A DNA stretch of 64,000 nucleotides from a virus, in IMG/VR virus record IMGVR_UViG_3300045988_163643, positions 96,001 through 160,000 of that record. One strand, written 5' to 3'. A program made the position numbers and the translations under genes. Below, piece by piece: positions 1 through 64,000 of this stretch. Numbering within the stretch: the stretch's first letter is position 1; the number at the start of each line of letters is the position of its first letter. Under the pieces are notes generated by a model. It saw only the letters and a list, made by a program, of their open reading frames with translations, was not told the origin of the DNA and searched no databases.

Positions 1-39
1 TCACCTCCTCATTTACATTATACATATATAATATAATAC

Positions 40-68
40 TTGACTTTTAATATTTTTATTAGTATAAT
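40..68 (+). promoter_or_regulatory. sigma-A-type promoter, copy of the recurring phage consensus
   Basis: TTGACT 40-45, 17-nt spacer, TATAAT 63-68, within motif TTGACTTTTAATA-N9-TAGTATAAT; AGGAG SD and ATG at 90 follow. Confidence 0.6.
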
Positions 69-89
69 AAATATAAAAGGAGAAAATTA

Positions 90-257
90 ATGAAAGAAAA
101 GAAAGTAAGTTGTGGATTTTGCAAATATTTCAGAGTAAAAGATTTAGGCAATGGATTTTGTGAAATCCTATGTGATAAAGATGAAGTAAATTTACCTTAT
201 AAACCTTGTGAAGTTTATGAAGAAAAAATAAAAAACAATGAACAGAATGGAGAATAA
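90..257 (+). CDS. small Cys-rich hypothetical protein (55 aa, below the ORF-track cutoff)
   Basis: ATG 90 preceded by AAAAGGAGAA; open to TAA 255-257; translation MKEKKVSCGFCKYF...CEILC...PCEVYEE has several Cys. Confidence 0.5.
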   Translation: MKEKKVSCGFCKYFRVKDLGNGFCEILCDKDEVNLPYKPCEVYEEKIKNNEQNGE

Positions 258-259
258 AC

Positions 260-502
260 ATGGATAAAAAATATGACGGAATAGATATGGAAATGTTAAA
301 TCTACCTTGTGGTAGTGTTACTATGGAATTTGAAAAAGATGGAAAAGAATATAAAGCTGAGATAATAAAAATACCTATTAAATATTTTTTAATAACAGAT
401 ATGTTAGATGGATTTATGAAAAGAATTATAGAAGATTTATATGAACAAGGTTGGGATTTTTCTAAAGAAATAGATTTTACAGAAATAGTTAATGAAGATT
501 AG
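260..502 (+). CDS. hypothetical protein (80 aa)
   Basis: ORF track; starts 3 nt after the previous stop; followed by a hairpin terminator. Confidence 0.5.
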   Translation: MDKKYDGIDMEMLNLPCGSVTMEFEKDGKEYKAEIIKIPIKYFLITDMLDGFMKRIIEDLYEQGWDFSKEIDFTEIVNED

Positions 503-525
503 AGAGGATACATCCTCTCTTTTTA
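501..525. terminator. bidirectional stem-loop terminator between convergent genes
   Basis: AGAGAGGA (501-508) / TCCTCTCT (513-520), 4-nt loop, T run 521-524. Confidence 0.6.
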
Positions 526-1482
526 TTTATAATCTCTAAATACCATAATGATACCATTATTTCTTAAGACTACATAACCTGTTTTTACAGTAAAAGAATA
601 TTCATATCTACTTCTAAATAATCTCATGTCTTTTACATCAGTTCTAAGACCTAAGTTATTCATCTTTAAAAGATAATCTTCATGTTTATGACAAGGAATA
701 CCATATAATGTATATGCCATTTGAATGAAATCTAAACTATCTTTATCTTTAGGTATTATTTTATTCTTCATATCATTTAATCTATCTAATTTATCAACTA
801 TAAATCTTATTTCATCATAGGAATAATTAAGTATACTCTTAAGAAATACATCTTTATCTCTGGGCAAACTAAAACTTAATGTTCTCCAACGAACATCTTT
901 TTTATATCTTACCTTACATTTATTTAATAAAACTTCCCAAGGTTTCATAGTTTTTTCAAATTTTTCAATAGGTTCATCTCTCATATCTAAAGTACATACA
1001 TTAGATTTATCTATATCTCCATACATTATACTTCTTAACATTAGTTCCATTTTATTTTCTGTTAATTGGCTATTGTTATTAGAAATATAAGTAAAAGTAT
1101 TTATAAATAAAAAATGAGAAAATATTGATTTTTTAAGTGGAATATCTTTAGTCATAATATCCATATATCTATTGTCATGTCTAAATATCACATCTCCATA
1201 TTCATTCATACAAGTATCTCTATATTTGCCAAAGAATATTCCTTCATCATTTATTAATATATCTAATTTTCTTTGAAAGATAACTCTATTTAATCCTTTA
1301 GATTTTCTTTTAATATAATTAAGTGGTAATAATAATTCAACATGTTTATCTTTAGGAAAATATGTTAATATCTTTTCTCCTTTTTTATAATCTTTTATAT
1401 ATTTCCATTCTTGCCCGTTAAAATATTCCATATTTTCTCCAAAGAAAGTATTTCTTGTTTCTAATCTTGGCATTAATATCAA
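523..1482 (-). CDS. hypothetical protein (319 aa)
   Basis: long minus-strand ORF filling the gap between terminator and tnpB promoter; no motif I can name confidently. Confidence 0.5.
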   Translation of the reverse strand: MILMPRLETRNTFFGENMEYFNGQEWKYIKDYKKGEKILTYFPKDKHVELLLPLNYIKRKSKGLNRVIFQRKLDILINDEGIFFGKYRDTCMNEYGDVIFRHDNRYMDIMTKDIPLKKSIFSHFLFINTFTYISNNNSQLTENKMELMLRSIMYGDIDKSNVCTLDMRDEPIEKFEKTMKPWEVLLNKCKVRYKKDVRWRTLSFSLPRDKDVFLKSILNYSYDEIRFIVDKLDRLNDMKNKIIPKDKDSLDFIQMAYTLYGIPCHKHEDYLLKMNNLGLRTDVKDMRLFRSRYEYSFTVKTGYVVLRNNGIIMVFRDYK

Positions 1483-1551
1483 TCCTTTCTATTTTATTTA
1501 CATATATTTAATAAGACAATAAAATTTTATACGATTTTTCAAGTAATTTAT

Positions 1552-1580
1552 TTTACTTTTAATAAAATTCTAAGTATAAT
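1552..1580 (+). promoter_or_regulatory. phage-consensus promoter directly upstream of tnpB
   Basis: TTTACT 1552-1557, 17-nt spacer, TATAAT 1575-1580; same TTTACTTTTAATA...AGTATAAT context as the other copies. Confidence 0.55.
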
Positions 1581-1618
1581 ATATATAAAATAAATAAAAT
1601 AAAGGGGGTGATGAATGA

Positions 1619-2725
1619 ATGTTAAAAGCATATAAATTTAGATTATATCCAAATAAAGAACAAGAAGAACTAATTCAAAAAACTTTTGGTTGTTGTAGAT
1701 TTGTCTATAATCAAACATTATCTTATAGAAAAGAAATATATGAAACACAAAAAAAATCTATGAATAAAACTTCTTGTAACGATTATTGCAATCAAGTTCT
1801 TAAAAAGGAATATAAATGGTTAAAAGAAGTTGATAAATTTGCTCTTACAAATGCAATTTATAATATGAATTCTGCATATCAAAGATTTTTCAAAGGATAT
1901 TCTAATTATCCAAAATTCAAAAGTAAACGAAATAATAAAAAATCATATTCTACTAATTTTACTAATAACAATATTGAAATATCCTTTGAGAGCAATAAAA
2001 TCAAACTTCCAAAACTTAAATGGGTTAAAACTAAAATTCATCGTGAGTTTGTAGGTAAAATTAAATCAGCAACTGTTTCACAAGTTTCTAGTGGTAAATA
2101 TTATATATCTATATTAGTAGAGCAAGAAATAAAAGAATTACCTAAAAATGAATTTACAGTTGGTATAGATTTAGGATTGACTGATTTTGCTATAACTAGC
2201 GATGGAGTTAAGTATAGTAATCCTAGATATTTACGAAAATCATTAAATAAATTAGCTAAAGAACAAAGAAAATTATCTAGGAAGAAAAAAGGTAGTAAAA
2301 ATAGAAATAAACAAAGAATAAAAGTTGCTAGGGTGCATGAGAAAATAACTAATCAAAGAAAAGATTTCTTACATAAATTATCTTCTGAACTTATAAACGA
2401 AAACCAAGTAATATGTTTAGAAGATTTACAAGTAAAAGAGATACAACAAAATAAATATTTATCTCAATCTGTATCAGATGTTGGTTGGTATGAATTTAGA
2501 AGACAATTAGAGTATAAAGCTAAATGGTATGGTAGAACAATATCTTTTGTTGATAAATGGTATCCTTCTAGTCAAATATGTAGTAATTGTGGAAATAATA
2601 CTGGTAAAAAAACATTAGATATAAGAGAATTTGATTGTCCATATTGCGGAAGACATCATGATAGAGATATAAATGCAAGTATTAATATATTAAATGAAGG
2701 ATTGAGAATATTAAATAATAAATAA
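1619..2725 (+). CDS. tnpB: IS200/IS605-family TnpB (OrfB) RNA-guided nuclease-like protein, no adjacent tnpA
   Basis: N-terminal MLKAYKFRLYPNKEQ typical of OrfB; GIDLGL and LEDL RuvC-like motifs; C-terminal zinc ribbon CSNCGN...CPYCG followed by HDRDINASINI. Confidence 0.85.
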   Translation: MLKAYKFRLYPNKEQEELIQKTFGCCRFVYNQTLSYRKEIYETQKKSMNKTSCNDYCNQVLKKEYKWLKEVDKFALTNAIYNMNSAYQRFFKGYSNYPKFKSKRNNKKSYSTNFTNNNIEISFESNKIKLPKLKWVKTKIHREFVGKIKSATVSQVSSGKYYISILVEQEIKELPKNEFTVGIDLGLTDFAITSDGVKYSNPRYLRKSLNKLAKEQRKLSRKKKGSKNRNKQRIKVARVHEKITNQRKDFLHKLSSELINENQVICLEDLQVKEIQQNKYLSQSVSDVGWYEFRRQLEYKAKWYGRTISFVDKWYPSSQICSNCGNNTGKKTLDIREFDCPYCGRHHDRDINASINILNEGLRILNNK

Positions 2726-2845
2726 AACAATTAGAGGTTGGAACAACCTTATAAGCCTAGTAAATTAGTTGCAATAGTAACCTTACCTAGGAAGCACATA
2801 GCTTTAGCCTATGTGTAGTTCACGACCAACTTAAAGAAATAAGAA
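2640..2845 (+). ncRNA. putative omega-RNA / IS right-end scaffold (boundaries approximate)
   Basis: overlaps and follows the tnpB 3' end; hairpins AGGTTG/CAACCT (2735-2749), CCTAG/CTAGG (2756-2791), CACATAG/CTATGTG (2795-2815), then GTAGTTCAC and a candidate guide GACCAACTTAAAG. Confidence 0.4.
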
Positions 2846-3023
2846 GAAAACAAAGGTAATAGTTAAAAATAAAGTATTTGCTAAAGCATTTGCTGATGGA
2901 ATAGAGGATGCAGGGTTATATCCATTCAAGGTAAATTTATTGTAATTAGATTAGATAAAATGATTGATAAAATTAATAACCTGCATACGAAAAATGGGGG
3001 TAAAAAGTAAGGAGGATAACACA

Positions 3024-3485
3024 ATGAGTTTTTTCAAAGAAAAAAAAGATAGAAAAAATGAAGAAAAAAGAATGAAAGAATATATTAGGGAATATATAAA
3101 AGTATGTGATACAATATGTTATGAAGATATTTATATGAAAGAAATTATTATACAATATGATGAATTAATACCTGATATGTTTATTAGTATACCTGTTGAT
3201 AGTAAAACAATAGATAAAGTTTTATATGATATATACAATAGGAGATTACATAAAGTTTTATTAAAGTTCCCAAATGGACTTGAAGAAAAATGCAAGGTTG
3301 ATGGAAAAATAGAGAAACGTATTGTTGATGAATTAAATGAAATAACATGGGAAGAACCTTTAGTGAAATTAAAACATTATAAAATAGATATATCATTATT
3401 TGATTTAATAGCTCAAGATGTTAAAGTATATATATTAGATTATGATTTGGAGGGAATAGATATAGATGAAGACACAAGAAGATAG
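3024..3485 (+). CDS. hypothetical protein
   Basis: ORF 2964..3485; ATG 3024 preferred because GTAAGGAGGA lies 7 nt upstream. Confidence 0.5.
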   Translation: MSFFKEKKDRKNEEKRMKEYIREYIKVCDTICYEDIYMKEIIIQYDELIPDMFISIPVDSKTIDKVLYDIYNRRLHKVLLKFPNGLEEKCKVDGKIEKRIVDELNEITWEEPLVKLKHYKIDISLFDLIAQDVKVYILDYDLEGIDIDEDTRR

Positions 3486-3975
3486 AAGTATATGTTCAAC
3501 TTGTAAACATTTAAAAGGAATATTTACTTATACCGAAGAAGGTATTAAACCTAGTTATATATGTATGGCTAATGATGACTGTTGGATAACAATAACAGAA
3601 TTATGTACTAATAAAGATTTTGCTGAATGTGAAGATTATGAAAGTTTTGATAGATTACTAACAGAAGATGTGTCAATATGTGCAATTAAATATGATTATA
3701 ATGGTGAGATTAACTCAACTGATTGTACTAATTGTGCATATTTTTTAACTACACCAATTCAATTTCCTTGTGGACATTGTATGATAAAACCTGACTTAAA
3801 TATTGGTAGCTTTAGATTTTGTGAACACTTTACAACAGAAAGACCAAAAATGCAATTACGAATTGAAGCAAATGATATGGATTTACAAAAACTTTATATA
3901 CAAAGAAATCAATTAATATTAAAGAAAATAACTGAAAATAAAAGAAAGGATAATGAAGATGATGGAAGTAACTAA
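3466..3975 (+). CDS. Cys-rich hypothetical protein (169 aa)
   Basis: ORF track; many CxxC-like pairs; overlaps neighbours by about 20 nt as in coupled phage genes. Confidence 0.5.
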   Translation: MKTQEDRSICSTCKHLKGIFTYTEEGIKPSYICMANDDCWITITELCTNKDFAECEDYESFDRLLTEDVSICAIKYDYNGEINSTDCTNCAYFLTTPIQFPCGHCMIKPDLNIGSFRFCEHFTTERPKMQLRIEANDMDLQKLYIQRNQLILKKITENKRKDNEDDGSN

Positions 3976-4438
3976 TGTAGATAAATATTATTCATTGTTA
4001 GGCATAAGACCTTCAATGATAAGCGATTCAATATTTGGAAATGTATATGTATTAGCAAATTTAGATAAGTCAAATTATCCTAAAGTATTCATAGGATATT
4101 CAACTAAAAAAGAAAAATTTTATTTATTTAACTGTATATATCTTGAAGAGGCTATTTATCCTTTTGGGAAATTAGTAGAATATATAGTAGTTGATTTAAC
4201 ATCAGAAGATTTATTTGAGATAAAAAATGAAGGAATGAAAATGGAAGAATTATATAATAATAAAACAATATTTTCATATGTAATAGATGATACAGATGGC
4301 GATTTAGAACAAGTGCAAATAAGTTATTTGTCTAAAGAAGAAGATATATCAAATGTAGATTTTTATGATACTTTAGAAATGGAACTTAAATTAACAAGTG
4401 AACAATTTAATGAAATTATCTTATTATATACTCTTTAG
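3953..4438 (+). CDS. hypothetical protein (161 aa)
   Basis: ORF track; followed by a terminator. Confidence 0.5.
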   Translation: MKMMEVTNVDKYYSLLGIRPSMISDSIFGNVYVLANLDKSNYPKVFIGYSTKKEKFYLFNCIYLEEAIYPFGKLVEYIVVDLTSEDLFEIKNEGMKMEELYNNKTIFSYVIDDTDGDLEQVQISYLSKEEDISNVDFYDTLEMELKLTSEQFNEIILLYTL

Positions 4439-4449
4439 AAAATAAAAAA

Positions 4450-4477
4450 AAGAAGAGATTAATCCTCTTCTTTTTTA
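4450..4477 (+). terminator. rho-independent terminator
   Basis: AAGAAGAG / CTCTTCTT stem, 7-nt loop, T run. Confidence 0.6.
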
Positions 4478-4647
4478 TCTAAACATTCTCCAAAAACTAA
4501 TAAAGGATAAATAAAAATCATAACAACATTACTAAGTAAATCTAATAAATTTAGATATATATTATGTATGTTTTTTATAATATCTTTTAATAAATTTAAA
4601 ATAATTTCAAAATGAAAATTTTTAATATAATTTTTTATAAACTTCAT
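4459..4647 (-). CDS. small hydrophobic protein (62 aa)
   Basis: minus-strand ORF with AAAGGAG 8 nt upstream of its ATG; hydrophobic C-terminal half. Confidence 0.35.
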   Translation of the reverse strand: MKFIKNYIKNFHFEIILNLLKDIIKNIHNIYLNLLDLLSNVVMIFIYPLLVFGECLDKKEED

Positions 4648-4743
4648 TTTATCAACTCCTTTGGATTTTATATAAATTATACTAGAAATTTTATTAGAAG
4701 TAAATAAAAATAAATTAAAAAAAATAAAGAAAGGTGAAATAAT

Positions 4744-4950
4744 ATGAGAAAATTTTTAGAAAAAATAGGAAAGAAATTATGTAAGGATTATTTACAGACT
4801 GTGAATGCAGAATCAGAAAACTTAAAAATGATGTTAGAAAAAACTAATAAAGATTTTGAGATGTTACATAAAGAAATAGAAGAATTAAGATGTGAATTAA
4901 ACGTAGAAGAACCTAAAGAAATAATTGAAAAATTAGATAAAGAAGAATAA
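4744..4950 (+). CDS. small coiled-coil hypothetical protein (68 aa)
   Basis: ORF track; GAAAGGTGA SD upstream. Confidence 0.45.
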   Translation: MRKFLEKIGKKLCKDYLQTVNAESENLKMMLEKTNKDFEMLHKEIEELRCELNVEEPKEIIEKLDKEE

Positions 4951-4961
4951 TAATAATTAAA

Positions 4962-4988
4962 ATAGCCTACTATTAAGTAGGCTATTTT
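4962..4988. terminator. bidirectional terminator between convergent units
   Basis: ATAGCCTAC / GTAGGCTAT stem, 6-nt loop, flanked by A and T runs. Confidence 0.65.
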
Positions 4989-5004
4989 AATTTATCTTTA
5001 AAAC

Positions 5005-5139
5005 TTATACTAAGGGGTCTCCATATCCATCATACCCATCTTGTTCTAATATCTTAAGAGTTTCATCTTTAAACATTTTAGGTACTTGTTCTATTGTTCT
5101 ACGTTTCTTTATAATTAAATTAGCATATATTCTTGCCAT
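5005..5139 (-). CDS. small protein (44 aa), XkdX-like by position and size
   Basis: not in the ORF track; ATG overlaps the TAA of the upstream gene (TAATG); translation MARIYANLIIKKRRTIEQVPKMFKDETLKILEQDGYDGYGDPLV. Confidence 0.4.
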   Translation of the reverse strand: MARIYANLIIKKRRTIEQVPKMFKDETLKILEQDGYDGYGDPLV

Positions 5140-5504
5140 TATTTAACGCCTCCTTCTTGCAAAGCTATTATCATATCAGTTAGTTGTGCCATTGCTTCCT
5201 CGTGTTCTGTGTCAACTTGTTTTAGTTGAGCTATTTTATCATCTATAGTTAATTCTTGTTCTACTAAATCCATTTGTTTTACTGCGTACACAATTGTTAT
5301 TACTGTGTCCTGTTCTGTATATCCAGTTATAATAAGATATTCAGTTTCTGTGTTGTATGTAGGTTGTTGGTCTACAACCTCTTTAAATCCATATCTAGTC
5401 ATTAGTGCAATAGACTTATTAAATCCCACTATTGTTCTTCCATCATTTAATTTATAATTTTGTGGAGCGTATTCTAATACCCCATTATTTAATTTTGCAT
5501 ACAT
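5139..5504 (-). CDS. hypothetical protein of the fibre cassette (121 aa)
   Basis: ORF track; lies directly downstream of the fibre genes. Confidence 0.5.
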   Translation of the reverse strand: MYAKLNNGVLEYAPQNYKLNDGRTIVGFNKSIALMTRYGFKEVVDQQPTYNTETEYLIITGYTEQDTVITIVYAVKQMDLVEQELTIDDKIAQLKQVDTEHEEAMAQLTDMIIALQEGGVK

Positions 5505-5525
5505 TTATTTATCACTCCTATTAAT

Positions 5526-6221
5526 TTATATTTTATATCTTAATTTGTCATTATTGTAATTTTGTAATAACTCATTTTGTGTTAACTTCCCTTGATATAA
5601 TCGAATTGCTTTTATATTACCCTGATAAAAATTAGAGTTCGACCCATTTCTACCTATATATGAACCTTTTGTATTATCAAAATAGTCTATAGTTTGGCTG
5701 TTTTTAGGTATGGACTCCATATTTATGTATAAACTATTATTATATTTATGCGTTTCGTCATAAACTTCAGCTGTTATGATTCTATTATGTCCCTGGAACG
5801 GACTTATTTCAAAACCGTTATCGTTATAGGATGATATAAAAGCCTTAAAAGTATAATACCCAAAACTAGCACAACTAATGAAAATTGGTTTAACCATTGT
5901 ATTACCTTCATTTGTTACATCAGCTATTATTTGTAAGGTCATACATTCTTTGTTAGTAATACAACTACTAAATTTATCTAAATCTATTAGAGTTAGACAT
6001 CCACCCTGTTTAATGTGTACATTACCAGCAGTAAATATAATATTATCATTATCAACAGAAAAATCGTTATTATTACCGGAAATATCTTCCCATATTTTTG
6101 TATTTGCATTAAACCCATTTCTCGTATTATATAAACTGTCCAAATTTAAGATTAAATTTTCTTGTACATATCCCAAAGAATTATTCATTAATAATTTTTT
6201 ACTCATACTGTATAACACCAC
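5526..6221 (-). CDS. LamG/concanavalin-like domain protein, putative fibre tip or receptor-binding component
   Basis: C-terminal GNIKAIRLYQGKLTQNELLQNYN resembles the Laminin_G_3 signature; overlaps the upstream fibre gene. Confidence 0.5.
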   Translation of the reverse strand: MVLYSMSKKLLMNNSLGYVQENLILNLDSLYNTRNGFNANTKIWEDISGNNNDFSVDNDNIIFTAGNVHIKQGGCLTLIDLDKFSSCITNKECMTLQIIADVTNEGNTMVKPIFISCASFGYYTFKAFISSYNDNGFEISPFQGHNRIITAEVYDETHKYNNSLYINMESIPKNSQTIDYFDNTKGSYIGRNGSNSNFYQGNIKAIRLYQGKLTQNELLQNYNNDKLRYKI

Positions 6222-7476
6222 CCAACCATTCTGTTACATATGTGAAAATAAATTCATATGTTTTATTAGCTAATATAGTTGGTGTATTCCCATTTTGCCA
6301 TTTGCAAGCTGGTAGTGTTAATATTAAATCTGTTGTTGTACTAAAAAATAAATGAATTTCTGTAAAATAAGTAACTGTTGGTAATGTAATTTCAGTACCA
6401 TCTACAATAGTAGTAGTTTGATATTTATCTTTTGTTAATGTTAAAGTAGTACCTACTATATTAGTAGTTAATAGAGTATCTTTAACTTTATCATCTACAT
6501 ATTTTTTAGTAGTTAAATCTTTATCTTCAGTAGGTGTACCTTCTTGAGATAATTTACCTGCAAACCAAGCATTACCATTCCAATCCAAAGTATGTGCATT
6601 AGACCTTTTATTATATTCCCCATTACCTACTATGTGAGCATATTTATTAGCAGTATCTTCTATATTATATTTACCTTGCACATGTTGATTTTCAGAAGAA
6701 GCTTTAGTATTATAACCTTCTGCATGTGAAGTTTCACCTGAAGCTGTTGTACCACCACCTTCTGCATGTGAACCGTCACCTGAAGCTGTTGTATAATCAC
6801 CTTCTGCATGTGAAGATTCACCTGAAGCTACTGACTGACTACCTTCAGCGTGTGAACCGTCACCTGAAGCTGTTGTGCTAGCACCTTCCGCATGTGAATC
6901 ATTACCTGAAGCTGTTGTGCCTCCACCTTCCGCATGTGAATACCCACCTGAAGCTGTTGTACCACCACCTTCTGCATGTGAACAATCACCTGAAGCTATT
7001 ACACTACTACCTATAGCACTACTTCCTGCACCTATATCTCCTGCTCTTCCTAAACTTATACTATTTTGCAATACTAAATCAGTTTCTAAATACTTATTAT
7101 CTAAATATTTAACTTCTTCTTCATAAATAACTAAATCAGTAAAAGTATCTGTAGTATCAGTTGTATTTATTTTATCGATAACTAATATCATATTAGTTGA
7201 ATCATTATATGCTTGTATAATATAATTACCTATACCGCATGCAATACCATTGCCCAGTCCTTCACTTATTAATAAACTACATAATTTCTTACTACCTAAA
7301 AATTCTATATAATATCTTCTATCTTTATTAATAGAAGCATTATTTACAGTAATTTCATCATCTATTACTACATTACTAGCAGGTATAGTAGCTAATACTT
7401 TACTAGAAATAGTTTTTATTTCACTATTATTATTATTATTTCCATTGGTTTTATTATCTTCTCTAATAAACCCCAT
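6199..7476 (-). CDS. tail fibre protein with Hep/Hag (YadA-head)-like SHAEG repeats
   Basis: ORF 6199..7494; third ATG (7476) preferred because AAGGAG lies 9 nt upstream; about eight 14-aa repeats SHAEGxxTxASGxx. Confidence 0.65.
   Translation of the reverse strand: MGFIREDNKTNGNNNNNSEIKTISSKVLATIPASNVVIDDEITVNNASINKDRRYYIEFLGSKKLCSLLISEGLGNGIACGIGNYIIQAYNDSTNMILVIDKINTTDTTDTFTDLVIYEEEVKYLDNKYLETDLVLQNSISLGRAGDIGAGSSAIGSSVIASGDCSHAEGGGTTASGGYSHAEGGGTTASGNDSHAEGASTTASGDGSHAEGSQSVASGESSHAEGDYTTASGDGSHAEGGGTTASGETSHAEGYNTKASSENQHVQGKYNIEDTANKYAHIVGNGEYNKRSNAHTLDWNGNAWFAGKLSQEGTPTEDKDLTTKKYVDDKVKDTLLTTNIVGTTLTLTKDKYQTTTIVDGTEITLPTVTYFTEIHLFFSTTTDLILTLPACKWQNGNTPTILANKTYEFIFTYVTEWLGGVIQYE
6700..7000 (-). 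repeat. tandem 42-nt coding repeats (about 8 copies) in the fibre gene
   Basis: recurring CTGCATGTGA...CACCTGAAGCTGTTGT on the plus strand. Confidence 0.7.
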
Positions 7477-7586
7477 TAAATTCATCTCCTTCAAAGATAT
7501 TTTACATATCTTAATTTTTTTATAATCTACATTACGATTATAAGACCAACCTATTATATTAAATTATGATTTATCATACATTTTAT

Positions 7587-7615
7587 TTGACTTTTAATAA
7601 TCGCCTTAGTATAAT
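7587..7615 (+). promoter_or_regulatory. phage-consensus promoter
   Basis: TTGACT 7587-7592, 17-nt spacer, TATAAT 7610-7615. Confidence 0.6.
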
Positions 7616-7645
7616 TTATATAAAATATAATTTGGTGGTGATGGA

Positions 7646-9958
7646 ATGGGTAAACTTATAAGATTAGATAATCCTATTGAAATAGAATTTACTTTGGATA
7701 AAAAGGTATATAAAAGTCCTAATAGTAACTTTATGATATTAAGAGTATTTAGTGATACAATGGAAATTAAACCTTACTTAAACCCTATATATAATAATGT
7801 TAGTATGAAAGTAAATACAGTAGGTGAAATAAAATATAAAGTAAAATATAAAGCTAAAGTAACTGAATTAGAATATGATGGAAAATGGGGATATTCAATC
7901 AAAGGACAAGAGATAATACCTTCTGACTTTTCAGCAGATTCCATTAATGATGATAACACAATGTTAAATTTTATAGAATTATTTATCGGTGAAAGCATAG
8001 CAGATAAATTAAAAAATGTAATTGGCATATGTGATATAATAAAAAATAAAAATACCGATGAACTATTAAAAGTACGTGGAATAGGAGAAAAGACAGTAAA
8101 TAAAATATATAATTCTTATCAAGAGAATGTTGAAAATGCACATTATCTTATAACATTAAAACAATTAGGATTTACAGATAATGCTATAAATAAATTAAAC
8201 TCAGTATATGATAAAAACTTATATGAAGCATGTCAACAAATAAAAGAGAATATATTTGAATTAGTGTTTAAAGGATTTAGATTAGATATTATAGACAATA
8301 TATTCTTAAGCAAAATGGAGGGCGACAAAAGAGATGAAAGAAGATTAGAATGTTATACTTATAAAGCTATTAATGATGTATTATATGAAGACTTTGAAAG
8401 TTTTATAAGTATTAGTAGATTTATGAGATTACCAATAATAGAGAATACAGTAGATAATGTCGGAGATGAAATATTTAATAAATGTATAAACAAATTAATA
8501 AAAGATAGAAAAATTTATATCATAGAAGATAAATATATAACAACTTATGGTATTTATAATTGTGATGTTAATCTATATAGAAATTTAAGAAGATTAATAA
8601 ATGGAGATAACAAAAGTAATGTAGACATAGATATAGATAAAGAAATAGATTATGAAGAAGAAAGATTGGGAGTAAAATTAAACAAAGGACAAAGAAATTG
8701 TGTTAAATCTGTATTAACTCATAACATATCTTTATTAACAGGTGGTGGAGGTGTTGGTAAGACTTTCACATTAAACATAATATTAAACATAATGGATAGA
8801 TTATATGAACCATTCTTCCCTACTTTAGTAGCTTTAAGTGGTAAAGCTAGTGGAGTATTAGCTGAATCAACTAATAGAGAAGCAAGTACAATTCATAGAG
8901 CATTAGGTTTCTCAGGTGGATTTTTTATGTATGATGCAACCAATCCATTAAAAACTGATATGTTAGTTATAGATGAAGTTTCTATGGTATCAAATGGATT
9001 AATGTTAAGTTTATTAAGTGCTATTGAAACTGGAACTAAAATATTATTTATAGGAGATGAAAAACAATTAACTAGTATTGGACATTCTAATACTATAAAT
9101 GATTTAAATAAATTACCAATAAATAAATGTCAATTAAATGAACCTATGAGACAAGCGATGAAAAGTGGTATATTAAATGTATGTACTGATATAAGAAATG
9201 ATAAGAATCCATTTGTAAATAAAAAATTTGCATTATATGGTGAATTAAAAGATATGTCAGTTACTATAGGTGATGATAAATATTGGGAAATGATTAATGA
9301 TTATGTAGAAAATTTTGATGTTAATAATAAATTAGATTATACAGTTTTAGCTTGTACTAAAAAAGAAACAAGTAGAATAAATATAGATATTCAAAACGAA
9401 TTAATAAAAAAAGGTAAACTTAATAAAGACAGTAATTATATAGAAATTAGTACTGACCTTAAGGAAGATGATAAGAAAGTTAAAATGAAAGTATATCCAG
9501 GAAGTGTATTACTTATAACAACAAATAAATATAACTTATTATCTGAAGAAGATTATTATAATAATAGAAAAGACGGAAAAAAATGTTTATTCAATGGTAA
9601 CACAGTAATAGTAAAAGAAATATATTCTGATGCAATTAAAGTTAGTTTCAATAATGAAAACTTTATAATTCTTAGTGAATTTTATGATATATTAAGTGGT
9701 GGCTATAGCTACTCAATACATCGTTCTCAAGGAAGTACTATAAAATATTTATATATCTACTTAAGCAACACATATGTTGTAAAAGAAATGCTATTAGTAA
9801 ATGAAGCATTATATACTGCTGTATCAAGAGGGAAAACAAGTTGTAAATTATATGCAGAAAATTATATTATATTGACAAAAGCAATAAACAACAGAGAGAT
9901 AAACAAAAGACAAACAGTATTAGAATTATTAATAGATGGAAAAATAGCTCTTAAATAA
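7646..9958 (+). CDS. RecD/RecD2-like SF1 DNA helicase
   Basis: Walker A GGGGVGKT; Walker B MLVIDEVSMV; SIHRSQGST motif; helix-hairpin-helix LLKVRGIGEKTVNKIY. Confidence 0.85.
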   Translation: MGKLIRLDNPIEIEFTLDKKVYKSPNSNFMILRVFSDTMEIKPYLNPIYNNVSMKVNTVGEIKYKVKYKAKVTELEYDGKWGYSIKGQEIIPSDFSADSINDDNTMLNFIELFIGESIADKLKNVIGICDIIKNKNTDELLKVRGIGEKTVNKIYNSYQENVENAHYLITLKQLGFTDNAINKLNSVYDKNLYEACQQIKENIFELVFKGFRLDIIDNIFLSKMEGDKRDERRLECYTYKAINDVLYEDFESFISISRFMRLPIIENTVDNVGDEIFNKCINKLIKDRKIYIIEDKYITTYGIYNCDVNLYRNLRRLINGDNKSNVDIDIDKEIDYEEERLGVKLNKGQRNCVKSVLTHNISLLTGGGGVGKTFTLNIILNIMDRLYEPFFPTLVALSGKASGVLAESTNREASTIHRALGFSGGFFMYDATNPLKTDMLVIDEVSMVSNGLMLSLLSAIETGTKILFIGDEKQLTSIGHSNTINDLNKLPINKCQLNEPMRQAMKSGILNVCTDIRNDKNPFVNKKFALYGELKDMSVTIGDDKYWEMINDYVENFDVNNKLDYTVLACTKKETSRINIDIQNELIKKGKLNKDSNYIEISTDLKEDDKKVKMKVYPGSVLLITTNKYNLLSEEDYYNNRKDGKKCLFNGNTVIVKEIYSDAIKVSFNNENFIILSEFYDILSGGYSYSIHRSQGSTIKYLYIYLSNTYVVKEMLLVNEALYTAVSRGKTSCKLYAENYIILTKAINNREINKRQTVLELLIDGKIALK

Positions 9959-9996
9959 TTATCTTATTGTATTTGCTTTAGGCATTATTCATTAAA

Positions 9997-10024
9997 AAGG
10001 AGAGTAAAATACTCTTCTTTTTTA
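9997..10024 (+). terminator. rho-independent terminator
   Basis: AAGGAGAGTA / TACTCTTCTT stem followed by a T run. Confidence 0.55.
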
Positions 10025-10196
10025 AAAGAAAATTAAATAACTTTATGGGCTTAAGCAATAGAAAAAATTTTATAAGACTGTCAGTATGAATTGTACATAA
10101 TCTAAAGAAAACTCGTACATCTTTTAAAAAATGTAAAAAAAATAATTACTAATGTCTTATAATATATATGAAAACAAATAAAGGTAGGTGAAAAAT

Positions 10197-10269
10197 TTGT
10201 ACAGAAACTAAAATCTTTATATATATAGTATATATATAATAATATATAGAGAAATTAGTTTCTGTACAA
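10197..10269. promoter_or_regulatory. 73-bp perfect-armed inverted repeat (operator or origin-like)
   Basis: TTGTACAGAAACTA (10197-10210) and its exact reverse complement TAGTTTCTGTACAA (10256-10269) flank an alternating AT core; ends 12 nt before the ATG at 10281. Confidence 0.6.
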
Positions 10270-10280
10270 AAATAATAAAT

Positions 10281-11684
10281 ATGAATATAGAAAATCTAGA
10301 GCTAAATAAGGAATATACATGGAAACAAATTTGTGAATTAACAGATGTGCCATATAAAACAGGCAATACAAAAATAAAACAAATGAAACAGTTTGAAAGT
10401 CTATGTAGGTTTACTAAAGAAAAAACTAAATTTACAATACATGAGATATATAATAAACCTAAAGAAATAGAAGATGGTAGAAAAAATAATAGGGGTTCTG
10501 ATATTCGTTTATCTAAATATGAACCACTAGATGACCAATTGTTTGCAATGTTTGATGATATACTTGAGAATAATTCCAATTTACCTGTTATAGAAGACAA
10601 AACAAATGAATTATATAAAGTGTATCTTTGGACGAGTGAAATGAAGAAAGTGACTGGAATGGTTAATAGTGAATTTAAAGGAAATAAAAATGATAATACT
10701 ACAAGAACACATATTAAAGAAAGTGTAAAAAATATTACTCCTTATGAAAAATATAAAAAAAATGTTAAAGAAGATATAAAAAAAGAGGAGGAGATACTTA
10801 TAAAAGAATATGAAAAATATGTTGATGAGAGTGTTGATTTAATATTTAATGATATATTTCCAACTTGCAAACAAAGAACTGATGAGATGTTACATGGAGC
10901 TTTAGGGAGATTAGAAAAACAACATATAATATTTGTAAATAGAGCTTATATGTTGCAGTTTAAATATGAGACTGGAGAATATGATGAAGATGGAAATGAA
11001 ATAGTTTTATATTATCAACAATATACAAATGGAACAAAAGAAACAGCTGTAATAGATAACATAAAATTATCTGTAATTGAAGATTGGAATAAAATACTTG
11101 ATAGAAAAAAATTTTTTAAAGGAACTGAATTAAAAATATATAAATATTTTAAAAATAAAAAAGATGAGAATGGTAATATAAAAAAAATATCTAATATGAA
11201 TGATATACCTAATGATTTATTAGGTATATTTAATAGATGCTTTAAAGAAAAAATGATAAAAAAATTTGGAGATTCTGCAATGTATTTTGATTGTGCTTTT
11301 GCTTGTAATGAAGTATTAATTAATAAAAAAATGATGAATTTCAAATATGATGATAGCAAAAGAAAACAAATAATAACTTGTAAAAAAGATTTAACTAATA
11401 AAAAGAAAATTAATCAATTAGTTACAGCTAGTTTAGTTAATACCTTCAAAAAGAAAATAAAAAACTCTAAAAATGATACCTCATCTTTTAGTAATAAAAA
11501 ATACGATAAGGTAAGAAATGATTTTGAAGAAATATATCTAACAACAGTTGAAGATAAAGTAAGAATAGATTTTAAGAAAGATAATTCAGAAATACTTAGA
11601 TTGTCATCACCAAAAATAAAAAATGAAAATGATACAATAATTAATTTACTTAAAGATGATGATGATAGTAAAAATACTAAATAA
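10281..11684 (+). CDS. hypothetical protein (467 aa), candidate DNA-binding or replication-initiation protein
   Basis: ORF track; flanked on both sides by ACAGAAA-containing repeats; function is inferred from context only. Confidence 0.5.
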   Translation: MNIENLELNKEYTWKQICELTDVPYKTGNTKIKQMKQFESLCRFTKEKTKFTIHEIYNKPKEIEDGRKNNRGSDIRLSKYEPLDDQLFAMFDDILENNSNLPVIEDKTNELYKVYLWTSEMKKVTGMVNSEFKGNKNDNTTRTHIKESVKNITPYEKYKKNVKEDIKKEEEILIKEYEKYVDESVDLIFNDIFPTCKQRTDEMLHGALGRLEKQHIIFVNRAYMLQFKYETGEYDEDGNEIVLYYQQYTNGTKETAVIDNIKLSVIEDWNKILDRKKFFKGTELKIYKYFKNKKDENGNIKKISNMNDIPNDLLGIFNRCFKEKMIKKFGDSAMYFDCAFACNEVLINKKMMNFKYDDSKRKQIITCKKDLTNKKKINQLVTASLVNTFKKKIKNSKNDTSSFSNKKYDKVRNDFEEIYLTTVEDKVRIDFKKDNSEILRLSSPKIKNENDTIINLLKDDDDSKNTK

Positions 11685-11697
11685 ATTATTAATAAAA

Positions 11698-11760
11698 AGG
11701 GGACAGAAATTGTATGTAAGCTATAAAGGAAGGGGACAGAAATTGTATGTAAGCTATAAA
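11698..11760 (+). repeat. two perfect 30-bp direct repeats with 33-bp period
   Basis: AGGGGACAGAAATTGTATGTAAGCTATAAA at 11698-11727 and 11731-11760; a third partial ACAGAAAATT lies in the following hairpin. Confidence 0.8.
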
Positions 11761-11764
11761 AAAA

Positions 11765-11793
11765 GGAACAGAAAATTAATCTGTTCCTTTTTT
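11765..11793. terminator. bidirectional terminator
   Basis: GGAACAG / CTGTTCC stem (11765-11787) followed by a T run. Confidence 0.55.
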
Positions 11794-12519
11794 ATTATCT
11801 AAAACCTTATTAATTATATTCATTCCATTTTTCTCTTTATGTTTATTAAATGATAAGAGATAATCTTTGGCACTTTGTTTTTTAGGTTTTTTTAATAACT
11901 TATCAATTATTCTTTTATTTGTTTTTTTAGTGTTTGTTTTTTTAACAGTGACACTCGCATGTTTTTCTTTTTTAGATTTTTTTTCTTTAGGAGTTTTATC
12001 TTCTATTGATGTAATTCTATGCATTTGCTTTAACAACATATGATAATATCCGTGGTCACATCCATTTTCTACCCAGTACATATCTCCTAAATCTTGTATA
12101 TAATAACACGAATTAAAATAATAAGTGTTGGATTTTCTAACGCCAGACATTACAGCAAGTTTATCAATCATTGCTTTATAACCATCTTTGATGTTTTTAA
12201 ATCTCATCCAACCATGTTTGGCTTTTAAACCTCCAGGGTTGTTATAGCTTCTAAAAAGATGACTTTTACCATAGCCTGTTTCTATACTTGTCATTGCTAT
12301 AACTAATGTTGCATTTACTCCTACTTCATCACAGTATTCGTAGATATAGTCAACACAACCCATTAATTTTTTACTAGTATTTCTATTGTATAAAAATACT
12401 TTAGCTTGATAAGGTGTTGATGTATTATCGGTTGCTATTATTGGTTTACTCGCATAACTGGAGCAAGGAAGTAAAACCATTAACATACATAAGAATAAAG
12501 TAAATATTTTCTTTTTCAT
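11776..12519 (-). CDS. GH73-type N-acetylglucosaminidase with N-terminal signal peptide
   Basis: hydrophobic leader MKKKIFTLFLCMLMVLLPCSSYAS; motif TSIETGYGKS...YNNPGG typical of glucosaminidase domains. Confidence 0.65.
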   Translation of the reverse strand: MKKKIFTLFLCMLMVLLPCSSYASKPIIATDNTSTPYQAKVFLYNRNTSKKLMGCVDYIYEYCDEVGVNATLVIAMTSIETGYGKSHLFRSYNNPGGLKAKHGWMRFKNIKDGYKAMIDKLAVMSGVRKSNTYYFNSCYYIQDLGDMYWVENGCDHGYYHMLLKQMHRITSIEDKTPKEKKSKKEKHASVTVKKTNTKKTNKRIIDKLLKKPKKQSAKDYLLSFNKHKEKNGMNIINKVLDNKKGTD

Positions 12520-13406
12520 TATTTATCATCTCGATAAAAAATATTCATATCAACTTTACCTATACCATCAATATAACCCTTATCAGTGTATTGCCACATT
12601 CTAAATTTACCTAGTTTTATACATTTTCCATTCCATGAAGCAATCCATGTATAATGACTATTCAATAAATCTTCTGTAAAATAATTATCACTAAAATCTA
12701 AATTTGTATATATACCACTATCGTATCCATCTTTTTCTACTATTCTACAAAATTCGTTTCCAAGAGATGTAACTAACTTTTTAGTGGGTCTAACTCCAAA
12801 TTGAGTAGAATATCGTACTGAATCATATTCATAATCAAACCATACTCCTAATGTTATATGCTTTCTGTATGGTTCAATTAATTTTAAACAGAAATTTGTC
12901 TCTTTCTTGACATCATTTAAATCCATAGCATAACTAAAATGATATACACCTATTTCCATATCATTTTTTATAGCTTGTTCTATATTATATTTAAATTTAT
13001 AATCTTCTGTTTTAGCATATCCAGTTCTTATTATACAAAAGTCTATCCCTGCCTTTTTAACTCTCTTCCAATCTATAGTCCCATTCCATTTAGAAACATC
13101 TATTCCTTTAAGTTGTTTCTTGTCTGATTTTATATTACCCTTCTTTTTAGATTCTTTCTTTATCTCTTTTTCCAATTCTATATTGTTGCTTATTACTTTA
13201 GTTTTCTCTTCTTTGTTTTTTCTACTTTCTTCAACTTTAGAATTCTTTCCGATAAGAGAATTTATCAAATCTAAACCATTATTTTTTGGTCTTTGATTAC
13301 TGTTGTCTAAAATATTGTAAATAATGTCAGTTGGTTGGGCATTAATTGTTTGTATTGGGAAAGTTAATACACATAATGCAATTAAAAAAGACAGTATCTT
13401 TTTCAA
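12519..13406 (-). CDS. GH25 muramidase (lysozyme) with N-terminal signal peptide
   Basis: MKKILSFLIALCVLTFPIQTINAQ leader; GIDVSKWNGTIDWKRVKKAGIDFCIIRTGY is the GH25 N-terminal signature. Confidence 0.8.
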   Translation of the reverse strand: MKKILSFLIALCVLTFPIQTINAQPTDIIYNILDNSNQRPKNNGLDLINSLIGKNSKVEESRKNKEEKTKVISNNIELEKEIKKESKKKGNIKSDKKQLKGIDVSKWNGTIDWKRVKKAGIDFCIIRTGYAKTEDYKFKYNIEQAIKNDMEIGVYHFSYAMDLNDVKKETNFCLKLIEPYRKHITLGVWFDYEYDSVRYSTQFGVRPTKKLVTSLGNEFCRIVEKDGYDSGIYTNLDFSDNYFTEDLLNSHYTWIASWNGKCIKLGKFRMWQYTDKGYIDGIGKVDMNIFYRDDK

Positions 13407-13407
13407 T

Positions 13408-14019
13408 CTAGTCGTCTTCTTTATCTTTTGGTATTATTACTCTGAAAGTTAATACACCAGCAACAACAAATAATCCCATTTTAAACAAATCAACCAAAAT
13501 ATTAACAAAGCTTTCTTGTAAAGTTGTAAACCATGCTCCTTGTGGTGATATGCCTAAAGCTAAAATGAACATAATTATCCACATTATTCCTACTGCTAGT
13601 TTTTGTTTGTTTCTTTGAAACCAAGTTTTTTTAGGATTAGGACAACATTTTTCACAATGGCATCCTGTTGGATGTTGTTCAGTTTTAGGGGATTCAACAA
13701 CCATTTTCTTTTCCACAATACAAGATTCAACACCTTTGCAAGTAAGATGCTCATATTGTTCTTGTTGAATTTCACCATTAATAGGACAACCTATTCCATT
13801 TTTACTTGTGCTATTTAAGATGTTGTTTATTTCATCTAGTTTTTTCATTTCAGCACATAACTCATCTTTTTTCAATCTTATGTCTAAATTTTGAGTTTCT
13901 CTTATTCTTTTTTCTTCTAAAGCTTCTTTAATCTCACGAATGTTTTCATTTCTATCTTTCTCATTCATAGTAATTTTTTCAGCTCCTTCTAACATGTTTT
14001 TGATTTTTAGAGATTTCAT
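13408..14019 (-). CDS. membrane protein, possible holin or lysis regulator
   Basis: two hydrophobic C-terminal segments (LAVGIMWIIMFILALGI, MGLFVVAGVLTF); first gene of the lysis cassette. Confidence 0.35.
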   Translation of the reverse strand: MKSLKIKNMLEGAEKITMNEKDRNENIREIKEALEEKRIRETQNLDIRLKKDELCAEMKKLDEINNILNSTSKNGIGCPINGEIQQEQYEHLTCKGVESCIVEKKMVVESPKTEQHPTGCHCEKCCPNPKKTWFQRNKQKLAVGIMWIIMFILALGISPQGAWFTTLQESFVNILVDLFKMGLFVVAGVLTFRVIIPKDKEDD

Positions 14020-14103
14020 GCTTCCACCTCACAATCTCTTATTTTTTTGATAATTATTTTACATATATTTAATAATACATTTTTATTAATTTTATTAAAA
14101 CTA

Positions 14104-14132
14104 TTTACTTTTAATAAAAGTTTTAGTATATT
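14104..14132 (+). promoter_or_regulatory. phage-consensus promoter, first of a tandem pair
   Basis: TTTACT 14104-14109, 17-nt spacer, TATATT 14127-14132. Confidence 0.5.
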
Positions 14133-14157
14133 ATATATATAAAATTTTTTAAATATG

Positions 14158-14186
14158 TTTACTTTTAACAAAAGTATTAGTATAAT
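14158..14186 (+). promoter_or_regulatory. phage-consensus promoter, second of a tandem pair
   Basis: TTTACT 14158-14163, 17-nt spacer, TATAAT 14181-14186. Confidence 0.55.
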
Positions 14187-14212
14187 ATATATAAAAGGAA
14201 GGAGATGAAGGT

Positions 14213-14536
14213 ATGAAGAATCCAGTTAATCAAATTCACAAAAAAATGTTAGAAGAATTTGAAAGTAAAAGAAAATATAATAAAAGAATGATAGAAGAAG
14301 ATGTATCATGGAGAAAAGTACCGTTTGAAATAAAAAAAATATTTTACGAAGCATACGATTTAACAAATGAATTATCAGATGAATTGTTAATAAAAATAGA
14401 AGATAGTAAAGAAGAATTTGATTATGAGATAGATGAATACTTTAATTATATTATGTTGGAGGAAGAATGGTATAATTTAATATTTTTCTCATTATGCAAA
14501 AAATATGGAATAGATAAAAATGTTCTATCAATTTAG
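14213..14536 (+). CDS. hypothetical protein (107 aa)
   Basis: ORF track; GGAAGGAG SD upstream. Confidence 0.5.
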   Translation: MKNPVNQIHKKMLEEFESKRKYNKRMIEEDVSWRKVPFEIKKIFYEAYDLTNELSDELLIKIEDSKEEFDYEIDEYFNYIMLEEEWYNLIFFSLCKKYGIDKNVLSI

Positions 14537-14590
14537 TGAAATATAAAATAAAAATAAAGTAAATATAGTTAAAAAATGGAGAGATAATGA

Positions 14591-15616
14591 ATGGAAGAAA
14601 AAGAAAAAAGAGCAATAGATATAGAAGATATGTTTGAAGTCTGTACTATAAAAGATGAACATGGGGAAGACGGTTATAGTTTAGGAACATATAAGGACAG
14701 ACAAGCTTTAAGTGGTTTTTATATAAAAGCTAAAAGAGATAGCTTATTAGAGAGAGTAGAAGGTTTCTTTTGTGGTAAATTTAAATTAGAAAATGACCCT
14801 GAAAATTATAGACAAGAAGCGAGGATAGAGCTTTGGTTATCAATAGATAAATATTATAATAAACTTGGCTATGATGATAGTGTTAAAGGAGATGGATTAA
14901 TATTTACAAATTGCAAATATAAAGCAATGGATATGGCTAAATTGGCAAAGGGAAATGTATCTGTTTGTGATAGAACAACTGGCAAATATTATATAAATAA
15001 AATAGAATCATTTGAACAGAAGTTCATTGAAGAAAATGATAAAATGAGAAATCAAAAAGATGAGAAATATTTAAGTGAAAAATATAATATTGAAGATTTT
15101 AATAAAGTATTTACTGGAGAATATGAAACAACAAATGAATTTATTCGATGGTTTGAAAAAAATAAAAGTTATATATTAACAAAAAAACAAATAGATTATT
15201 TAAATGGAGATGCAATAATAAAAAACGCAAGTGGCGTTTGGATAATAAATAAAAATATAAGAAAAAGAGTAGAAAGTTGTTATGCAAATGATAAATTAAA
15301 AAAAGAAAGAATTAAGAAATTAAATAAAAAATTAAAGAGTGTAAATTATTTATTAGAATTTAGTGATGAAGAAGATTTGATTAATAGACTTAAAAGAATG
15401 TCAAAAAGAAAAGATGATAGAATTTTAATGAAATTATTTGAATATCTAAGTAAAGATGAATGTATTCTATTAACTAGAATATTAAATGATAAAGATTATG
15501 AAGTTGAAAGTAAAAAGTTTTATTATAACATAATAGAAATATTAATAAATGAAGAAGTATACATAAATAATTTAATTGAAAACATGAAAAAGGAAGGTGA
15601 AATCCCTTGGGATTAA
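14591..15616 (+). CDS. putative sigma-factor-like transcription regulator
   Basis: YRQEARIELWLSIDKYY...FTNCKYKAMDMAK resembles sigma-70 region 2; weak, judged by eye. Confidence 0.35.
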   Translation: MEEKEKRAIDIEDMFEVCTIKDEHGEDGYSLGTYKDRQALSGFYIKAKRDSLLERVEGFFCGKFKLENDPENYRQEARIELWLSIDKYYNKLGYDDSVKGDGLIFTNCKYKAMDMAKLAKGNVSVCDRTTGKYYINKIESFEQKFIEENDKMRNQKDEKYLSEKYNIEDFNKVFTGEYETTNEFIRWFEKNKSYILTKKQIDYLNGDAIIKNASGVWIINKNIRKRVESCYANDKLKKERIKKLNKKLKSVNYLLEFSDEEDLINRLKRMSKRKDDRILMKLFEYLSKDECILLTRILNDKDYEVESKKFYYNIIEILINEEVYINNLIENMKKEGEIPWD

Positions 15617-16062
15617 AAAGAAGAAATGTTAGAAGCATTAATGAAAAAGAAAATAATAAAATAGAGATATGTGCTTCAGAGGAAAATAAAGAAGATGTAA
15701 AGGAAGTTACTACTGAAAAGGTAGAATTAGCTAACGATATGATTAAAACTCCAATAGAGCCAATTAACGAGCTTACAGATACAATTGAAGAAGATACTAA
15801 TGTTGCAGAAGAAAAAGAAGTAGAAAATTCAAATGTAGAAAAAGAAGATATAGCAAAAATAATAGAAGAAGAAAATAATAAATCTGAAGAAGATAAAAAA
15901 GTTATATGTTTGGATACTGGAATAGTATATGAAAACAGTAAAGATGCAGAAAGTAAAACTGTTGCTAAATCCAATGCTATAACTAGGTGTTGTAATGGAA
16001 ATTGTAAAAAAGCTGGTAAATTAAGATGGCAATATTATAAAGATTATTTACTTGAAAAATAA
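15607..16062 (+). CDS. acidic protein with a C-terminal homing-endonuclease-type DNA-binding module and no nuclease domain
   Basis: TTG start after AAGGAAGGTGA; C-terminus VICLDTGIVYENSKDAESKTVAKSNAITRCCNGNCKKAGKLRWQYY parallels the C-terminus of the GIY-YIG protein at 39364..39972. Confidence 0.45.
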   Translation: MGLKRRNVRSINEKENNKIEICASEENKEDVKEVTTEKVELANDMIKTPIEPINELTDTIEEDTNVAEEKEVENSNVEKEDIAKIIEEENNKSEEDKKVICLDTGIVYENSKDAESKTVAKSNAITRCCNGNCKKAGKLRWQYYKDYLLEK

Positions 16063-16072
16063 AATAAAAATA

Positions 16073-16101
16073 TTTGACTTTTAATGAAAATATTAGTATT
16101 A
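16073..16101 (+). promoter_or_regulatory. phage-consensus promoter
   Basis: TTGACT 16073-16078, 17-nt spacer, TATTAT 16096-16101. Confidence 0.55.
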
Positions 16102-16221
16102 TATAAGTAAAGCTACGATAAATCAATAAAAAACATATATAGTTGTCTTACATAAAAAATGTAATATTTCAATTAATGCACCATAAACGGTATATTAATT
16201 AATATGTAAGGAGAGATAACA

Positions 16222-17010
16222 ATGACTGAAAAAGAATTTGTAAGGGCATTGGTAGCAGAATGTAAAAGGAATGGATATAGAATATCGCAACCTAATGTTA
16301 AAAAAGTAATAAAATCTTTAAGAAATTTGACATTTAAAACTTGTTTAGAAGGAGAAGAAGTTAGATTGTTAGGGTTTTGCACATTTACACCTGAAGAAAC
16401 AAGAGATGTAATCCTACCAAATGGAGAACACAATAAAAAGAGAACTGTCATAAGAGTAAAATTAACAGAAGTATTTAAAAGAAGGTTTAGAGATACAGCA
16501 GTATTAGTAAGAGATGGAGCTATGGATATATCAGATATTCATTATAATATGTTCTTTGAAGATGATGAGGAATATGATGATTTGTTTGATGATTTAGATG
16601 AAGAAATAGAGGAAATAGAAGAACAGATAGCAGAACTAGAAGATGAAGACGAAGAAGATGAAATTGACGACGACGACGATGATGAAGACGATAATATAGA
16701 AGATGATGAAGATGAAGAATTGGATAGCGAAGAAGATGAAGATGATACTGATGATGACAATATAGACAATGAAGAAACTGTTGTTGATGAGGAAGAAGAT
16801 GACAACTTAAACACAGAAGAAATGGAAGAAAATAACGATGATGAAGATACAGATGATGATACTGATTCTGAAGACGAGGAAGAAGATGAAACCGACGATG
16901 AAGATGATGAATCAGATGAAGAAGAAGAAAATTCTGAAACAGAAGAACTAATAGAAAAATTAAATAGTTTGTATGAAGAATTTAAAAGTAATTTAAGAGG
17001 TGGAAAATAG
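16222..17010 (+). CDS. HU/IHF-fold DNA-binding protein fused to an approximately 150-aa poly-Asp/Glu tail
   Basis: N-terminal 90 aa fit the Bac_DNA_binding pattern (GEEVRLLGFCTFTPEETRD...P.G....R.VIRVKL); residues about 110-255 are almost entirely D/E. Confidence 0.6.
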   Translation: MTEKEFVRALVAECKRNGYRISQPNVKKVIKSLRNLTFKTCLEGEEVRLLGFCTFTPEETRDVILPNGEHNKKRTVIRVKLTEVFKRRFRDTAVLVRDGAMDISDIHYNMFFEDDEEYDDLFDDLDEEIEEIEEQIAELEDEDEEDEIDDDDDDEDDNIEDDEDEELDSEEDEDDTDDDNIDNEETVVDEEEDDNLNTEEMEENNDDEDTDDDTDSEDEEEDETDDEDDESDEEEENSETEELIEKLNSLYEEFKSNLRGGK

Positions 17011-17402
17011 TGGAATTAAGGGCTATAAACAATATTAGTGCTGTAATTATAAGTACCGAAAATTGTAGTGAATATTTATTAAAAACAATTAACTTTATAA
17101 AATTAATTTATTACAATAATGAAATCTATATTAAACTATCTATTGAAGTATTTTCAGAAAAAGAAATAGAATTATATAAAAAGTTCATACAAAAAACAAT
17201 AGAAAAAGAAAAAAGTGAAGTATTTATAGATTTTTGTATAAAGGAAATAGATGCAAATGGTAAAAACCATAATAAATATAATCATTTAAGTTGTTCTTAT
17301 GGTATACCAAATAATATATGTTTATTAGAATTAAATTACACTGAAATTACATCAATAGATTATTATTTTAAAATTAATGATATTAATGAATTAAATTTAT
17401 AA
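17010..17402 (+). CDS. hypothetical protein (130 aa)
   Basis: GTG start after GAGGTGG; ORF track. Confidence 0.45.
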   Translation: MELRAINNISAVIISTENCSEYLLKTINFIKLIYYNNEIYIKLSIEVFSEKEIELYKKFIQKTIEKEKSEVFIDFCIKEIDANGKNHNKYNHLSCSYGIPNNICLLELNYTEITSIDYYFKINDINELNL

Positions 17403-17424
17403 TTAAAAAAGGAGAGATGTTATT

Positions 17425-17634
17425 ATGGCAAAAATTTCAAAGAGTATGAGTTTTAAAAATTTTAGTTTTCGTATTAATAAAGATGAAGTGTTAAATAAAG
17501 ATGTTATATATTTAGTTGAAGAAACTAAAGATGACCAATTATTCCATTCATTAGATGAAATATTAGAATATTTTGCTGATGAAGATGGATTATCAATGAC
17601 TATAAAAATAGAAAAGAACCTTGGCGAAGAATAG
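17425..17634 (+). CDS. hypothetical protein (69 aa)
   Basis: AAGGAGAG SD; ORF track. Confidence 0.45.
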   Translation: MAKISKSMSFKNFSFRINKDEVLNKDVIYLVEETKDDQLFHSLDEILEYFADEDGLSMTIKIEKNLGEE

Positions 17635-17671
17635 TAATTAAAAAAGAAAAAATAATCGAGGTGAAATAATA

Positions 17672-17941
17672 GTGATAACAAGTCCAAAAAGATTAAGAAG
17701 TAAACATGGGGTATTTAAAAAAGAATATGATATGATAGAATATCCTGAAGGTGTAGATATACAATTAGCTTATGAATTTAATGTTTATAACTTAGGTGAA
17801 GCAGATGTAGAAATACAATTTAATGAAGAAGGAGATTTCTTAACCTTAGAACCAGGTGAAGGATTTGAAGTTTCTCTACCTATAACTCATGCTGTAGTTA
17901 AAACAGATAATAGTAGGTTAAAATATTCTTATTGGTTTTGA
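17672..17941 (+). CDS. hypothetical protein (89 aa)
   Basis: GTG start after GAGGTGA; ORF track. Confidence 0.45.
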   Translation: MITSPKRLRSKHGVFKKEYDMIEYPEGVDIQLAYEFNVYNLGEADVEIQFNEEGDFLTLEPGEGFEVSLPITHAVVKTDNSRLKYSYWF

Positions 17942-17958
17942 TTTTTTCAAAAAAAGAG

Positions 17959-17987
17959 TTTACAAAAGTGGGTAAAAATGTTATATT
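17959..17987 (+). promoter_or_regulatory. sigma-A-type promoter with extended -10, different from the phage consensus
   Basis: TTTACA 17959-17964, 17-nt spacer ending TGT, TATATT 17982-17987; opens the non-coding island. Confidence 0.5.
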
Positions 17988-18008
17988 ATATATATAAGAT
18001 AAAATTAA

Positions 18009-18115
18009 AATAAGGCTAAAACAATTATTCCTTCTATATATCAAAAAACAATTAAAATTAGATTTTTCACCGTCTTACGGTGAAGTTAAAAAGTATAATT
18101 GTTAATCCCCTTATT
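18009..18115 (+). ncRNA. structured RNA module 1 of 4 (unclassified family)
   Basis: outer stem AATAAGG/CCTTATT; CTA; inner stem AACAATTAT/ATAATTGTT; TTCCTTCT directly after the 5' arm; internal hairpin TTCACCG-TCTTA-CGGTGAA; AATCC before closure. Confidence 0.55.
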
Positions 18116-18129
18116 AATAAATAAAATTA

Positions 18130-18211
18130 TGTTTGGCTATATTAATTATTCCTTCTAATTGGTGATAATAAAGGTATCGATTGTAAAAGTATAATTAATG
18201 ATTTCCAAACA
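18130..18211 (+). ncRNA. structured RNA module 2 of 4
   Basis: outer stem TGTTTGG/CCAAACA; CTA; inner stem TATTAATTAT/ATAATTAATG; TTCCTTCT; ATTT before closure. Confidence 0.55.
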
Positions 18212-18261
18212 ATATAATTTTATAATAAATATTTCATATACATCACCCCCTTTTATATATT

Positions 18262-18294
18262 ATATCCACTCAGTTCGTTTGAGTGGATATTTTT
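18262..18294 (+). terminator. rho-independent terminator between modules 2 and 3
   Basis: 10-bp stem ATATCCACTC/GAGTGGATAT, 9-nt loop, TTTT. Confidence 0.7.
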
Positions 18295-18365
18295 CGAAAG
18301 GCTATAATCAGTTTTCCTTCTATATATAATACATGTGGATGATTTAAATTGATTAATTCCTTTTG
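18295..18365 (+). ncRNA. structured RNA module 3 of 4
   Basis: outer stem CGAAAGG/CCTTTTG; CTA; inner stem TAATCAGTTT/AAATTGATTA (one G-U); TTCCTTCT; ATT before closure. Confidence 0.55.
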
Positions 18366-18370
18366 ATAGT

Positions 18371-18462
18371 ATGTCGCATTATATATGGCTATGTTTACTC
18401 TTCCTTCTTTTCTATTGGCTGAGATTTAGAATAAACAATTTCCATTAATTATAATGCGACAT
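18371..18462 (+). ncRNA. structured RNA module 4 of 4, with an extra 12-bp clamp
   Basis: clamp ATGTCGCATTAT/ATAATGCGACAT; outer ATGG/CCAT; CTA; inner stem TGTTTACTC/GAATAAACA (one mismatch); TTCCTTCT; ATTT. Confidence 0.5.
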
Positions 18463-18554
18463 TTTATTATTTATATGTTGAATAGATGGTTATAATAATC
18501 TTTATCTCCATGTATTGAATATATAAAATATTAAAATTAAGGAGTTGGTATTTA

Positions 18555-20660
18555 ATGAAAGAAATGAACACTATATATTTAAGAAGAAGAAATAAGGTAA
18601 TAGTTAATCTTAATAGTGATGATAGTGAAAAAGTGAGCGAACAAATAATAGCAACTTCATTAGTAAATTTAGAAAGTTATGGGTATACATTTTCAGAAAA
18701 ACTTATGGAAGAATTAAAATTATTATCTGTTGAACAATATATGGATTTTTATAATATGATAACATCAATAATTAAAGAATTAGTAGGAGTAGATAAAATT
18801 ACAGAACCTATGTATCCTAATTTTCCACAGCAAGTAATGGAAATGGATGAAGTTGAATTATATCTTAATGCAATAATTCATTATATTACTGATGGTCAAT
18901 TAGTTCCTGAGTATGAGAAAAAAGAAAGATTTCCTTTAATAGGAAATTATGACTTAACTGTTATAGACTTAGGAAGTGTTGAAGATTTCAATACAATATT
19001 TACTAATTTAGTATCATCTAAAGTAAGTATATCTGCTTCAGATAAATTAGATGTATCATGGTTTTTAAAAAAATTCAATAAAGAGTATTTAAAAGAAATC
19101 ATGCCTAAAGAAATTCCATTTAAAGAAATATTAAGTTATGTTACTATGGAATTATGGTATGGTGAATATGATAGTGACATTAAAGAAATATTAATACCTT
19201 ATTATAAAACAGCAACAGATGTCTTAAGATTAGCAACAGCTTTAAGCGATGGAGATGAAAGTCTATCAGAGTCTTGTTGTTATAATTCATTTAAAAGAAA
19301 AGATAGAAGAATACTATTAACAATGTTAGAAAATGCAAACAACATAGAAGAAGATATGCTTAGATATAAAGACAGATGGATAAGATTAGGAGAAGTATTG
19401 CATCCAGGTGAATATAAGAAATTTAAAAAAGTTAATAGAGCATTTGACAAAATAAGAAATGGTAAAAAAATAGATACATTTAATAGCAATATAGAAAAGG
19501 CATTTGAAGAAGAAGATTTAGATAAAGTTCTTGAATTATTAACTAGTAGACCTGGTGAATTTGCTAGAAGATTAGACAGGACTCTTAGATTAGCAATAAA
19601 TAAAGATGAAAGCAACAAAATAGTATTAGCATTTAGTCAAATAGCTGAAAAAATTCCTACACCTCTTTTATTACAGATTAGAAGTTATTTCATAAAAAGA
19701 AAAGAAAATAACAGCTTAAGAGTTTTCTCAATAAAAGGTTCAGGAAAATTATATGGTAAAGAAAATGACTTAAAAGAATTAGATGAAGTTACTTGTACTA
19801 GAATAGAAAACATTTGTAATCTTAGATTAATGAATGAATATTCTAAAAGAGATTATTTGGGTAAAGTTTATATAGATGAAGAATTAAAAGATTATATAGC
19901 TCCAATGTCTCAAAGAAATTCCAGTAAAGCATTAAAATCAGTTGCAAAAGGTAGTAAGATGAAAATAAAAGATGGAGCAAAATTTTTAAGAAATTTTGTA
20001 TATTGGAAACAAAAAGACGGCTATAGAGTAGATTTAGACTTGAGTGCAGTGTGTTTTGATAATGAATTAGAAGTTATTGATGAAATATGGTATCGTAATT
20101 TAAGAGGTTACAAAACAAATATTTGTCATAGTGGAGATTTTGTATCAGCCAAAGATGGAGCAAGTGAATTCATTGACATTGATATTGAAAAACCTAAAGA
20201 TTGTGGAGTTAGATACATCTTAGTTTCAATAAATAGTTTTACAGAATATCGCTTTAGCGAATTAGAAGATTGTTTTATGGGTTATATGGAATTAGACAAT
20301 AATACAACTGGTGAAGTATTTGAACCAAAAGCAGTAGCAAATAAATCTGATTTAAGTTCTGATTGTGAACAAGTAATTGCTAATATAATAGATTTAGAAG
20401 AAATGTGTATTTATTGGGCAGATGTCCCAGTAACAAAGAGTTTTGGATGTAACGACATAAAATTTAATAGAAAAAATTTAACATATACTTTAGAATCAAT
20501 AATAAACATATGCAAACCTAATTTATACGATGTAATATTTATGAATGCAATTGCTAGAGGAGAAATAGTAGATAATAAAGAAGAAGCAGAAGTAGTCTAT
20601 TCAATAGATGGAGACGTTACACCATTCGATGTAGATATAATTGTCGGAGAATATATATAA
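18555..20660 (+). CDS. large protein with a C-terminal TerD-like domain (701 aa)
   Basis: VDLDLSAVCFDNE...NICHSGDFVSAKDGASEFIDIDIEKP...RYILVSINSF matches the TerD-family pattern; the N-terminal 480 aa look helical and carry no motif I recognise. Confidence 0.6.
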   Translation: MKEMNTIYLRRRNKVIVNLNSDDSEKVSEQIIATSLVNLESYGYTFSEKLMEELKLLSVEQYMDFYNMITSIIKELVGVDKITEPMYPNFPQQVMEMDEVELYLNAIIHYITDGQLVPEYEKKERFPLIGNYDLTVIDLGSVEDFNTIFTNLVSSKVSISASDKLDVSWFLKKFNKEYLKEIMPKEIPFKEILSYVTMELWYGEYDSDIKEILIPYYKTATDVLRLATALSDGDESLSESCCYNSFKRKDRRILLTMLENANNIEEDMLRYKDRWIRLGEVLHPGEYKKFKKVNRAFDKIRNGKKIDTFNSNIEKAFEEEDLDKVLELLTSRPGEFARRLDRTLRLAINKDESNKIVLAFSQIAEKIPTPLLLQIRSYFIKRKENNSLRVFSIKGSGKLYGKENDLKELDEVTCTRIENICNLRLMNEYSKRDYLGKVYIDEELKDYIAPMSQRNSSKALKSVAKGSKMKIKDGAKFLRNFVYWKQKDGYRVDLDLSAVCFDNELEVIDEIWYRNLRGYKTNICHSGDFVSAKDGASEFIDIDIEKPKDCGVRYILVSINSFTEYRFSELEDCFMGYMELDNNTTGEVFEPKAVANKSDLSSDCEQVIANIIDLEEMCIYWADVPVTKSFGCNDIKFNRKNLTYTLESIINICKPNLYDVIFMNAIARGEIVDNKEEAEVVYSIDGDVTPFDVDIIVGEYI

Positions 20661-20668
20661 TAATTTAT

Positions 20669-20698
20669 GGTAGAAAAGTAATTTTCTACCTTTTTTTT
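20669..20698 (+). terminator. rho-independent terminator
   Basis: GGTAGAAAA/TTTTCTACC stem followed by T8. Confidence 0.75.
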
Positions 20699-20699
20699 A

Positions 20700-20728
20700 T
20701 TTACTTTTAATAAGAGTTTTAGTATAAT
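20700..20728 (+). promoter_or_regulatory. phage-consensus promoter
   Basis: TTTACT 20700-20705, 17-nt spacer, TATAAT 20723-20728. Confidence 0.55.
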
Positions 20729-20770
20729 ATAAGTAAAGGATAATAGTAGATATAAAAGGAGAGATTGTAT

Positions 20771-22018
20771 ATGTTAGATGAAAAGTTCTTAAAAAGAGAA
20801 GATGAAACATTAGAAGAATATCAACTGAGATTATCCGTAATGAAACTAAAAGATGGAGAAGACATAGAATGGCAAGATATTAAAGAATTATTAAACAGTG
20901 ATGAACATAGAGATACGCTTAGAAGAAAAGGAAAAGGTCTTGTCATGGCTTATGATATATATGAAGAAAAGATAGCAAAATTAGAAGATGAATATTATTA
21001 TAAACTTAAAAAAATGAAAGAAAAAGTCGATGAAGAAATAGAAGATAAAAGATTGAGAGACATACAAAATAAAGTAAATCAATTGCAAAAAGAAAAACAA
21101 AAACTTAAAGATGAAAGAAATCATATAAATGCAGAAAGAAGAATAGTAGCTAGAGTAGAGCATTTAATTGAATGCACTAAAGATGAAATAGAAGAATTAA
21201 ATAAAACTAAACCATTACTTGGAAATATTGATTTAGTAAAAACAGTTTCAGAAAAAGAAGGAGTAGTTTTATTATCAGATATACATTATGGAGCTGAAAC
21301 AGATAATATATTAGATTGTTATAATCCACAAATATGTGAAAAGAAATTAAATTATTATTGTAAAAAAGTAATAGAATATGGAGAGTTAAACAATCTTTCT
21401 ACAATTCATATGTTGGGATTAGGTGATTTTATATCAGGATTAATACATAATGTAAATAGATTTGATTCAAGACTATTAATAACAGAACAAGTTGTAAAAA
21501 TAAGTGAGCTTATAGCAGAATTTATAAATGAATTAAGTAAACATTTTTATGTTAAATATGCAATAATAAATGGTAATCATAGTAGAATAGTTGCTGAAAA
21601 AGATAATAGTAGAGAAGAAGAGAATTTTACAGAATTTATTAGACCATTTGTAATGAATAGATTAGCTGAAAATAAAAATGTAGAATATATAAATCATAAA
21701 GATTGTGGAATTATTGAAGTGGATGTTTTAGGAAATAAATGTTTAGCAATACATGGAGATAATGATAGAGATAGAAATTTAGATAGATTAATACAAATGT
21801 ATGATTATCCTATTGATTATATATTTAGAGGACATTTCCACCAATCAAAACAATTTGATGTTAATAATACTACAGTTGTTTGTTCAGGTGCATTCGGAAG
21901 TGAGGGTTATGCAAAGAAAGGAAGACTTTATAATAAACCTATTCAAAAATTCCTAGTATTCAATAAAGAAGGAATGATATGTTCTTATGACATAAATTTA
22001 AATAATTATAAAAAATAA
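20771..22018 (+). CDS. calcineurin-like metallophosphoesterase with an N-terminal coiled coil
   Basis: LLSDIHYG, GLGDFISG, INGNHS, AIHGD and RGHFH motifs in canonical order; ATG 20771 preferred over TTG 20765 on SD spacing. Confidence 0.75.
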   Translation: MLDEKFLKREDETLEEYQLRLSVMKLKDGEDIEWQDIKELLNSDEHRDTLRRKGKGLVMAYDIYEEKIAKLEDEYYYKLKKMKEKVDEEIEDKRLRDIQNKVNQLQKEKQKLKDERNHINAERRIVARVEHLIECTKDEIEELNKTKPLLGNIDLVKTVSEKEGVVLLSDIHYGAETDNILDCYNPQICEKKLNYYCKKVIEYGELNNLSTIHMLGLGDFISGLIHNVNRFDSRLLITEQVVKISELIAEFINELSKHFYVKYAIINGNHSRIVAEKDNSREEENFTEFIRPFVMNRLAENKNVEYINHKDCGIIEVDVLGNKCLAIHGDNDRDRNLDRLIQMYDYPIDYIFRGHFHQSKQFDVNNTTVVCSGAFGSEGYAKKGRLYNKPIQKFLVFNKEGMICSYDINLNNYKK

Positions 22019-22082
22019 ATATTATATAGTGAGAGATTAATCAAAAATATTAAAAATGTAAAAAGTAGTCTTATAAAAATAG

Positions 22083-22134
22083 TGTAAGTTAATGTGGAAG
22101 GACGGTTTCACAGCTTACAATTTCCTTCTTTTTT
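22083..22134 (+). terminator. compound hairpin followed by a T run
   Basis: TGTAAG...CTTACA enclosing GTGGAA/TTTCAC, then TTCTTTTTT. Confidence 0.4.
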
Positions 22135-22185
22135 ACTATACTATTCTTATAATAATCTATATTTACTTTAATATCTCTCCGATTT

Positions 22186-22223
22186 GGGTATCATAGTCCT
22201 TTCAACTATGATACCCTTTTTTT
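22186..22223 (+). terminator. rho-independent terminator
   Basis: 11-bp stem GGGTATCATAG/CTATGATACCC followed by T7. Confidence 0.75.
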
Positions 22224-22250
22224 ATTATATAAAACAGAAAGGAGAAAAAT

Positions 22251-22732
22251 ATGGCAAAAGCAAAAAAAGAAATAAAGAAAATAATATGTACTACTTGTGG
22301 AAGAGAATTGCCTGAAAAAGATTTTGGTAAATCTTACTCATTTAGAGACAAACTAAATGGAAGGTTACCAATTTGCAAAGACTGTTGTGCTAGTTTATAT
22401 GATAAGCTAATGGTAGATTATCAAGATGAAATGAAAGCATTATATAGATTTTGTATGATATTAGATTTATATTTTTCTAAGGATACAGTTATGGGATTAA
22501 TAAGTAAGAATAGAAATTCCGAAAGTAATCTTGGATATTTATATGTATTAAAATATAACTTAGTACAATATAAAAATAAAACATTCCAAGATACAACGGC
22601 ATTTGTAAATATATTTGGTATGACTGAAGAAGAAATGGAAGAAGCATTATATTTGAATACTGAAAAAACAAAAGAAGAAATAGAAAGAAAAACTAAAAAA
22701 ATAGTTACACCAGAAGTAATCAAACGTTGGGG
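22251..22732 (+). CDS. terS: putative terminase small subunit, exon 1 of 2
   Basis: gene immediately upstream of and overlapping terL; N-terminal CxxC...CxxC; the ORF-track tail 22733-22754 is read-through into the intron. Confidence 0.5.
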
Positions 22733-23101
22733 TAATTGCCCCCTATGTTTATAAAAAACATAGCAAACCTTTTGAATTGCTGGAAACCCCTAAAGCTTAA
22801 CACACTACAACGTGGCTAGAAATGGCGAACGTGAATGTTACGAAAGTAGAAAAAAGTTGTTAAGATGATATATGGTTAAATCCTAAGTATCTACAATAAT
22901 GGGCAATCAGCAACTAAGATTCTAAGTGATGATTTGTCATATGAATAAAGTCCAACGACTAGATAGGAATATCGTACACTCAAGCGAGTGGAAGTGGAAG
23001 GTATCCTATAAATATAGGATAATGATATAGTCTAATCTCATATGAAAGTATGAGCAGTCGAAAGACGGTATGTATGTAGCGAATACATATGAATATAAAT
23101 G
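22733..23101 (+). mobile_element. group I intron, family 1, ORF-less (369 nt; boundaries +/-1)
   Basis: P1 GGGG(T)/(G)CCCC; conserved blocks AATTGCTGG, CCTAAAGC, GGTTAAATCCTAAG, CAACGACTAG, GATATAGTCT; helix CTTAACA/TGTTAAG; removal joins the two ORFs in frame (999 nt). Confidence 0.8.
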
Positions 23102-23618
23102 TTCTGATTTAGAGTTAGACGATTATATTTTTCTCGAAGATAGATATAATCAGATGCTTTTAGCCTATGATGATAAGAATCCTTCATCCCTGTGGTCATA
23201 TCAAGAAATATGTATGAATTATTTACTCCTTAGAAAAGATAGGGGAAATGTTCAACTTCAAAAAAGTATCCAAGAAATTAATAGTAAATTACAAGCAGAT
23301 TGTAAAATGAAGTTATCGCAAATAGATAATGATGATGATGATAATGCTTGTTTTGGAAAGTTTATAGATAAAATAGAATTATATGAACCATGTAATAAAA
23401 AATTACCATTCTTTGAAGATATAGATGGAATAAGACAATACTTAAAAAGATGGTTCGTTTTGCCTTTTGCGAAACAGTGGAAACTAGCTAAAAATGATGT
23501 ATTAGAAGGAGAGGAAGGAATAGAAGATTATGAGGATGTAGATAAAATATATAATGAACAAAATAAGAATAAAGCTGAAGTAGAGAATGAAGTAGGTGAG
23601 GAAGACAATGACAAGTAG
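23102..23618 (+). CDS. terS: putative terminase small subunit, exon 2 of 2
   Basis: in frame with exon 1 after intron removal; the ATG at 23070 in the ORF track lies inside the intron. Confidence 0.5.
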
Positions 23619-24158
23619 TGTAAAAGAAAATATTGAAGAAGAAAAAATACTTTCTGACGAAGTCATGAAAAGTCCTCATAAAAAAAGAAGAAATTTATCC
23701 CAAAGAAAAAAAGATAGATTAAATGAAGGTATGAAAATATGGACTGCATTTTATCGTTTGAATATCCATAGATTCGCACTGGATTTTTTGGGACTTAATT
23801 TATATCCGTTCCAAATTATATTGCTTTATATGATGAATATAATGTATAGCACTTGCCTAATATGTGCCAGAGGGTTATCGAAATCATATATGACAGCAAT
23901 ATTTCTTTGTTGTAAAGCAATATTATATCCAAATAGTTTAATTGTAGTTTCTTGTTCAACTAAGGAACAAGCCAGAAATCTTATAAAGGAGAAGATAGCT
24001 AAAGAACTATGTTCTCAGTCGAAAATGTTAAATAGAGAAATTGCTAAAGTAGTCACCGGTACTAATGAAACAGTGGTAATCTTCAATAACGGTAGTACTA
24101 TTCAAGCAGTAAATGCTTCTCAAAATACAAGAGGTCTTCGTTGCCATGTACTCGTGGT
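23608..24158 (+). CDS. terL: terminase large subunit, exon 1 of 3
   Basis: Walker-A-like region and ...RGLRCHVLVV ending just before the Walker B DE; ATG 23608 (or GTG 23596) after GGTGAGG. Confidence 0.8.
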
Positions 24159-24481
24159 AGTTATCTGCCTAGATATACATATATATAAAAGTATATCCGT
24201 AATTGGGTAAAATCGGTAAAAGCTAAGTTCTTATAGAATATGCCAATACCGAGTTAACTGATAAAATTAAAAAGTTATCAGCAATGTAGAGCATAGTAGG
24301 TGAACCTTGCGAACTATTATTAGATAGTTCTTTTTAATTGCAAGAATATAATCTTACCAAGAGTACCCAACACCTTATTGTATAAGGTGAAAATGTATGC
24401 CAAGCTTGTAGGAAACTATAAGAGGTGGATGTGTGAATTGACACACTATTAATAGATAAAAAGCTCCACGATAAAACTTTG
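24159..24481 (+). mobile_element. group I-type intron, family 2, ORF-less (323 nt)
   Basis: exon ends GTGGT, intron ends G; helices covary with its sister intron (TTGGGTA/TACCCAA, CTGATAA/TTATCAG, CTTGC/GCAAG); removal gives ...HVLVVDEYRMIQ. Confidence 0.75.
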
Positions 24482-24645
24482 AGATGAGTACAGAATGATA
24501 CAAGGAGGTTTTGATACTTTAAACTCAGTATTAAGACCATTCTTAAACTGTGTTAGAATACCAAAATTTAAAAATAGAGATGATGGAAAATACGCAGATT
24601 ATCCAACTGAGGAAAACCAAGAAATTTACTTAAGTAGTGCGTGGT
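24482..24645 (+). CDS. terL: terminase large subunit, exon 2 of 3 (164 nt)
   Basis: encodes (V)DEYRMIQGGFDTLNSVLRPFLNCVRIPKF...EIYLSSAW, carrying the Walker B DE missing from exon 1; not called by the ORF track. Confidence 0.75.
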
Positions 24646-24751
24646 AAATTCGTGCCACTTTATATAGCGATATATAAAACAAATTGGGCAAAATCGGTCA
24701 TAGTAAATCGTGAGATTAAGCTGATAAGAGAGACTAAGTATTGTTTAAAAT

Positions 24752-24780
24752 TTTACTTTTAATAAAAAATATAGTATAAT
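24752..24780 (+). promoter_or_regulatory. phage-consensus promoter inside the intron, driving the endonuclease
   Basis: TTTACT 24752-24757, 17-nt spacer, TATAAT 24775-24780. Confidence 0.55.
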
Positions 24781-24805
24781 ATAAGTAATGGGGGTGAATA
24801 TTAAA

Positions 24806-25537
24806 ATGAATAAAATAACTACAGAAATAGCATTAAAACGAATTAATGATAAAATAAAAGAAACTAATACAACATTATATGTTGTTAATTTTGAATATGT
24901 AAAAAAGAAAAGTATAATTTATATGAAATGTAGAGTATGTGGAAAAGAAGTTGAAAGAGATTATTGGAGATTTATTCATGCAGGTGGAAAATGTGAATGC
25001 CAATATAAATATAGAAGATGGACTGAAGAAAGATGCATAGAATTAATAAAAAATAATGATTATAATGATGAATATGAATTTGTAAATTTCAATACAGGAG
25101 CTAATATTACAATAAAACATAACATATGTAATCATGAATTTACTAGAGCTTCTTGGAATATAAAAGACAATGGTTTAAAATGTCCATCATGTTATCCACT
25201 TGATAGTGCAGGAGAATTGAATATTGAGAATTATTTAAAATCAAAAAATATTTTATATCAAAAACAGAAAAGATTTAAAGGATGTAAAAATAAAAAGACA
25301 TTACCATTTGATTTTTATTTACCACAATATAATTGTTGTATAGAATTCGATGGCGAACAACATTTTAAACCTGTCGAACACTTAGGTGGAGAAAAACACT
25401 ATAATAATACAGTCATAAATGATGGAATAAAAAATGAATTTTGTAGAAAAAATAATATACTTTTATTAAGAGTACCTTTTTATAAAATAAATGATGTAAA
25501 TGATATTATTGAAAATTTTTTAAACAATATAAGTTAA
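24806..25537 (+). CDS. intron-encoded homing endonuclease: 2 zinc-ribbon repeats plus a Vsr/DUF559-like nuclease domain
   Basis: C-terminal LPFDFYLPQYNCCIEFDGEQHF...ILLLRVPFY shared with three other intron ORFs; ATG 24806 matches the SD spacing of its paralogs (the ORF track starts at 24788). Confidence 0.7.
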   Translation: MNKITTEIALKRINDKIKETNTTLYVVNFEYVKKKSIIYMKCRVCGKEVERDYWRFIHAGGKCECQYKYRRWTEERCIELIKNNDYNDEYEFVNFNTGANITIKHNICNHEFTRASWNIKDNGLKCPSCYPLDSAGELNIENYLKSKNILYQKQKRFKGCKNKKTLPFDFYLPQYNCCIEFDGEQHFKPVEHLGGEKHYNNTVINDGIKNEFCRKNNILLLRVPFYKINDVNDIIENFLNNIS

Positions 25538-25777
25538 TACCGAGGTAAGATAGAAAATTAAAAAGTTCTATCCACCGTAACGCATAGAGATTGAACCTTT
25601 GTAAGAACTATTATATAATAGTTCTTTTTTGATTACAAAGAATAAAATATCTCCAAGAGTGCCCACTTCTATATTGTATAGAAGAAAATATATGCTGGAC
25701 TGGGTATGAATCGACATACCATAATGCGAGGAAACTCCCAGAACTAGAGGATAAAAAGCCTTTAGGGTAACAAAACG

Positions 25778-26862
25778 TTGAGAATCATTGGAGTTACGAC
25801 CTTTATTCTTCTCATGTTAAGAAAATGTTAGCAGGTGATGATTATTTTGTATGTAATCTACCTTATCAATTATCTGCCTATCATGGAATATTAACTAAAA
25901 AAAGAATACAAGATATTTTATCAGATGAGAATATGTCGGAAATATCATTTACAATGGAATTTGAAGCATTATTTTATTCTGATAAAGATACTAGTTATTT
26001 TAAATCAAGTGATATATTACCTTGTAGAACATTGGAATATGCATGGTATCCTCCAACACCAGAGGAATATTATAGAAATAAAAATAAAGAGAAAAAGAGT
26101 TATTATTTAAAGAGATTAAATGATAAAGAACTTAGAGTAATCAGTTGTGATATAGCTTTAATGAACAGTAAAAATGGGCATGACAATGATAATGCCGTAT
26201 TTACTTTTATAAGAAGTATTCCAAAGAATCAAAATTATATATCACAAGTTTTATGGCAACAGACTCACGAAGGATATAAAGCTAAGCAATTAGCATTAAA
26301 TATAAAAAGATTATATTTTGATACTCAAAGTGATTATATAGTACTAGATACTGCCGGTAGTGGTATATCTGTATTAGATGAGTTAGGTGAATACACAACT
26401 GATGTAGAAAGAGGAATAGTTTATCCTCCATTAAAAGCAATGAATGATGAAAAATATGAAGAACGTTGTGGTTATTCAGAAGCACAAAAATCTATATTTT
26501 GTGTTAATGGTAGTACAAAGTTTAACCATGAAATTGCAGTAACTCTTAAAACAGCATTCCAAAATAAAACCATTAGATTATTAAAAACACAATTTGAAGC
26601 AGATGATTTTATAGAGGGATATAATAAAATGTCTCCTAAAGAACAAGCTGATAAATTGATGCCTTATGTTCAAACTTCTTTAATGCAAGATGAAATAACT
26701 CAATTGGAATATGAAGTAAAAGATTCTTATATTAAACTTTATGAAACAACAGGTAAACGTAAAGATAGATATTCAAGTTTAGCTTATGGTAATTATTTTA
26801 TAAGAGAAAGAGAAAAAAAATTAAAGAAAAAGAAAAAAGGTGGATTAGCTAATCTATGGTAG
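25778..26862 (+). CDS. terL: terminase large subunit, exon 3 of 3 (nuclease half)
   Basis: junction gives SSAW-FENHWSYDLY; exons total 1,800 nt (599 aa); the ORF-track start 25825 is internal. Confidence 0.8.
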
Positions 26863-26899
26863 TCTTATTAAAATATTGAGAAAGAAAGGGATGATATAA

Positions 26900-28360
26900 G
26901 TGAGTGAAGAAAAAAAGCAAAAGAAGTTATTTGCCGAAACTTCTGTAGCTAACAATGCACAAAAATATACAACTAAACCAGTTAAATATAGTGCTAGTGA
27001 AATAATGGGATTCTTAGAAGACCCACAATCAAATGCACTTAACTTACAAAAAGCTAGTATTTGGTTGTATTATAATAGTGGTATCTATAATAGATTAATT
27101 AATAATTATGCTGGTATGAATATCTATGATTTATATTTGTATCCAACTACAATTAGTAAATTTTCTAAATCAAAAAGAAAAATAACTCCTGAAAAATTAT
27201 ATAAAGATTATTTAGATATAAGTAATTTATTAGAAAGAATTAGTTGGAAGTCTAATTATCGTAATATAGGAATTAATCTTATGATACAAGGAGAAGTTTT
27301 CTTATATGATGTATCTGATAATCAAGGTACTATATTAAAAGAGATACCAACAGAAATATGTAAAATATGCAAGGTTATAAATGATAATTTATATAAATAT
27401 GCAATTAATGTTAATAAATTAGGTACAGTTGATTATTATTCAATGATGCCTATAGGATTACAAAGATTATATGACCAACATAAGGCAGGTACATTACTAC
27501 CTGAACAATATTTAGGAACTGCTGGTTCTGGTTATGTAATAGTAGATGACCCTGAAGCAATATGTTTAAGTTTAAATAATATGACTTCAACAAAATCTGT
27601 TCCACCTTTATCTTATTTATTTCCTTCATTATTAAGATTAATGGAAGAAGAAGAAAATGAAGTTGTGGAAAATAAAGCTAATAACTTAAAAATGATACAT
27701 ATGCAATATGATGTAGATGATGAAGGTGAGTCAAAAATAGCAGAAGCAGACCTTATAAAAATGCATAATTCAGCTAAAGCTAATTTGCCAGTAGGAGTTT
27801 GTGTGAATACCAATCCTTTAAAAGTACAAGCGTTAACATTACAAAGAACTGGTAATGTAAATGCAAGTAATAGACAAACATTAACTGAATTAGTTTATAA
27901 TAATTCAGGTGTTAATAGTGAAATATTCAATGGTAATCAAAGTAATAACCAAGCTATTCTTACTGGAGTAACAGCAGATGAAATATATTGTGATACTTTA
28001 AATAATATATTTGAAAACTATACTAAATATAGAATAAAACAATTAAAAAGAAATCCTTTATGGATGGTTAGATTTGTAAGAAATACTCAATACAATAAAC
28101 AAATTTTAATAACTGAATCAATGCAAGGTTGTACCGTAGGATTATCAAGAATGAAATTTTTAGCTTGTAATCATTATGCACCATTAGAAGCATTATCATT
28201 ACTTGAATTTGAAACTGAAAATGGTATAGATGAATTTTTTGTACCTCTAGCTACTTCTTATACTCAAAGTGGAGATGAGGAAGATTTAGGTAGACCTAAA
28301 AATTCAGATAACCCTGATAATCAAAAAGATGTTGGTGAGAATCCTGATAGCACTAAATAA
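26900..28360 (+). CDS. portal protein
   Basis: 486-aa ORF immediately after terL; assigned by position and size. Confidence 0.6.
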   Translation: MSEEKKQKKLFAETSVANNAQKYTTKPVKYSASEIMGFLEDPQSNALNLQKASIWLYYNSGIYNRLINNYAGMNIYDLYLYPTTISKFSKSKRKITPEKLYKDYLDISNLLERISWKSNYRNIGINLMIQGEVFLYDVSDNQGTILKEIPTEICKICKVINDNLYKYAINVNKLGTVDYYSMMPIGLQRLYDQHKAGTLLPEQYLGTAGSGYVIVDDPEAICLSLNNMTSTKSVPPLSYLFPSLLRLMEEEENEVVENKANNLKMIHMQYDVDDEGESKIAEADLIKMHNSAKANLPVGVCVNTNPLKVQALTLQRTGNVNASNRQTLTELVYNNSGVNSEIFNGNQSNNQAILTGVTADEIYCDTLNNIFENYTKYRIKQLKRNPLWMVRFVRNTQYNKQILITESMQGCTVGLSRMKFLACNHYAPLEALSLLEFETENGIDEFFVPLATSYTQSGDEEDLGRPKNSDNPDNQKDVGENPDSTK

Positions 28361-28446
28361 TACTTCGTTTTTCGATATTTTATTAAAAATATCGTCTTAT
28401 AAATAATATGTAAGATTGACATTTTTCAAAGGAGAGTGTTGCTTTT

Positions 28447-28641
28447 ATGCTTGTTTATACGACTGATGAAAGTATAAAAGATAAATTGTTAGATAATAAA
28501 CAAGTCTTAAGAAAACAAAAAGAAGTTAATGGAGAAATGATTTATGTATTCTTTATTAATGATATGAGTTTATTAAATAGAAAATTTAGTAAAGAAGAAA
28601 ATAGTAAAATAATATTAGTAAATAACAAATTTACCTTCTAA
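28447..28641 (+). CDS. hypothetical protein (64 aa)
   Basis: ORF track; GGAGAG SD. Confidence 0.4.
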   Translation: MLVYTTDESIKDKLLDNKQVLRKQKEVNGEMIYVFFINDMSLLNRKFSKEENSKIILVNNKFTF

Positions 28642-28660
28642 TTTGAAAGGAGGTGTAATT

Positions 28661-29216
28661 ATGGATAACAAGCTTAGACTACCTATTAAAAGATTTGAAA
28701 GTACAGATGAAGTTTTAGCTAATACAAATTTTAAAAAAGTTAAAATATACATTATGCATACAGGTGAAAATCTTAATCATTCTGTATTTTCATTAGATAG
28801 TATAAATGATTCAATAGATACACTTGCAAACATTCCAATATTGGCATTTGTTGAAAAAACTGATGGACAAGATAATAAAGATTTTGCAGGACATGAAACT
28901 GATTTAGATATATTCACAGATAAAGATGGAACAATTAAAGTAAGAGAATATTATAAAGAAGTACCTATTGGAGTAATACCTGAAAGTAATGAATATTTCT
29001 TTGAAGAAAAAGATGGAGAAACATACTTAGGGTGTTATGGTTACATATGGAAATGTTATTCTAATGATGCTTATGACATATTAGAAGAAGACCAAGAAAA
29101 AGAAGTTTCTATGGAAATTTATATAAATAATTGTTCTTATGATAGAAAACAAAGATGTAATATTAATAAATTTGAATTTCTTGGAGTAACAGTTTTAGGT
29201 GCAAAATATCCAGGAG
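28661..29216 (+). CDS. prohead scaffold/protease-like protein, exon 1 of 2
   Basis: ATG 28661 after GAAAGGAGGTG; lies between portal and capsid; the ORF-track tail 29217-29236 is intron read-through. Confidence 0.5.
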
Positions 29217-29623
29217 TAATTAGCTCCCTATATTAAGTGATTAGTATAGAAAATTCTCTGAATTGCTTGTAATCCCTAAAGTCAACTAAACTACAACGTG
29301 ATTGGAAACGATGAGCGTGAACGTGGCGAAAGCAGAAAAAATTAGTTGAATGGTATATGGTTAAACCCTAAGTACCATTGCAATGGGTGTCTAGCAGGTA
29401 AGATTCTAAGTTACTATATAAGTAATATGAATAAACTTCAACGACTATTGAAATAATTGTAAGAACCTTATTACAATTAAAGTAAAGTACTCTTAAGTAA
29501 GAGGAAGTAGAGAATGTCTTATTTAGTTAATGTAAGATAATGATATAGTCTCAACGTTTAGCGAAAGCTAAAGAAGTTCATAAGAGAACTGCGTAAGAAT
29601 AACGAACTTATGTGAAGATATTG
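29217..29623 (+). mobile_element. group I intron, family 1, ORF-less (407 nt)
   Basis: P1 GGAG(T)/(G)CTCC; family-1 core blocks; helix TCAACTA/TAGTTGA; 3' 80 nt almost identical to the intron at 46579-46914; removal restores the frame (1,770 nt). Confidence 0.8.
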
Positions 29624-30837
29624 CTATGGGGGAAGATTGTATACTTAGTATGAATTTTTCCAAAGAAGATGGTGAATATAAAGAATATTTATCTTCTGTT
29701 GAAAAATTAAATAAATTATTAAAATGTCAAAGAGAGGAGGGATTAAGTGTGGATGTAAATAAAGAAACTTCTACTGTTGAAAACAAAGAAGAATTTGCTG
29801 AAGAAAATAAAGACGAAGAAGTTTGTCCTACTTGTGGAAAAAATCCTTGCGAATGCAAAAAAGAAAATCATGCAGTTAATGATGATGAAGAAGATAAAGC
29901 AGATGACAAAGTAGATGATGATGAAGAAGATAAAGACAAGGATAAAGAAGATGAATCTTGCAAAAAGAAAAATCATGCAACTGAAGATAAAGCAGATGAT
30001 GATAAAAAAGAAGATAAAGAAGATGATGAATCTGACGATGACAAAGATAAAGAAGAAGATGATGATGATAAGTCAGATGAAGATGACAAAGATAAAGAAG
30101 ATGAATCTTGCAAAAAGAAAAATCATACAGTAGAAGATGACAAAGCAGACTTTGGACTTTCTTTAAATAATACATTTAAAGCCATAAGAAAGCAATTAGA
30201 ATCTTACACTTACGAATATGTGAGCTATTGGGGTGACACTTATACTTGGAGAAAATATTATGTAGTAGAATTAATCCCTGAAGATTCAGTTGTTGTTATA
30301 GAAGATGAAGAAGAAAATGAATTCTATGGAATAACTTATTCTATAAATAATGATGATGTTGCTTTAGATTTGGATAATAAAGTATTATATATTCAAGAAT
30401 GGAGAGCCAAAGAAACCAGTTCTGCTAGATTTGAAAATACTGATAAAAAAGAAAAATATACTACTAAAGATGAAGTATATCAAGCAGTTGGAAAAGAATT
30501 AAAAGAACTTAGACAATTTAAAGCTGATATAGAAGCTCAAGAAGAAAAAGCTCAATTCGATGAAAAAGTTAATACTATTTTATCACAATTTGAATTTAGT
30601 GAAGAAGAAACTTCTGATTTAGTAGAAAAAGTTTATAACAAATCAATTAATTTAGATATGTTTGAAACTTGCTTATTTGCTTTAGAAGCTAAAAAGAATA
30701 GAGCTGAAAAAGAAAAATTTGCTAAAATAGAAAAAGAAAACAGTTTAAATATAGTTGATTCTAAAAAAGAAGAACCAGCAAAACCAAAATCAAGATTTGA
30801 TTATCTATTAAAAGAATTTGGAAACAAAAATAAATAA
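29624..30837 (+). CDS. prohead scaffold/protease-like protein, exon 2 of 2
   Basis: acidic repeats carrying three ESCKKKNH motifs, then a coiled-coil C-terminus. Confidence 0.5.
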
Positions 30838-30855
30838 TAAAAGGAGCATGAAAAA

Positions 30856-31381
30856 CATGGATGTAAAAAATATAGTTAGATTAGACATAATCGAAGGTAA
30901 ACCAAGAACTTTCGTTTATGACAAAAACTTAGAAAATGGATTTTTCCTAGAAATAGATGGAAAAGCTGAAAATGCTGTACTAGGAGTTCAAGCTGATTAC
31001 GAAGCTTATAAAGTTAAATTAGCTACTGCTGATACTAAAAGAGCTAATTTATTATTCCATTGCAGTGTTGCAAACCAATATGATGAAAGAAAATTACCTT
31101 GTGAATTTGAATTAGAAGCAGGTAGACCAGGAAGAGGATATCAACCAGTTTTAGGTGATATAGTTACAATACCAGCAAAATTAGTTGCTGACGAAGTAGT
31201 TGAAAAAGACGAATTAAAATTAGGAGCAGATGGTAAATTAGCTAAAGCTACTACTGGTGACACTGTATTAGCTGTTGTTGAAGCTAAAGAAGACATAGTA
31301 ATACCTATGTATAAATATGAATTTGGAAAACAAGGTGTAGACGATACAGTACAAAAATCATTAGTAATAAGATTTGTATAA
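30856..31381 (+). CDS. capsid-module protein, possible decoration protein
   Basis: between scaffold and major capsid genes; ATG 30856 chosen on SD spacing. Confidence 0.35.
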
Positions 31382-31426
31382 AATATAAAATAAATAAAAT
31401 ATAAGATAAAAAGGAGAATGAGACGA

Positions 31427-32434
31427 ATGTCAGAATTAAATATAACTGATGTAAGAGATATGGCTTACAGTCTATATAAAGGTAAAACTGCTAATTTCGA
31501 TGCAGAATCTGCAAATGAAGCTATAAAAAATATAATACTTAAAACAGCTGGATGTGAAGATGGTTGGGATATGTATAAATTCATGGATAACAAATACAAA
31601 GTATTTGCTATAATGAGAGAAATATTAACTCCAGTTGTAGCTGAAAATGTTTTAGCTAGATTTGAATCTTGGGTAGACATAGAAGATATAGCTTTAGGTG
31701 ACACTAAAGACTTTGAAGTTATGAACCAAGAATTATTTGAAATAGGATATGTAGCTGATGGTACTTCTGAATTAAGAAGACAAAACTTAACTCATGGTAA
31801 AATTACTATGACTGGTTTCCAATTAGGTGCTAAATTATATACTGAATTTGACGATTTTAGAAGAGGTAGAACTGATTTTGCTGAATGGATAAGCAGATTA
31901 GGAAAATCTTTTGAAGTTAAAATAGGTGAATATATAGTTAGAGGTATAGAAGATGCTTACACTAGCTTAGGTGCTAAATTTGGTGTAACTGGTGCATACC
32001 AAGATGAAAAAATGGTTGAATTAATAGAAAGAGTTGAAGCTAAAACTGGACAAAAAGCTACTATATACGGAACTAAATCTGCTTTAGCTAAATTAAGAAC
32101 TGGTGCAGATGGAGCATTCCAAGCTTACTTATCAGATAGTGACAAAGAAAACATAAGTAGAACTGGTAGAGTTGGAGATTACTATGGAACTCCTGTTGTT
32201 GAAATACCTCAATCAGTTAACAGAAAAGACGAATTTATGTTAAATAATAAAATGCTTTATGTAATACCTAATGGAACTAAAATAATAAAATTATTATTTG
32301 AAGGCGATGTAGATGTTATAGAAGTATCTGACCCAGCAGTAAGAAAAGATATGCAATTTGAATATATGTTCATGAGAAGAATACAATTAGGTGTTTGTAA
32401 AGCTTCTGTTTATGGAATATACAAAATGAACTAA
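31427..32434 (+). CDS. major capsid protein
   Basis: approximately 335-aa ORF after the scaffold gene with a strong SD; assigned by position. Confidence 0.6.
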   Translation: MSELNITDVRDMAYSLYKGKTANFDAESANEAIKNIILKTAGCEDGWDMYKFMDNKYKVFAIMREILTPVVAENVLARFESWVDIEDIALGDTKDFEVMNQELFEIGYVADGTSELRRQNLTHGKITMTGFQLGAKLYTEFDDFRRGRTDFAEWISRLGKSFEVKIGEYIVRGIEDAYTSLGAKFGVTGAYQDEKMVELIERVEAKTGQKATIYGTKSALAKLRTGADGAFQAYLSDSDKENISRTGRVGDYYGTPVVEIPQSVNRKDEFMLNNKMLYVIPNGTKIIKLLFEGDVDVIEVSDPAVRKDMQFEYMFMRRIQLGVCKASVYGIYKMN

Positions 32435-32499
32435 TTTACAAATAGTAAAAAAGGGAGGATATAATTCTCCCTCGTATAATTATTTAAAGGAGAGATAAT

Positions 32500-33090
32500 A
32501 TGCGTGAAAGAAAAAAAGATAGATTAGATAAAAAAACAATCAGTGAAATGAAAAGAGATTTAAAGGATGCAGATATAACAATTAAAAATAATTCTATATT
32601 TGAAGTTGTTCTTAGAAGTGATAAAAATGGTGGAAGCTATATATCTTTAAAACCAACCGAAGAAGAAGATATAACTTTTAGTGATTTACAAAGTATAGTA
32701 AAAAAACAAAAAAGCTTATTTGAAGATTTTTCAGTTTTAATAGAAGATGTATATTGTCCAGATAATGATAATATTGGTATAGAAGAATTAGAACAAATAG
32801 TAGGATTAGGAAGAATTAAAAAAGGCATGGAAGAAATCCCTGATGAAGAGTATTTTGATGATTTACTTTCAGCAGACTGTAGTACAGATGAGTTTTTCTA
32901 TGAAGTGGATAAAATGAAGATTCAAGTAATTAATAGATTAATTGAAAGAGCTATTTATTTATATAAAGAAAAAGAATTTTCTAATAACTTTAAAATGTCT
33001 TATTTAGAGAAAAAACTTGGTGTACAAAATGTTTTTGATGATGTGGATAGAAGTATGAAGAAGATACAATCAGATGTAGATAGATTATAA
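32500..33090 (+). CDS. hypothetical head-module protein (196 aa)
   Basis: ORF track; AAGGAGAG SD. Confidence 0.45.
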   Translation: MRERKKDRLDKKTISEMKRDLKDADITIKNNSIFEVVLRSDKNGGSYISLKPTEEEDITFSDLQSIVKKQKSLFEDFSVLIEDVYCPDNDNIGIEELEQIVGLGRIKKGMEEIPDEEYFDDLLSADCSTDEFFYEVDKMKIQVINRLIERAIYLYKEKEFSNNFKMSYLEKKLGVQNVFDDVDRSMKKIQSDVDRL

Positions 33091-33106
33091 GAAGGAGGTG
33101 TTCATA

Positions 33107-33565
33107 ATGACACCTGTTTCAAACATATATGCAAGAATATCAGTTCTTATTGAGGATTCGAGATATTGCAAAATATCTGATGAAGAAATTGAGTTTATAT
33201 TTGAAAAATATATAGAAACTGCAATTGTTCTTTTTAAAGAGTTAAATAAAAAATATAAACCTAGAGTAGTAGAAGATGAATTTGGTGAAAAATTTATTAA
33301 GAAAACTATAAATTCTGATGATGAAGATTTAGACTTAGAAGAAGAAGTTATATTAGCTCATGGTATGATAATATCATGGCACAATAGTGTAGTTCTTAGA
33401 GATAGATTCTTAAAACAAAACCTTAATACAAGCGATTTCCAACAATTGTCTAATGCTACAATGTTAGCTAATAATGAAGTTTTACATGAAAGAATTCAAA
33501 AAGATTTCATTAAAATGAGGATAAGATACAGAAATAGAGATTGGTCAGGTGATGGATTTGAATAA
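33107..33565 (+). CDS. putative head-tail connector protein
   Basis: ATG 33107 after GAAGGAGGTG; assigned by position. Confidence 0.4.
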   Translation: MTPVSNIYARISVLIEDSRYCKISDEEIEFIFEKYIETAIVLFKELNKKYKPRVVEDEFGEKFIKKTINSDDEDLDLEEEVILAHGMIISWHNSVVLRDRFLKQNLNTSDFQQLSNATMLANNEVLHERIQKDFIKMRIRYRNRDWSGDGFE

Positions 33566-34529
33566 TAAAGATTACCTTCAAATATTTAGAAGAAGAATGT
33601 ATACTAATAGAGTTTGTAATCCATCAGAAGCAGGAACACTGGAAGCTAGAGAAACCTTCAATGATTTAATAGATAATAAACTTGCACCAACTGTACATAC
33701 AGTTCCTTATGTAAAAAGAGATAATGTTGGAAAAAGTACTAAAGATTATGAGATTAATGTTTTAGTTGAAGATACTTCTAAGAATGACCAAAAAACAAAT
33801 GATGAAAAATACTTTAGTTTTAAATGGGAAATGGATGTTAATAGTGGAGATATATTATTTTGGCATGGATTATGGTGGGTAATGTATCATGAAGAAAAGA
33901 AAGCAGTATTATCACATAAAACTTTTACAGCTAAAAAATGTAACTTTTCATATTCATTTGATTTTCATGGAAAAAGATATGTCATACCAATGTTAGTAAC
34001 AAACTTAACATTATATAGTGATGGTTTAAAAGACAAAGTCTATATGTCTAATGAAGACGGTAAGAGAAGATTAACTTTTACCGATAATGAATTAACAAAA
34101 TCAATTGATTGTGGTCTTAAAATAATGGTTAGTGGTAAAGTCTTTGAAATTACTCATATAGATGATTTCAGTAGACCAGGTGTAAAAGATTGTATTATCG
34201 GACAAATTTTTTCAACATCACTGGATGATAAAAAGAATAATCATGCCTATAATAAGGTAAATGATGAAATTGATGAAAGTGGAATTATAGGTCTTGATTA
34301 TATATATTTAGGTGGTAATGAAGTTTATACAACAAATGAAGAAGTTATCAGATGGGAAGTAGAAGCAAAAGATAACTGTGTTTACATAGATACTAAATAT
34401 GGTGGCAAAGGTTGTAGGATAATTTGTACGGATGATATTGATTATATAGGCACTAAAGTTAAATTAAAAATAATAAGAAGAAATCAAGAAGATATAATTA
34501 AAGAAATTTTAGTGAAGGGGATGTTTTAG
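33549..34529 (+). CDS. hypothetical structural protein (326 aa)
   Basis: ORF track; overlaps the upstream gene. Confidence 0.45.
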   Translation: MMDLNNKDYLQIFRRRMYTNRVCNPSEAGTLEARETFNDLIDNKLAPTVHTVPYVKRDNVGKSTKDYEINVLVEDTSKNDQKTNDEKYFSFKWEMDVNSGDILFWHGLWWVMYHEEKKAVLSHKTFTAKKCNFSYSFDFHGKRYVIPMLVTNLTLYSDGLKDKVYMSNEDGKRRLTFTDNELTKSIDCGLKIMVSGKVFEITHIDDFSRPGVKDCIIGQIFSTSLDDKKNNHAYNKVNDEIDESGIIGLDYIYLGGNEVYTTNEEVIRWEVEAKDNCVYIDTKYGGKGCRIICTDDIDYIGTKVKLKIIRRNQEDIIKEILVKGMF

Positions 34530-34532
34530 AAT

Positions 34533-35033
34533 ATGGCATTATATGGTTATACGAATAAAGTGTTAGCTGAGATTTATGCACATTTAATGAAACACCCAGA
34601 GCTAACAAAATTCTTATATTATACTGATAATGAATATAAAGAAAAAGATATACTAGAACAAGAAAAACCAACAGTTAGTAATATAGCAAATAAAAAAATA
34701 TTCATGTATAAAAGAGTAGAAGAAACAGTTAAAGATGCTGGTGCTTATATGTTTATAGATGTATATAGAATTACTCCTACAAAAATTGGGGGTAAGATTA
34801 GAGAAGTAACTTTTACAGTAGATATATTAGTTCATCAAGATTGTGTTGATACAATGAATGGTAATAGAGCAGTCTGTATATTATGTGCCCTAGAAGAATC
34901 GTTAGGTGAATATGTAAAAAAACATTCCATTGGTTCTATTGATTTAATTAGGGTTGCACCTATATTAGGTATAATTAAAGAATTTATTGGATATCAAATG
35001 CAATTCAAAGCATATGGATTCAATGGAGATTAA
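34533..35033 (+). CDS. putative head-tail joining protein (166 aa)
   Basis: ORF track; assigned by position. Confidence 0.4.
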   Translation: MALYGYTNKVLAEIYAHLMKHPELTKFLYYTDNEYKEKDILEQEKPTVSNIANKKIFMYKRVEETVKDAGAYMFIDVYRITPTKIGGKIREVTFTVDILVHQDCVDTMNGNRAVCILCALEESLGEYVKKHSIGSIDLIRVAPILGIIKEFIGYQMQFKAYGFNGD

Positions 35034-35036
35034 TAT

Positions 35037-35861
35037 ATGAAAAAAGTAAAAGAAGAAAAATTATATTTTGGTATACCTATAAAGTTTAACAATGAAGTTA
35101 CTTTATATCAACCAACTTTAAAAGATATAATTTATAGTGATTTATCTTTTGAAGCTCTAGTAGAACCATTTATGTCTTTAGATAAAAGAAATTTTGAATC
35201 AGAAGAAGAAAATAATGAATTAAATAATTTTGATATGTTTTTTATTCAAATATTCACTTCTTATTTATCTGTGCTTAAAAATGGTGAAAATATCACTTTG
35301 CAAGAATGGTTAGATTCAGAAATCTCTAAAGGCTTAGTAATTAATAGGCTTGTAAAAGTTATTAAATTTTTGTTCAAGACTGATGATGTTCAAGTTTCAA
35401 TATGTGAAAATATCATTGATAAATTGGATGATAATTATATTTTAATCAATAAGTCTTATAAAATAAATAGAAACAACTATGAGGACTTTAAATGGATAAT
35501 CTGTGATATCTTTGATACAGATATGAAAGTAGAAAAAAAACGTCCTCAAACTGAAGAAGAAGATGAACTTGCTAAAAGATTCGCTAAGAAGAAAGCAAGT
35601 TATGAGAAACAATATGGTAGAGAAGCTAGAGAAGGTAGAAATAAAGACCATTTAACAATTTATACTCTAGTTAACTACATAGTAAATAATAAAAATTCTC
35701 AATACACTTATGAAAGTATACAAGATTTAACAATATATCAAATTAAAAATACTTTCAAATATTATCAAAATCAAGAAAGTTATGATATAGATATCAGATA
35801 TAGAACTAGTGGTAATTTTAAAATAGATAAAAAAAGTGAACATTGGTTCTTTGATAAATAA
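35037..35861 (+). CDS. hypothetical structural protein (274 aa)
   Basis: ORF track. Confidence 0.45.
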   Translation: MKKVKEEKLYFGIPIKFNNEVTLYQPTLKDIIYSDLSFEALVEPFMSLDKRNFESEEENNELNNFDMFFIQIFTSYLSVLKNGENITLQEWLDSEISKGLVINRLVKVIKFLFKTDDVQVSICENIIDKLDDNYILINKSYKINRNNYEDFKWIICDIFDTDMKVEKKRPQTEEEDELAKRFAKKKASYEKQYGREAREGRNKDHLTIYTLVNYIVNNKNSQYTYESIQDLTIYQIKNTFKYYQNQESYDIDIRYRTSGNFKIDKKSEHWFFDK

Positions 35862-35907
35862 AATATAAAATAATAATATAAAATAATAAAAAGAAAGGTG
35901 ATTATAA

Positions 35908-36052
35908 ATGGCTACACTTTTTGCTATAAAAGATGCTATAGATTTAAAAATAACTAAAAAAGGTGAACAAACAGTTTTCACTACAATAGACTACTTAAAT
36001 GACTGTCAAATAGAAATGGACTCAGAACAAGTATATGCACTTAAAAAAGGAG
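35908..36052 (+). CDS. major tail protein, exon 1 of 3
   Basis: ATG 35908 after AAGAAAGGTGA; not in the ORF track because an intron truncates it; MATLFAIKDAIDLKITKKGEQTVF... Confidence 0.6.
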
Positions 36053-36254
36053 TAATTTGCTCCCTATGTAAGTAAATTGCATAGCAAATCCTTTTAATTG
36101 CTGGAAACTCCTAAAGCTCAATTCACTACAACGTAAGGTTAAATCCTAAGCGTGAATGTTACGAAAGTAGAAAAAAGTAATTGAGATTACCCAAGGTTAA
36201 ATCCTAAAGGTGAATAAATGGACAATCAGCAGGTAAGATTTATATTTATTTTAC

Positions 36255-36283
36255 TTTACTTTTAATAATTAAATTTGTATAAT
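36255..36283 (+). promoter_or_regulatory. phage-consensus promoter inside the intron
   Basis: TTTACT 36255-36260, 17-nt spacer, TATAAT 36278-36283. Confidence 0.5.
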
Positions 36284-36307
36284 TTAAGTAAATGGAGGTG
36301 AAATTGA

Positions 36308-37249
36308 ATGGCTCAATATAATAAGAAATGGACTAAAGAAAGTATGATTAAATACATCGAAGATAATGGGTATAAATTTATTAGATTTGCTGAAGATTTT
36401 AGAGGATGCGAAACAAGAATCATTATATGGTGTAAAAATTCAAATCACAAACCTTATGAAGTTAGATTTCAACATTTTAAAAATAATAGACGATGTAAAC
36501 AATGTAGAAAAGAAGAAAAGGTAAAATGGACTAAAGAAAATATAATTAAACATGTTGAAAATAATGGATATAAATTTATTAATTTTATTGAATTTGATTA
36601 TTCTAAATCAATAATTGAAATTTGGTGTGGAAATCCTAATCACAAACATAAAATTTCTACATTTAACGATTTTCATCAAAATGGAAGATGTAGAGAATGT
36701 TCTAATGAAAATAAAATTGTATGGACTGAAGAATCTATAATAGACTATATAAAGAAAAATAATTATGAGTTTATAGAATTTATAAATTATAAAGGATATT
36801 TAAGCAGAATAAAAATAAGATGTAATAAACATAATTCTTATGAAGTTGATTTTGGAAATTTTAAAAATGGATTTAGATGCCCATATTGTAATATGGAAAA
36901 CATTGAATCAAAAGGTGAAAAAGAAGTTGAAAGAATATTAAATAAATTTCATATAGATTATAAAAAACAATATTCTTTTGAAGATTGTAAATATAAAAAA
37001 TATTTGCCATTTGATTTTTATTTACCTCAATATAATACATTGATTGAATATGATGGAGAATATCATTTTCAAATAATAGAACATTTTGGTGGATTTAATA
37101 AATTTGTTAACACAAAAATAAGAGATACTATTAAGAATATTTATTGTAAGAATAATAATATAAAACTTATAAGAATTCCTTATTGGGAATTTAATAATAT
37201 AGAAAATATATTAAACAAAGAGTTAAAAGTAAAAAATAAATATGAATAA
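36308..37249 (+). CDS. intron-encoded homing endonuclease: 3 zinc-ribbon repeats plus a Vsr/DUF559-like nuclease domain
   Basis: three WT(K/E)E..I..Y(I/V)E..GY(K/E)FI...C....H......F..G.RC..C units; LPFDFYLPQYNTLIEYDGEYHF...IKLIRIPYWE. Confidence 0.7.
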   Translation: MAQYNKKWTKESMIKYIEDNGYKFIRFAEDFRGCETRIIIWCKNSNHKPYEVRFQHFKNNRRCKQCRKEEKVKWTKENIIKHVENNGYKFINFIEFDYSKSIIEIWCGNPNHKHKISTFNDFHQNGRCRECSNENKIVWTEESIIDYIKKNNYEFIEFINYKGYLSRIKIRCNKHNSYEVDFGNFKNGFRCPYCNMENIESKGEKEVERILNKFHIDYKKQYSFEDCKYKKYLPFDFYLPQYNTLIEYDGEYHFQIIEHFGGFNKFVNTKIRDTIKNIYCKNNNIKLIRIPYWEFNNIENILNKELKVKNKYE

Positions 37250-37418
37250 ACTTCAACGACTATTCCGTAAGGAAGTAAAGTCACAAGCTATCGGTGGAAG
37301 AAATGGAGGATACCTAGAAATAGGTAGTGATATAGTCTGTTCTCATGTGAAAGCATGAGCAGTTTATATTGAATGAGTATAAACGATGTATGTGTAGCGA
37401 ACATATATGAACACAAAG

Positions 37419-37566
37419 ATAACTATATATCATTCTCAAGTGGTAGAACAGGAACATTGACAATGAATTGTCAAGTAATGGACGATGACTTCTTATGTAT
37501 GATGCTTGGTGCTACTAAAGGTACAGATGGTAAAATATCTGTAACATCTTCAGTTCCAAATCAAAG
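37419..37566 (+). CDS. major tail protein, exon 2 of 3 (148 nt)
   Basis: in frame after intron removal; the ATG 37373 of the ORF track lies inside the intron. Confidence 0.6.
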
Positions 37567-37983
37567 TAACATATTATAAATATAATATAAAGCTTCGTAT
37601 ATACAGAAATGTGTATAGGACACAACTTTAATTGCAGGTAATCCCTAAAGCCTTACACCAAAACGGAAGGTGAAAACCTAAACGGCAATGGTACGAAAGT
37701 AGAAAAAACGTAAGGATGACATATGGTTAAATCCTAAGTGTTATAAATGATAATTTATATTATTATTTAAAATGGGTGTTCATGCAGGTAAGATTCTAAG
37801 TGATAATTTATCATATGAATAAACTTCAACGACTAGATAGGAATATCGTACACTCAAGCGAGTGGAAGTGGGTTGCCCTTAACAGGTAATGCTGAAGGTG
37901 AAGAAATAGTCTACTCTCATGTGAAAGCATGAGCAGTTCATAAGAGAACGTACATAATGTAGCGAATTATGTAGAATATAAGG
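37567..37983 (+). mobile_element. group I intron, family 1, ORF-less (417 nt)
   Basis: core blocks AATTGCAGG, CCTAAAGCC, CAACGACTAG, AATAGTCT; helix CCTTAC/GTAAGG; a TAA immediately upstream of exon 3 fixes the 3' junction. Confidence 0.8.
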
Positions 37984-38242
37984 TTATACTGCAGAAGGTA
38001 CTTTTAGAACTACTTCATTAGCTGGAGACCAATACAAAAAAATAAAATTCTATAACTTAAAAGCACAAGTTTCAGCTGACTTAACTTTATCTGCTTCTGA
38101 TGTTTCTGAATTCTCATTAAAATTAGATATAATGGCAGATGATACTGGTAAAATATTAGATATAGAAAACACTGCTGGTGGTATATCTGCTGGATTTAAT
38201 GAACCAGAAGTTGTTTCTATAAAAACTAAAGCTGATAAATAA
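37984..38242 (+). CDS. major tail protein, exon 3 of 3
   Basis: open frame to TAA 38240-38242; the three exons total 552 nt (183 aa). Confidence 0.6.
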
Positions 38243-38263
38243 TTAAATATATACTTGATAAAT

Positions 38264-38299
38264 GGTGAGAGATAACTATTATCTCTTACCATTTTTTTT
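38264..38299 (+). terminator. rho-independent terminator after the major tail gene
   Basis: 11-bp stem GGTGAGAGATA/TATCTCTTACC followed by T8. Confidence 0.8.
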
Positions 38300-38345
38300 A
38301 TGCCCTAATAGTCTTATTTTAGATATGTAAAATAAAAAGAAGGAG

Positions 38346-38900
38346 ATGATTTTTGTGGATAGATTAGCATTCACAAGCGATTTAATCGCAGACGATATAA
38401 GATGTAAATTAAAAGTTATAAGTAAAGAGGATGGTGAACCTAGCTATATAACTGTATGGAATATAAAAGGAGAAAGAAGACAAGAAGTATTAAATGAATT
38501 AAATACTATTATGGAATTACATAATGAAGATGATGAAAAATTATTTAATATGTTTTATACTAACCTTATCTTAGAATTTACTGATTTAGTAATGGATACT
38601 GATGATGTATTATTTTTATTAAATGATAGCACATTAGCTGGAAAAATGTTAATGCAAGAATTTAGTGATATGATATATGAAATACAATATGAAATAGCTA
38701 TGGATAACTTACAACAAACTAGAAATTTAGCTATGGCTTTAATAACTCAAACTGCAATAGATGAAATGAATTATGCACAAGAAAGAGTAGACCGTGCTAA
38801 AGATAAAAGAGATAAAAATATTTTTATAGATTTAGAAAAAGAAAAAAGAGAAAAACATCTTGCCTGTAAAAGAAAAGGAAATAAAAAATATAAAAAATAG
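38346..38900 (+). CDS. putative tail assembly chaperone
   Basis: between the major tail and tape measure genes; the start may be GTG 38355 on SD spacing. Confidence 0.45.
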   Translation: MIFVDRLAFTSDLIADDIRCKLKVISKEDGEPSYITVWNIKGERRQEVLNELNTIMELHNEDDEKLFNMFYTNLILEFTDLVMDTDDVLFLLNDSTLAGKMLMQEFSDMIYEIQYEIAMDNLQQTRNLAMALITQTAIDEMNYAQERVDRAKDKRDKNIFIDLEKEKREKHLACKRKGNKKYKK

Positions 38901-38903
38901 GAT

Positions 38904-39329
38904 GTGATTGAATTGGTTTTTGATTCAATGGGACAACTAGAAGCATATGTATTAAGGGCAATGGATGATTGTGCTAAATTAAGTGCAGAAAAAATGTTAG
39001 ATATAATGACAGAAGAATTAGAAAATAGAGTTTATGATAATTATTTACCTAATATATATGTAAGAACAGGTGATTTGATGAATACACCTCAAATAATTTC
39101 TGCTAATTCAACTGGAATGCATACAGAATTTGTAGATAATGGTGGTTGGTTTAGTTTAGTAGGTGCAACAAAAGGGCAACATTTCTTTGCATTAGAAGGA
39201 TTAGAAGGTGGTCATTCTTGGGGAAGAGAAGCAACGAATGTTTACCCATTTGCTTACACTAGATGTCTTTCTGAGATACCAGATTATTATAGAAGTTGTT
39301 TAGTAGCATTTGGGATACCAATAGTTTAA
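38904..39329 (+). CDS. hypothetical tail-module protein, in frame with the upstream ORF across a single TAG
   Basis: GTG 38904 lies 3 nt after TAG 38898-38900 in the same frame; no recognisable SD upstream. Confidence 0.4.
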   Translation: MIELVFDSMGQLEAYVLRAMDDCAKLSAEKMLDIMTEELENRVYDNYLPNIYVRTGDLMNTPQIISANSTGMHTEFVDNGGWFSLVGATKGQHFFALEGLEGGHSWGREATNVYPFAYTRCLSEIPDYYRSCLVAFGIPIV

Positions 39330-39363
39330 TCAATCTATTAATAAGAAAGAGTGGTGGTAATTA

Positions 39364-39972
39364 GTGAACGAGATTGAAAAAATATATAAATTATATGTTC
39401 ACATTTCCCCTAGTGGTAAAAGATATTATGGAATAACTTGTACTAAAGTTGAACAAAGATGGGGTTGTGATGGACAAAGATATAATAGACAACCATATTT
39501 TTGGAATGCTATACAAAAATATGGTTGGGATAATTTTGTTCATGAAGTTTTATTTGATGATTTAACAAAACATGAAGCTTGTATATTAGAACAATGTTAT
39601 ATTGCATTATATGATACTACTAATAGAGAAAAGGGATATAACTGTTCTATAGGAGGAATAGAACATTCACATACTAAAGAAACAAAAGAAAAAATTAAAA
39701 AATCTATAAGTGGTGAAAATAATGGTATGTATGGTAAACATCATTCAGATGGAGCTAAAGAAAAAATGAGACAAAAAAAGAAAGATATATATTTAGGAAA
39801 TAAAAATCCTAATGCTAAAAAAATAAGATGTATTGAATTAAACAAAGTATTTGATACTGTTAAAGATGCTTTAGAATTTATTAATAGAACACGTAGTTCT
39901 CTATGTGATGCGATGAAACGTAATGGTAAATGTGGTGGCTATCATTGGGAATACGTGGAGGAGGTGAATTAA
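39364..39972 (+). CDS. free-standing GIY-YIG homing endonuclease
   Basis: IYKLYVHISPSGKRYYGIT (GIY-YIG-type), NUMOD3-like HTKETKEKI / KHHSDGAKEKM, C-terminal HTH-like IRCIELNKVFDTVKDALEF...GGYHWEYV. Confidence 0.75.
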   Translation: MNEIEKIYKLYVHISPSGKRYYGITCTKVEQRWGCDGQRYNRQPYFWNAIQKYGWDNFVHEVLFDDLTKHEACILEQCYIALYDTTNREKGYNCSIGGIEHSHTKETKEKIKKSISGENNGMYGKHHSDGAKEKMRQKKKDIYLGNKNPNAKKIRCIELNKVFDTVKDALEFINRTRSSLCDAMKRNGKCGGYHWEYVEEVN

Positions 39973-39973
39973 T

Positions 39974-42900
39974 TTGAGTCAATTTGATATAAGAATTGGT
40001 ACGCAACTAGATACTAGTAAAGCGTTACAAGAATTAATGGAATTTGTCAAAAAATATGACAATAAAGAAAAGATAAATATAGACATAGGTCAATCAAAAG
40101 GTGCTAATAATGTAAAGAATACAACTAAAGCTATGAAAGAAATGCAAAAAATAGCTAAGGCATTAGGAAATACAAAGATTGACGTAGGTAGTAACATAGG
40201 TAAAGCAACCAATGAAGCTACTAAATCATTAGAAAATAGCATAGACAAACAAGCAAAATCTATTGCTAAAATAACTAGTGGTGCACAAAGAGATTTAACT
40301 AAAGATGCTCAAAAGGGTATTGAAAATAGTCTTAAAGGTATTACTACAGAAATGAAAAATACCCAAAGAAATGTTGACAAGATGATTGGTACTCTTGAAC
40401 GAGCTAAGAAGGTTGAGTTAATAGACCAAAAAGGTTTAGATGAAGGATTAGCTAAATTAAAAGATATGAAAGCTAACCTTAGAATAGACAATGTTGGTGA
40501 TGTAGAGAAAAAATTAGGCGAAGTAGCAAATGACTATAAAAGATTAATGTCAGATGCAACTAAAGAAGCATTTAATAATGTTGAAGTATCAGGATTATTA
40601 GAGGATTTAAAAGTTGTTAGAGAAGCTATGTCAGCTAAAAACATGGACTTAACTGGTGTTGATACTTTAATTTCTAAAGCTAAACAACTTACTTCTTTAA
40701 GTGTTGACCAAATGTTAAAACAATACAAAGAGTTAAGACAAGTATTTAGTAAAGAATTAAAGATACCATTAGGTTTAAATGGTGTAATGAATGCTGAAAC
40801 TGCAATTAAAAATGTTTTAGATTATAAAAACAAATTAACTGCTAAAATTTCAGTTGAAACAAATTCAGAGCAAGTAGATATTTTAAGAGATAAAATAGTA
40901 AGATGTGATGAAGTTGTTAAACAACTTGAAGGAGACTTAAATTTAGTAGGTAGAAGTACAGCATTAAACTTAATGGAACAATCCAATGAAAGAGAATTAG
41001 ATACATTAAGTGCTAAGTTAAAGAGATGTAAGAATGATTATGCTAACTTAGAAAAAGAAAGACAAAGATTAAATAGAGATAGTAGATACATTGGAACAGA
41101 AGATTTAAGTAATATAGAAAAACAATCATTAGCTATAAAGAAAGCTCTTGATAGTTTAAATGTTGGAAATTTAAATACAGATAAAATAAATAAAGTTACT
41201 GGCGATATAAATAATTTAAGAAAAACAATAGAATTAACTGGTAATTCAGCTAAAAAATTAGATATAGAAGCGACAGTTAAAGTAGATATGAAAACTGCTC
41301 AAGACCAATTAAATGGTATGTATTCTGCTTTAATAAAATCTAATAAATCCACTGTAATGGTTAAAAAATATAAAGATGAATTAGAAGGATTGTTTGATTT
41401 ATCTAAGGCTAATCCAGGTATAGCATTAGACAAAATAAGTGGTTTTATAGAAAAAGTAAATAAAGAAGCAAGTAATAAAGGTTTAGGCAAAATAACTGGT
41501 GGATTAGACCAATATAAACAATATTTAAAAGATTATGAAACATTAGTTAAAAAAGCTAGTGGCACTACAGATATTGGTTTTGCAAAAGCTTACAAATCAG
41601 AAGTTACACAAATAGAAAAGGCATTAGACCAATTAGAAAGTGGATTTAACCAAACTCAAAAATCTATGGCTAAAGCCTTGAGATTAGAATCACTTAATAA
41701 GAACACTCAAGAGTTTACTAATCAAGTTGAAAAATCTATTAAGAAAACTCAAGAATATAAAAAAGAGTTACAAACTCTTAATAAAGATGTAAATTTTGAT
41801 GGTCTTACTTCTAAATTAGGTCAAAAAGTCAAAGAAGAATTTGACGGAATGATTAATAAAACTAATCAATTAGAAAAAAGACTTAATAATATGTTGTCAT
41901 CTGGTAATGTAAATACTACTGAATTATCTAAATTAAAATCAGAACTTGAAAGTACTTTTTCTGGACTTTCTAAACTTAAAGATACTAGTATAAAAATTAA
42001 AACTGATGAAACTATATCAGGACTTAATAAAATCAAAAAAGATTTAGAATCATTAGGTCAAGATACTAGTCAAATAGAAAGAGTTATTAATGCATTAAAA
42101 GAACTTAAAGCTAATTTCAATGGTGGTACAGCAGGTTATAAAGAATTAGCTAATGGAATAAAGGCTATTGGAAAAGATAATAACTTAGAAAAACTAAATA
42201 GTTCTTTAGAAAAATCAACTAAAAAATTTAATAACTTAGCTAAAGTTGTCGGAGAACTAAAAGTTAAAAATATAGGTAATATAGACCAAGGTGCTTTTCA
42301 ATCTTTAGATAGTCAAGTTGCACGAATACAATCTCATATAGAAGGTTTAAATAAAAACGACATATCTTTAATAGATGTTAAAAAAGTTGAAGCAGAAGTA
42401 AATGAATTAAGCAACTGTGTAGAAAAAATGAGTAGTGAATTGACTCAGTATAGCAGATACTTAGAAGAATATAAAAGATTATCTAGTCAAGCAGGTAAAA
42501 CAAACGATGTTAATTTAGCTACAAAATATCAACAAGAAGCAGAAGGTATAAAAGGTGTATTAACTCAATTAGAGAGTGAATTTACACAAGCTCAAAAATC
42601 TATTGCTCAAGGATTAAAAACCGATGCTTTCTCTAATGCTAATGAAAAAATGTCTTCTGAAATTAATAAAACAATTAATACAGTTGATGGTCTTAAAGAA
42701 AAACTTAATACATTAGATAAAGATGTACATTTTGAAAATATGACATCTGAATTAGGTAAAGAATTAAATAGTCAATTTAATACTTTAGCTAACAAAGGTG
42801 AAGAATTAAAAGATAAATTAAGTAAAATATTAGCATCTGATAATGTAGATATTTCTGCTTTAAGTAAAATTAAAAAAGAAATAAATGAGTTTGCAAGTGA

Positions 42901-45089
42901 AGTTAATAATTTAAAAAATTCTGCAATGGATAATGTTATTAGAGAATCTTTTGATAACATTAAAATACCTAATTTAAATAAACAACTAGAAGCAGTTAAA
43001 GATTTAATGTCACTTAAAAATATGGATACTAGTGGTATAGATGCCTTAATAGAAAGAACTAAAAAACTATCAAGCTTAAGCGTAGATAAAATAGGTCAAG
43101 AATTTAAGGAAATACAAAATGCACTTGGTAAAGAAATTAATTTACGTTTAGGTACTAGTGGTATTAAAGATATAGAATCTGCATTAAAAGTCATATTACA
43201 ATATAGAAATGAATTAAAAAATAAAATAGCAATTGAAACAGATTCATCAAAAGTAAAAGACCTTAATAGTCAATTAGAAAAAACTGAAAGCATAATAGAA
43301 AAACTTAAAGGTCAAACTAGTGGTGGACTTGGTGCAAGTTTAATTAGTGATGCCAACAATAATAACTTAAAACAATTAGAAGATACTGCTAATGGATTAA
43401 AGAAAACATTCTCTAATTTGGAAAGTGAAGTAAATAAATTAAACAACGAAGCATTGAATAAGGTTGATATAAGTCAATTAAGAGAAATGAATGAAGTTGT
43501 TAATGATGTAAAGAGAAATTTGGCATCTATCGGAGAAGGAAATGTTAATGTTGATTCAATAAATAAAACAGCACAAGACATAGAAAAATTAAAGAGATTA
43601 ATAGAAAATACTAAAAAAACAATTAGTGATATGAAATTAGAAGTTTCATTTAATATTAAATCAAATGAAGCAGAACAATATTTAGCAGGTTTTGAATCAG
43701 CTTTATTGAGGTTAGGTAAATCAACTAGTGGAATAAATGCTTTAAAGAGTGAATTTGAAAGTATAAAAAATTCAGCTAATGGAAATTTAAGTAGTGCCAT
43801 AAAAATGATTGATGACTTTATTAATAAATTGAAACAAATGGGTAGCAAACAAGGTTTAGGTAATATAAGTGGTACTATGTCTCAGTACAAACAATATACT
43901 AGAGAATTACAACAAGCCATGAGTGGGGCGTTAAAATCTAGTGGTTCTGATACGGCTAAAGGATTCGAACAACAAGCCGAACGAATAAAAAGTGCCATAA
44001 AACGTTTAGTTTCAAGTTTCAAAGAATCACAAAGAGAATCAGCTAATGCTTTTAATGGTAGTACATTTAGTAATTTCTCTTCTAAATATGAAGCTGAAAT
44101 AAACAAAGTTGAAAGAAGTATAAATAAATTTAAATCATCAATGCAAAACTTAGATAAAGCTGTAAACTTCAAAGGTTTTCAAACTGATTTAGGAAGAGGT
44201 TTATCTGAACAATTTGACCAAATAATGGCAAAAGCTGAACAATTAAGAGATAGACTAAAAAGTGCATTATCATCTGGTACTTTTGATATAAGTGAAATAA
44301 ATAAAATAAAAGATGAATTAAAACAAGTTGAGCAAGAGGCAGATTCATTAAAACAAAAATCTATAGTATTAAAATGTGCTGAAAGTATAACAGAATTAGA
44401 AAGACTTAGCAGTAAGATAAAAGATATAGGTGGAGACACATCAAAAATAGAAGAATTAAAAAATAAATTTGTTACACTTGGTACAGGTATAAGAGAAGGT
44501 ACTACTGGAATAGATGATGCAATTTCTAAAATGAAATCTTTATCTTCGGAAGCACAAAGAACTGCTAGTTCTTTTGAATCAACTGCTGGTAAAATAGGTT
44601 CTTTTGGTTCTAAAATACAAGGTTTCTTTAGTTCTATAAAGAATTCATTTAGTACTTTTACTATTGGTAATTTAATGGCTGATGGTATAAGCCGAGCTGT
44701 TTATGAAATAAAAGATACTATAACAGGTTTAGATGAAGCAATGTCTGATTTTAAAAGAGTTGCTCCTGATAACTTTAGTTTAAATACATCTAATTTACAA
44801 AGTGTTGCTAACGAAGCAAGAGAAATAGGTATTAGTGTTGGACAATCAGTAGAAGATGTTATTACTGGAATGAGTACTGCATTACAAGCAGGTGCAGGCG
44901 ATATTAAAACTGCTTCTGAAATAGCAAAAAGTTCTGCAATATTCCAAAATGTTACAGATATGTCAGCAAAAAGTGCTTCAAAAGCTGTTTCTTCAATGAT
45001 AAATCAATATTATGATATGGATTCAGCATTAAATCAAGTTGACCACGGTGTAGGTAAATCCGTAAAAGGATACAACAACTTAACAGAGG
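39974..45089 (+). CDS. tape measure protein, exon 1 of 5
   Basis: TTG start after GGAGGAGGTG; coiled-coil-rich with about three long internal duplications; the ORF-track tail 45090-45112 is intron read-through. Confidence 0.75.
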
Positions 45090-45303
45090 TAACATACAGC
45101 CTCCTATATTAAGTAATTAGTATAGAAAATTTCTTTAATTGCTGGAAACTCCTAAAGCCTTACAAACTACAACGTAGAGTTAAAACTCAAGCGTGAATGT
45201 GGCGAAAGCAGAAAAAATTGTAAGGATTACCCAAGGTTAAATCCTAAAGGTGAATGAATGGACAATCAGCAGGTAAGATTCTAAATTAAATTATTTTAAA
45301 TAT

Positions 45304-45332
45304 TTGACTTTTAATAATAAAATGAGTATAAT
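45304..45332 (+). promoter_or_regulatory. phage-consensus promoter inside the intron
   Basis: TTGACT 45304-45309, 17-nt spacer, TATAAT 45327-45332. Confidence 0.55.
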
Positions 45333-45355
45333 ATAAGTAAAGTGAGGTGATTAAA

Positions 45356-46252
45356 ATGGGAAGAAAATGGGATTATGAAAAAGTTAAAGAATATATAGAA
45401 AATTTTAAATATAAATTATTAAGTGAGGAATACAAAAATAATAAAATTAAATTATTAATTAAATGTGATAAAGGACATGTATTTAAATGTTCATTTCATA
45501 ATTTTAAAGATAGAGACTCTAGATGTCCGTATTGTAATGGTAAAAAAATAACATATGATATGGTCAAGTTTTACATTGAATCTTACAATTATAAATTATT
45601 AAATGAAGATTATGTTGATAATTCTACTAAATTGTTAATAGAATGCGATAAAGGGCATACGTTTAAAATGCGATGGAATAATTTTCAACAAGGGCAAAGA
45701 TGTCCTATATGTGATAAAAGTCATAAAAAGAATTATAAAGATGTAAAAATAGAATTAGAAAAAGAAGGTTATGAATTAATATCGAGCAAATATAAGAATA
45801 GTAAAGAAAAATTATTAATCATGTGTCCTAATGGTCATACATATGAAACAAGTTGGAATAATTTTCAAAGAGGAAGAAGATGTCCAATGTGTAATATAAC
45901 AAAAGGAGAAAAAAAGATAAAAGAAATATTAGATAATAATAAAATAGAATATATGTATAATAAAAAATACTTTAAAGATTTAAAAGGAATAAATGGAGGA
46001 TTATTAAGACCAGACTTTGTAATACCATCATTAAGAATATGGATTGAATATGATGGTATACAACATTTTGAACCTAAAGATTTTGCTGGTAAAGGTGAAG
46101 AATGGGCTAAAAAAGAATTCGTTTTAAGAAAAATGAAAGATAAAATAAAAGATGAGTATGCTAAAGAACATGATTGGAAATTAATAAGAATACCTTATTG
46201 GGAATATGATAATATAGAAAACATATTAATAAAAGAATTAAATTTAAAATAA
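45356..46252 (+). CDS. intron-encoded homing endonuclease: 3 zinc-ribbon repeats plus a Vsr/DUF559-like nuclease domain
   Basis: repeats Y..VK.YIE...YKLL.E.Y.....KLLI.C..GH.F......F..G.RCP.C; RPDFVIPSLRIWIEYDGIQHF...WKLIRIPYWE. Confidence 0.7.
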   Translation: MGRKWDYEKVKEYIENFKYKLLSEEYKNNKIKLLIKCDKGHVFKCSFHNFKDRDSRCPYCNGKKITYDMVKFYIESYNYKLLNEDYVDNSTKLLIECDKGHTFKMRWNNFQQGQRCPICDKSHKKNYKDVKIELEKEGYELISSKYKNSKEKLLIMCPNGHTYETSWNNFQRGRRCPMCNITKGEKKIKEILDNNKIEYMYNKKYFKDLKGINGGLLRPDFVIPSLRIWIEYDGIQHFEPKDFAGKGEEWAKKEFVLRKMKDKIKDEYAKEHDWKLIRIPYWEYDNIENILIKELNLK

Positions 46253-46431
46253 TTTAACAAGAATAAACTTCAACGACTAGAACGCAAGTTCGTAGGGTGT
46301 AAGCGATTGACACTCGAAATGGGAAACAATCAAAAACGGGTTGATGATATAGTCTGCTCTCATGGGAAACCATGAGCAGTTTTCATATAAAGAAAACGGA
46401 TTAAGTGTAGCGAACTTAATTGAACAAGAGG

Positions 46432-46578
46432 CAATGGACTTGGTCAATTATGCAGGCAATAATTTTGCGATTTCATCTGATGGTGTAACAGAAGCATTAC
46501 AACGTGGTGGTTCTGTATTATCTAACTATGGAGTAGATTTAAAAGATTCTATCGCAATGATAACTGGGGCAAATGAGT
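46432..46578 (+). CDS. tape measure protein, exon 2 of 5 (147 nt)
   Basis: AMDLVNYAGNNFAISSDGVTEALQRGGSVLSNYGVDLKDSIAMITGANE, part of the conserved TMP core. Confidence 0.7.
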
Positions 46579-46914
46579 TAAATATGGCTCTTTTATATAG
46601 TAATATATAATTAAATTTTCTTGAATTGACAGGGACTCCCTTAGAGCTTTACACACTAACTTATGATAGAAATATACATAAGGGCATTGCTAACCACAAT
46701 GATATAGTAAAAGAGGTAAAGATTGGGAAATCTGCATCTAAGATTCTAAGTTGTGTAAACAATATGAATAAAGTTCAACGACTAAGTATCCTAGTAGTCT
46801 AGGTAGTGGGAAACCTCCTATTGAAGGAGGAAGATATAGTCTCAACGTTTAGTGAAAGCTAAAGAAGTTCATAAGAGAACTGCGTAAGAATAACGAACTT
46901 ATGTGAAGATATTG
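46579..46914 (+). mobile_element. group I intron, family 1, ORF-less (336 nt)
   Basis: P1 GAGT(T)/(G)GCTC; divergent 5' core (AATTGACAGGGACTCCCTTAGAGC); helix CTTTAC/GTAAAG; 3' end near-identical to the intron at 29217-29623. Confidence 0.75.
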
Positions 46915-49900
46915 CATTACAAGACCCCGCTCGTATAGGTAATGGGCTAAAATCTATAGCAATTAACCTTTCAGGTATTAAAACAAATGCCAAAACAGGT
47001 GCTCTTGAATTAAATAAAACAGCAAAAGCATTGCAAGAGACTGCTAAAATAGATATATTTACTGATAGTACTAAAACACAAGTTAAAGATATCGTTAGTA
47101 TAATGGATGAAGTAAAAGATAAATGGTCTTCTTTAACTGATGTTGAACAAAAAGGACTATCAGAAGCTATAGCTGGAAAAACCCAAGCCGGTGTATTCCA
47201 AGCATTAATGACAGGTTGGGAAAGAGTTCGTCAATATCAAAAAGAATACAATGAAGGTTGGATGATAGGTTCAGCTCAAAGAGAAAATGAAGTCTTTATG
47301 GACTCCATTGCTGGTAAATTTAATACTTTAAAAGAAAATCTTAAAGGATTATTAACTAGCAATGTTACAACAGATATGTTTAAAGGACTATTAGATGGTG
47401 CTAATAAAGTAGTAGAAGCAGTAGGAAAAATAAGTTCAAGCTTAGGTAGCATTGGTTCTGCTGGTGCATTAGTAGGTATTTCATCTTTCATAAAAACTTT
47501 ATCAAATTTAGATAAAGTTAAAACAATGGGAAGTGTATTTACTGGATTTGACAAAGTTTTAGGTGGGTTACAAGGTGCATCTGGTATTTCTGGTACAATT
47601 AGTACATTAACAGGTAGCTTTAAAGAATTAGGTGTTGGTGTAACTTTATCTAAAGTAGCATTAGGATTATTTAAAGGTGTACTAATGGGTATTGCATTTA
47701 CTGCTGTTGTTGCAGGAATAAGTGCTTGTGTAAAAGCATGGAACGATTATACTCATGCAACAGAAAACGCAGTAAAGGCTTCTAAAGAAAGACAAGATGG
47801 ATATAGAGATGAAGCACAAACTTTAAGTACTAAAAAATCAAGCCTACAAGAAATAGCTAAAGAATATGATAATTTAAATAATAAATCTGATAAAACTGCT
47901 GAAGATTTAACTAAATTAAATGAATTAAAACAACAAATAGGACAAATAGCTCCTGACCTTGTTAAAGGATATGATTCAGCAGGCAATCCAATATTAAACC
48001 TTACTACTAGTATGCAGGGTTATATAGCTGAATTAAATAAGGCAATTGCTAAACAACAAGAATTATATAACTATGAAACTAAAAAACAAGCACGAGAATA
48101 TATGAAGAAAAATGACACTAAAAATGGAGCTCAAGACCCAGAAAGAAATTCTTATGAAACTGAATTAAATAATCTTCAAAGTGCAAATGATAGAAAAACT
48201 AGAGAAGAAAAAAGATATACTGGTAGCTTAAAAAATATTATTAAAGATAGAAATAAATATAGAGAAGACCAAGAAAAAAGTATTAATGAAAGATTAGAAA
48301 GAATTAGAAATTCACAAACAGAAATTAATAATAGAGATGCTACACTTGAAGATAATTATGTTAATGAATTTAATAAGAAAACTAAATTAGCCGAAAAAGA
48401 ACAAAATAAATTTGCTACCTTTATGAAAGGGTTAAATTGGGGTACTTATGGTGAAGCAGAAGCCAATAGAATGGCTAATGGTTTACAAAAATTATCTGAA
48501 AAGACAGCATTTACAACTCAAGAGATGACAAAAGGATTATCAGGTAGCATGTCAAAAAAAGTTTCAGAAGAAATTTCTAAAGTAAATGCAGAATTCAAAA
48601 AAACAAATGCTATAAATGAATGGGGAAAAGGTTTAAGAAAAATAGCTAATGAAACAGGAAAATTTGATTTTTCAAATTGGAGTAATTACTTATCAGAAGT
48701 CCAAACTCGTTTTGAACAAGGAGTAAGTACTAATGAACAATATACACATTCATTAGGAATTATGGCTGATGCTATGGAAGATTTAACTGGTATAGATTCA
48801 GATGTATTCTTACCAGCTTTAAAAGGTGGAGCAGATTTAGAAGAAGCCTTTAAATCAGCAACTGAAGGTTTAAATGGTTTTATGAGTGCTTATGGTTCTT
48901 CTACTGCAAAATTACAACAAGGTGATTCATTTGCTAAAAAATTAGAATCTCAATTTAAAGAACTTCAAAATTTTGAAACTGAATTTGAAGGTCAATATGA
49001 GATGCAAGGTAAAGTTAGTGTAGATTGGTTAGTAGAACAAAAAGATAATGAAGATTTACCTAAACAATTAAGAACAATAATAGATGCAGTAACAAAAGAT
49101 GGAGAAGTAACAGAAGTAGAAGAAAAATTAGTATTAGCTTGTGAAACAGAAATAAAAGATAAAGGTAAATTACAACAAAGTACAATAGATGCAATAAATC
49201 AAGTAATGGACGGAACTTGGGATGTAAATAAAACTATTGAAATAGGTGGTATGGAATTTACATCATCTGAAATAAAAGAATTAATGTCATTAGCTGACCA
49301 ATTAGGTATATCTTTAGAAGGTTTAAATATTGGTGATACAGGATTAGACGGAGAAAACCAAAAAGCTCAAGCATTAAAAGATACAATAGATTCAATTACA
49401 GATAGAAATATAAAAGTAGCAATAGAAGCTGAAGGATTTGAAAATTCAGACCAAGTTAATAATATAATGTCAGTTGTTGACCAAATAGACGGAAAACAAG
49501 CTAAAGTTGATTTTATAGCAGATGCTTCTCAATATTTTAAGGAAAATGATAGTGTTGAATCAGCAATAAATGCTATGCCTGATGAGATAAAACTTAAATA
49601 TAATATTGGTGTTGAAGGTGATGAAAGACTAGAAGGAATACAAAGTAGACTTGAAAAATTACCAAAAGATATTAGAACTATGGTATATGCTCAAACATAT
49701 GGTGTTGAAAATGTTGAAATGCTAGAAAACATAGTAGATGCTTTTGGTGGAAAAACTGCAACAGCAATATTACAGTTAGATGGTATAGATGAAGCTCTTA
49801 GAAATGCTAGTACATTTGAAGAACAATTAAAAATAATTGGAGATTTTATATGTCAACCTGGAGTAGAAATAGAAGGTAAAGATGACATAATTAAAACAAT

Positions 49901-52900
49901 TGATGAAATATTAAAGAAGTTAAAAGAAACAGATGGGCAAGAAAGTAATCCTAAAATAAACGTAGAAGGAGATACTTCAGGTGCCGAGAAAGTAAAAAAA
50001 GAAGTAGATGAAGTAGGCAATAAAAAAGGGACAGCTAAAGCTGATGTAGATGGAGATACTTCAGGAGCTGAAAAAGTAGAAAAAGAAGTAGACAATGTAA
50101 ATGGAAAAAAAGGTACTGCTGAAGCAAATGTGGATGGCAATACTGAAGGTGCTGAAAAAGTAGAAAAAGAAGTAGACAATGTAAATGGGAAAAAAGGTAC
50201 TGCTAATGTAGATATTAAAGCAGATACCTCTGAAGCTGAAAAAGCTAAAAAAGAAGTAGATAATTTAGCAGTCAACAAAAATGGTACAGTTACTTTATTA
50301 GTAAATGGTCAAGAAAAAATAGCTGAAGCTAAAATTAATAAAGGTCAATTAGAAGTAAATGGTCAAGCAGTTACAACTATTTCTGTTAACGGTAAAGACC
50401 AATTACCAATAGCTATTAATGAAAAAGGTCAATTAGAAGTAAATGGTCAAGCTATAACTAATATAGATGTTAATGGTAAAGACCAATTAACTTTAGCTAG
50501 AAATGAAAAAGGTCAATTAGAAGTAAATGGTCAAGCTATAACTAATATAGATGTTAATGGTAAAGACCAATTAACTTTAGCTAGAAATGAAAAAGGTCAA
50601 TTAGAAGTAAATGGTCAAGCTATAACTAATATAGATGTTAATGGTAAAGAAAAAGTTTCTGAAGCAAAAAAAGAAGTTGATGATTTAACCAAAGATAATA
50701 AAAATGTTAGTATTAATATTGATGTTTCATTAAAAGAAACTGTTGGTGAAATATTATCAAGATTTGGATTAAATAAGAAAACAGAAAATGTTGAAATTAA
50801 TGTAACATGTAATGATAATGCAACTCCAGTATTAGAAAAAATAATGGCAAGACAAGATAAAACTATACAAATAAAAGTAGATTGTCAAGATAATGCAACT
50901 TCTAAAATAAACAATATAACTAAAATAGGAAATAAAACTGTAACAGTTACAATAAATTGTCAAGATAATGCAACTTCTAAAATAAATAGTATAGCTAGTA
51001 TGGGTAATAAATCTGTAACAGTTACTATAAATTGTCAAGACAACGCAAGTTCTACAATAAATAGAGTTACAAGTGCACCTTCTTCTAAAGCAATAAATGT
51101 TGTAGTAACTTGTACAAATGGTGGAGCAGTTCTTAATACTCTTTCTCAATTAGCTAGTAAAGTAATACCTAGTAAAAAATTTACTATAAATTGTACAGAT
51201 AGTGCTAGTAGTGTAGTAAGTAGAGTTAATGGTTTAAAAATATCTGATAAGAAATTTACTATAAATTGTACAGATAATGCAACTGCTAAAATAAATAAGG
51301 TTATTAGTAAAAAAATACCAAATAAATCATTTACTATAAGTTGTAATGATAATGCTAGTGGTAAATTAAGTAGTATTATAAGTAAAATAAGTAATATTCG
51401 TAGTAAATCAGTAACAATTACTACTAATCATGTAAGTACAGGTAAGAGTTCATCTATTGGTGAACCAACAGTTGTTGATTTACAACCTCAACCATTTAGT
51501 GCTCAAGCTTCTAATCCTCAAGTACAATCATTAGGAGAACAAGTTCAAGTATTAAATGATAGTGTGCAACAACAAACTGACAATAACAATGAAGTTAGTG
51601 TAATGGCTAAGAAGACATATAAAGCTAATATTGATACAGGTTTAACAGTAAGTGCAGTTAAATATAATATTGATTTATTAACTAACATGACTAATATGCT
51701 TAAAAAATTAGGAACTCAAGTTGATATATTAAAAGCTAAACAAGAAAGAACTTGGGGTACTGCAAGTGCTAAGTTACTTAGAAATCAAATTTCTTTACTA
51801 ACTAAACAACAAGATTTAACTAAAATAAATATTAAAAACATGGAAGGTATGGCTAAAAAACTTAAAGGTAGTTTACAAAAACAAGGATTTAAGTTTAAAG
51901 ATGACGGAACAATAAGTAATTACAATAGTAAACTTGTAAAAATGCAAAAAAATGTTGAAAGTTTAGAGAAAGCTGAAAAAGCACTAGAAGACCAAATAAG
52001 TAAAACTGAAAAACAAATTTCAAAATCTGAAAAGAAATCTTCAAGTAAGAAAAAATCAACTAGTAAGAAAAAGAAAAGTACTAGTAAGAAAAAGAGTACG
52101 AGCAAAAAGAAGAAAACTTCAAGTAAAAAGAAATCAACTAAGAAAAAGAGCACTAAGAAGAAAACTACTAAGAAGAAGAGTGCTAGTAGAAGCAATAGAA
52201 AAACTACATCAAGTAAAGCTAGTAAAAAGAAGACTACTAAGAAGAAAAAATCAACTAGTAAGAAAAAGAGTACATCAACTAAGAAGAAGAGTACTAAAAA
52301 GAGTACTAAAAAGAAAACTACTTCTAAGAAGAAATCAACCACTAAGAAGAAGAGTACATCTTCAAGCAAGAAATCAAAAGCAACTAAAGCATTAGAAAAG
52401 AAAAAGAGCGGATTAGAAAAGAAAAAGGATGCAATAAGCAAACAATTAGAAAAAGCACAAAAAGAATTATCAGAAACTCAAAGCAAATTAAATGAATATT
52501 ATAATTTACAATTTAGTGAAATTCCTGAAGCTCAACAACAATGGGAAGAATATGCTAATGCAATAGCTGAAGCTAAAGCAGAAATAATTAGATGTGAATT
52601 AGAAGCTAAAACATTCTTTAAGACAATTAAGATGGAAATGAAAGATGCTATGATTAGCAGAAATGAAACTTGGGCAGATACATTTATGTTGAAGGCTGAT
52701 TTAAGTAGTTGGTCTAAAGCAATAGGATATATTAAAGAAGCTAATAAATTATTAGCAAAAAATCAACAACATCAACAATCTAAATTAGAAACAGCTCAAG
52801 CAAGAGCGGAAGATAATAAAGCATTTTTAAAGAAACAAGGATTTAAATTTGATAAAAATGGATATGTAACAGGTGCTGAAAAAACTTTACAAAAACTTAA

Positions 52901-54402
52901 AAAGAAGAAATCATCACAAGAATACGATGCTATAAAAGAAGCATTTGATAGTTACGTTGATGATATGTATGAAAATATTCCTAAAGCTGAAAATGAATGG
53001 TGGAAATTAGAACAAGAAATAAAAGAAAATGAAAGACAAATAAAAGAAACTACTAAATCTATGAATGATTTAGTTAATTCAGCTAAAGTAGATAAATTAA
53101 CTAGACAATTTGATGTACTTTCAAATACTTTAGATATATTAGACCTTAAAATGGAACGTGCATATGGAGCTAATAAAATAGACTATATGAAACAACAACT
53201 TGATATATTATCTAATATGAAAAGTAAGAATCAAGAAATCATTAATCAAAATACTGAGTTATTAAATAATAGTAAGAAACAATTAGTTAAATATGGTGTT
53301 ACATTTGATGAAGATGGTAATATAGATAATCTATCAAAAGCATTGAAAAAATTAGATAATCTACAAGATATGGAAGATTTAAAAGATTTAGCTGATGAAT
53401 ATAATGATTACAAAGATTCAATAGATGATGCTAGTAAATCAATTGAAGAAGAAACTAATAAACAACTTGAATTAAAAGATTCAATGATGGAAATTAGAGA
53501 AGAAATGAGAAAACTTAGAGATGATGCATGGGTTAAAACTTATGAAAATGGTCTAAAAGTTATTCAAAATCGTATTGATACAATAGATTCTTTATTAGAT
53601 TTGGAAGATGAAAATCAATTTGGTTTACTAAATCAAAAAATTGAAGAATATAAGAATTTAACTAAAGCGACTGAGGATAGTTTGGCTTATCAAAAACATA
53701 GAAAAATCACTATGCAAAAAACATTGATTGATTATGGTTTCACTATTAATGATGATGGTACAATAGATGGAACTGCTAATAAATTAGAACAACTTAAAAA
53801 TACATTATCTGAAACTGAATTTGGTATAGTAAGTGATACATTAGAAGATTATTTTGATACTGCTTTAGATACAATTCCTGAATTAGAAAGAGAATTAATA
53901 AAATATCAAAAAGATTTAAAAGATATACAAAATACTAAACTAGAAAAGACTAAAACTATTGAAGAAAAAATTACTGAAATATATAATGATGAAATAGATA
54001 AAAGAACTAAAAAGATACAAGAAGAAGCAGAAACACAAACTAAAGCACTTAATAAAGCCAAAGAATCTTATCAGAGATGGAGAGACGAAGTTGACTATAA
54101 AGATGATTATAATAAACAATTAAAAACTGTTGAAGATTTACAAAAGAAAATAGAAATAGCAAAACGTGATGACAGCTTAACTGGACAAAAACGTTTAGCT
54201 GATTTGATGAAAGAATTAAAAGAAGAACAAGAAAATCTTGAAGATTTAGTTCAAGACAAAATAGATTCAGATATAAATAACATGTTTGATGACCAAATAG
54301 ATAAAATAGAAGAAAATTCTGATGAAGAAGTTAAGAATTTGGAAAAAACATGGTCAGAAAGCAAAATAGCTGAAATGGTTAAACAAGCACTTGATACTGG
54401 AG
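46915..54402 (+). CDS. tape measure protein, exon 3 of 5
   Basis: begins (S)LQDPARIGNGLKSIAINLSG..., the conserved TMP core; hydrophobic Gly-rich segment; several repeat arrays; the ORF-track start 47031 is internal. Confidence 0.8.
49961..50270 (+). repeat. about four imperfect 75-84-nt coding repeats
   Basis: encode (V/A)DGDTSGAEKVEKEVDNVNGKKGTA units. Confidence 0.6.
50337..50650 (+). repeat. 84-nt tandem repeat, 2 perfect copies plus a near-complete third and one degenerate leading copy
   Basis: GAAAAAGGTCAATTAGAAGTAAATGGTCAAGCTATAACTAATATAGATGTTAATGGTAAAGACCAATTAACTTTAGCTAGAAAT at 50421, 50505 and 50589 (third copy truncated). Confidence 0.85.
50790..51430 (+). repeat. about 8 diverged coding repeats (INCxDNAxxKIN units)
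   Basis: recurrent VTVTINCQDNATSKIN / FTINCTDNATAKIN peptides. Confidence 0.6.
52020..52430 (+). repeat. low-complexity Lys/Ser/Thr tract (about 125 aa) inside the tape measure
   Basis: SKKKSTSKKKKSTSKKKSTSKKKKTSSKKKSTKKK... Confidence 0.8.
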
Positions 54403-54749
54403 TAAATTAGCTCCTTTTACTAAGTAATTAGTATTAAAACTCATTGAATTGCTGGAACTTCCTAAAGCTAACTAAACTACAATATGGCTAGAAATGGCGA
54501 ATATGAATGTGGCGAAAGCAGAAAAAATTAGTTAGATATTCATATGGTTAAATCCTAAGTGAATGTAAATGGATAATCAGCAGGGAAGTCCCTTTAAAAT
54601 GGGAAACCTTCAACGACTATATATACTAGTAGTCTAGTTAGTGGTGAGCATCCTTATAGGATGATGATATAGTCTACTCTCATGTGAAAGCATGAGCAGT
54701 TCATAAGAGAACGGTATAAGGTTTAACGAACTTTATATGAATGTTAAGG
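54403..54749 (+). mobile_element. group I intron, family 1, ORF-less (347 nt)
   Basis: P1 GGAG(T)/(G)CTCC; core blocks; helix CTAACT/AGTTAG. Confidence 0.8.
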
Positions 54750-54840
54750 TGTTTACAGATATCGATGGGAATATAAAAACTCTTCAAACAGCATTAATGG
54801 ATTTTGCTAATGAAAGTTCTGATTATTTTGGAGTTATGGG
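54750..54840 (+). CDS. tape measure protein, exon 4 of 5 (91-nt micro-exon)
   Basis: encodes (V)FTDIDGNIKTLQTALMDFANESSDYFGVMG; open only in this frame; not in the ORF track. Confidence 0.65.
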
Positions 54841-55051
54841 TAATGTTGCCCTAGTCGTAGAGTAATTTGCGACTGAAAATAGATTTAATTGCAGGTAATT
54901 CCTAAAGCCTTACACCACAAGTATTCTGAAAAGAGATACTGAAGGTACGAAAGTAGAAAAAACGTAAGGATGAATATAAGGTTAAACCCTAAGTATTCGT
55001 AATAATGGATGTTCATGCAGGTAAGATTCTAAATTAAATTATTTTAAATAT

Positions 55052-55080
55052 TTGACTTTTAATAATAAAATGAGTATAAT
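55052..55080 (+). promoter_or_regulatory. phage-consensus promoter inside the intron
   Basis: TTGACT 55052-55057, 17-nt spacer, TATAAT 55075-55080; surrounding sequence identical to 45268-45345. Confidence 0.55.
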
Positions 55081-55102
55081 ATAAGTAAAGCGAGGTGATT
55101 AA

Positions 55103-56431
55103 ATGGCAAAAAGAAAAAGATATACATATCAAGATGTTAAAAATATTGTTGAAAATGAAAATTATGAATTAATAAGTACAGAAAATGAAATTATTGATGA
55201 AAAGGGATTTGTTAAAACATCAACTAAAATAACAGTATGGTGTAAAAATGAAAATCATAATTATATAAAACCTCAATTAAGTAAGTTTCTCAAAGGGGGT
55301 AGATGTGGAAAGTGCAGAAATGATAATAAAAAACTTGATTATAAATATGTAAAAGAATATGTTGAATCATTTGGATATAAATTATTATCAAAAGAGTATA
55401 AAAATAATTCAACGGATTTGTTAATTGAATGTCCATTAGAACATAAGTTTAAAATGATTTTTAATAATTTTAAAAAAGGACAAAGATGTCCCAAATGTGG
55501 TGAAATAAAAAGAAGAGAAAAAAGAACGATATGGAATAAAGAAAAAATAATTAATTTTGTGAAAAATAGTAATTATGAATTTATCAAATTTGTTAAATTT
55601 GACAAATTAAACTCAAGAATATTAATAAAATGTAATAATAAAAAACATGAGTCATATGAAGTTACTTTTGCTAATTTTAAAAATGGAAAAAGATGTCCGT
55701 ACTGTTCTAATCATGTAAAATTTGATTATAAATATGTAAAAGAATATATTGAATCATTTGGATACAAGTTATTATCAAAAGAATATAAAAATACAAATGA
55801 ATATATTTTAATAAAATGCCCTGATGAAAATCATAAACCTTATTTAGTTAAATTTTCTTCTTTTAAAAATCAAGAAACTAGATGTCCTTATTGTCAAAAT
55901 AAAAAAAGAGGATTATATAGAAAGTTTGATTATAAATATGTAAAAGAATATGTTGAATCATTTGGATATAAATTGTTATCAAAAGAATATAAAAATTGTG
56001 ATGAAAAACTAAAAATAGAATGTAATAAAGGACATATTTATGAAGTATCTTTTTATTGTTTTAAAAATTTAAATACAAGATGTCCTATATGTAATGAGAG
56101 CAAGGGAGAAATAAAAATAAGAGAGATACTTAATAAATATGATATAAAATTTACTCCTCAAAAGAAATATAGTAAATTAATTGGAATTAAAGGCAGACAA
56201 TTGTCTTATGATTTTTATTTACCTTTATATAACACATTGATAGAATATCAAGGAGAATATCATGATGGTACGGGATATAATCAAACTAAAGAAAAATTTG
56301 AAACCCAAAAAGAACACGATAAAAGAAAAAGAAATTACGCTAAAGACAATAACATAAAATTATTAGAAATATGGTATTATGATTTTGATAATATAGAAAA
56401 TATATTAATAAAAGAATTGAATTTAAAATAA
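55103..56431 (+). CDS. intron-encoded homing endonuclease: 5 zinc-ribbon repeats plus a Vsr/DUF559-like nuclease domain
   Basis: five (F)DYKYVKEY(V/I)ESFGYKLLSKEYKN...C....H......F.....RCP.C units; SYDFYLPLYNTLIEYQGEYHD...IKLLEIWYYD. Confidence 0.7.
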   Translation: MAKRKRYTYQDVKNIVENENYELISTENEIIDEKGFVKTSTKITVWCKNENHNYIKPQLSKFLKGGRCGKCRNDNKKLDYKYVKEYVESFGYKLLSKEYKNNSTDLLIECPLEHKFKMIFNNFKKGQRCPKCGEIKRREKRTIWNKEKIINFVKNSNYEFIKFVKFDKLNSRILIKCNNKKHESYEVTFANFKNGKRCPYCSNHVKFDYKYVKEYIESFGYKLLSKEYKNTNEYILIKCPDENHKPYLVKFSSFKNQETRCPYCQNKKRGLYRKFDYKYVKEYVESFGYKLLSKEYKNCDEKLKIECNKGHIYEVSFYCFKNLNTRCPICNESKGEIKIREILNKYDIKFTPQKKYSKLIGIKGRQLSYDFYLPLYNTLIEYQGEYHDGTGYNQTKEKFETQKEHDKRKRNYAKDNNIKLLEIWYYDFDNIENILIKELNLK

Positions 56432-56607
56432 TTTAACAAGAATAAACTTCAACGACTAGAACGCAAGTTCGTAGGGTGTAAGCGATTGACACTCGAAAAG
56501 GTCTACCCTTAATATTAAGGTGAAGAAATAGTCTAGTCACTCTAGGAAACTAGGTGCTTAGAATTAACTAAGGTTTATAGTGTAGCGACTATAAATAAAT
56601 ATTAACG

Positions 56608-56917
56608 TGATAGCTTAAAGAAAGAATTATTAGACAATCTTAATGTAGCATTGGAAACTATGAAAGAACTTCAAAAAATGTCAGATAATTATACAGCTCC
56701 TAATATAGATTATAGTAATACGGTACTTCCAAAAGATAGTACTATTAATACTTCTCCACAAGTTTCTAGTAATGTTGAAACTAATAATATTACAATTGGA
56801 GATACAAATATTACAATTCAAGGTAGTGCAGATGATGTTACTTTAGGAAAAGTAGATGAAATGTTAAAAGATTACAAAGCAAGTATTTGTAAGGAAATTG
56901 TTAAAAATATGAAATAA
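56608..56917 (+). CDS. tape measure protein, exon 5 of 5
   Basis: junction gives GVMG-DSLKKELLDNLN...; the five exons total 13,152 nt (4,383 aa). Confidence 0.7.
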
Positions 56918-56923
56918 ATTTAC

Positions 56924-56960
56924 GAAGGAAGGGTTAAAATATAACTCTTCCTTCTTATTT
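56924..56960 (+). terminator. stem-loop terminator after the tape measure gene
   Basis: GAAGGAAG/CTTCCTTC stem followed by a T-rich tract. Confidence 0.45.
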
Positions 56961-56993
56961 TATATATGTAAGATAAAAGAAAGGAGAAAGAAT

Positions 56994-57776
56994 ATGGCAA
57001 GTAGTTTTTGGAATGGGGAATTTTATTTTGATAATGTATATTCTGAAACTTTCAATGTTGTAATAATTGATTTTGATAGTTCGGATAGACTAAAACAAAT
57101 AGGAAGTACAATTAATATAGAATTAAATGAAGAAAATACACTTAATGGAAAAAAGAGTTATATTGAAGGAACTCGCACTTCTGAAAATATAATTTTACAA
57201 TTAATGAAAAAAAATGGTGATATATGGAGTGATGGAGATATAATCAATGTATATAATTGGTTATTCCAAAAAGATTTTAAAAAATTCCAAACAGTAGATT
57301 ATTCTAGTGGATATAATCTATGTTATTATTTAAAAGCAGTAAGTTTTTCAAAATTTTTAACTCCTGATTTTAGGGGTTATTTAGAAATAGAATTTATGAG
57401 TTATGCTCCTTATTGCTATTCTATACCAACAAACAGACTTAGTTTGAGTGCCAATGGTCAATCAGGTGTTTTATTTAATTATAGTAATCTATATGAAACA
57501 TATAAACCAAAAATTAAAATAACTGCTTCAAATAGTGATAATATTAAAATATTAAATAATACAAATGGTACTTTTGTAGAATTAAGTGGATTAAACAGTG
57601 GAGAAATAGTTACAGTAGATTGTGCTATGGGAACTGTAATAAACAGTGGTGGAGCTAATAGATTTGAAACATTAAAAAATTATAATTTATTAGAACTAGA
57701 TAAAGGAAATAATAATATAACACTTACTGGAAGTGCAAATATAGAATTTATTTGCGAATTTCCTGTAATTATATAG
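56994..57776 (+). CDS. distal tail protein (Dit)-like
   Basis: 260-aa ORF immediately after the tape measure gene; assigned by position. Confidence 0.55.
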   Translation: MASSFWNGEFYFDNVYSETFNVVIIDFDSSDRLKQIGSTINIELNEENTLNGKKSYIEGTRTSENIILQLMKKNGDIWSDGDIINVYNWLFQKDFKKFQTVDYSSGYNLCYYLKAVSFSKFLTPDFRGYLEIEFMSYAPYCYSIPTNRLSLSANGQSGVLFNYSNLYETYKPKIKITASNSDNIKILNNTNGTFVELSGLNSGEIVTVDCAMGTVINSGGANRFETLKNYNLLELDKGNNNITLTGSANIEFICEFPVII

Positions 57777-57787
57777 TAGGTGATTAA

Positions 57788-59473
57788 ATGAAAATAAGAG
57801 GTGCTAAAGATTCATACAATCTAATATTAAGTAAAATGAATGGAAAAAAATTAGGTATCATACCTTGTTCTATTATAGAAAGTATGCAAAAGGGTGTTAA
57901 AACTGTTAGTGAATTTACATTTTCAGTTAATAAATATTATGGTGAAAATAATGAAATAAATCCTCTGTACGATGAACTTAAAACAGAAAGATTTATATTT
58001 TTAGATGAAGATGAATGTTATGTAATAAAAAATATAAGTGAAGAAAATGAGAAGAAAAAAACTATAACAGCTTATTCGAGAGAAAAAAAATTATTTAAAA
58101 ATATAGCAGAATTTGAGGATATTACACTAACATTAAAAACTCCATATGCTGATATAGAAGGTTGTTTTAGTTTAGATGAATTATTATATGATGCAACTGG
58201 TTGGCATGTTGGATATGTAAGTCCTAAAGTTTTATATAAATCAAAAGAAACAATATTGGATAATGTTACAGGGGAAATAATAGTAGAATTGACAAAGGAA
58301 GAAAAATTAAGATACCAAGAAAGCGTATCATCAAATTGGTATGATTTTATTAATGATGATATATCAGAACAATTTGAATGTTTTCCTGTATTTAACAGCT
58401 ATGATAAAACAGTTGATTTATATGATGATGAAGAATTAGGTAATGACCCTAATTTAATGTTGTCTTATGACAATTATCTTAAGAGTATGGAAAAAGAAGA
58501 TGATACAGAAGATATTACAACTGTATTAATATTATCAGGAAATGATGATTTAACTATAAGTGAAGTTAATCCTAGTGGTGATACTTATGTGGAAAATTTT
58601 TCATATTTTATGGAAAATGAAGAAATGAGTACTGAATTAATAAATGCATTAAATAAATATTATCAAATGGTAAATGTAAGAGCAGTAACATGGAATCAAT
58701 TGAGAACAGAAAAAGAAGAAAAAACTGCTACATTAACACAGAAGAAAAATAGATTATTAATAGTTTATGCACAAATGAAATCTATTGAATTTACTATGAA
58801 ACAAACTACTGATGAAAAGTTTAATGCTCAACAACAAGAAAGATTAGTAAAACTAAATGATGAAAAAGTATTATTAGAAAAAGAAGTAACGGAATTAGAT
58901 GAAAACATTAGAAATATAGATGCTTCAATAGAAAATATAAATAAATTATGTAAGAAAAAATATGCAACTGATGAAAATGGTGTATTGATATTTACCGAGA
59001 GTTTATTGAATGAATTAAAAGATTTTATATATCAGGATACTTATAGTAATGATTCTATTACAGATGGATTAACCTTAATGAGAATAGGTAAAAAACAATT
59101 AAAAGAAAGTTGTTATCCTACTAAAACTTGGACTATTGATTCTGTTAATTTTATTGAAAAATTAATTGATAATGGTTTTAGACAACATTGGAATGGAGAA
59201 TTAGGCTTAGGAGATATGATAGTATTAAAAGGTGAAGAAACGATTGAAGTTGTATATTTAATAAATTATACACAAAATTTTAAAGATAAAACAATCGAAT
59301 TACAATTATCTAATAAAAAAGATGAAAATACATTTTCACTATCAATAGGTGAGAGATTAACACAAGGTAAAGAGGCTTATGAAATAGCTAAAAAAAGTAG
59401 AAGTACTATTAATAGAGTAAATAAGAATAGAGTAGGACTTAATTATGACAAGATTAATAAAAAAATTTTATAG
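57788..59473 (+). CDS. tail-associated (Tal/baseplate hub)-like protein
   Basis: 561-aa ORF after Dit with a central coiled coil; assigned by position. Confidence 0.5.
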   Translation: MKIRGAKDSYNLILSKMNGKKLGIIPCSIIESMQKGVKTVSEFTFSVNKYYGENNEINPLYDELKTERFIFLDEDECYVIKNISEENEKKKTITAYSREKKLFKNIAEFEDITLTLKTPYADIEGCFSLDELLYDATGWHVGYVSPKVLYKSKETILDNVTGEIIVELTKEEKLRYQESVSSNWYDFINDDISEQFECFPVFNSYDKTVDLYDDEELGNDPNLMLSYDNYLKSMEKEDDTEDITTVLILSGNDDLTISEVNPSGDTYVENFSYFMENEEMSTELINALNKYYQMVNVRAVTWNQLRTEKEEKTATLTQKKNRLLIVYAQMKSIEFTMKQTTDEKFNAQQQERLVKLNDEKVLLEKEVTELDENIRNIDASIENINKLCKKKYATDENGVLIFTESLLNELKDFIYQDTYSNDSITDGLTLMRIGKKQLKESCYPTKTWTIDSVNFIEKLIDNGFRQHWNGELGLGDMIVLKGEETIEVVYLINYTQNFKDKTIELQLSNKKDENTFSLSIGERLTQGKEAYEIAKKSRSTINRVNKNRVGLNYDKINKKIL

Positions 59474-59488
59474 GAAGGAGTTGGTTTA

Positions 59489-62400
59489 ATGTTATTACCT
59501 AACATTCCTGCAACGACATATATATCTTGGACTGGATTAGTAATAATTGATAAATCAGATAATACACCATACATAGTAAATGATGGTAAATCTTGTATGA
59601 AGTATATATATTGGGATATGAATGATAATCCATATGTATTAAAAGAAAGTAATGAATGGATAAAAGAAACAGCAACTAAAAAAATGATATATATAAATGA
59701 AAATGGTATAGGAACACAAGTTCCCCATGATGATTATGATATTTATTATAATGATACTGGTAATGGAAGTTCTTCTCAATTAACAGGTGAAGCATTAGGT
59801 AAATATAATGAATTAAATGGAAAATATATGACAATAAAAGAAGATGTAGATGGGATTAAACAAGTATTAGGTTCTACTGAAAGTGGTTCAGGTTCTTTAG
59901 TTGAAAGGGTTAATAAAATAGAAAAAACTGCTGAAGAAACTAAAGAAACAATATCCACTGTTGAAAAAAACTTTAGTAATAACAAAGAGTTAGAAGAATT
60001 AAGAAATAATATAAACGTTTCAATGATAAATTTAGGTGAAACATTAGCTCAATATGAAGAATTGATAACAAAAGTATCAGAAGATATGGAGGTTTCATCT
60101 GATGAAAAAATAGATATATCAGCTATACAAAACCAATTACTAGATAATTATACTGTTATGTCACAATATCATCAAGTTTTAATTGAAAGATTAAAAAGTT
60201 CAGAGGAAGATAATACCGATACAATAAATAATTTAAATAAAAATTTAGATGCATTAAATACTTCTATTAATAATTTAAATTCATTAGTTAATGATTCTAT
60301 AAGTGATAATACAATAGTTCCTAGTGAAATTACTACTATGTTAAATGCAATAGCTAATGTGGCTGTAAAAAATACTCAATATAAAAATGCAGTATCAGAT
60401 GCAATATTATTAGGTATAGGTGGTAAATTAGTAGAAAGTATTTTAGACATAAGAAAAACTTCTAATAATTTTAGTCAAACAATATCTAAAATGGAAGAAG
60501 ATATTGATGGTGAAACTGGCTTAAAAGTTTTAGTTCAAAAAAATGCTACTGCAATTAAACAAACTGCTGATAACCTAATATTGAATTATGTTAAGTATAA
60601 TGAAACTACTTCTCAATTAACTATTGGAGATAATGTAATTAAATTAGATGCAGGTAAAGTATTAATGACAGGAACATTAACTTGGGATAGTTTGGACGAT
60701 TCAGCTAAAAAGAACTTAAAAGGTGAAGCAGGTTCTGCTCAATATGTAATGTTAGTTGGAGACCAAATATTTAAATACGATAAAGATGGAAATCCTAATG
60801 TTTCAGCAATAACTTTAAATGTTCAAGTATCCAATATACAAAATCCTGTATTCGACTGGTATTATAGAGATGCTAAAGTATCTAGTGAATGGACAAATAT
60901 ACCTAGCAATTCTAACTTAAGTTCATTTATATTAAAACATGATGACCCAATATGGGGAAATAATTCAAATTCTATCACTATAAAAGTGGTATGTGGTGAC
61001 TACACAGATGAAATGACTATTGTAAAATTACACGATGGTGTAATTGGTGAAGATGCTAAATCAGTATCAATTAATGGTAACCAATTATTTAGATACAAAG
61101 GTGGCTTTACAGAAACTCCAAATCCAACTTCAATTACTTTAACAGCCACTAGAAATAATATATCAGCTGATAAAACTTCAAGATGGTATTATAGGATTTC
61201 TGAAAGCGATGATTGGACTGAAATAACTTCATCAAAAAACGCAAATACTTTAATAGTAAATCATGATAGTTATTTTGGTGATTCAAAAATATTAATGATA
61301 AGATATGAAGTAGAAACTTATTATGATATTATGACATTAGCAAAAATCACTGATGGTGCAGATGGATATGCAGTATTGTTAACTAATGAAAATCATAGTG
61401 TTCCTTGTGATGAAAATGGTAATTATACATTTGAAGCTATAAGTACTGCTTATACCTATGTAAAAGTTTATAAAGGATTATCGGAAGTTACTTCATTTAA
61501 TTTAGAGAGAATAGATGATGGTTGTACTTCTGTTTATAGTAATGGAACAAGAAGATTAGATGTAACTTCATTATCTAAAAATATAGCTACTGTTACATTA
61601 AATATAACAGTAGATGGAAATACCTTCCAAAAAGTAATGACTATAACTAAATCAATTAAGGGAGAAAAAGGTGAAGAGGGTACAGGTGTTAATATAATTG
61701 GTAAACTAGAAAATAAAGACCAATTACCTGCAACTGGTAAACCTGGAGATGCTTATGTTATAGATGGTTTATTATATGTTTGGTTAGAAGAAAATAATGG
61801 TTGGTCAGATGGTGTACCTTTTAGAGGAGAACAAGGTATCCCAGGTAAAAATGGTACTGACGGAAGAACCACTTATTTACATATAAAATACAGTAATGAT
61901 GGTAAAACATTTACAAATAATAATGGAGAAGATACTGGAGATTGGATAGGGCAATATACTGATTACATTGAAACTGATTCAACTAATTTTGCTGATTATA
62001 AATGGAAAAAAATAAAAGGTGAAGATGGAGAAAAAGGTATAGTTGCAAATTTAACTAATGATACTCATATAGTACCTATTGAATCTGATGGTACTTTTGG
62101 AGAAGATTCTTTTAAAGGTTGTTCTACTAAGATAACTTTATCTTATGTTGGACAAGAATTAATCAATGGAGTTTCATATAGTGCTAAACCTAATAGCGAT
62201 ATAGAAGGTACTTTAGATACAAAAACAGGGACTTATACAGTTACAAATTGGACAGGAGAAGCGAAAGGTACTTATGTTGATTTAATAGCTATTTATGATG
62301 GAGTATCATATACAAAAAGATTTACAATTAACAGAGCAAAAAATCCTTTAGATGCGTATACTGTTGTATTAACAAATGAAGCACATATATTTCCTGGTGA

Positions 62401-64000
62401 TATTTCTAATGCTTTAGCAAGTTTTACTACTTGTGATGTCTTAGTATATAGAGGAGACCAATTAGTTAAGGCTACTATTGGAACAATAGAAAACATACCT
62501 AAAGGAATGACAATCACTATTGATAATAACAATACAATTACTCCTACTTTGAATATAAATGTTAATACTAACTTAACTGAAAACGGTGAATTAAGTATAC
62601 CTATTACAGTTGGATTATTAAAGTTTACTAAAACATTTACTTATTCAATATCTTTTAAAGGTATGCAAGGAATTCCAGGTACTCCTGGTAAAGATGGTAA
62701 AGATGGGAATTCAGTAAGAGTATTGGGAAGATATGATAGTAAAGAACAATTAGATTCTACTCATCCTACTGGAAACGAAAATGGTGACGGATATATAATT
62801 GACAAAGATTTATGGGTATGGACAGAAAATCAATTTATAAATGTTGGTCAATTCCAAGGTGAAGATGGTACATCTACATATGTACATATTAGATATTCTA
62901 ATGATGGAGTAACCTTTACTGGCAGTAATGGTGAAGAAGTTGGTACTTGGATGGGTATGTATGTAGATAATATTGAAGAAGATTCAACAGTATTTTCAAA
63001 ATATAAATGGAAAAAAATAGAAGGTTCGGATGCTAAATTATTATCATTATCTGCAAGTAGACAAACAATAGCTTTTAATAGTGATAATACATTAAAAGAT
63101 AATGCTGAAATAGTATTAACTGCTAATCAACAAAATTTTAATGATGTTATAACATGGTCTACAAGTCCTAATGTAGAATTAGGTAGTAGTGGTAATAATA
63201 GAACATTGAATCCAACAATATTTACAAATAATAATCAAATAAAGATAACAGTAACTGGTGGAGGTTTAACTGATAGTATTACAATAGTAAAAGTATTAGA
63301 TGGACAAAAAGGTTCAGATGGTACTTCAGTTAAAATATTAGATTCTTATAATAGTAAAGAAGAATTAGACCAAGCTCATCCTGATGGAAATGAAAATGGT
63401 GACGGATATATAATTGATAAAGATTTATGGGTGTGGAATGGTAATGAATTCATAAACGTTGGTCAAATAAAAGGAAATGATGGACAAAACGGTCAAGATG
63501 GTCTAAACGGTACTTCAGCTTATATACATATAAAATATTCTAATGATGGTGGTGTAACATTTACTAATAATAATGGTGAAGATGCTGGAGATTATATGGG
63601 TGTATATACAGATGAGATTAAAGCAGATAGTACAAATCCTTCTGATTACACTTGGAGTTTGACTAAAGGTAATGATGGTTGGGATGCTTATACTGTCTTG
63701 CTAACAAATGAATCTCATACATTTGCAGGTAATTCATCAACTGCCCTAGTTGGTTCTGCAAACTGTGGTATTATAGGTTATAAAGGTGGTACTCAAGTAG
63801 CTACAACAATAGGCAATATTACAGGAATGCCAAAAGGTATGAGCGTATCAATAACAAATAATAGTACGACAAATGCTTATTTTATAGTTACAGTATCCAA
63901 CAGTATGTCAACAAAAAATGGTACATTAACAATTCCTATTACAATTGATGGGATAACATTTACAAAAAAATTCACTTATGCTTTATCATTAAAAGGTGAA
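59489..64000 (+). CDS. giant tail fibre / host-recognition protein, partial (runs off the window end)
   Basis: ATG 59489 after AGGAAGGAG; frame open to the window edge, so absent from the ORF track; three repeats of G-X-Y runs followed by Y(L/V/I)HI(K/R)YSNDG..FT..NGE motifs. Confidence 0.7.
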   Translation, partial: MLLPNIPATTYISWTGLVIIDKSDNTPYIVNDGKSCMKYIYWDMNDNPYVLKESNEWIKETATKKMIYINENGIGTQVPHDDYDIYYNDTGNGSSSQLTGEALGKYNELNGKYMTIKEDVDGIKQVLGSTESGSGSLVERVNKIEKTAEETKETISTVEKNFSNNKELEELRNNINVSMINLGETLAQYEELITKVSEDMEVSSDEKIDISAIQNQLLDNYTVMSQYHQVLIERLKSSEEDNTDTINNLNKNLDALNTSINNLNSLVNDSISDNTIVPSEITTMLNAIANVAVKNTQYKNAVSDAILLGIGGKLVESILDIRKTSNNFSQTISKMEEDIDGETGLKVLVQKNATAIKQTADNLILNYVKYNETTSQLTIGDNVIKLDAGKVLMTGTLTWDSLDDSAKKNLKGEAGSAQYVMLVGDQIFKYDKDGNPNVSAITLNVQVSNIQNPVFDWYYRDAKVSSEWTNIPSNSNLSSFILKHDDPIWGNNSNSITIKVVCGDYTDEMTIVKLHDGVIGEDAKSVSINGNQLFRYKGGFTETPNPTSITLTATRNNISADKTSRWYYRISESDDWTEITSSKNANTLIVNHDSYFGDSKILMIRYEVETYYDIMTLAKITDGADGYAVLLTNENHSVPCDENGNYTFEAISTAYTYVKVYKGLSEVTSFNLERIDDGCTSVYSNGTRRLDVTSLSKNIATVTLNITVDGNTFQKVMTITKSIKGEKGEEGTGVNIIGKLENKDQLPATGKPGDAYVIDGLLYVWLEENNGWSDGVPFRGEQGIPGKNGTDGRTTYLHIKYSNDGKTFTNNNGEDTGDWIGQYTDYIETDSTNFADYKWKKIKGEDGEKGIVANLTNDTHIVPIESDGTFGEDSFKGCSTKITLSYVGQELINGVSYSAKPNSDIEGTLDTKTGTYTVTNWTGEAKGTYVDLIAIYDGVSYTKRFTINRAKNPLDAYTVVLTNEAHIFPGDISNALASFTTCDVLVYRGDQLVKATIGTIENIPKGMTITIDNNNTITPTLNINVNTNLTENGELSIPITVGLLKFTKTFTYSISFKGMQGIPGTPGKDGKDGNSVRVLGRYDSKEQLDSTHPTGNENGDGYIIDKDLWVWTENQFINVGQFQGEDGTSTYVHIRYSNDGVTFTGSNGEEVGTWMGMYVDNIEEDSTVFSKYKWKKIEGSDAKLLSLSASRQTIAFNSDNTLKDNAEIVLTANQQNFNDVITWSTSPNVELGSSGNNRTLNPTIFTNNNQIKITVTGGGLTDSITIVKVLDGQKGSDGTSVKILDSYNSKEELDQAHPDGNENGDGYIIDKDLWVWNGNEFINVGQIKGNDGQNGQDGLNGTSAYIHIKYSNDGGVTFTNNNGEDAGDYMGVYTDEIKADSTNPSDYTWSLTKGNDGWDAYTVLLTNESHTFAGNSSTALVGSANCGIIGYKGGTQVATTIGNITGMPKGMSVSITNNSTTNAYFIVTVSNSMSTKNGTLTIPITIDGITFTKKFTYALSLKGE

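Follow-up and report, generated by a model that had tools for sequence, protein, structure and literature searches.

The window analysed here, a 64-kb stretch of viral DNA, carries on its + strand, between positions 18009 and 18462, four paralogous structured RNA modules with compensatory stems, followed by a gene for a 701-aa protein with a TerD domain (18555..20660, +). The modules share one plan: an outer stem ending in GG/CC, then CUA, an inner stem of ~10 bp, the motif UCCUUCUA, a variable insert and NUUU. Only ~20 nucleotides are common to all four, and every stem is different. The island that contains them (17942-18554) was rejected as a coding region, since its ORFs are only 25-48 aa long and related phages differ from the window there by frame-breaking indels whose lengths are not multiples of three. 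The window DNA gave no similarity match among deposited phages.

Ahead of the modules lies a putative sigma-70-like promoter for modules 1 and 2 (17959..17987, +; TTTACA, a 17-nt spacer with TG, and TATATT). This site has the top score in the region (10/12 matches, extended -10) and is unchanged in all three related phages compared (L001-L003). Module 1 (18009..18115, +) has the outer stem AAUAAGG/CCUUAUU followed by CUAA, a 9-bp inner stem, UCCUUCUA, a 66-nt insert with a GC hairpin, and AAUCC. Module 2 (18130..18211, +) consists of UGUUUGG/CCAAACA, CUA, a 10-bp inner stem, UCCUUCUA, a 41-nt insert and AUUU, and is followed by an intrinsic terminator (18262..18294, +), in which a 12-bp hairpin (18262-18290, MFE -16 kcal/mol) has a U run directly 3' of it. 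Module 3 (18294..18366, +) is built from (U)CGAAAGG/CCUUUUG(A), CUA, a 10-bp inner stem, UCCUUCUA, a 31-nt insert and AUU. Module 4 (18371..18462, +) has its core at 18384-18446 (+; UAUGG/CCAUU, CUA, an inner stem, UCCUUCU and AUUU) within a longer, interrupted closing stem, AUGUCGCAUUAUA/UAUAAUGCGACAU, and ends about 80 nt before the AAGGAG Shine-Dalgarno (SD) sequence.

The signature GGCTA-N8-12-TYCCTTCT occurs four times in the window, all on the + strand (18014-18408), against 0.02 expected from shuffles, and the modules fold far more stably than dinucleotide-shuffled sequences (z = -4.8, -3.2, -3.8 and -6.5 for modules 1 to 4). A covariance model trained on module copies of other genomes (R1) matched module 2 (50.9 bits, E = 1.4e-11), module 4 (43.4 bits) and module 3 (40.7 bits) and nothing else credible in the window. 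Module 1 is atypical in its CUAA, 9-bp inner stem, AAUCC and 66-nt insert. R1 missed the window copy because of its long insert and atypical loops, though all its stems are there and were picked up by a structure finder; the orthologues of this module in L001-L003 score 34-45 bits. A candidate fifth module at 22122 was rejected, as it has the motif alone, without stems (10.7 bits).

Comparison with L001-L003 separates the copies. The inner stem of module 1 is kept through two compensatory changes (A-U to G-C and C-G to U-A), module 2 is kept save for one indel in the variable insert, and the terminator hairpin is kept with one compensatory change in its closing pair (A-U to G-C). In module 3 only the outer stem is left, the interior having been deleted, and this copy is therefore dispensable. 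The interior of module 4 is deleted in L001, and in L002 and L003 its motif reads UUUCUUCU (28 bits). The decay of modules 3 and 4 in close relatives means that a phage can do without some of the copies. An earlier sequence-only reading of this DNA had described four paralogous modules with compensatory stems in a non-coding island with its own promoter and a terminator after module 2, and the data above bear this description out, the promoter being a putative one. The stems it quoted were recovered in the window modules by the structure finder. Two details needed correction: module 4 has a longer, interrupted outer stem (18371-18462) around its core at 18384-18446, and the SD type taken as common to the whole genome is not the one used (see below).

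The modules belong to a widespread family. R1 yielded 222 modules across 85 viral loci, and a 17-base version of the motif found 84 exact-match stretches in IMG/VR. Stem sequences differ everywhere among the viral copies while pairing is kept: of the 15 pairs, 12 covary across 63 diverse cores, in which 356 double changes were counted, and among matches found by the pattern only, 56/109 have perfect stems, compared with 8/2180 after shuffling. An alignment of Paenibacillus orthologues made from sequence alone is 99.4% paired and holds 7 compensatory pairs (2.0 in shuffles). It also holds conserved U-G wobbles that would be C-A mismatches if read on the other strand; because these wobbles are strand-specific, a DNA-level element such as a cruciform or a recombination site is unlikely. 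Across the family, outer stems are 5 to 13 bp long and inserts 18 to 105 nt, the junction nucleotides are very highly conserved, and the motif is invariant in genomes of 22% to 60% GC from several phyla. The variable loop is the fastest-evolving part among close relatives, and arrays present several different loops beside a large protein gene; the largest has 4 + 4 copies on both sides of the gene (locus L054). Typical copies are present in ordinary Paenibacillus, Niallia and Priestia strains, and divergent copies adjoin ORF396 of Xanthomonas phage XacN1 and gp266 of Rhodococcus phage Weasels2.

We found no named family to which the modules could be assigned, in line with the sequence-only reading, which had recognised none. 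With Rfam 15 at the gathering threshold the only match in the whole window was a group I intron (22724-23054), and at E <= 10 the module region returned noise only. The modules had no match at or above the gathering threshold to ROOL, GOLLD, HEARO, raiA or self-cleaving ribozymes, and seven other loci with typical modules gave only tRNA and tmRNA matches. In the window itself, ARAGORN found no tRNA or tmRNA gene and Rfam no tRNA (RF00005). A tRNA-Arg(UCU) anticodon-arm decoy, or an intron-containing mini-tRNA, was weighed, as suggested by the sequence CUUCUAA and by outer stems of 7 bp, and was dropped since outer stems vary from 5 to 13 bp and there is no closed 7-nt anticodon loop. Neither the module RNA nor its pairing with the TerD-family protein is described in the literature we searched, which covered jumbo-phage ncRNAs, RNAs of tRNA arrays, SCO0854/MXAN_6230, and TerD in connection with RNA. 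The Minerva preprint has a phage ncRNA array of another kind, linked to a reverse transcriptase. The modules are thus copies of a widespread structured RNA that is absent from Rfam and apparently undescribed.

The RNA and the gene travel together. Among 84 viral loci chosen by the RNA motif alone, 64 contain a homologue of the 701-aa protein by tblastn, and the other neighbours in the window do not co-travel with the RNA in these loci. Conversely, all 80 bacterial loci chosen by the protein alone, from several phyla, contain the RNA (74 by a strict finder, 6 by the covariance model), on the gene's strand and either upstream of the start or downstream of the stop. Most of these copies lie in the 5' UTR and beside the gene, with a few further off within the 3-kb flanks examined; many bacteria have a single module or one 3' of the gene, and in some 3' UTR copies the outer stem, together with a U run, also serves as a terminator. 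In viral loci 66 of 66 modules share the gene's strand: 39 lie upstream of it, at a median distance of 125 nt, and 27 downstream, at a median of 201 nt. Modules stand alongside tRNA genes in 17/41 viral loci, where a tRNA and a module less than 1 kb apart have the same orientation in all 52 pairs, and one 344-kb phage contig has extra copies inside a tRNA array, 18-22 kb from the gene. In 37 loci the last module ends <=15 nt from the start codon, and in 28 of these a strong GAGAGGAGG precedes the module by 1-2 nt, with no SD between module and AUG; nearly all 28 belong to one genus, and in many Paenibacillus the module sits between SD and AUG. These comparisons establish the structure of the RNA, its family, its strand and its linkage to the gene.

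The 701-aa protein has a helical N-terminal region (residues ~90-382) and a TerD beta-sandwich (462-625). TerD (PF02342) was assigned at 28.2 bits (gathering cut-off 25.3; residues 462-583), and with the AlphaFold2 model (pLDDT 82) Foldseek returned only TerD structures, 3ibz and 2qz7 at probability 1.00. No RNA-binding domain was recognised, TerD being the sole domain by Pfam, NCBIfam and Foldseek; Pfam and Foldseek detected no nuclease or nucleic-acid-binding domain, Pfam no vWA domain, and PADLOC no match to a known defence system. A Ro60 identity was rejected: the protein and 28 homologues show TerD and no TROVE domain by Pfam at E <= 5, and Ro60 is absent from the PDB sequence search and from the Foldseek PDB top 50. 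Membership of NF041916 (the MXAN_6230/SCO0854 RING-domain family) would call for at least 600 bits, the curated cut-off, and an N-terminal RING domain; our protein scored 372 bits, over profile positions 177-757 only, and by this profile comparison is a relative of the family rather than a member. At least 594 bacterial species, as well as many large phages, have a TerD-family partner of this kind.

Because the RNA adjoins the gene for one ~700-residue TerD-domain protein in almost all of the bacteria and large phages examined, the pair looks like a new RNA-protein partnership, loosely similar to that of Y RNA with Ro60. The sequence-only reading had raised such a protein-binding RNA as one option, and comparative genomics (80/80 and 64/84 loci) strongly backs it. 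One part of the likeness to Y RNA, a tRNA-like domain, is confined to some members of the family. Of 17 long inserts from other genomes, 16 are called as tRNA by ARAGORN after re-permutation and none unrotated; the domain order in these 16 is T arm, closed acceptor, D arm. Such a tRNA-like domain is absent from all four window modules and from most family copies. The Rfam YrlA model (RF02553) covers only positions 23-87 of 114 on one such insert (from L261), at 33.8 bits against a gathering threshold of 69, and has no match in the window module region even at E <= 10. YrlA is likewise a modular RNA of ~60-140 nt with a closing-stem module and a variable arm, and its Ro60-binding stem has the conserved strand GNCGAAN0-1G (Chen et al. 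2014, PMC4201824). In bacteria and phages it too has its place, often in multiple copies, next to a gene for a large protein, and its tRNA-shaped arm has the same permuted order as that of some module copies. The modules differ in having GGCUA...UCCUUCUA...NUUUCC in place of the Ro60-binding strand, and in their partner, in which Pfam found neither a TROVE nor a vWA domain and which Foldseek did not match to Ro60.

On this comparative evidence we consider it fairly probable that the modules are the cognate RNA ligand of the TerD-family protein at 18555-20660; physical binding of the RNA by the protein, and every function downstream of it, is what we infer from the association. Each module is a bipartite scaffold, in which a closing stem ending in G-G/C-C leads into an asymmetric internal loop (CUA opposite NUUU), followed by exactly one helical turn of 10 bp, which starts with a U-R pair and finishes with C-G and U-A. 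The junction that comes next has the near-invariant UCCUUCUA on its 5' side and, on its 3' side, U. As the spacing is fixed at 10 bp, both conserved elements face the same way on the helix, and this face is the presumed protein-binding platform. The fast-evolving insert of 18-105 nt projects from the junction; where that insert is a circularly permuted tRNA shape, it may act as an adaptor or effector arm. In the window, modules 1 and 2 would be made as a separate small RNA from their own promoter and terminator, which would give an excess of RNA over protein, and modules 3 and 4 would be carried in the leader of the TerD-family mRNA. The logic would be that of Ro60 with its Y RNA (YrlA), although neither the protein nor the binding motif is related to theirs. 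Evidence that the modules act in trans, and not merely as a leader, comes from (i) the promoter and terminator of modules 1 and 2, (ii) the 3' UTR copies, (iii) the arrays flanking the gene and (iv) the distant copies in the tRNA array. The same binding probably also feeds back on translation in some bacteria, because the module there sits between SD and start codon.

The chief alternative is that the module is purely a cis-acting element of the TerD-family gene, a riboswitch or translational switch with no role as a stable RNP. Tight linkage is equally expected of a leader or terminator element inherited with the gene, most bacterial copies occupy the 5' UTR on the gene's strand, and the junction conservation is so high as to be aptamer-like. 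The Paenibacillus layout can moreover be read as a translational control element alone. In phage T4, genes 38 and 25 have split ribosome-binding sites bridged by a hairpin; in Paenibacillus a folded module of ~66-70 nt similarly separates SD and AUG, and with an SD 5' of the module and none 3' of it, folding would bring the two together, about 10 nt apart across the closing stem. This likeness is confined to some bacterial loci, however: the 28 cases come almost entirely from one genus, window module 4 stops ~80 nt short of the SD, and the intervening structure in Paenibacillus is a conserved family member, not an arbitrary hairpin. A cis-element also fits poorly with copies in 3' UTRs and 18-22 kb away inside tRNA arrays, with up to eight modules flanking one gene, with a terminator between modules 1-2 and the gene, and with inserts of 18-105 nt, whole tRNA-like domains included, which would be unusual for an aptamer core. 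We judge this explanation unlikely.

The gene order of the window is that of type III toxin-antitoxin loci, and a toxin-antitoxin-like role, in which the RNA would neutralise a harmful TerD-family protein and the terminator would set the ratio of RNA to protein, was also considered. In toxIN-type loci a promoter, RNA repeats, a terminator and the protein gene follow one another. The window locus shares this layout with toxIN, cptIN and tenpIN, and is, as they are, a compact, self-contained RNA-protein unit found in phages and chromosomes. However, its units are structurally related with ~20 nt in common rather than near-identical direct repeats, which places it outside that class, and its protein is a ~700-aa TerD protein with no ToxN-like RNase or other detected nuclease domain and no PADLOC match. 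Many bacteria have just one module or a module 3' of the gene, and the tRNA-like inserts would be left unexplained; we regard this role as quite improbable.

The sequence-only reading had also suggested an anti-SD regulator or sponge, on the premise that the whole genome uses AGAAGGA-type SDs. In such a role the exposed UUCCUUCU would modulate translation by pairing with ribosome-binding sites of mRNAs or by mimicking the 16S 3' tail. In Firmicutes the 16S 3' end is UCCUUUCUA, which UCCUUCUA resembles; the motif can form about 6 pairs with AAGGAG, its first four bases are predicted to be mostly unpaired (P = 0.13-0.30), and the number of copies would suit a sponge. The premise proved wrong, since the SDs in the window are AAGGAG, GGAGA or GGAGG and AGAAGGA precedes only 1 of 37 ORFs, and for this reason the idea is not supported. 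A true anti-SD would moreover keep CCUCC; a mere pairing site would not need the ever-present CUA, 10-bp ruler and NUUU; and neither the invariance of the motif across phyla at 22% to 60% GC nor the obligatory tie to one protein family is explained. We hold a sponge to be highly improbable. Least credible is a guide-RNA-like array, in which the hypervariable loop, presented by the scaffold, would guide the protein to nucleic-acid targets: fast loop evolution and several different loops beside a large protein gene would fit, but the stems vary among copies too, unlike CRISPR or TIGR repeats, many loops fold into hairpins or tRNA-like domains instead of being free single strands, and the protein has no detected nuclease or nucleic-acid-binding domain.

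If the modules are indeed the RNA ligand of the TerD-family protein, the pair may be a second, independently evolved RNP of the Ro/Y-RNA type, a more tentative proposal that we consider possible rather than probable. It would consist of a ~700-aa TerD-family protein and arrays of scaffold RNAs, some with tRNA-mimicking arms, and would serve RNA or tRNA surveillance or repair in bacteria of many phyla; jumbo phages would carry it beside their tRNA arrays so that translation is protected or managed while they infect a cell, for instance against host defences that target tRNA. Several stable RNAs of unknown function are encoded in phage tRNA clusters, among them the species 1 and 2 RNAs of T4 and, near tRNAs, ROOL and GOLLD. 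The modules resemble them in keeping company with tRNA genes in 17/41 viral loci, and differ in being small, repeated, tied to one protein family and matched by no Rfam model for those RNAs. If the ligand reading is right, they would be concrete candidates for the small, stable RNAs that huge phages have in their tRNA arrays. Since copies occur in XacN1, in Weasels2 and in ordinary Paenibacillus, Niallia and Priestia, the question can be addressed in culture. If the partnership holds, there would be a new RNA family whose covariation is unusually clean, and proteins annotated as "TerD family" or "cytoplasmic protein" would gain their first functional handle, an obligatory structured RNA partner. 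It would also mean that tRNA-like arms of the YrlA type can be joined to a protein-binding module of another kind, which suggests that tRNA mimicry is a reusable adaptor in bacterial RNPs.

The gene-free island between an 89-aa ORF, whose stop is at 17941, and the 701-aa TerD-domain ORF, which begins at 18555, holds four units by inspection, and these are the paralogous structured modules of shared architecture, all on the + strand, that the sequence-only reading described. The 64-kb window has four matches to the signature GGCTA-N8-12-TYCCTTCT, where dinucleotide shuffles would give 0.02, and all four lie within 18014-18408 on the + strand. The bare octamer TTCCTTCT is not enriched (nine copies in the window versus ~5 expected). 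Every module folds far more stably than its own shuffles (z of -3.2 to -6.5), and overlapping ORFs are merely 25-48 aa, none of them credible. That reading recognised no named RNA family, and Rfam 15 likewise returned no match to the island, at the gathering threshold or at E ≤ 10.

The finding is real and larger than could be seen from the window. An exact-pattern scan of IMG/VR with GGCTA-N8-12-TTCCTTCTA found arrays of 2-8 matches in several contigs of 100-460 kb, and a more specific 17-base pattern found 84 stretches there. Across all sequences examined, a simple stem finder picked out 197 distinct modules with one common plan: an outer stem, 5-13 bp long (mode 7), with GG/CC at its end; CUA on the 5' side between the stems; an inner stem, 10 bp long in 156 of the 197 copies, with U-R as first pair and C-G and U-A as last pairs; the conserved motif UCCUUCUA directly after the inner-stem 5' arm; an insert of 18-105 nt; a U preceding the 3' arm; and NUUU (CUUU, AUUU or CUCU), then CC, closing the module. 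A covariance model built from other genomes' copies (R1) finds the family far beyond the window, with 222 modules in 85 viral loci. Its only credible matches within the window are modules 2, 4 and 3 (41-51 bits); it misses module 1 because of that copy's long insert and atypical loops.

The compensatory stem changes seen among the four copies hold across the family. A set of 63 diverse trimmed cores shows covariation at 12 of 15 pairs and contains 356 double-change cells. This set was preselected for pairing, and two further checks used sets not so selected: (i) pattern-only matches form perfect stems in 56/109 cases, compared with 8/2180 when the downstream sequence is shuffled, and (ii) in a MAFFT alignment of 16 orthologous Paenibacillus leaders, 99.4% paired, there are seven compensatory pairs versus 2.0 ± 0.9 in shuffles and at most one in slid controls. 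Conserved U-G wobbles indicate that the structure is formed by + strand RNA, not DNA.

Three close relatives of the phage (L001-L003; IMG/VR contigs of 174-204 kb) encode a homologue of the 701-aa protein at ~90% identity. The island was proposed to have its own promoter and a terminator after module 2, and L001-L003 retain both, together with modules 1 and 2: the promoter-like site at 17959-17987 is the top-scoring one in the region, and the hairpin at 18262-18290 (-16 kcal/mol), with the U run behind it, makes a good terminator. Between the window and these relatives, the module 1 inner stem carries two compensatory changes and the terminator one, and indels distinguish the variable inserts. 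All three relatives have lost the interior of module 3; module 4 is gone from L001 and survives in degenerate form in L002 and L003 (UUUCUUCU). By this comparison, modules 1 and 2 are thus the copies that are maintained, modules 3 and 4 being expendable array members.

The RNA was also proposed to be partnered with the downstream protein, and the linkage is borne out in both directions. When the window's proteins were compared with all fetched loci by tblastn, homologues of the 701-aa protein (25-48% identity) were present in 64 of 84 viral loci picked by RNA motif alone, and no other neighbouring protein travels with the RNA. The protein scan of bacteria gave at least 594 confirmed relatives, and the reciprocal test took 80 bacterial loci chosen solely by protein similarity, from Paenibacillus, Niallia, Priestia, Clostridium, Lachnospiraceae, Acidobacteriota, Armatimonadota, Cyanobacteria, Chloroflexota, Bacteroidota and Alphaproteobacteria. 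A strict finder detected the module in 74, and R1 matched it in the remaining six (32-55 bits). All these bacterial modules lie on the gene's strand, mostly just 5' of the start or just 3' of the stop, with a few farther away within the 3-kb flanks. Viral modules are on the gene's strand in 66/66 cases; 39 precede the gene (median distance 125 nt) and 27 follow it (median 201 nt). In Niallia circulans (L195), the 819-nt gene-free stretch 5' of the TerD-family gene (3182-4000) has no module; two lie just past the stop codon instead (6090-6229).

In the 701-aa protein, TerD is the sole recognised domain (Pfam, 28.2 bits, residues 462-583). The nearest NCBIfam model, the MXAN_6230/SCO0854 RING family, scores well under cut-off, and PADLOC gave no match. 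The AF2 model (pLDDT 82) predicts a TerD beta-sandwich, small alpha/beta elements and, at ~90-382, a helical region. Cultured phages with full-length structural relatives include Lactobacillus LpeD and Campylobacter IBB35; phages with tblastn homologues include Rhodococcus phage Weasels2, Xanthomonas phages XacN1 and Xoo-sp13 and Salicola phage SCTP-2. Divergent modules adjoin XacN1 ORF396 (29 bits, GGCCA variant) and Weasels2 gp266 (17 bits).

There are two readings of how the module acts. Evidence for a free RNA is the broader: (i) window modules 1 and 2 would have their own promoter and terminator, (ii) some copies lie in 3' UTRs, the outer stem and a following U run acting there as terminator (L261, bacterial), (iii) arrays occur on both sides of the gene, and (iv) in one 344-kb phage contig some copies belong to a tRNA array 18-22 kb away from the gene. 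The evidence for a cis role is bacterial. In 37 loci, 15 nt at most separate the last module from the start codon, and 28 of these, mostly Paenibacillus, have a strong GAGAGGAGG 1-2 nt 5' of the module and no SD 3' of it, so that the folded module would bridge a split ribosome-binding site. In Paenibacillus loci L199-L270 (e.g., L216:2893-2997), the module is ~66-70 nt and the AUG lies 5-10 nt beyond.

Many viral loci carry modules inside tRNA arrays, one of them beside a tmRNA. tRNAs are present in 17 of 41 viral loci whose sequence was examined (the window has no tRNA genes), and wherever a module and a tRNA lie within 1 kb of each other (52 pairs) they share one orientation. In the 344-kb contig, IMGVR_UViG_3300032254_000001 (L141, L136, L102; ~24-49 kb), the protein gene and adjoining module lie at ~24-26 kb, and further modules ~18-22 kb off sit inside an array of at least eight tRNA genes. 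In many independent modules the insert itself forms a T arm, a D arm and, between them, a capped acceptor stem, with an anticodon-like stem closing the fold. ARAGORN called 16 of 17 such inserts tRNA once re-permuted at the capping loop and none unrotated. Examples are L052 (855-990 of the reverse complement, - strand), L054:7198-7333, L011:8095-8228 and 8871-9001, and L261:5148-5278; others are in L152, L172, L190, L246 and L272, and bacteria account for three of the 17 (L246, L261, L272). The tRNA-like domain of YrlA has this topology, running T arm, closed acceptor, D arm (PMC4201824); all four window modules lack such a domain. However, the match of the Rfam YrlA model to one such insert spans positions 23-87 at 33.8 bits, below the gathering score of 69, and does not cover the Ro60-binding stem; Foldseek against the PDB matched the 701-aa protein model to TerD structures only, not Ro60/TROVE, and Pfam scans of 29 homologues found no TROVE. 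The modules have Y-RNA-like modularity, yet are not members of the Y RNA family.

The proposal that the conserved loop pairs with SDs fails at its premise, since AGAAGGA, said to be used throughout the genome, precedes just 1 of 37 window ORFs (the SDs are AAGGAG/GGAGA/GGAGG), and the motif stays invariant in genomes whose GC content ranges over 22-60%. Pairing predictions leave the first four bases of UCCUUCUA mostly unpaired, and the remainder of the insert is the fastest-evolving part. The fixed one-turn spacing from internal loop to junction would be expected of a protein-binding platform.

Several other features of the window were noted. The calcineurin-like phosphoesterase gene just 3' of the TerD-domain ORF (20765-22018; L001-L003 locus positions 6215-7465) is 93% identical in L003 and 59% in L001 and L002, whereas its flanking genes are ~90% identical in all three, which suggests local mosaic replacement. 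The intergenic 22100-22230 has a lone UUCCUUCU at 22122 that lacks module stems; behind it come a strong hairpin and T run (GGGTATCATAG...CTATGATACCC TTTTTTT), probably only a terminator. The sole Rfam 15 match in the window, a group I intron (22724-23054, 85 bits), interrupts an ORF that ends at 22754 and resumes at ~23070. In the same stretch (22251-26862), a large-terminase-like gene is seemingly split, with pieces at 23596-24210 and 25825-26862 among several; a 249-aa endonuclease-like ORF (24788-25537) lies between them, which hints at a second intron or homing-endonuclease insertion. A 262-aa protein (16222-17010), in which an HU/IHF-like domain at the N terminus (Pfam Bac_DNA_binding, 22.8 bits) precedes a ~150-residue tail of nearly all Asp and Glu, could be a DNA-mimic or histone-like phage protein.

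No prior description of this RNA or its pairing with the protein turned up in Rfam 15 or the searchable literature. The modules constitute a structured RNA family that is new and widespread, and its coupling to one TerD-family protein is near-obligate. The comparisons establish the structure, its strand, the family and the gene linkage. We infer physical binding, function as an RNP and a biological role for the pair; both the cis and the free-RNA readings fit an RNA that would be bound by its co-expressed protein.

What the first reader, a model, noticed from the sequence alone, without database searches (positions are those of the whole stretch)
22728..56610. Family-1 introns: frame restoration conflicts by 1 nt with the canonical U-G 5' splice rule
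In all eight family-1 introns, the only excision that restores the frame starts at the T that, by P1 covariation, pairs with the first G of the internal guide. It ends at a G about 10 nt after the GYAGCGAA hairpin. The excised segments are 22733-23101, 29217-29623, 36053-37418, 37567-37983, 45090-46431, 46579-46914, 54403-54749 and 54841-56607. Every intron therefore reads UAA...G. In 7 of 8 the last exon nucleotide is G, paired to C, rather than the near-universal U of a U-G wobble. Only 46578/46579 (GAGU|U) is canonical. Applying both textbook rules together (exon ends in that U, intron ends in omega-G) leaves one extra nucleotide and frameshifts all seven genes. A TAA codon directly upstream of major-tail exon 3 (37979-37981) excludes alternative 3' sites there. 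So one of three things holds. The 5' cleavage occurs one position upstream of the wobble pair, or the 3' site lies one nucleotide past the G, or P1 forms differently from the covariation-supported model. The two family-2 terL introns obey both canonical rules, which argues against a systematic error in my frame analysis.
Basis: seen in the sequence. Interest (0 to 1): 0.65.

Follow-up and report, generated by a model that had tools for sequence, protein, structure and literature searches.

The report
Phage introns cut before the wobble U
Eight self-splicing group I introns in this phage's structural genes really are removed one nucleotide upstream of the textbook U-G splice signal; this rare quirk was already shown by experiment in related transposon-borne introns (group B IStrons), and its mechanism is still unexplained.

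Summary
The window comes from an SPbeta/phiCD211-like siphophage. The eight segments are homologous group I ribozymes: Rfam RF00028 scores 85, 54 and 91 bits for introns 1, 2 and 7.

The eighth site is supported by a gapless protein alignment. So the U that pairs with the guide-sequence G is the first intron base, and the 5' exon ends in G (7 of 8) or U (1 of 8). In a relative it ends in A, paired to U, with boundaries that are unique.

This is not new in kind. Tourasse et al. 2014 described the same shift in group B IStrons and confirmed it by RT-PCR for BcISt1. The window's ribozymes are close relatives of those (71% identity to the C. botulinum phage c-st element; an exact shared 21-nt motif). 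They carry endonuclease-type ORFs or none, not transposases.

One addition: the first 3'-exon base is a pyrimidine at 10 of 11 sites, which suggests the guide G re-pairs with it (P10).

Verdict: new members of a known, rare kind; the mechanism remains open.

The parts
22733..23101 (+). Family-1 group I intron 1 (369 nt, no ORF) in gene A (PHROG 3314, next to terL). P1: exon 22729-22732 GGGG, U+1 at 22733, guide G at 22738, guide CCCC at 22739-22742. Loop motif GTAGCGAA at 23076.
   Evidence: Rfam RF00028 at 85.3 bits. Intron-less alleles L116 and L117 read TTGGGG|CTCGGA. Coordinates.
29217..29623 (+). Intron 2 (407 nt, no ORF) in gene B (YonD_N / prohead-protease-like). P1: exon GGAG at 29213-29216, U+1 at 29217, guide G at 29223, CTCC at 29224-29227.
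   Evidence: RF00028 at 53.7 bits. Intron-less alleles L008 and L012 read GGAG|CTATGG. The junction Ala is kept in all uninterrupted homologues checked.
36053..37418 (+). Intron 3 (1366 nt) in gene C (YomU-like tail tube). It carries ORF 36308-37249. P1: exon GGAG at 36049-36052, guide G at 36059, CTCC at 36060-36063.
   Evidence: Six intron-less alleles read GGAG|ATAAC. More than 300 uninterrupted homologues of 182-184 aa match the 183-aa spliced product.
37567..37983 (+). Intron 4 (417 nt, no ORF) in gene C. It has an extended P1 loop with a hairpin. P1: exon AAG at 37564-37566, guide G at 37592, CTT at 37593-37595.
   Evidence: Intron-less alleles read CAAAG|TTATAC. An in-frame TAA lies at 37979-37981.
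45090..46431 (+). Intron 5 (1342 nt) in the tape measure gene D. It carries ORF 45347-46252. P1: exon GAGG at 45086-45089, guide G at 45099, CCTC at 45100-45103.
   Evidence: L010 and L012 are uninterrupted at this site and read GA(G/A)G|C(A/G)ATGG.
46579..46914 (+). Intron 6 (336 nt, no ORF) in gene D. P1: exon GAGT at 46575-46578, guide G at 46586 opposite U+1, and GCTC at 46587-46590, where U(-1) pairs with G46587. The boundaries are unique because the -1 base is U.
   Evidence: L010 and L012 read GAAT|CTTTAC. The Ser/Thr at this position in phiCD211 and Sundance favours S over L.
54403..54749 (+). Intron 7 (347 nt, no ORF) in gene D. P1: exon GGAG at 54399-54402, guide G at 54410, CTCC at 54411-54414.
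   Evidence: RF00028 at 91 bits. The same intron sits at the same site in L109 and L111-L114. The junction is supported only at protein level, by L110.
54841..56607 (+). Intron 8 (1767 nt) in gene D. It carries ORF 55103-56431. P1: exon GGG at 54838-54840, guide G at 54848, CCC at 54849-54851.
   Evidence: Intron-less alleles L109, L111 and L113 read TATGGG|TGATTC.
36308..37249 (+). Intron-encoded ORF of 313 aa, endonuclease-like, with its own promoter-like sequence upstream (36246-36321).
   Evidence: PHROG 559 'HNH endonuclease' at 4.5e-64. Pfam CapR domain. Promoter-like repeat families D14 and D16.
45347..46252 (+). Intron-encoded ORF of 301 aa, endonuclease-like.
   Evidence: PHROG 559 at 1.4e-72. 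Pfam DUF4379 treble-clef zinc finger plus CapR.
55103..56431 (+). Intron-encoded ORF of 442 aa, endonuclease-like.
   Evidence: PHROG 559 at 1.8e-89. Pfam CapR plus DUF4379.

Best explanation
The eight segments are self-splicing group I introns that resemble phage IA2 introns. They belong to the ribozyme lineage that also forms the intron half of group B IStrons.

Shown: each element is exactly U...G. The 5' exon ends in a base that is Watson-Crick or wobble paired to the guide sequence. The conserved guide G lies opposite the intron's own first base, U(+1). The 5' cut therefore falls one base pair upstream of the U-G pair that normally marks the site. The 3' cut is normal, after a terminal G.

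Inferred: the external guanosine attacks the phosphate 5' of U(+1). U(+1)-G acts as a P1-extension pair, not as the cleavage-site pair. After step 1 the guide G is freed and re-pairs with the first 3'-exon base (C or U), forming the first pair of P10. Both chemical steps then run in the same register, shifted by one pair.

Inferred: because the -1 base can be G, U or A, the shift is a property of the ribozyme. It is not a by-product of a transposase's GG target.
For: Boundaries.
- Gapless alignment of the spliced junctions to intron-less alleles at 7 of 8 sites, and at protein level at the eighth.
- The boundaries are unique at i6 (-1 = U) and at X2 in L019 and L021: GGAA|UAAC...UAAGG|CAUUAAC, against intron-less GGAA|CATTAAC in the window, L010, L012, L013 and L018.
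- X1 in L018 reads AGGGG|UAAC...AAACG|CAGAAC, against the window's AGAGGTAGAAC.

Group I identity. RF00028 scores 85, 54 and 91 bits. All eight copies share the conserved core blocks.

Lineage.
- The best GenBank phage hits for intron 1 are the C. botulinum phage c-st and D-1873 elements, at 71% identity over 325 nt.
- c-st reads GAGG|UAAC...CAACGG. The Bacillus phage LY2 portal element reads GGAG|UAAC...CAACGG.
- The 21-nt motif GAGMAGTTCATAAGAGAACKG recurs exactly in 85 stretches. Many are multi-copy elements in B. cereus-group genomes, and others are in Romboutsia, Clostridium and Lysinibacillus.

Precedent. Tourasse, Stabell and Kolsto 2014 (PMC4227781) report that group B IStrons have a 5' exon ending in G and that the U is the first base of the element. 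They showed this with IStron-less homologues and with RT-PCR of ligated exons and of the full-length circle for BcISt1.

P10 idea. The first 3'-exon base is a pyrimidine at 7 of 8 window sites, and at 10 of 11 when X1-X3 are added. The pyrimidine fraction of the exons is 0.389, giving binomial P = 0.007 and 0.0006. At X3 the guide base is A, and both U(+1) and the 3'-exon U can pair with it. P10 extends to 3 pairs at i2 and i6.
Against: - No RNA data exist for this phage. Splicing and the exact chemistry are inferred.
- In seven introns the pair (exon G, terminal G) allows a formally equal excision shifted one base to the left. That intron would begin with G and end in a non-G base, which is implausible but cannot be excluded from DNA alone.
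- The P10 reading fails at i3, where the first 3'-exon base is A, and most P10 helices would be only 1-3 pairs.
- J4/5, the usual wobble receptor, reads AAA both in the one window intron compared by eye (i1) and in two apparently canonical relatives. Nothing in the core sequence explains the shift.
- A family-1-like intron in relatives (X4: GCUGG-U-UAG...UUAAG-G-AAUAAC) can be read as canonical. The same lineage may therefore use both registers, and U(+1)-G pairing may not be the determinant.
Confidence: 0.85

Rival explanations
1. The shift is real, but U(+1)-G does not form in the active ribozyme. P1 is closed by the ordinary pair at -1 (G-C, A-U or U-G). The intron starts with an unpaired UAR (UAA/UAG/UGA) loop motif that fixes the cut immediately 5' of it. 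The conserved G serves only P10. On this view these ribozymes have no wobble pair at the reaction site at all.
For: Across the window introns and the site-2, X1-X3 and X4 introns read in relatives, the intron starts with UAA, UGA (site-2 variants in L018, L021 and L022) or, on the canonical reading of X4, UAG, whether or not that U lies opposite the G. The apparently canonical relatives L007 (GGAU|UAAUUC) and L016 (GGUU|UAAUU) would also be cut just 5' of UAA. The enrichment of pyrimidine at the first 3'-exon base fits a G reserved for P10.
Against: U(+1) and the guide G are invariant in the window. In X3 the G-to-A change keeps pairing with U(+1), which suggests the pair matters. In the published BcISt1 work one partial circle lacks only the first base, which may mean the U-G site is itself reactive (PMC4227781). 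No experiment separates the two views.
Confidence: 0.25
2. The 5' cut is canonical, after the U. The frame is restored because the 3' cut lies one base past the G, so the last intron base is U, C or A.
For: At i1, i4, i7 and i8 the first 3'-exon base is T, so this would give the same mRNA there.
Against: At i2, i3, i5 and i6, and at X1 and X2, it predicts exon sequences that differ from every intron-less allele. At i2 it would replace an Ala kept in all uninterrupted homologues checked, and at i6 a Ser/Thr. At i1 the intron-less alleles have C, not T, after GGGG. It also abandons the terminal G that all eight introns keep.
Confidence: 0.02
3. Both textbook rules hold, so the mRNA keeps one extra U. 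The genes would then be frameshifted pseudogenes, or rescued during translation, or the extra T would be an assembly error.
For: None beyond the textbook rule itself.
Against: The eight sites lie in four virion or packaging genes (a terL-adjacent gene, the protease-like gene, the tail tube and the tape measure). The same structure occurs in several independently assembled contigs (L010, L018-L022, L109-L114). The spliced products match uninterrupted homologues in length and sequence. In BcISt1 the ligated exons lack the U.
Confidence: 0.01

Closest known systems
Intron component of group B IStrons (BcISt1 of B. cereus ATCC 10987; CbISt elements of C. botulinum and of its phages c-st and D-1873), Tourasse et al. 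2014, NAR 42:12333
   Same: Same ribozyme lineage: 71% identity over 325 nt to the c-st element, an exact shared 21-nt motif 5' of the last hairpin, and the same loop type (..AGCG.. / ..AACG..) in that hairpin. Same anomaly: the 5' exon ends in G, the element begins with a U that lies opposite the guide G, and that U-G pair directly borders a loop. Target sites are similar (GGGG, GAGG, UGGG, GGAG).
   Different: No IS607/IS605 transposase or TnpB genes. Three copies carry endonuclease-type ORFs (PHROG 559; DUF4379 and CapR) and five carry none. The 3' ends are not CGG. No long AU-rich inverted-repeat stem was seen. Each intron sits at a conserved site in a phage structural gene, as homing introns do. 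The -1 base can also be U, or A in a relative, so the site is not tied to a GG target.
Turicibacter IA2 intron noted by Tourasse et al. 2014 as a plain intron similar to CbISt1 and CbISt4, with homing site GGAGG
   Same: An ordinary group I intron without an IS part, related to group B IStron ribozymes, and inserted after a G-ending site.
   Different: Known to me only from the paper's text. Its sequence was not retrieved or compared here. It is a single chromosomal intron, whereas this case has eight copies in one phage, plus at least three further sites in relatives.
Canonical phage IA2 introns (T4 td, Staphylococcus phage Twort orf142-I2, and the kayvirus and silviavirus tail-tube introns)
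   Same: Same overall fold by the Rfam model. The intron begins with UAA, has a short P1 next to P2, carries optional endonuclease ORFs, and inserts into conserved phage genes. The core blocks are about 75% identical to Staphylococcus phage introns.
   Different: In those introns the exon ends in the U that pairs with the guide G (td GGGU|UAAUUG, from my own knowledge; L016 GGUU|UAAUU and L007 GGAU|UAAUUC, read by eye). Here that exon U is missing, and the intron's own first U takes its place opposite the G.
Family-2 introns of the same phage group (two in terL of the window; in relatives one further site in terL (L010) and sites in the tape measure gene (L010, L012))
   Same: Same genomes and, for terL and the tape measure gene, the same host genes as family 1. 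Also group I-like.
   Different: Their exons end in GGU opposite GCC or GCCA(C). They read canonically at both ends. This shows that the shift is specific to the family-1 ribozyme and is not an artefact of frame analysis.

Membership tests
Group I intron (Rfam RF00028) | Covariance-model match above the curated threshold (the P3-P9 core with the P7 guanosine site) | tested here: met
   i1 85.3 bits, i2 53.7, i7 91.0, against a threshold of 50. The other five share the same core blocks but were not scored one by one.
Group I intron (Rfam RF00028) | The last intron base is G | tested here: met
   All eight end in G, and intron-less alleles place the boundary there.
Group I intron (Rfam RF00028) | The 5' exon ends in a U that forms a U-G wobble with the internal guide sequence | tested here: not met
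   The exon ends in G paired to C in 7 of 8. In i6 it ends in U paired to G, but the conserved guide G still lies opposite the intron's U(+1). The same exception is documented for group B IStrons.
Group I intron (Rfam RF00028) | Guanosine-initiated self-splicing | not testable with these tools
   No RNA data. Inferred from homology and from the intact reading frames after excision.
Subgroup IA2 | Extra helices P7.1/P7.2 between P3' and P7, and the extended P9 region typical of phage introns | tested here: inconclusive
   The Rfam alignments show 20-57 nt insertions between P7 and the 3' strand of P3, and extra hairpins after P9. No dedicated subgroup model was run. The IStron relatives are classed IA2 in PMC4227781.
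Group B IStron | The 5' exon ends in G (GG-ending target), and the U of the U-G pair is the first base of the element | tested here: met
   GGGG, GAGG and UGGG at i1, i5 and i8. GGAG or AAAG at i2, i3, i4 and i7. GAGU at i6 is the exception.
Group B IStron | An IS607-type component: a serine-recombinase ORF A and/or a TnpB-like ORF B near the 3' end of the element | tested here: not met
   The intron ORFs hit PHROG 559 'HNH endonuclease' and Pfam DUF4379 and CapR. Five introns have no ORF.
Group B IStron | The 3' terminus is CGG, preceded by a long AU-rich inverted-repeat stem | tested here: not met
   The 3' ends are AATG, ATTG, AAAG, AAGG, GAGG, ATTG, AAGG and AACG. c-st and LY2 end in CAACGG. 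The inverted-repeat stem was not searched for explicitly.
Homing (endonuclease-mobilised) group I intron | Presence/absence polymorphism at identical conserved sites among close relatives, with an endonuclease ORF inside some copies | tested here: met
   Each site is occupied in some relatives and empty in others (L008-L022, L109-L118). Endonuclease activity itself was not tested.

The most novel reading that the evidence does not exclude
This ribozyme lineage may set its 5' cut by intron-side features (the U(+1)-G pair and/or the UAR start of the P1 loop). It may accept any paired base at -1; G, U and A are seen. It may also work in the canonical register when the exon supplies the U, as the relatives' X4 intron suggests. 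That would make it a natural group I ribozyme with no requirement for an exon-terminal U, and it would explain how it colonised both GG-targeting IS607 transposons and many U-less sites in phage genes.
Probability: 0.45. Interest if true: 0.6.

Novelty: new member of a known kind. Interest (0 to 1): 0.4.

Why it matters
[quoted passage not shown] Group B IStrons were the documented exception, and their authors asked in 2014 how the site is chosen. In the IStron papers I checked, the question is not taken up.

This window shows three things. First, the exception is not tied to transposon biology: it occurs in ordinary phage introns that carry endonuclease-type ORFs or no ORF. Second, it occurs at many independent sites: eight here and at least three more in relatives. 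Third, the -1 base varies (G, U, A) and is always paired.

That amounts to a ready-made natural mutational series, with canonical family-2 introns in the same genomes as controls. It can be used to test what defines the cut. A ribozyme that does not need an exon U could also relax target and scar constraints in trans-splicing and circular-RNA designs. This last point is my inference and was not tested.

Tried and rejected
- An Rfam 'evalue' scan of 20000-58000 listed no group I hit at all, although the gathering-threshold run and sub-window runs score 54-91 bits. I treated this as a filter effect and re-ran small windows.
- The Rfam alignment of P1 is unreliable. It puts U(+1) in the model's conserved-U column for i1 and i7 but not for i2, so I did not use it as evidence of homology of that U.
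- Megablast of 24 kb against GenBank phages found no close relative. A protein-seeded scan of genome contigs with the tube protein found nothing, so the host remains unknown. The protein hits carry names pointing to Clostridium sp. and Peptostreptococcaceae.
- Alternative canonical solutions, with the 5' cut after the U and another in-frame G:
  - i1 at G23081 would add 7 aa, and i2 at G29612 would add 4 aa. Gapless alignments to homologues and to intron-less DNA reject both.
  - At i3 I found no suitable G within about 25 nt upstream of the junction (read by eye).
- A 'ruler' from P2: neither the number of exon pairs (3-4 in shifted introns, 4-5 in apparently canonical relatives) nor the P1-P2 linker length (0-2 nt) separates the two types.
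- J4/5 is AAA in both types, in the few sequences compared by eye. No core difference was found.
- My automatic guide-sequence finder mis-assigned i5 and i8. I fixed these by hand.
- The Sternberg-lab IStron papers (preprint 10.1101/2023.11.20.567912 and PMC13521648) do not discuss the 5' site.

Full report
What is in the window. The region belongs to a large SPbeta/phiCD211-like siphophage. It has no close GenBank relative. Gene order and protein matches (YonD_N, YonB, YomW, YomV, YomU tube, tape measure) link it to phiCD211, Brevibacillus phage Sundance and Staphylococcus SPbeta-like phages. The eight family-1 segments share long conserved blocks. Rfam's group I model scores 85.3 bits on intron 1, 53.7 on intron 2 and 91.0 on intron 7. 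Three copies carry endonuclease-type ORFs (PHROG 559; Pfam DUF4379 and CapR) and five carry none.

Checking the observation. At the given coordinates every segment starts with TAA and ends with G. The last exon base is G in seven cases and T in one. Excision gives open fusions: a 332-aa protein, a 589-aa protease-like protein, a 183-aa tube protein and a 4331-aa tape measure protein. In each case three or four exon bases pair with the bases just 3' of an invariant G, and the intron's first T lies opposite that G.

The decisive test was to find uninterrupted alleles. Protein searches returned a 96%-identical uninterrupted copy of gene B (P0001 on L008). They also returned more than 300 uninterrupted tube proteins of 182-184 aa. 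DNA of close relatives was then fetched (L008-L015, L018-L023, L109-L118). Spliced queries of 90+90 nt align without gaps across the junction as follows:
- i1: TTGGGG|CTCGGA
- i2: GGAG|CTATGG
- i3: GGAG|ATAAC
- i4: CAAAG|TTATAC
- i5: GA(G/A)G|C(A/G)ATGG
- i6: GAAT|CTTTAC
- i8: TATGGG|TGATTC

For i7 every close relative carries the intron. A 47%-identical homologue (L110) aligns without a gap across both sites: ALDTGVFTDIDG against ALSTGVFEDIDG. The only formal ambiguity is a one-base slide to the left where both the exon and the intron end in G. No such slide is possible at i6.

A 3' site one base past the G would change the exon at i2, i3, i5 and i6, and it disagrees with every intron-less allele. 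At i2 it would turn an Ala that every uninterrupted homologue checked keeps into Val. Other in-frame canonical solutions would add 7 aa at i1 and 4 aa at i2, and the homologues lack these insertions. A different P1 cannot create an exon-terminal U in the seven introns whose exon ends in G. The first option remains: the cut lies one pair upstream of the U-G.

Relatives add three more shifted sites, with the window itself serving as the empty allele:
- X1: AGGGG|UAAC...AAACG|CAGAAC.
- X2, in the tube gene: ACAGGAA|UAAC...UAAGG|CAUUAAC. Here the -1 base is A, paired to U of the guide GUUCC, and the boundaries are unique.
- X3: GAACUG|UAAC...AACG|UCAAG. Here the guide base opposite U(+1) is A.

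What is already known. Tourasse, Stabell and Kolsto (NAR 2014, PMC4227781) divided IStrons into groups A and B. They reported that in group B the last 5'-exon base is G. [quoted passage not shown] They showed this with IStron-less homologues. For BcISt1 they also sequenced RT-PCR products of the ligated exons and of the full-length circle. In addition they noted a plain IA2 intron in Turicibacter, similar to CbISt1 and CbISt4, with a GGAGG homing site.

The window's ribozymes belong to this lineage:
- The best GenBank phage hits for intron 1 are the C. botulinum phage c-st and D-1873 elements, at 71% identity over 325 nt.
- c-st reads GAGG|UAAC...CAACGG, and a Bacillus phage LY2 portal element reads GGAG|UAAC...CAACGG.
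- The 21-nt motif GAGMAGTTCATAAGAGAACKG is found exactly in 85 genomic stretches. Many are multi-copy elements in B. cereus-group genomes, and others are in Romboutsia, Clostridium and Lysinibacillus.

The window's introns are not IStrons. They have no transposase or TnpB gene and no CGG end. They show the site-specific presence/absence pattern typical of homing introns.

How it most likely works. Shown: the element is U...G, the -1 base is always paired to the guide, and the conserved guide G faces the intron's U(+1). Inferred: guanosine attacks 5' of U(+1), so U(+1)-G is a P1-extension pair and not the reaction-site pair.

I add one observation. The first 3'-exon base is a pyrimidine at 7 of 8 window sites and at 10 of 11 when X1-X3 are included, while only 39% of exon bases are pyrimidines (binomial P = 0.007 and 0.0006). 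That base could pair with the same guide G (C-G three times and U-G four times in the window). P10 would then extend to three pairs at i2 and i6. This suggests that in step 2 the 3' exon replaces U(+1) on the G, which would keep both steps in the same shifted register.

A rival reading is that U(+1)-G never forms and that the cut is fixed just 5' of the UAR motif with which the introns read here begin. The intron X4 in relatives (GCUGG-U-UAG...UUAAG-G-AAUAAC) can be read either way. If it is canonical, it favours that rival. I found no difference in J4/5 (AAA) and no P2 'ruler' that separates shifted from canonical relatives.

Controls. The family-2 introns have exons ending in GGU opposite GCC or GCCA(C), and they read canonically. 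This holds in terL of the window, and in terL and the tape measure gene of relatives. L012's intron, spliced canonically, reproduces the window's LVNYAG.

Verdict. However, the phenomenon has been published and experimentally confirmed in homologous ribozymes. The window's introns are new members of a known, rare kind. The new points are:
- the context: ordinary phage introns, with eight copies in four virion or packaging genes;
- the variable -1 base, which decouples the shift from the IS607 GG target;
- the bias towards pyrimidine at the first 3'-exon base.
The mechanism of site choice remains open.

Noticed in passing
window 39974-56760 (exons 39974-45089, 46432-46578, 46915-54402, 54750-54840, 56608-~56760): The tape measure gene encodes about 4331 aa and is split by four introns. 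Two of its exons are very short, at 147 and 91 nt. It contains tandem 84-nt and 75-nt repeats (49933-50659 and 50803-51376) and a K/S/T-rich low-complexity stretch (52012-52370).
   Followed up: partly
window 20691-20737, 24743-24818, 36246-36321, 45295-45370, 55043-55118: A repeated promoter-like block (TTGACT/TTTACT, then about 17 nt, then TATAAT, then AAGTAAAG and a ribosome-binding site) sits directly upstream of the three family-1 intron ORFs, of the ORF at 24788-25537 between the terL exons, and at 20691. The intron ORFs seem to have their own promoters. The blocks at 45269-45355 and 55017-55103 are 99% identical.
   Followed up: no
L010 16803-18238 (relatives L018, L019, L020 and L022 alike); corresponds to window 46449-46458: In relatives, a canonical family-2 intron (TTGGT|AATTG...CAATAG|) is followed after a micro-exon of only 12-13 nt (AAATTACGCTGG(T)) by a family-1-like intron. 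The conserved tape-measure motif region holds at least five distinct intron sites within about 250 nt of spliced coding sequence: the window's i5 and i6, these two, and one 38 nt past the i6 site in L010. phiCD211 also has an annotated group I intron close by.
   Followed up: partly
L018 478, L021 412, L022 503 (same site as window intron 2): The site-2 intron of relatives begins with UGA, not UAA, with the same guide sequence (GGAG|UGAUUAGCUCC). The second base is therefore free, while the U is kept.
   Followed up: no
L010 148-455; corresponds to window 26358-26362: A relative carries an extra family-2 intron in terL (CTGGT|GAAATTACGCCAC...) at a site that is empty in the window. Intron content differs at many sites among near-identical phages.
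   Followed up: partly
window 20000-58000: The Rfam 'evalue' scan of this 38-kb stretch returned none of the group I matches that score 54-91 bits when searched with the gathering threshold or in 500-nt sub-windows. A negative result from that mode on long stretches should not be trusted.
   Followed up: yes
window 29854-30098: Gene B has a long, repetitive, acidic D/E/K-rich linker with Cys-containing KKENH repeats. Its length varies among homologues.
   Followed up: no

What the first reader, a model, noticed from the sequence alone, without database searches (positions are those of the whole stretch)
22733..56607. Ten group-I-type introns (about 7.8 kb) split five morphogenesis genes within 34 kb
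terS (1 intron), terL (2), scaffold (1), major tail (2) and tape measure (4) are each called as fragments by the ORF track. Eight insertions share conserved blocks: AAUUGCWGG, CCUAAAGC, GGUUAAAUCCUAAG, CAGCAGGUAAGAUUCUAA, AAUAAACUUCAACGACUA, GAUAUAGUCU and a GYAGCGAA-loop hairpin. They also show covarying helices. P1 covaries: GGGG/CCCC, GGAG/CUCC, GAGG/CCUC, GGG/CCC. The helix after CCUAAAG has a different sequence in most copies: CUUAACA/UGUUAAG, UCAACUA/UAGUUGA, CUCAAUU/AAUUGAG, CCUUAC(A)/(U)GUAAGG, CUUUAC/GUAAAG, CUAACU/AGUUAG. The two terL insertions form a second family with their own covariation. Excising all ten restores every frame exactly: 999, 1,800, 1,770, 552 and 13,152 nt. In terL it also rejoins the Walker B motif (VLVV-DEYR). 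Multi-intron phages are known (T4, Twort, SPO1 relatives). This density, with four introns in a single tape measure gene and introns in terS and a scaffold gene, is exceptional.
Basis: partly seen in the sequence, partly recalled or inferred. Interest (0 to 1): 0.8.

Follow-up and report, generated by a model that had tools for sequence, protein, structure and literature searches.

The report
Ten self-splicing introns in phage genes
Five essential virion and DNA-packaging genes of an uncultured SPbeta-like phage are split by ten mobile group I introns, the densest cluster I could find for a phage, and most of them appear to be cut one base away from the canonical 5' splice site.

Summary
Ten insertions between 22733 and 56607 total 7,806 nt, 23% of the span. 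They split terS, terL, a YonD-like scaffold gene, the tail-tube gene and a 4,383-aa tape measure gene. Excising them gives ORFs of 999, 1,800, 1,770, 552 and 13,152 nt.

Eight form family A. All five ORF-less copies match Rfam RF00028 end to end, four above threshold. Over 21 copies, 91% of cells pair and 49 of 72 pairs show compensatory changes.

The two terL introns form family B. It has no Rfam hit but the same group I core topology, with a covarying P3 and an invariant P7.

Four introns carry endonuclease genes behind phage-type promoters.

Relatives 90-96% identical lack terS, terL2, TMP1 and TMP4 exactly at the predicted junctions. They carry introns at about a dozen other sites; one has 11 in 21 kb, seven of them in terL. 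An intron-free relative is gaplessly colinear across six junctions.

These are new members of a known kind at exceptional local density. One point is unexplained. In 7 of 8 family A copies no register gives both a U before the 5' splice site and a terminal G. Splicing itself remains untested.

The parts
22251..22732 (+). terS-like gene, exon 1
   Evidence: ORF frame. Contiguous with exon 2 in the intronless allele L009. PHROG 3314 for the spliced product.
22733..23101 (+). Family A group I intron in terS (369 nt, no ORF)
   Evidence: RF00028 85.3 bits over model positions 1-253. Absent in L009. Boundaries.
23102..23618 (+). terS-like gene, exon 2
   Evidence: Matches the L019 133-aa ORF.
23596..24158 (+). 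terL exon 1 (first ATG at 23608); ends ...HVLVV
   Evidence: Colinear with the L019 TerL of 599 aa.
24159..24481 (+). Family B group I-like intron terL1 (323 nt, no ORF); splits Walker B
   Evidence: U(-1).G in P1 and a terminal G. Covarying core. Absent in L004-L008. No Rfam hit.
24482..24645 (+). terL exon 2 (DEYR...LSSAW)
24646..25777 (+). Family B intron terL2 (1,132 nt), endonuclease ORF inside the P4 helix (P5-equivalent loop)
   Evidence: Absent in L003 with a precise junction. P4 strands lie 847 nt apart. Covariation.
24755..24780 (+). Promoter-like site for the terL2 intron ORF
   Evidence: ACTTTTAAnAA-N9-TATAAT, 0 mismatches.
24788..25537 (+). Intron-encoded endonuclease ORF (249 aa)
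   Evidence: PHROG 559, 9084 and 7140, annotated as endonucleases, E 4e-50.
25778..26862 (+). terL exon 3
   Evidence: Single-piece tblastn hits in phiCD211-like and SPbeta-like phages.
28643..29216 (+). Scaffold-like (YonD-type) gene, exon 1 (ATG at 28661)
   Evidence: PHROG 3313.
29217..29623 (+). Family A intron in the scaffold-like gene (407 nt)
   Evidence: RF00028 53.7 bits. Intron-free homologues L007 and L019 read PAAMG and PGAMG.
29624..30837 (+). Scaffold-like gene, exon 2
35908..36052 (+). Tail tube (YomU-like) exon 1
36053..37418 (+). Family A intron tail1 (1,366 nt), ORF in the P6 loop
   Evidence: nhmmer halves E 7e-48 and 4e-35. Intron-free L019 reads AAAGGAG|ATAAC at the nucleotide level.
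36258..36283 (+). Promoter-like site for the tail1 intron ORF
36308..37249 (+). Intron-encoded endonuclease ORF (313 aa)
   Evidence: PHROG 559 E 4.5e-64. Pfam CapR domain.
37419..37566 (+). Tail tube exon 2
37567..37983 (+). Family A intron tail2 (417 nt)
   Evidence: RF00028 41.0 bits, E 4e-9, below the gathering score of 50. nhmmer E 1.5e-42 and 1.9e-38.
37984..38242 (+). Tail tube exon 3
39974..45089 (+). Tape measure exon 1
45090..46431 (+). Family A intron TMP1 (1,342 nt), ORF in the P6 loop
   Evidence: Absent in L011, which reads ...ACTGAAGCGATGGAT....
45307..45332 (+). Promoter-like site for the TMP1 intron ORF
45347..46252 (+). Intron-encoded endonuclease ORF (301 aa)
   Evidence: PHROG 559 E 1.4e-72. 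Pfam DUF4379 and CapR.
46432..46578 (+). Tape measure exon 2 (147 nt)
   Evidence: Lies inside the TIGR01760 match.
46579..46914 (+). Family A intron TMP2 (336 nt); the only window copy with U at -1
   Evidence: RF00028 63.2 bits. Frame analysis.
46915..54402 (+). Tape measure exon 3
54403..54749 (+). Family A intron TMP3 (347 nt)
   Evidence: RF00028 91.0 bits.
54750..54840 (+). Tape measure exon 4 (91 nt)
54841..56607 (+). Family A intron TMP4 (1,767 nt), ORF in the P6 loop
   Evidence: Absent in L011-L014, which read ...ATGGGTGATTCA....
55055..55080 (+). Promoter-like site for the TMP4 intron ORF
55103..56431 (+). Intron-encoded endonuclease ORF (442 aa)
   Evidence: PHROG 559 E 1.8e-89.
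56608..56917 (+). Tape measure exon 5

Best explanation
The window comes from an uncultured, 26.5% G+C, SPbeta-like/phiCD211-like large siphophage. Related contigs are 173-204 kb.

Ten mobile group I introns of two IA-type families sit in five late genes that the phage cannot do without.

Inferred mechanism, not shown here:
- Each late transcript folds into the ribozyme core (P3-P9, with P7.1/P7.2).
- It excises its intron by the two guanosine-dependent transesterifications.
- That restores the mRNAs for TerS, TerL, the scaffold-like protein, the tail tube and the 4,383-aa tape measure.

Four introns carry an endonuclease gene in a peripheral loop. In family A the gene sits in the P6 loop. In family B it sits between the two P4 strands. 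Each gene has its own phage-type promoter and ribosome-binding site.

During mixed infection these enzymes would cut intronless alleles of related phages, and repair would copy the intron in (homing).

Shown: the ribozyme structure, the exact restoration of every reading frame, and a patchwork of intron presence and absence among 90-96% identical phages.

Inferred: catalysis, endonuclease activity and homing.
For: - Rfam RF00028 matches all five ORF-less family A copies over the full model: 85.3, 53.7, 41.0, 63.2 and 91.0 bits.
- Family A covariation: 91.4% of cells paired, 49 of 72 pairs with changes on both sides. P3 (columns 77-83 with 389-395) has up to 4 pair types per position. Slid controls give 33-43%.
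- Family B: P3 covaries at 6 of 6 pairs, P4 and P7 are invariant, and the strand order is P3-P4-P6-P7-P7.1-P3'-P8-P7'. Both window copies, and two relatives' copies read by eye (L009_9663, L011_8210), have U(-1).G in P1 and a terminal G.
- Intronless alleles with precise junctions: terS in L009; TMP1 in L011; TMP4 in L011-L014; terL2 in L003; both terL introns in L004.
- The intron-free relative L019 aligns without gaps at CHVLVV|DEYR, SSAW|FENHW, PG|AMG, KKG|DNY and NQ|SYT.
- TerL gives single-piece hits covering 90-94% of the query in SPbeta and phiCD211 phages.
- TIGR01760 spans TMP junctions 1 and 2.
- Relatives carry the same two families at sites that are empty here: in terS, at five further terL sites, in the portal gene, in the major capsid gene and at five further TMP sites.
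- The intron ORFs match phage endonuclease families.
- Each intron ORF follows a promoter motif found 13 times against 2.0 expected.
Against: - There is no transcript or biochemical evidence.
- Family B fails the only curated model, and its P4 and P7 never vary, so they add no covariation.
- The whole-window Rfam scan at default filters found only one of the ten.
- In 7 of 8 family A copies the junction forced by intronless alleles puts G, not the canonical U, at -1. Efficient self-splicing therefore cannot be assumed.
- Half of the tested Bastillevirinae introns spliced only in infected cells (PMC11878797).
Confidence: 0.9

Rival explanations
1. The introns are real but are not autonomous ribozymes in vivo. 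They need a phage or host protein, or only splice in infected cells. The non-canonical 5' splice site may be tolerated only with such help.
For: Four of eight spliced Bastillevirinae introns spliced only in infected cells (PMC11878797). Seven of eight family A copies lack U at -1.
Against: The catalytic core helices are intact and covary. No maturase-like ORF is present in six of the ten. The same 5' architecture occurs in the cultured Bacillus phage vB_BceH_LY2.
Confidence: 0.25
2. Family B, the two terL insertions, is not a group I intron. It would be another structured mobile insertion removed in some other way.
For: No Rfam match at E up to 1 on an 1.8 kb stretch. Only weak similarity to unannotated regions of a few phages. 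P4 and P7 are invariant and therefore uninformative.
Against: The helix order and the P3/P7 pseudoknot are those of group I. The P7 strands AACG-CAUA / UAUGC mirror family A's AACG-ACUA / UAGUC. A U.G pair closes the exon part of P1 and a G ends the intron in all four copies examined. The insertions are precisely absent in relatives. An endonuclease ORF sits in a loop.
Confidence: 0.07
3. The genes are dead. This would be a decaying prophage whose structural genes have been disrupted by repeated insertion elements that are never removed.
For: Every interrupted ORF runs into a stop codon shortly inside the insertion.
Against: All ten excisions restore frames with no gap against intron-free homologues. 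Exons show synonymous-type divergence from relatives. The ribozyme helices are kept by compensatory changes. Several independent 173-204 kb contigs share the arrangement.
Confidence: 0.02
4. Assembly artefact: repeated elements were wrongly threaded into the genes by the assembler.
For: The introns are dispersed repeats 70-90% alike. Homologues of the capsid gene lie mostly on short contigs.
Against: Each copy has its own internal guide sequence matching its own exon. Insertion points are base-precise and frame-restoring. The scaffold, TMP2 and TMP3 introns recur at the same sites in independent contigs.
Confidence: 0.01

Closest known systems
Staphylococcus phage Twort orf142 (tail tube) introns I1-I3, subgroup IA2
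   Same: Several group I introns lie in one tail tube gene. Family A shares sequence with Twortvirinae tail tube introns, up to about 77% identity over about 70% of the terS intron. It shares P7.1/P7.2 and the P9.2 G(U/A)A(G/A)CGA hairpin.
   Different: The Twort introns have U at -1 and G at the 3' end; I reconstructed this from the 142-aa product. Seven of eight family A copies here do not have U at -1. Twort has no tape measure, terS or scaffold introns.
Bacillus phage vB_BceH_LY2 (Bastillevirinae) portal intron
   Same: It is the best database match to family A, at 71% identity over 82% of the intron. It has the same P1 design, GGAG|UAAC...ACAG-CUCC. Its junction also places G at -1: the intronless phages Janet and Riley read NGAWK.
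   Different: It is a single intron in a portal gene of a myovirus and carries two 'transposase' ORFs. It is not annotated as an intron.
Jug (jumbo gut) phages and crAss-like phages
   Same: Uncultured gut phages whose essential genes, terL included, are fragmented by many group I introns with homing endonucleases. Some splicing is confirmed by metatranscriptomes (PMC12880540; PMC7886860).
   Different: Jug phages average 18.5 introns per 360-402 kb, their introns average about 206 nt, and terL is in 2-3 pieces. Here there are 10 in 34 kb, each 323-1,767 nt, and terL of a relative is in 8 pieces. The host lineage is different (Bacteroidota against a low-G+C Firmicute-type phage).
Staphylococcus phages Romulus/Remus and the jumbo phages MarsHill/Madawaska/Machias; Bacillus phage AR9
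   Same: These are multi-intron phages with introns in terL and in a scaffold/prohead protease gene. The Romulus/Remus terL introns carry EDxHD-type endonucleases (PMC11878797 Table S1).
   Different: Table S1 lists 6 to 13 split genes for these entries, spread over 140-270 kb genomes and mostly in nucleic-acid metabolism or RNA polymerase genes. None is in a tape measure gene.
T4 td, nrdB and nrdD introns and PhiPA3 gp210 (intron endonuclease as an anti-competitor weapon)
   Same: The model of homing during co-infection, with intron endonuclease genes driven by their own promoters. Endonuclease-mediated interference between related phages is described in PMC11878797.
   Different: Those cases have one to three introns in nucleotide-metabolism or RNA polymerase genes. 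No activity data exist for the endonucleases here.

Membership tests
Group I intron (family A, 8 copies) | Score at or above the curated threshold of the Rfam covariance model RF00028 | tested here: met
   Full-length matches (model positions 1-253) for all five ORF-less copies: 85.3, 53.7, 63.2 and 91.0 bits, and 41.0 bits for tail2, which is below the threshold of 50. The three ORF-bearing copies match the family profile in both halves at E 1e-32 or better.
Group I intron (family A) | Conserved core P3-P9 with the P3/P7 pseudoknot, supported by covariation | tested here: met
   72 pairs in 14 helices, 91.4% of cells paired. P3 has 5 of 7 pairs with changes on both sides. P7 is 100% paired. 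0 of 500 shuffles are as high.
Group I intron (family A) | U at the last exon position, forming a U.G wobble with the internal guide sequence | tested here: not met
   Only TMP2 has U at -1. Scaffold, tail1 and TMP1 have G at -1 unambiguously. terS, tail2, TMP3 and TMP4 can have U at -1 only if the intron then ends in U. A U.G pair exists, but its U is the first intron base.
Group I intron (family A and B) | G as the last intron nucleotide | tested here: met
   All ten end in G at the junction that restores the intronless sequence.
Group I intron (family A and B) | Guanosine-dependent self-splicing | not testable with these tools
   Needs in vitro transcription and splicing, or cDNA.
Group I intron, subgroup IA | Extra helices P7.1/P7.2 between P7 and the 3' strand of P3 | tested here: met
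   In family A, P7.1 has 4 of 4 pairs with compensatory change and P7.2 is visible in the alignments. In family B, a covarying stem follows P7 (helix 5, 4 of 5 pairs) and encloses a conserved hairpin. No formal subgroup model was run.
Group I intron (family B, 2 copies) | Rfam RF00028 match | tested here: not met
   No match at E up to 1 on 24100-25900.
Group I intron (family B) | Core helix order with the P3/P7 pseudoknot; U.G at the 5' splice site | tested here: met
   The order is P3-P4-P6-P7-P7.1-P3'-P8-P7'. P3 covaries at 6 of 6 pairs. 96.7% of cells are paired against 35-46% slid. P1 reads GGU|AG...CU-GCC for terL1 and GUGGU|...GCCAC for terL2. P4 and P7 are invariant, so they say nothing either way.
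Mobile (homing) intron | Presence/absence polymorphism at identical sites among close relatives, with an endonuclease gene in a peripheral loop | tested here: met
   Intronless alleles exist for terS, terL1, terL2, scaffold, TMP1 and TMP4. Extra introns lie at about a dozen other sites in relatives. Four ORFs match PHROG endonuclease families. Cleavage activity was not tested.
EDxHD / Vsr-like PD-(D/E)XK homing endonucleases | Vsr-like nuclease fold and catalytic motif | tested here: inconclusive
   The conserved C-terminal motif is LPFDFYLP...IEYDGEQHF. Its best PDB profile match is the N-terminal domain of AbaSI at E 0.07; that this domain is Vsr-like is from my own memory. Pfam finds only CapR and treble-clef zinc-finger domains. 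The AlphaFold model has pLDDT 69 and gave no meaningful fold match.

The most novel reading that the evidence does not exclude
Family A would be a group I lineage that does not use the 'completely conserved' U(-1).G pair. The exon's last base would be Watson-Crick paired: G in most copies, A or C in some. The conserved U.G wobble would sit one position downstream, at the first intron base, so the ribozyme would cleave 5' rather than 3' of the wobble U.

The lineage has spread to at least 20 sites in the packaging and virion genes of one phage clade, where it may act as an arms race between co-infecting relatives.
Probability: 0.5. Interest if true: 0.8.

Novelty: new member of a known kind. 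Interest (0 to 1): 0.62.

Why it matters
- It shows how far selfish introns can load a phage's late genes. Introns make up 23% of a 34 kb morphogenesis block, and relatives carry up to seven in terL.
- The near-identical relatives, each with a different intron set, form a natural system for studying homing, intron gain and loss, and phage-phage competition.
- It is a practical warning. Default Rfam scanning found 1 of 10, and gene callers report fragments.
- If the shifted 5' splice site is real, it contradicts a filter used to build current group I intron databases. One such database requires U before the intron (PMC11835236). The finding would then bear on how the ribozyme chooses its cleavage site.

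Tried and rejected
- The whole-window Rfam scan with gathering thresholds found only the terS intron.
- The 'evalue' scan of 20000-60000 listed no group I hit at all, not even that one. Short stretches were needed.
- Megablast of 22-30 kb against GenBank phages gave no match.
- Choosing splice sites from frame plus 'U before, G at the end' failed. The junctions had to come from intronless alleles.
- My first crude junction finder was noisy above 2 mismatches.
- I did not build a covariance model, because the introns approach the 400-column limit and would have exceeded the calibration time limit. I used nhmmer profiles instead.
- Endonuclease classification: a PDB sequence search gave nothing, the profile gave only a weak AbaSI hit, and the fold search on a pLDDT-69 model was meaningless.
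- I looked for cDNA-validated boundaries of related Bastillevirinae introns in the one further supplement part I read, and found none.
- Rejected: inteins (stops in all frames, RNA covariation); translational bypass (insertions of 323-1,767 nt with ribozyme structure); group II introns (wrong size and structure, no reverse transcriptase).

Full report
**What is there.** ORF listing shows five + strand genes broken into fragments between 22.2 and 56.9 kb. Reading the gaps and fixing boundaries from intronless relatives gives ten insertions, listed with coordinates in the observation check and in the parts list. They range from 323 to 1,767 nt and total 7,806 nt, which is 23% of the span 22733-56607.

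**Family A (eight copies).**
- Profile searches find exactly eight 5' halves and eight 3' halves in the 64 kb, all on the + strand.
- The default whole-window Rfam scan reported only the terS copy, at 85.3 bits. On short stretches all five ORF-less copies match RF00028 over the full model: TMP3 91.0, TMP2 63.2, scaffold 53.7 and tail2 41.0 bits.
- I aligned 21 non-redundant copies from the window and related contigs. A hand-drawn P2-P9.2 structure with the P3/P7 pseudoknot gives 91.4% of cells paired, against 33-43% when partners are slid. 49 of 72 pairs change on both sides, and 0 of 500 shuffles reach the observed values.
- The long-range P3 has up to four pair types per position. P7.1, P8, P9 and P9.2 covary heavily.
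- P7.1/P7.2, together with blastn similarity to Twortvirinae, Bacillus and Clostridium phage introns, place family A among the IA-type phage introns.

**Family B (the two terL insertions).** Rfam finds nothing. Database similarity is weak and falls on unannotated regions. Ten copies from the window and relatives nevertheless share this order of elements:
- P3 (UGGGYA/URCCCA);
- P4 (UCGGU/ACCGA);
- a hairpin, then P7 (GCAUA/UAUGC, preceded by AACG as in family A);
- a P7.1-type insertion, then the P3 3' strand, P8 and the P7 3' strand.

That is the group I core topology. 96.7% of cells pair, against 35-46% slid. P3 covaries at 6 of 6 pairs. P4 and P7 never vary, so they are uninformative. Both window copies have a canonical U.G at the 5' splice site and end in G.

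**Evidence that the insertions are removable and mobile.** IMG/VR holds four contigs of 173-204 kb with 96% identical TerL, plus a 68% identical group.
- L009 lacks the terS intron.
- L011 lacks TMP1.
- L011-L014 lack TMP4.
- L003 lacks terL2.
- L004 lacks both terL introns.

Each case has base-precise junctions and synonymous-type differences nearby.

Conversely, the relatives carry family A or B introns at sites that are empty in the window: in terS, at five more terL sites, in the portal gene (window 27798), in the capsid gene (31868) and at five more tape measure sites. L001 has 11 introns in 21 kb, seven of them in terL.

An intron-free relative is gaplessly colinear with the spliced TerL (70% identity, both junctions), the scaffold-like protein and the tail tube (both junctions). 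This is L019, an ENA contig whose capsid protein is 69% identical. TerL also gives single-piece hits in phiCD211-like and SPbeta-like phages. TIGR01760 runs across TMP junctions 1 and 2.

**Gene identities.**
- TerL and the portal protein are supported by PHROGs.
- The structural module is SPbeta-like: YonB capsid, YonD, YomU tube. The 'major tail' gene is therefore the tail tube.
- The 'terS' and 'scaffold' labels are positional; their PHROGs (3314 and 3313) have no known function.

**Intron ORFs.** Four introns carry ORFs of 249-442 aa.
- They match PHROGs 559, 9084 and 7140, all annotated as endonucleases.
- They have repeated treble-clef zinc-finger modules.
- They share a conserved C-terminal motif, LPFDFYLP...IEYDGEQHF.
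- A weak profile match to the N-terminal domain of AbaSI (E 0.07) hints at an EDxHD/PD-(D/E)XK-type nuclease. That this AbaSI domain is Vsr-like is from my own memory. The fold search was uninformative.
- Each ORF follows ACTTTTAAnAA-N9-TATAAT and a GGAGG-like ribosome-binding site. The motif occurs 13 times against 2.0 expected, and the other nine sites mostly lie upstream of non-structural ORFs. The endonuclease genes therefore look independently transcribed. This is an inference.

**An unexplained detail.** In family A the exon strand of P1 (GGGG, GGAG, GAGG, GGG, AAAG) is followed by a U that pairs with a G just 5' of the guide sequence. By analogy with other group I introns that U should be the last exon base. 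The intronless and intron-free alleles show otherwise:
- scaffold reads CCAGGAG|CUAUGG, against L019 CCAGGGGCTATGG;
- tail1 reads AAAGGAG|AUAAC, against L019 AAAGGAGATAAC;
- TMP1 reads ACAGAGG|CAAUGG, against L011 ACTGAAGCGATGG.

So the U is the first intron base, the exon ends in G paired with C, and the intron ends in G.
- For terS, tail2, TMP3 and TMP4 the 3' exon starts with U. The register is ambiguous, but U at -1 would then force a terminal U.
- Only TMP2 (GAGU|UAAAU) is canonical.
- Relatives show the same pattern, with G, A or C at -1.
- So does the portal intron of the cultured Bacillus phage vB_BceH_LY2, where the intronless phages Janet and Riley read NGAWK.
- Twort orf142 I1-I3 and family B are canonical.

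A recent intron database treats the U as completely conserved and discards candidates without it (PMC11835236). Either this lineage cleaves one position upstream of the wobble U, or its 3' site is non-canonical. cDNA would decide.

**Comparison with what is known.**
- Phage group I introns are well known, and most lie in nucleotide-metabolism genes.
- The survey table in PMC11878797 lists 13 split genes for the three Staphylococcus jumbo phages together, 7 for Romulus/Remus and 6 for AR9, and none in a tape measure gene.
- Jug phages average 18.5 small introns per 360-402 kb (PMC12880540).
- This case is therefore a new member of a known kind. It stands out for local density, for four introns in one tape measure gene, for a second family invisible to Rfam, and for the splice-site anomaly.
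- My literature searches found no description of this clade. They cover open-access papers only.

Noticed in passing
window 43, 1555, 4676(-), 7590, 14107, 14161, 16077, 20703, 24755, 36258, 45307, 55055: The promoter-like motif ACTTTTAAnAA-N9-TATAAT occurs 13 times against 2.0 expected. It precedes each of the four intron endonuclease ORFs as well as non-structural phage ORFs. The intron ORFs therefore seem to use the phage's own, probably early, promoter type inside late genes.
   Followed up: partly
window 39974-56917 (spliced): The tape measure protein is 4,383 aa, which implies a tail of roughly 650 nm at about 1.5 Angstrom per residue. It contains 84-nt and 75-nt tandem repeat arrays at 49951-51387.
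   Followed up: no
L001 1-21035 (IMGVR_UViG_3300045988_156249): This relative, with 96% identical TerL, has 11 introns in 21 kb. terL is split by seven (four of family A, three of family B), and there is one each in terS, portal, scaffold and the capsid gene.
   Followed up: partly
L012 6356-7115: In a relative's tape measure gene, a family B intron and a family A intron lie in tandem, apparently separated by a micro-exon of about 12 nt.
   Followed up: no
L022 (Bacillus phage vB_BceH_LY2, 110563-114842) and L017 (Clostridium phage D-1873): The closest GenBank relatives of family A are unannotated or oddly placed. The LY2 portal gene is split by an intron carrying two 'transposase' ORFs. The C. 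botulinum phage copy lies next to an IS-type transposase. Both look like IStron-type arrangements.
   Followed up: partly
window 20000-60000: The Rfam 'evalue' run on 40 kb listed no Intron_gpI hit, although the 'gathering' run found one at 85 bits and short-stretch runs found four more. Filter behaviour makes large-window scans unreliable for these introns.
   Followed up: yes
window 17403-18554 and 4439-5138: Two stretches of 1.15 kb and 0.7 kb have no ORF of 100 aa or more. Rfam at E up to 1 found nothing in the first. The second holds a minus-strand copy of the promoter motif.
   Followed up: partly
window 29217, 36053, 54403: Three family A introns (scaffold, tail1, TMP3) share the same exon/guide pairing, GGAG / GCUCC. 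Two exons are very short (TMP exon 4 is 91 nt, TMP exon 2 is 147 nt). Mis-pairing or exon skipping of the kind reported for Twort orf142 is conceivable.
   Followed up: no
window 31418-32431 homologues: Most of the 161 capsid-protein homologues in public metagenomes lie on contigs of a few kb. That would fit assemblies breaking at repeated introns. One NCBI hit is labelled as a Peptostreptococcaceae MAG, a weak hint at the host.
   Followed up: no
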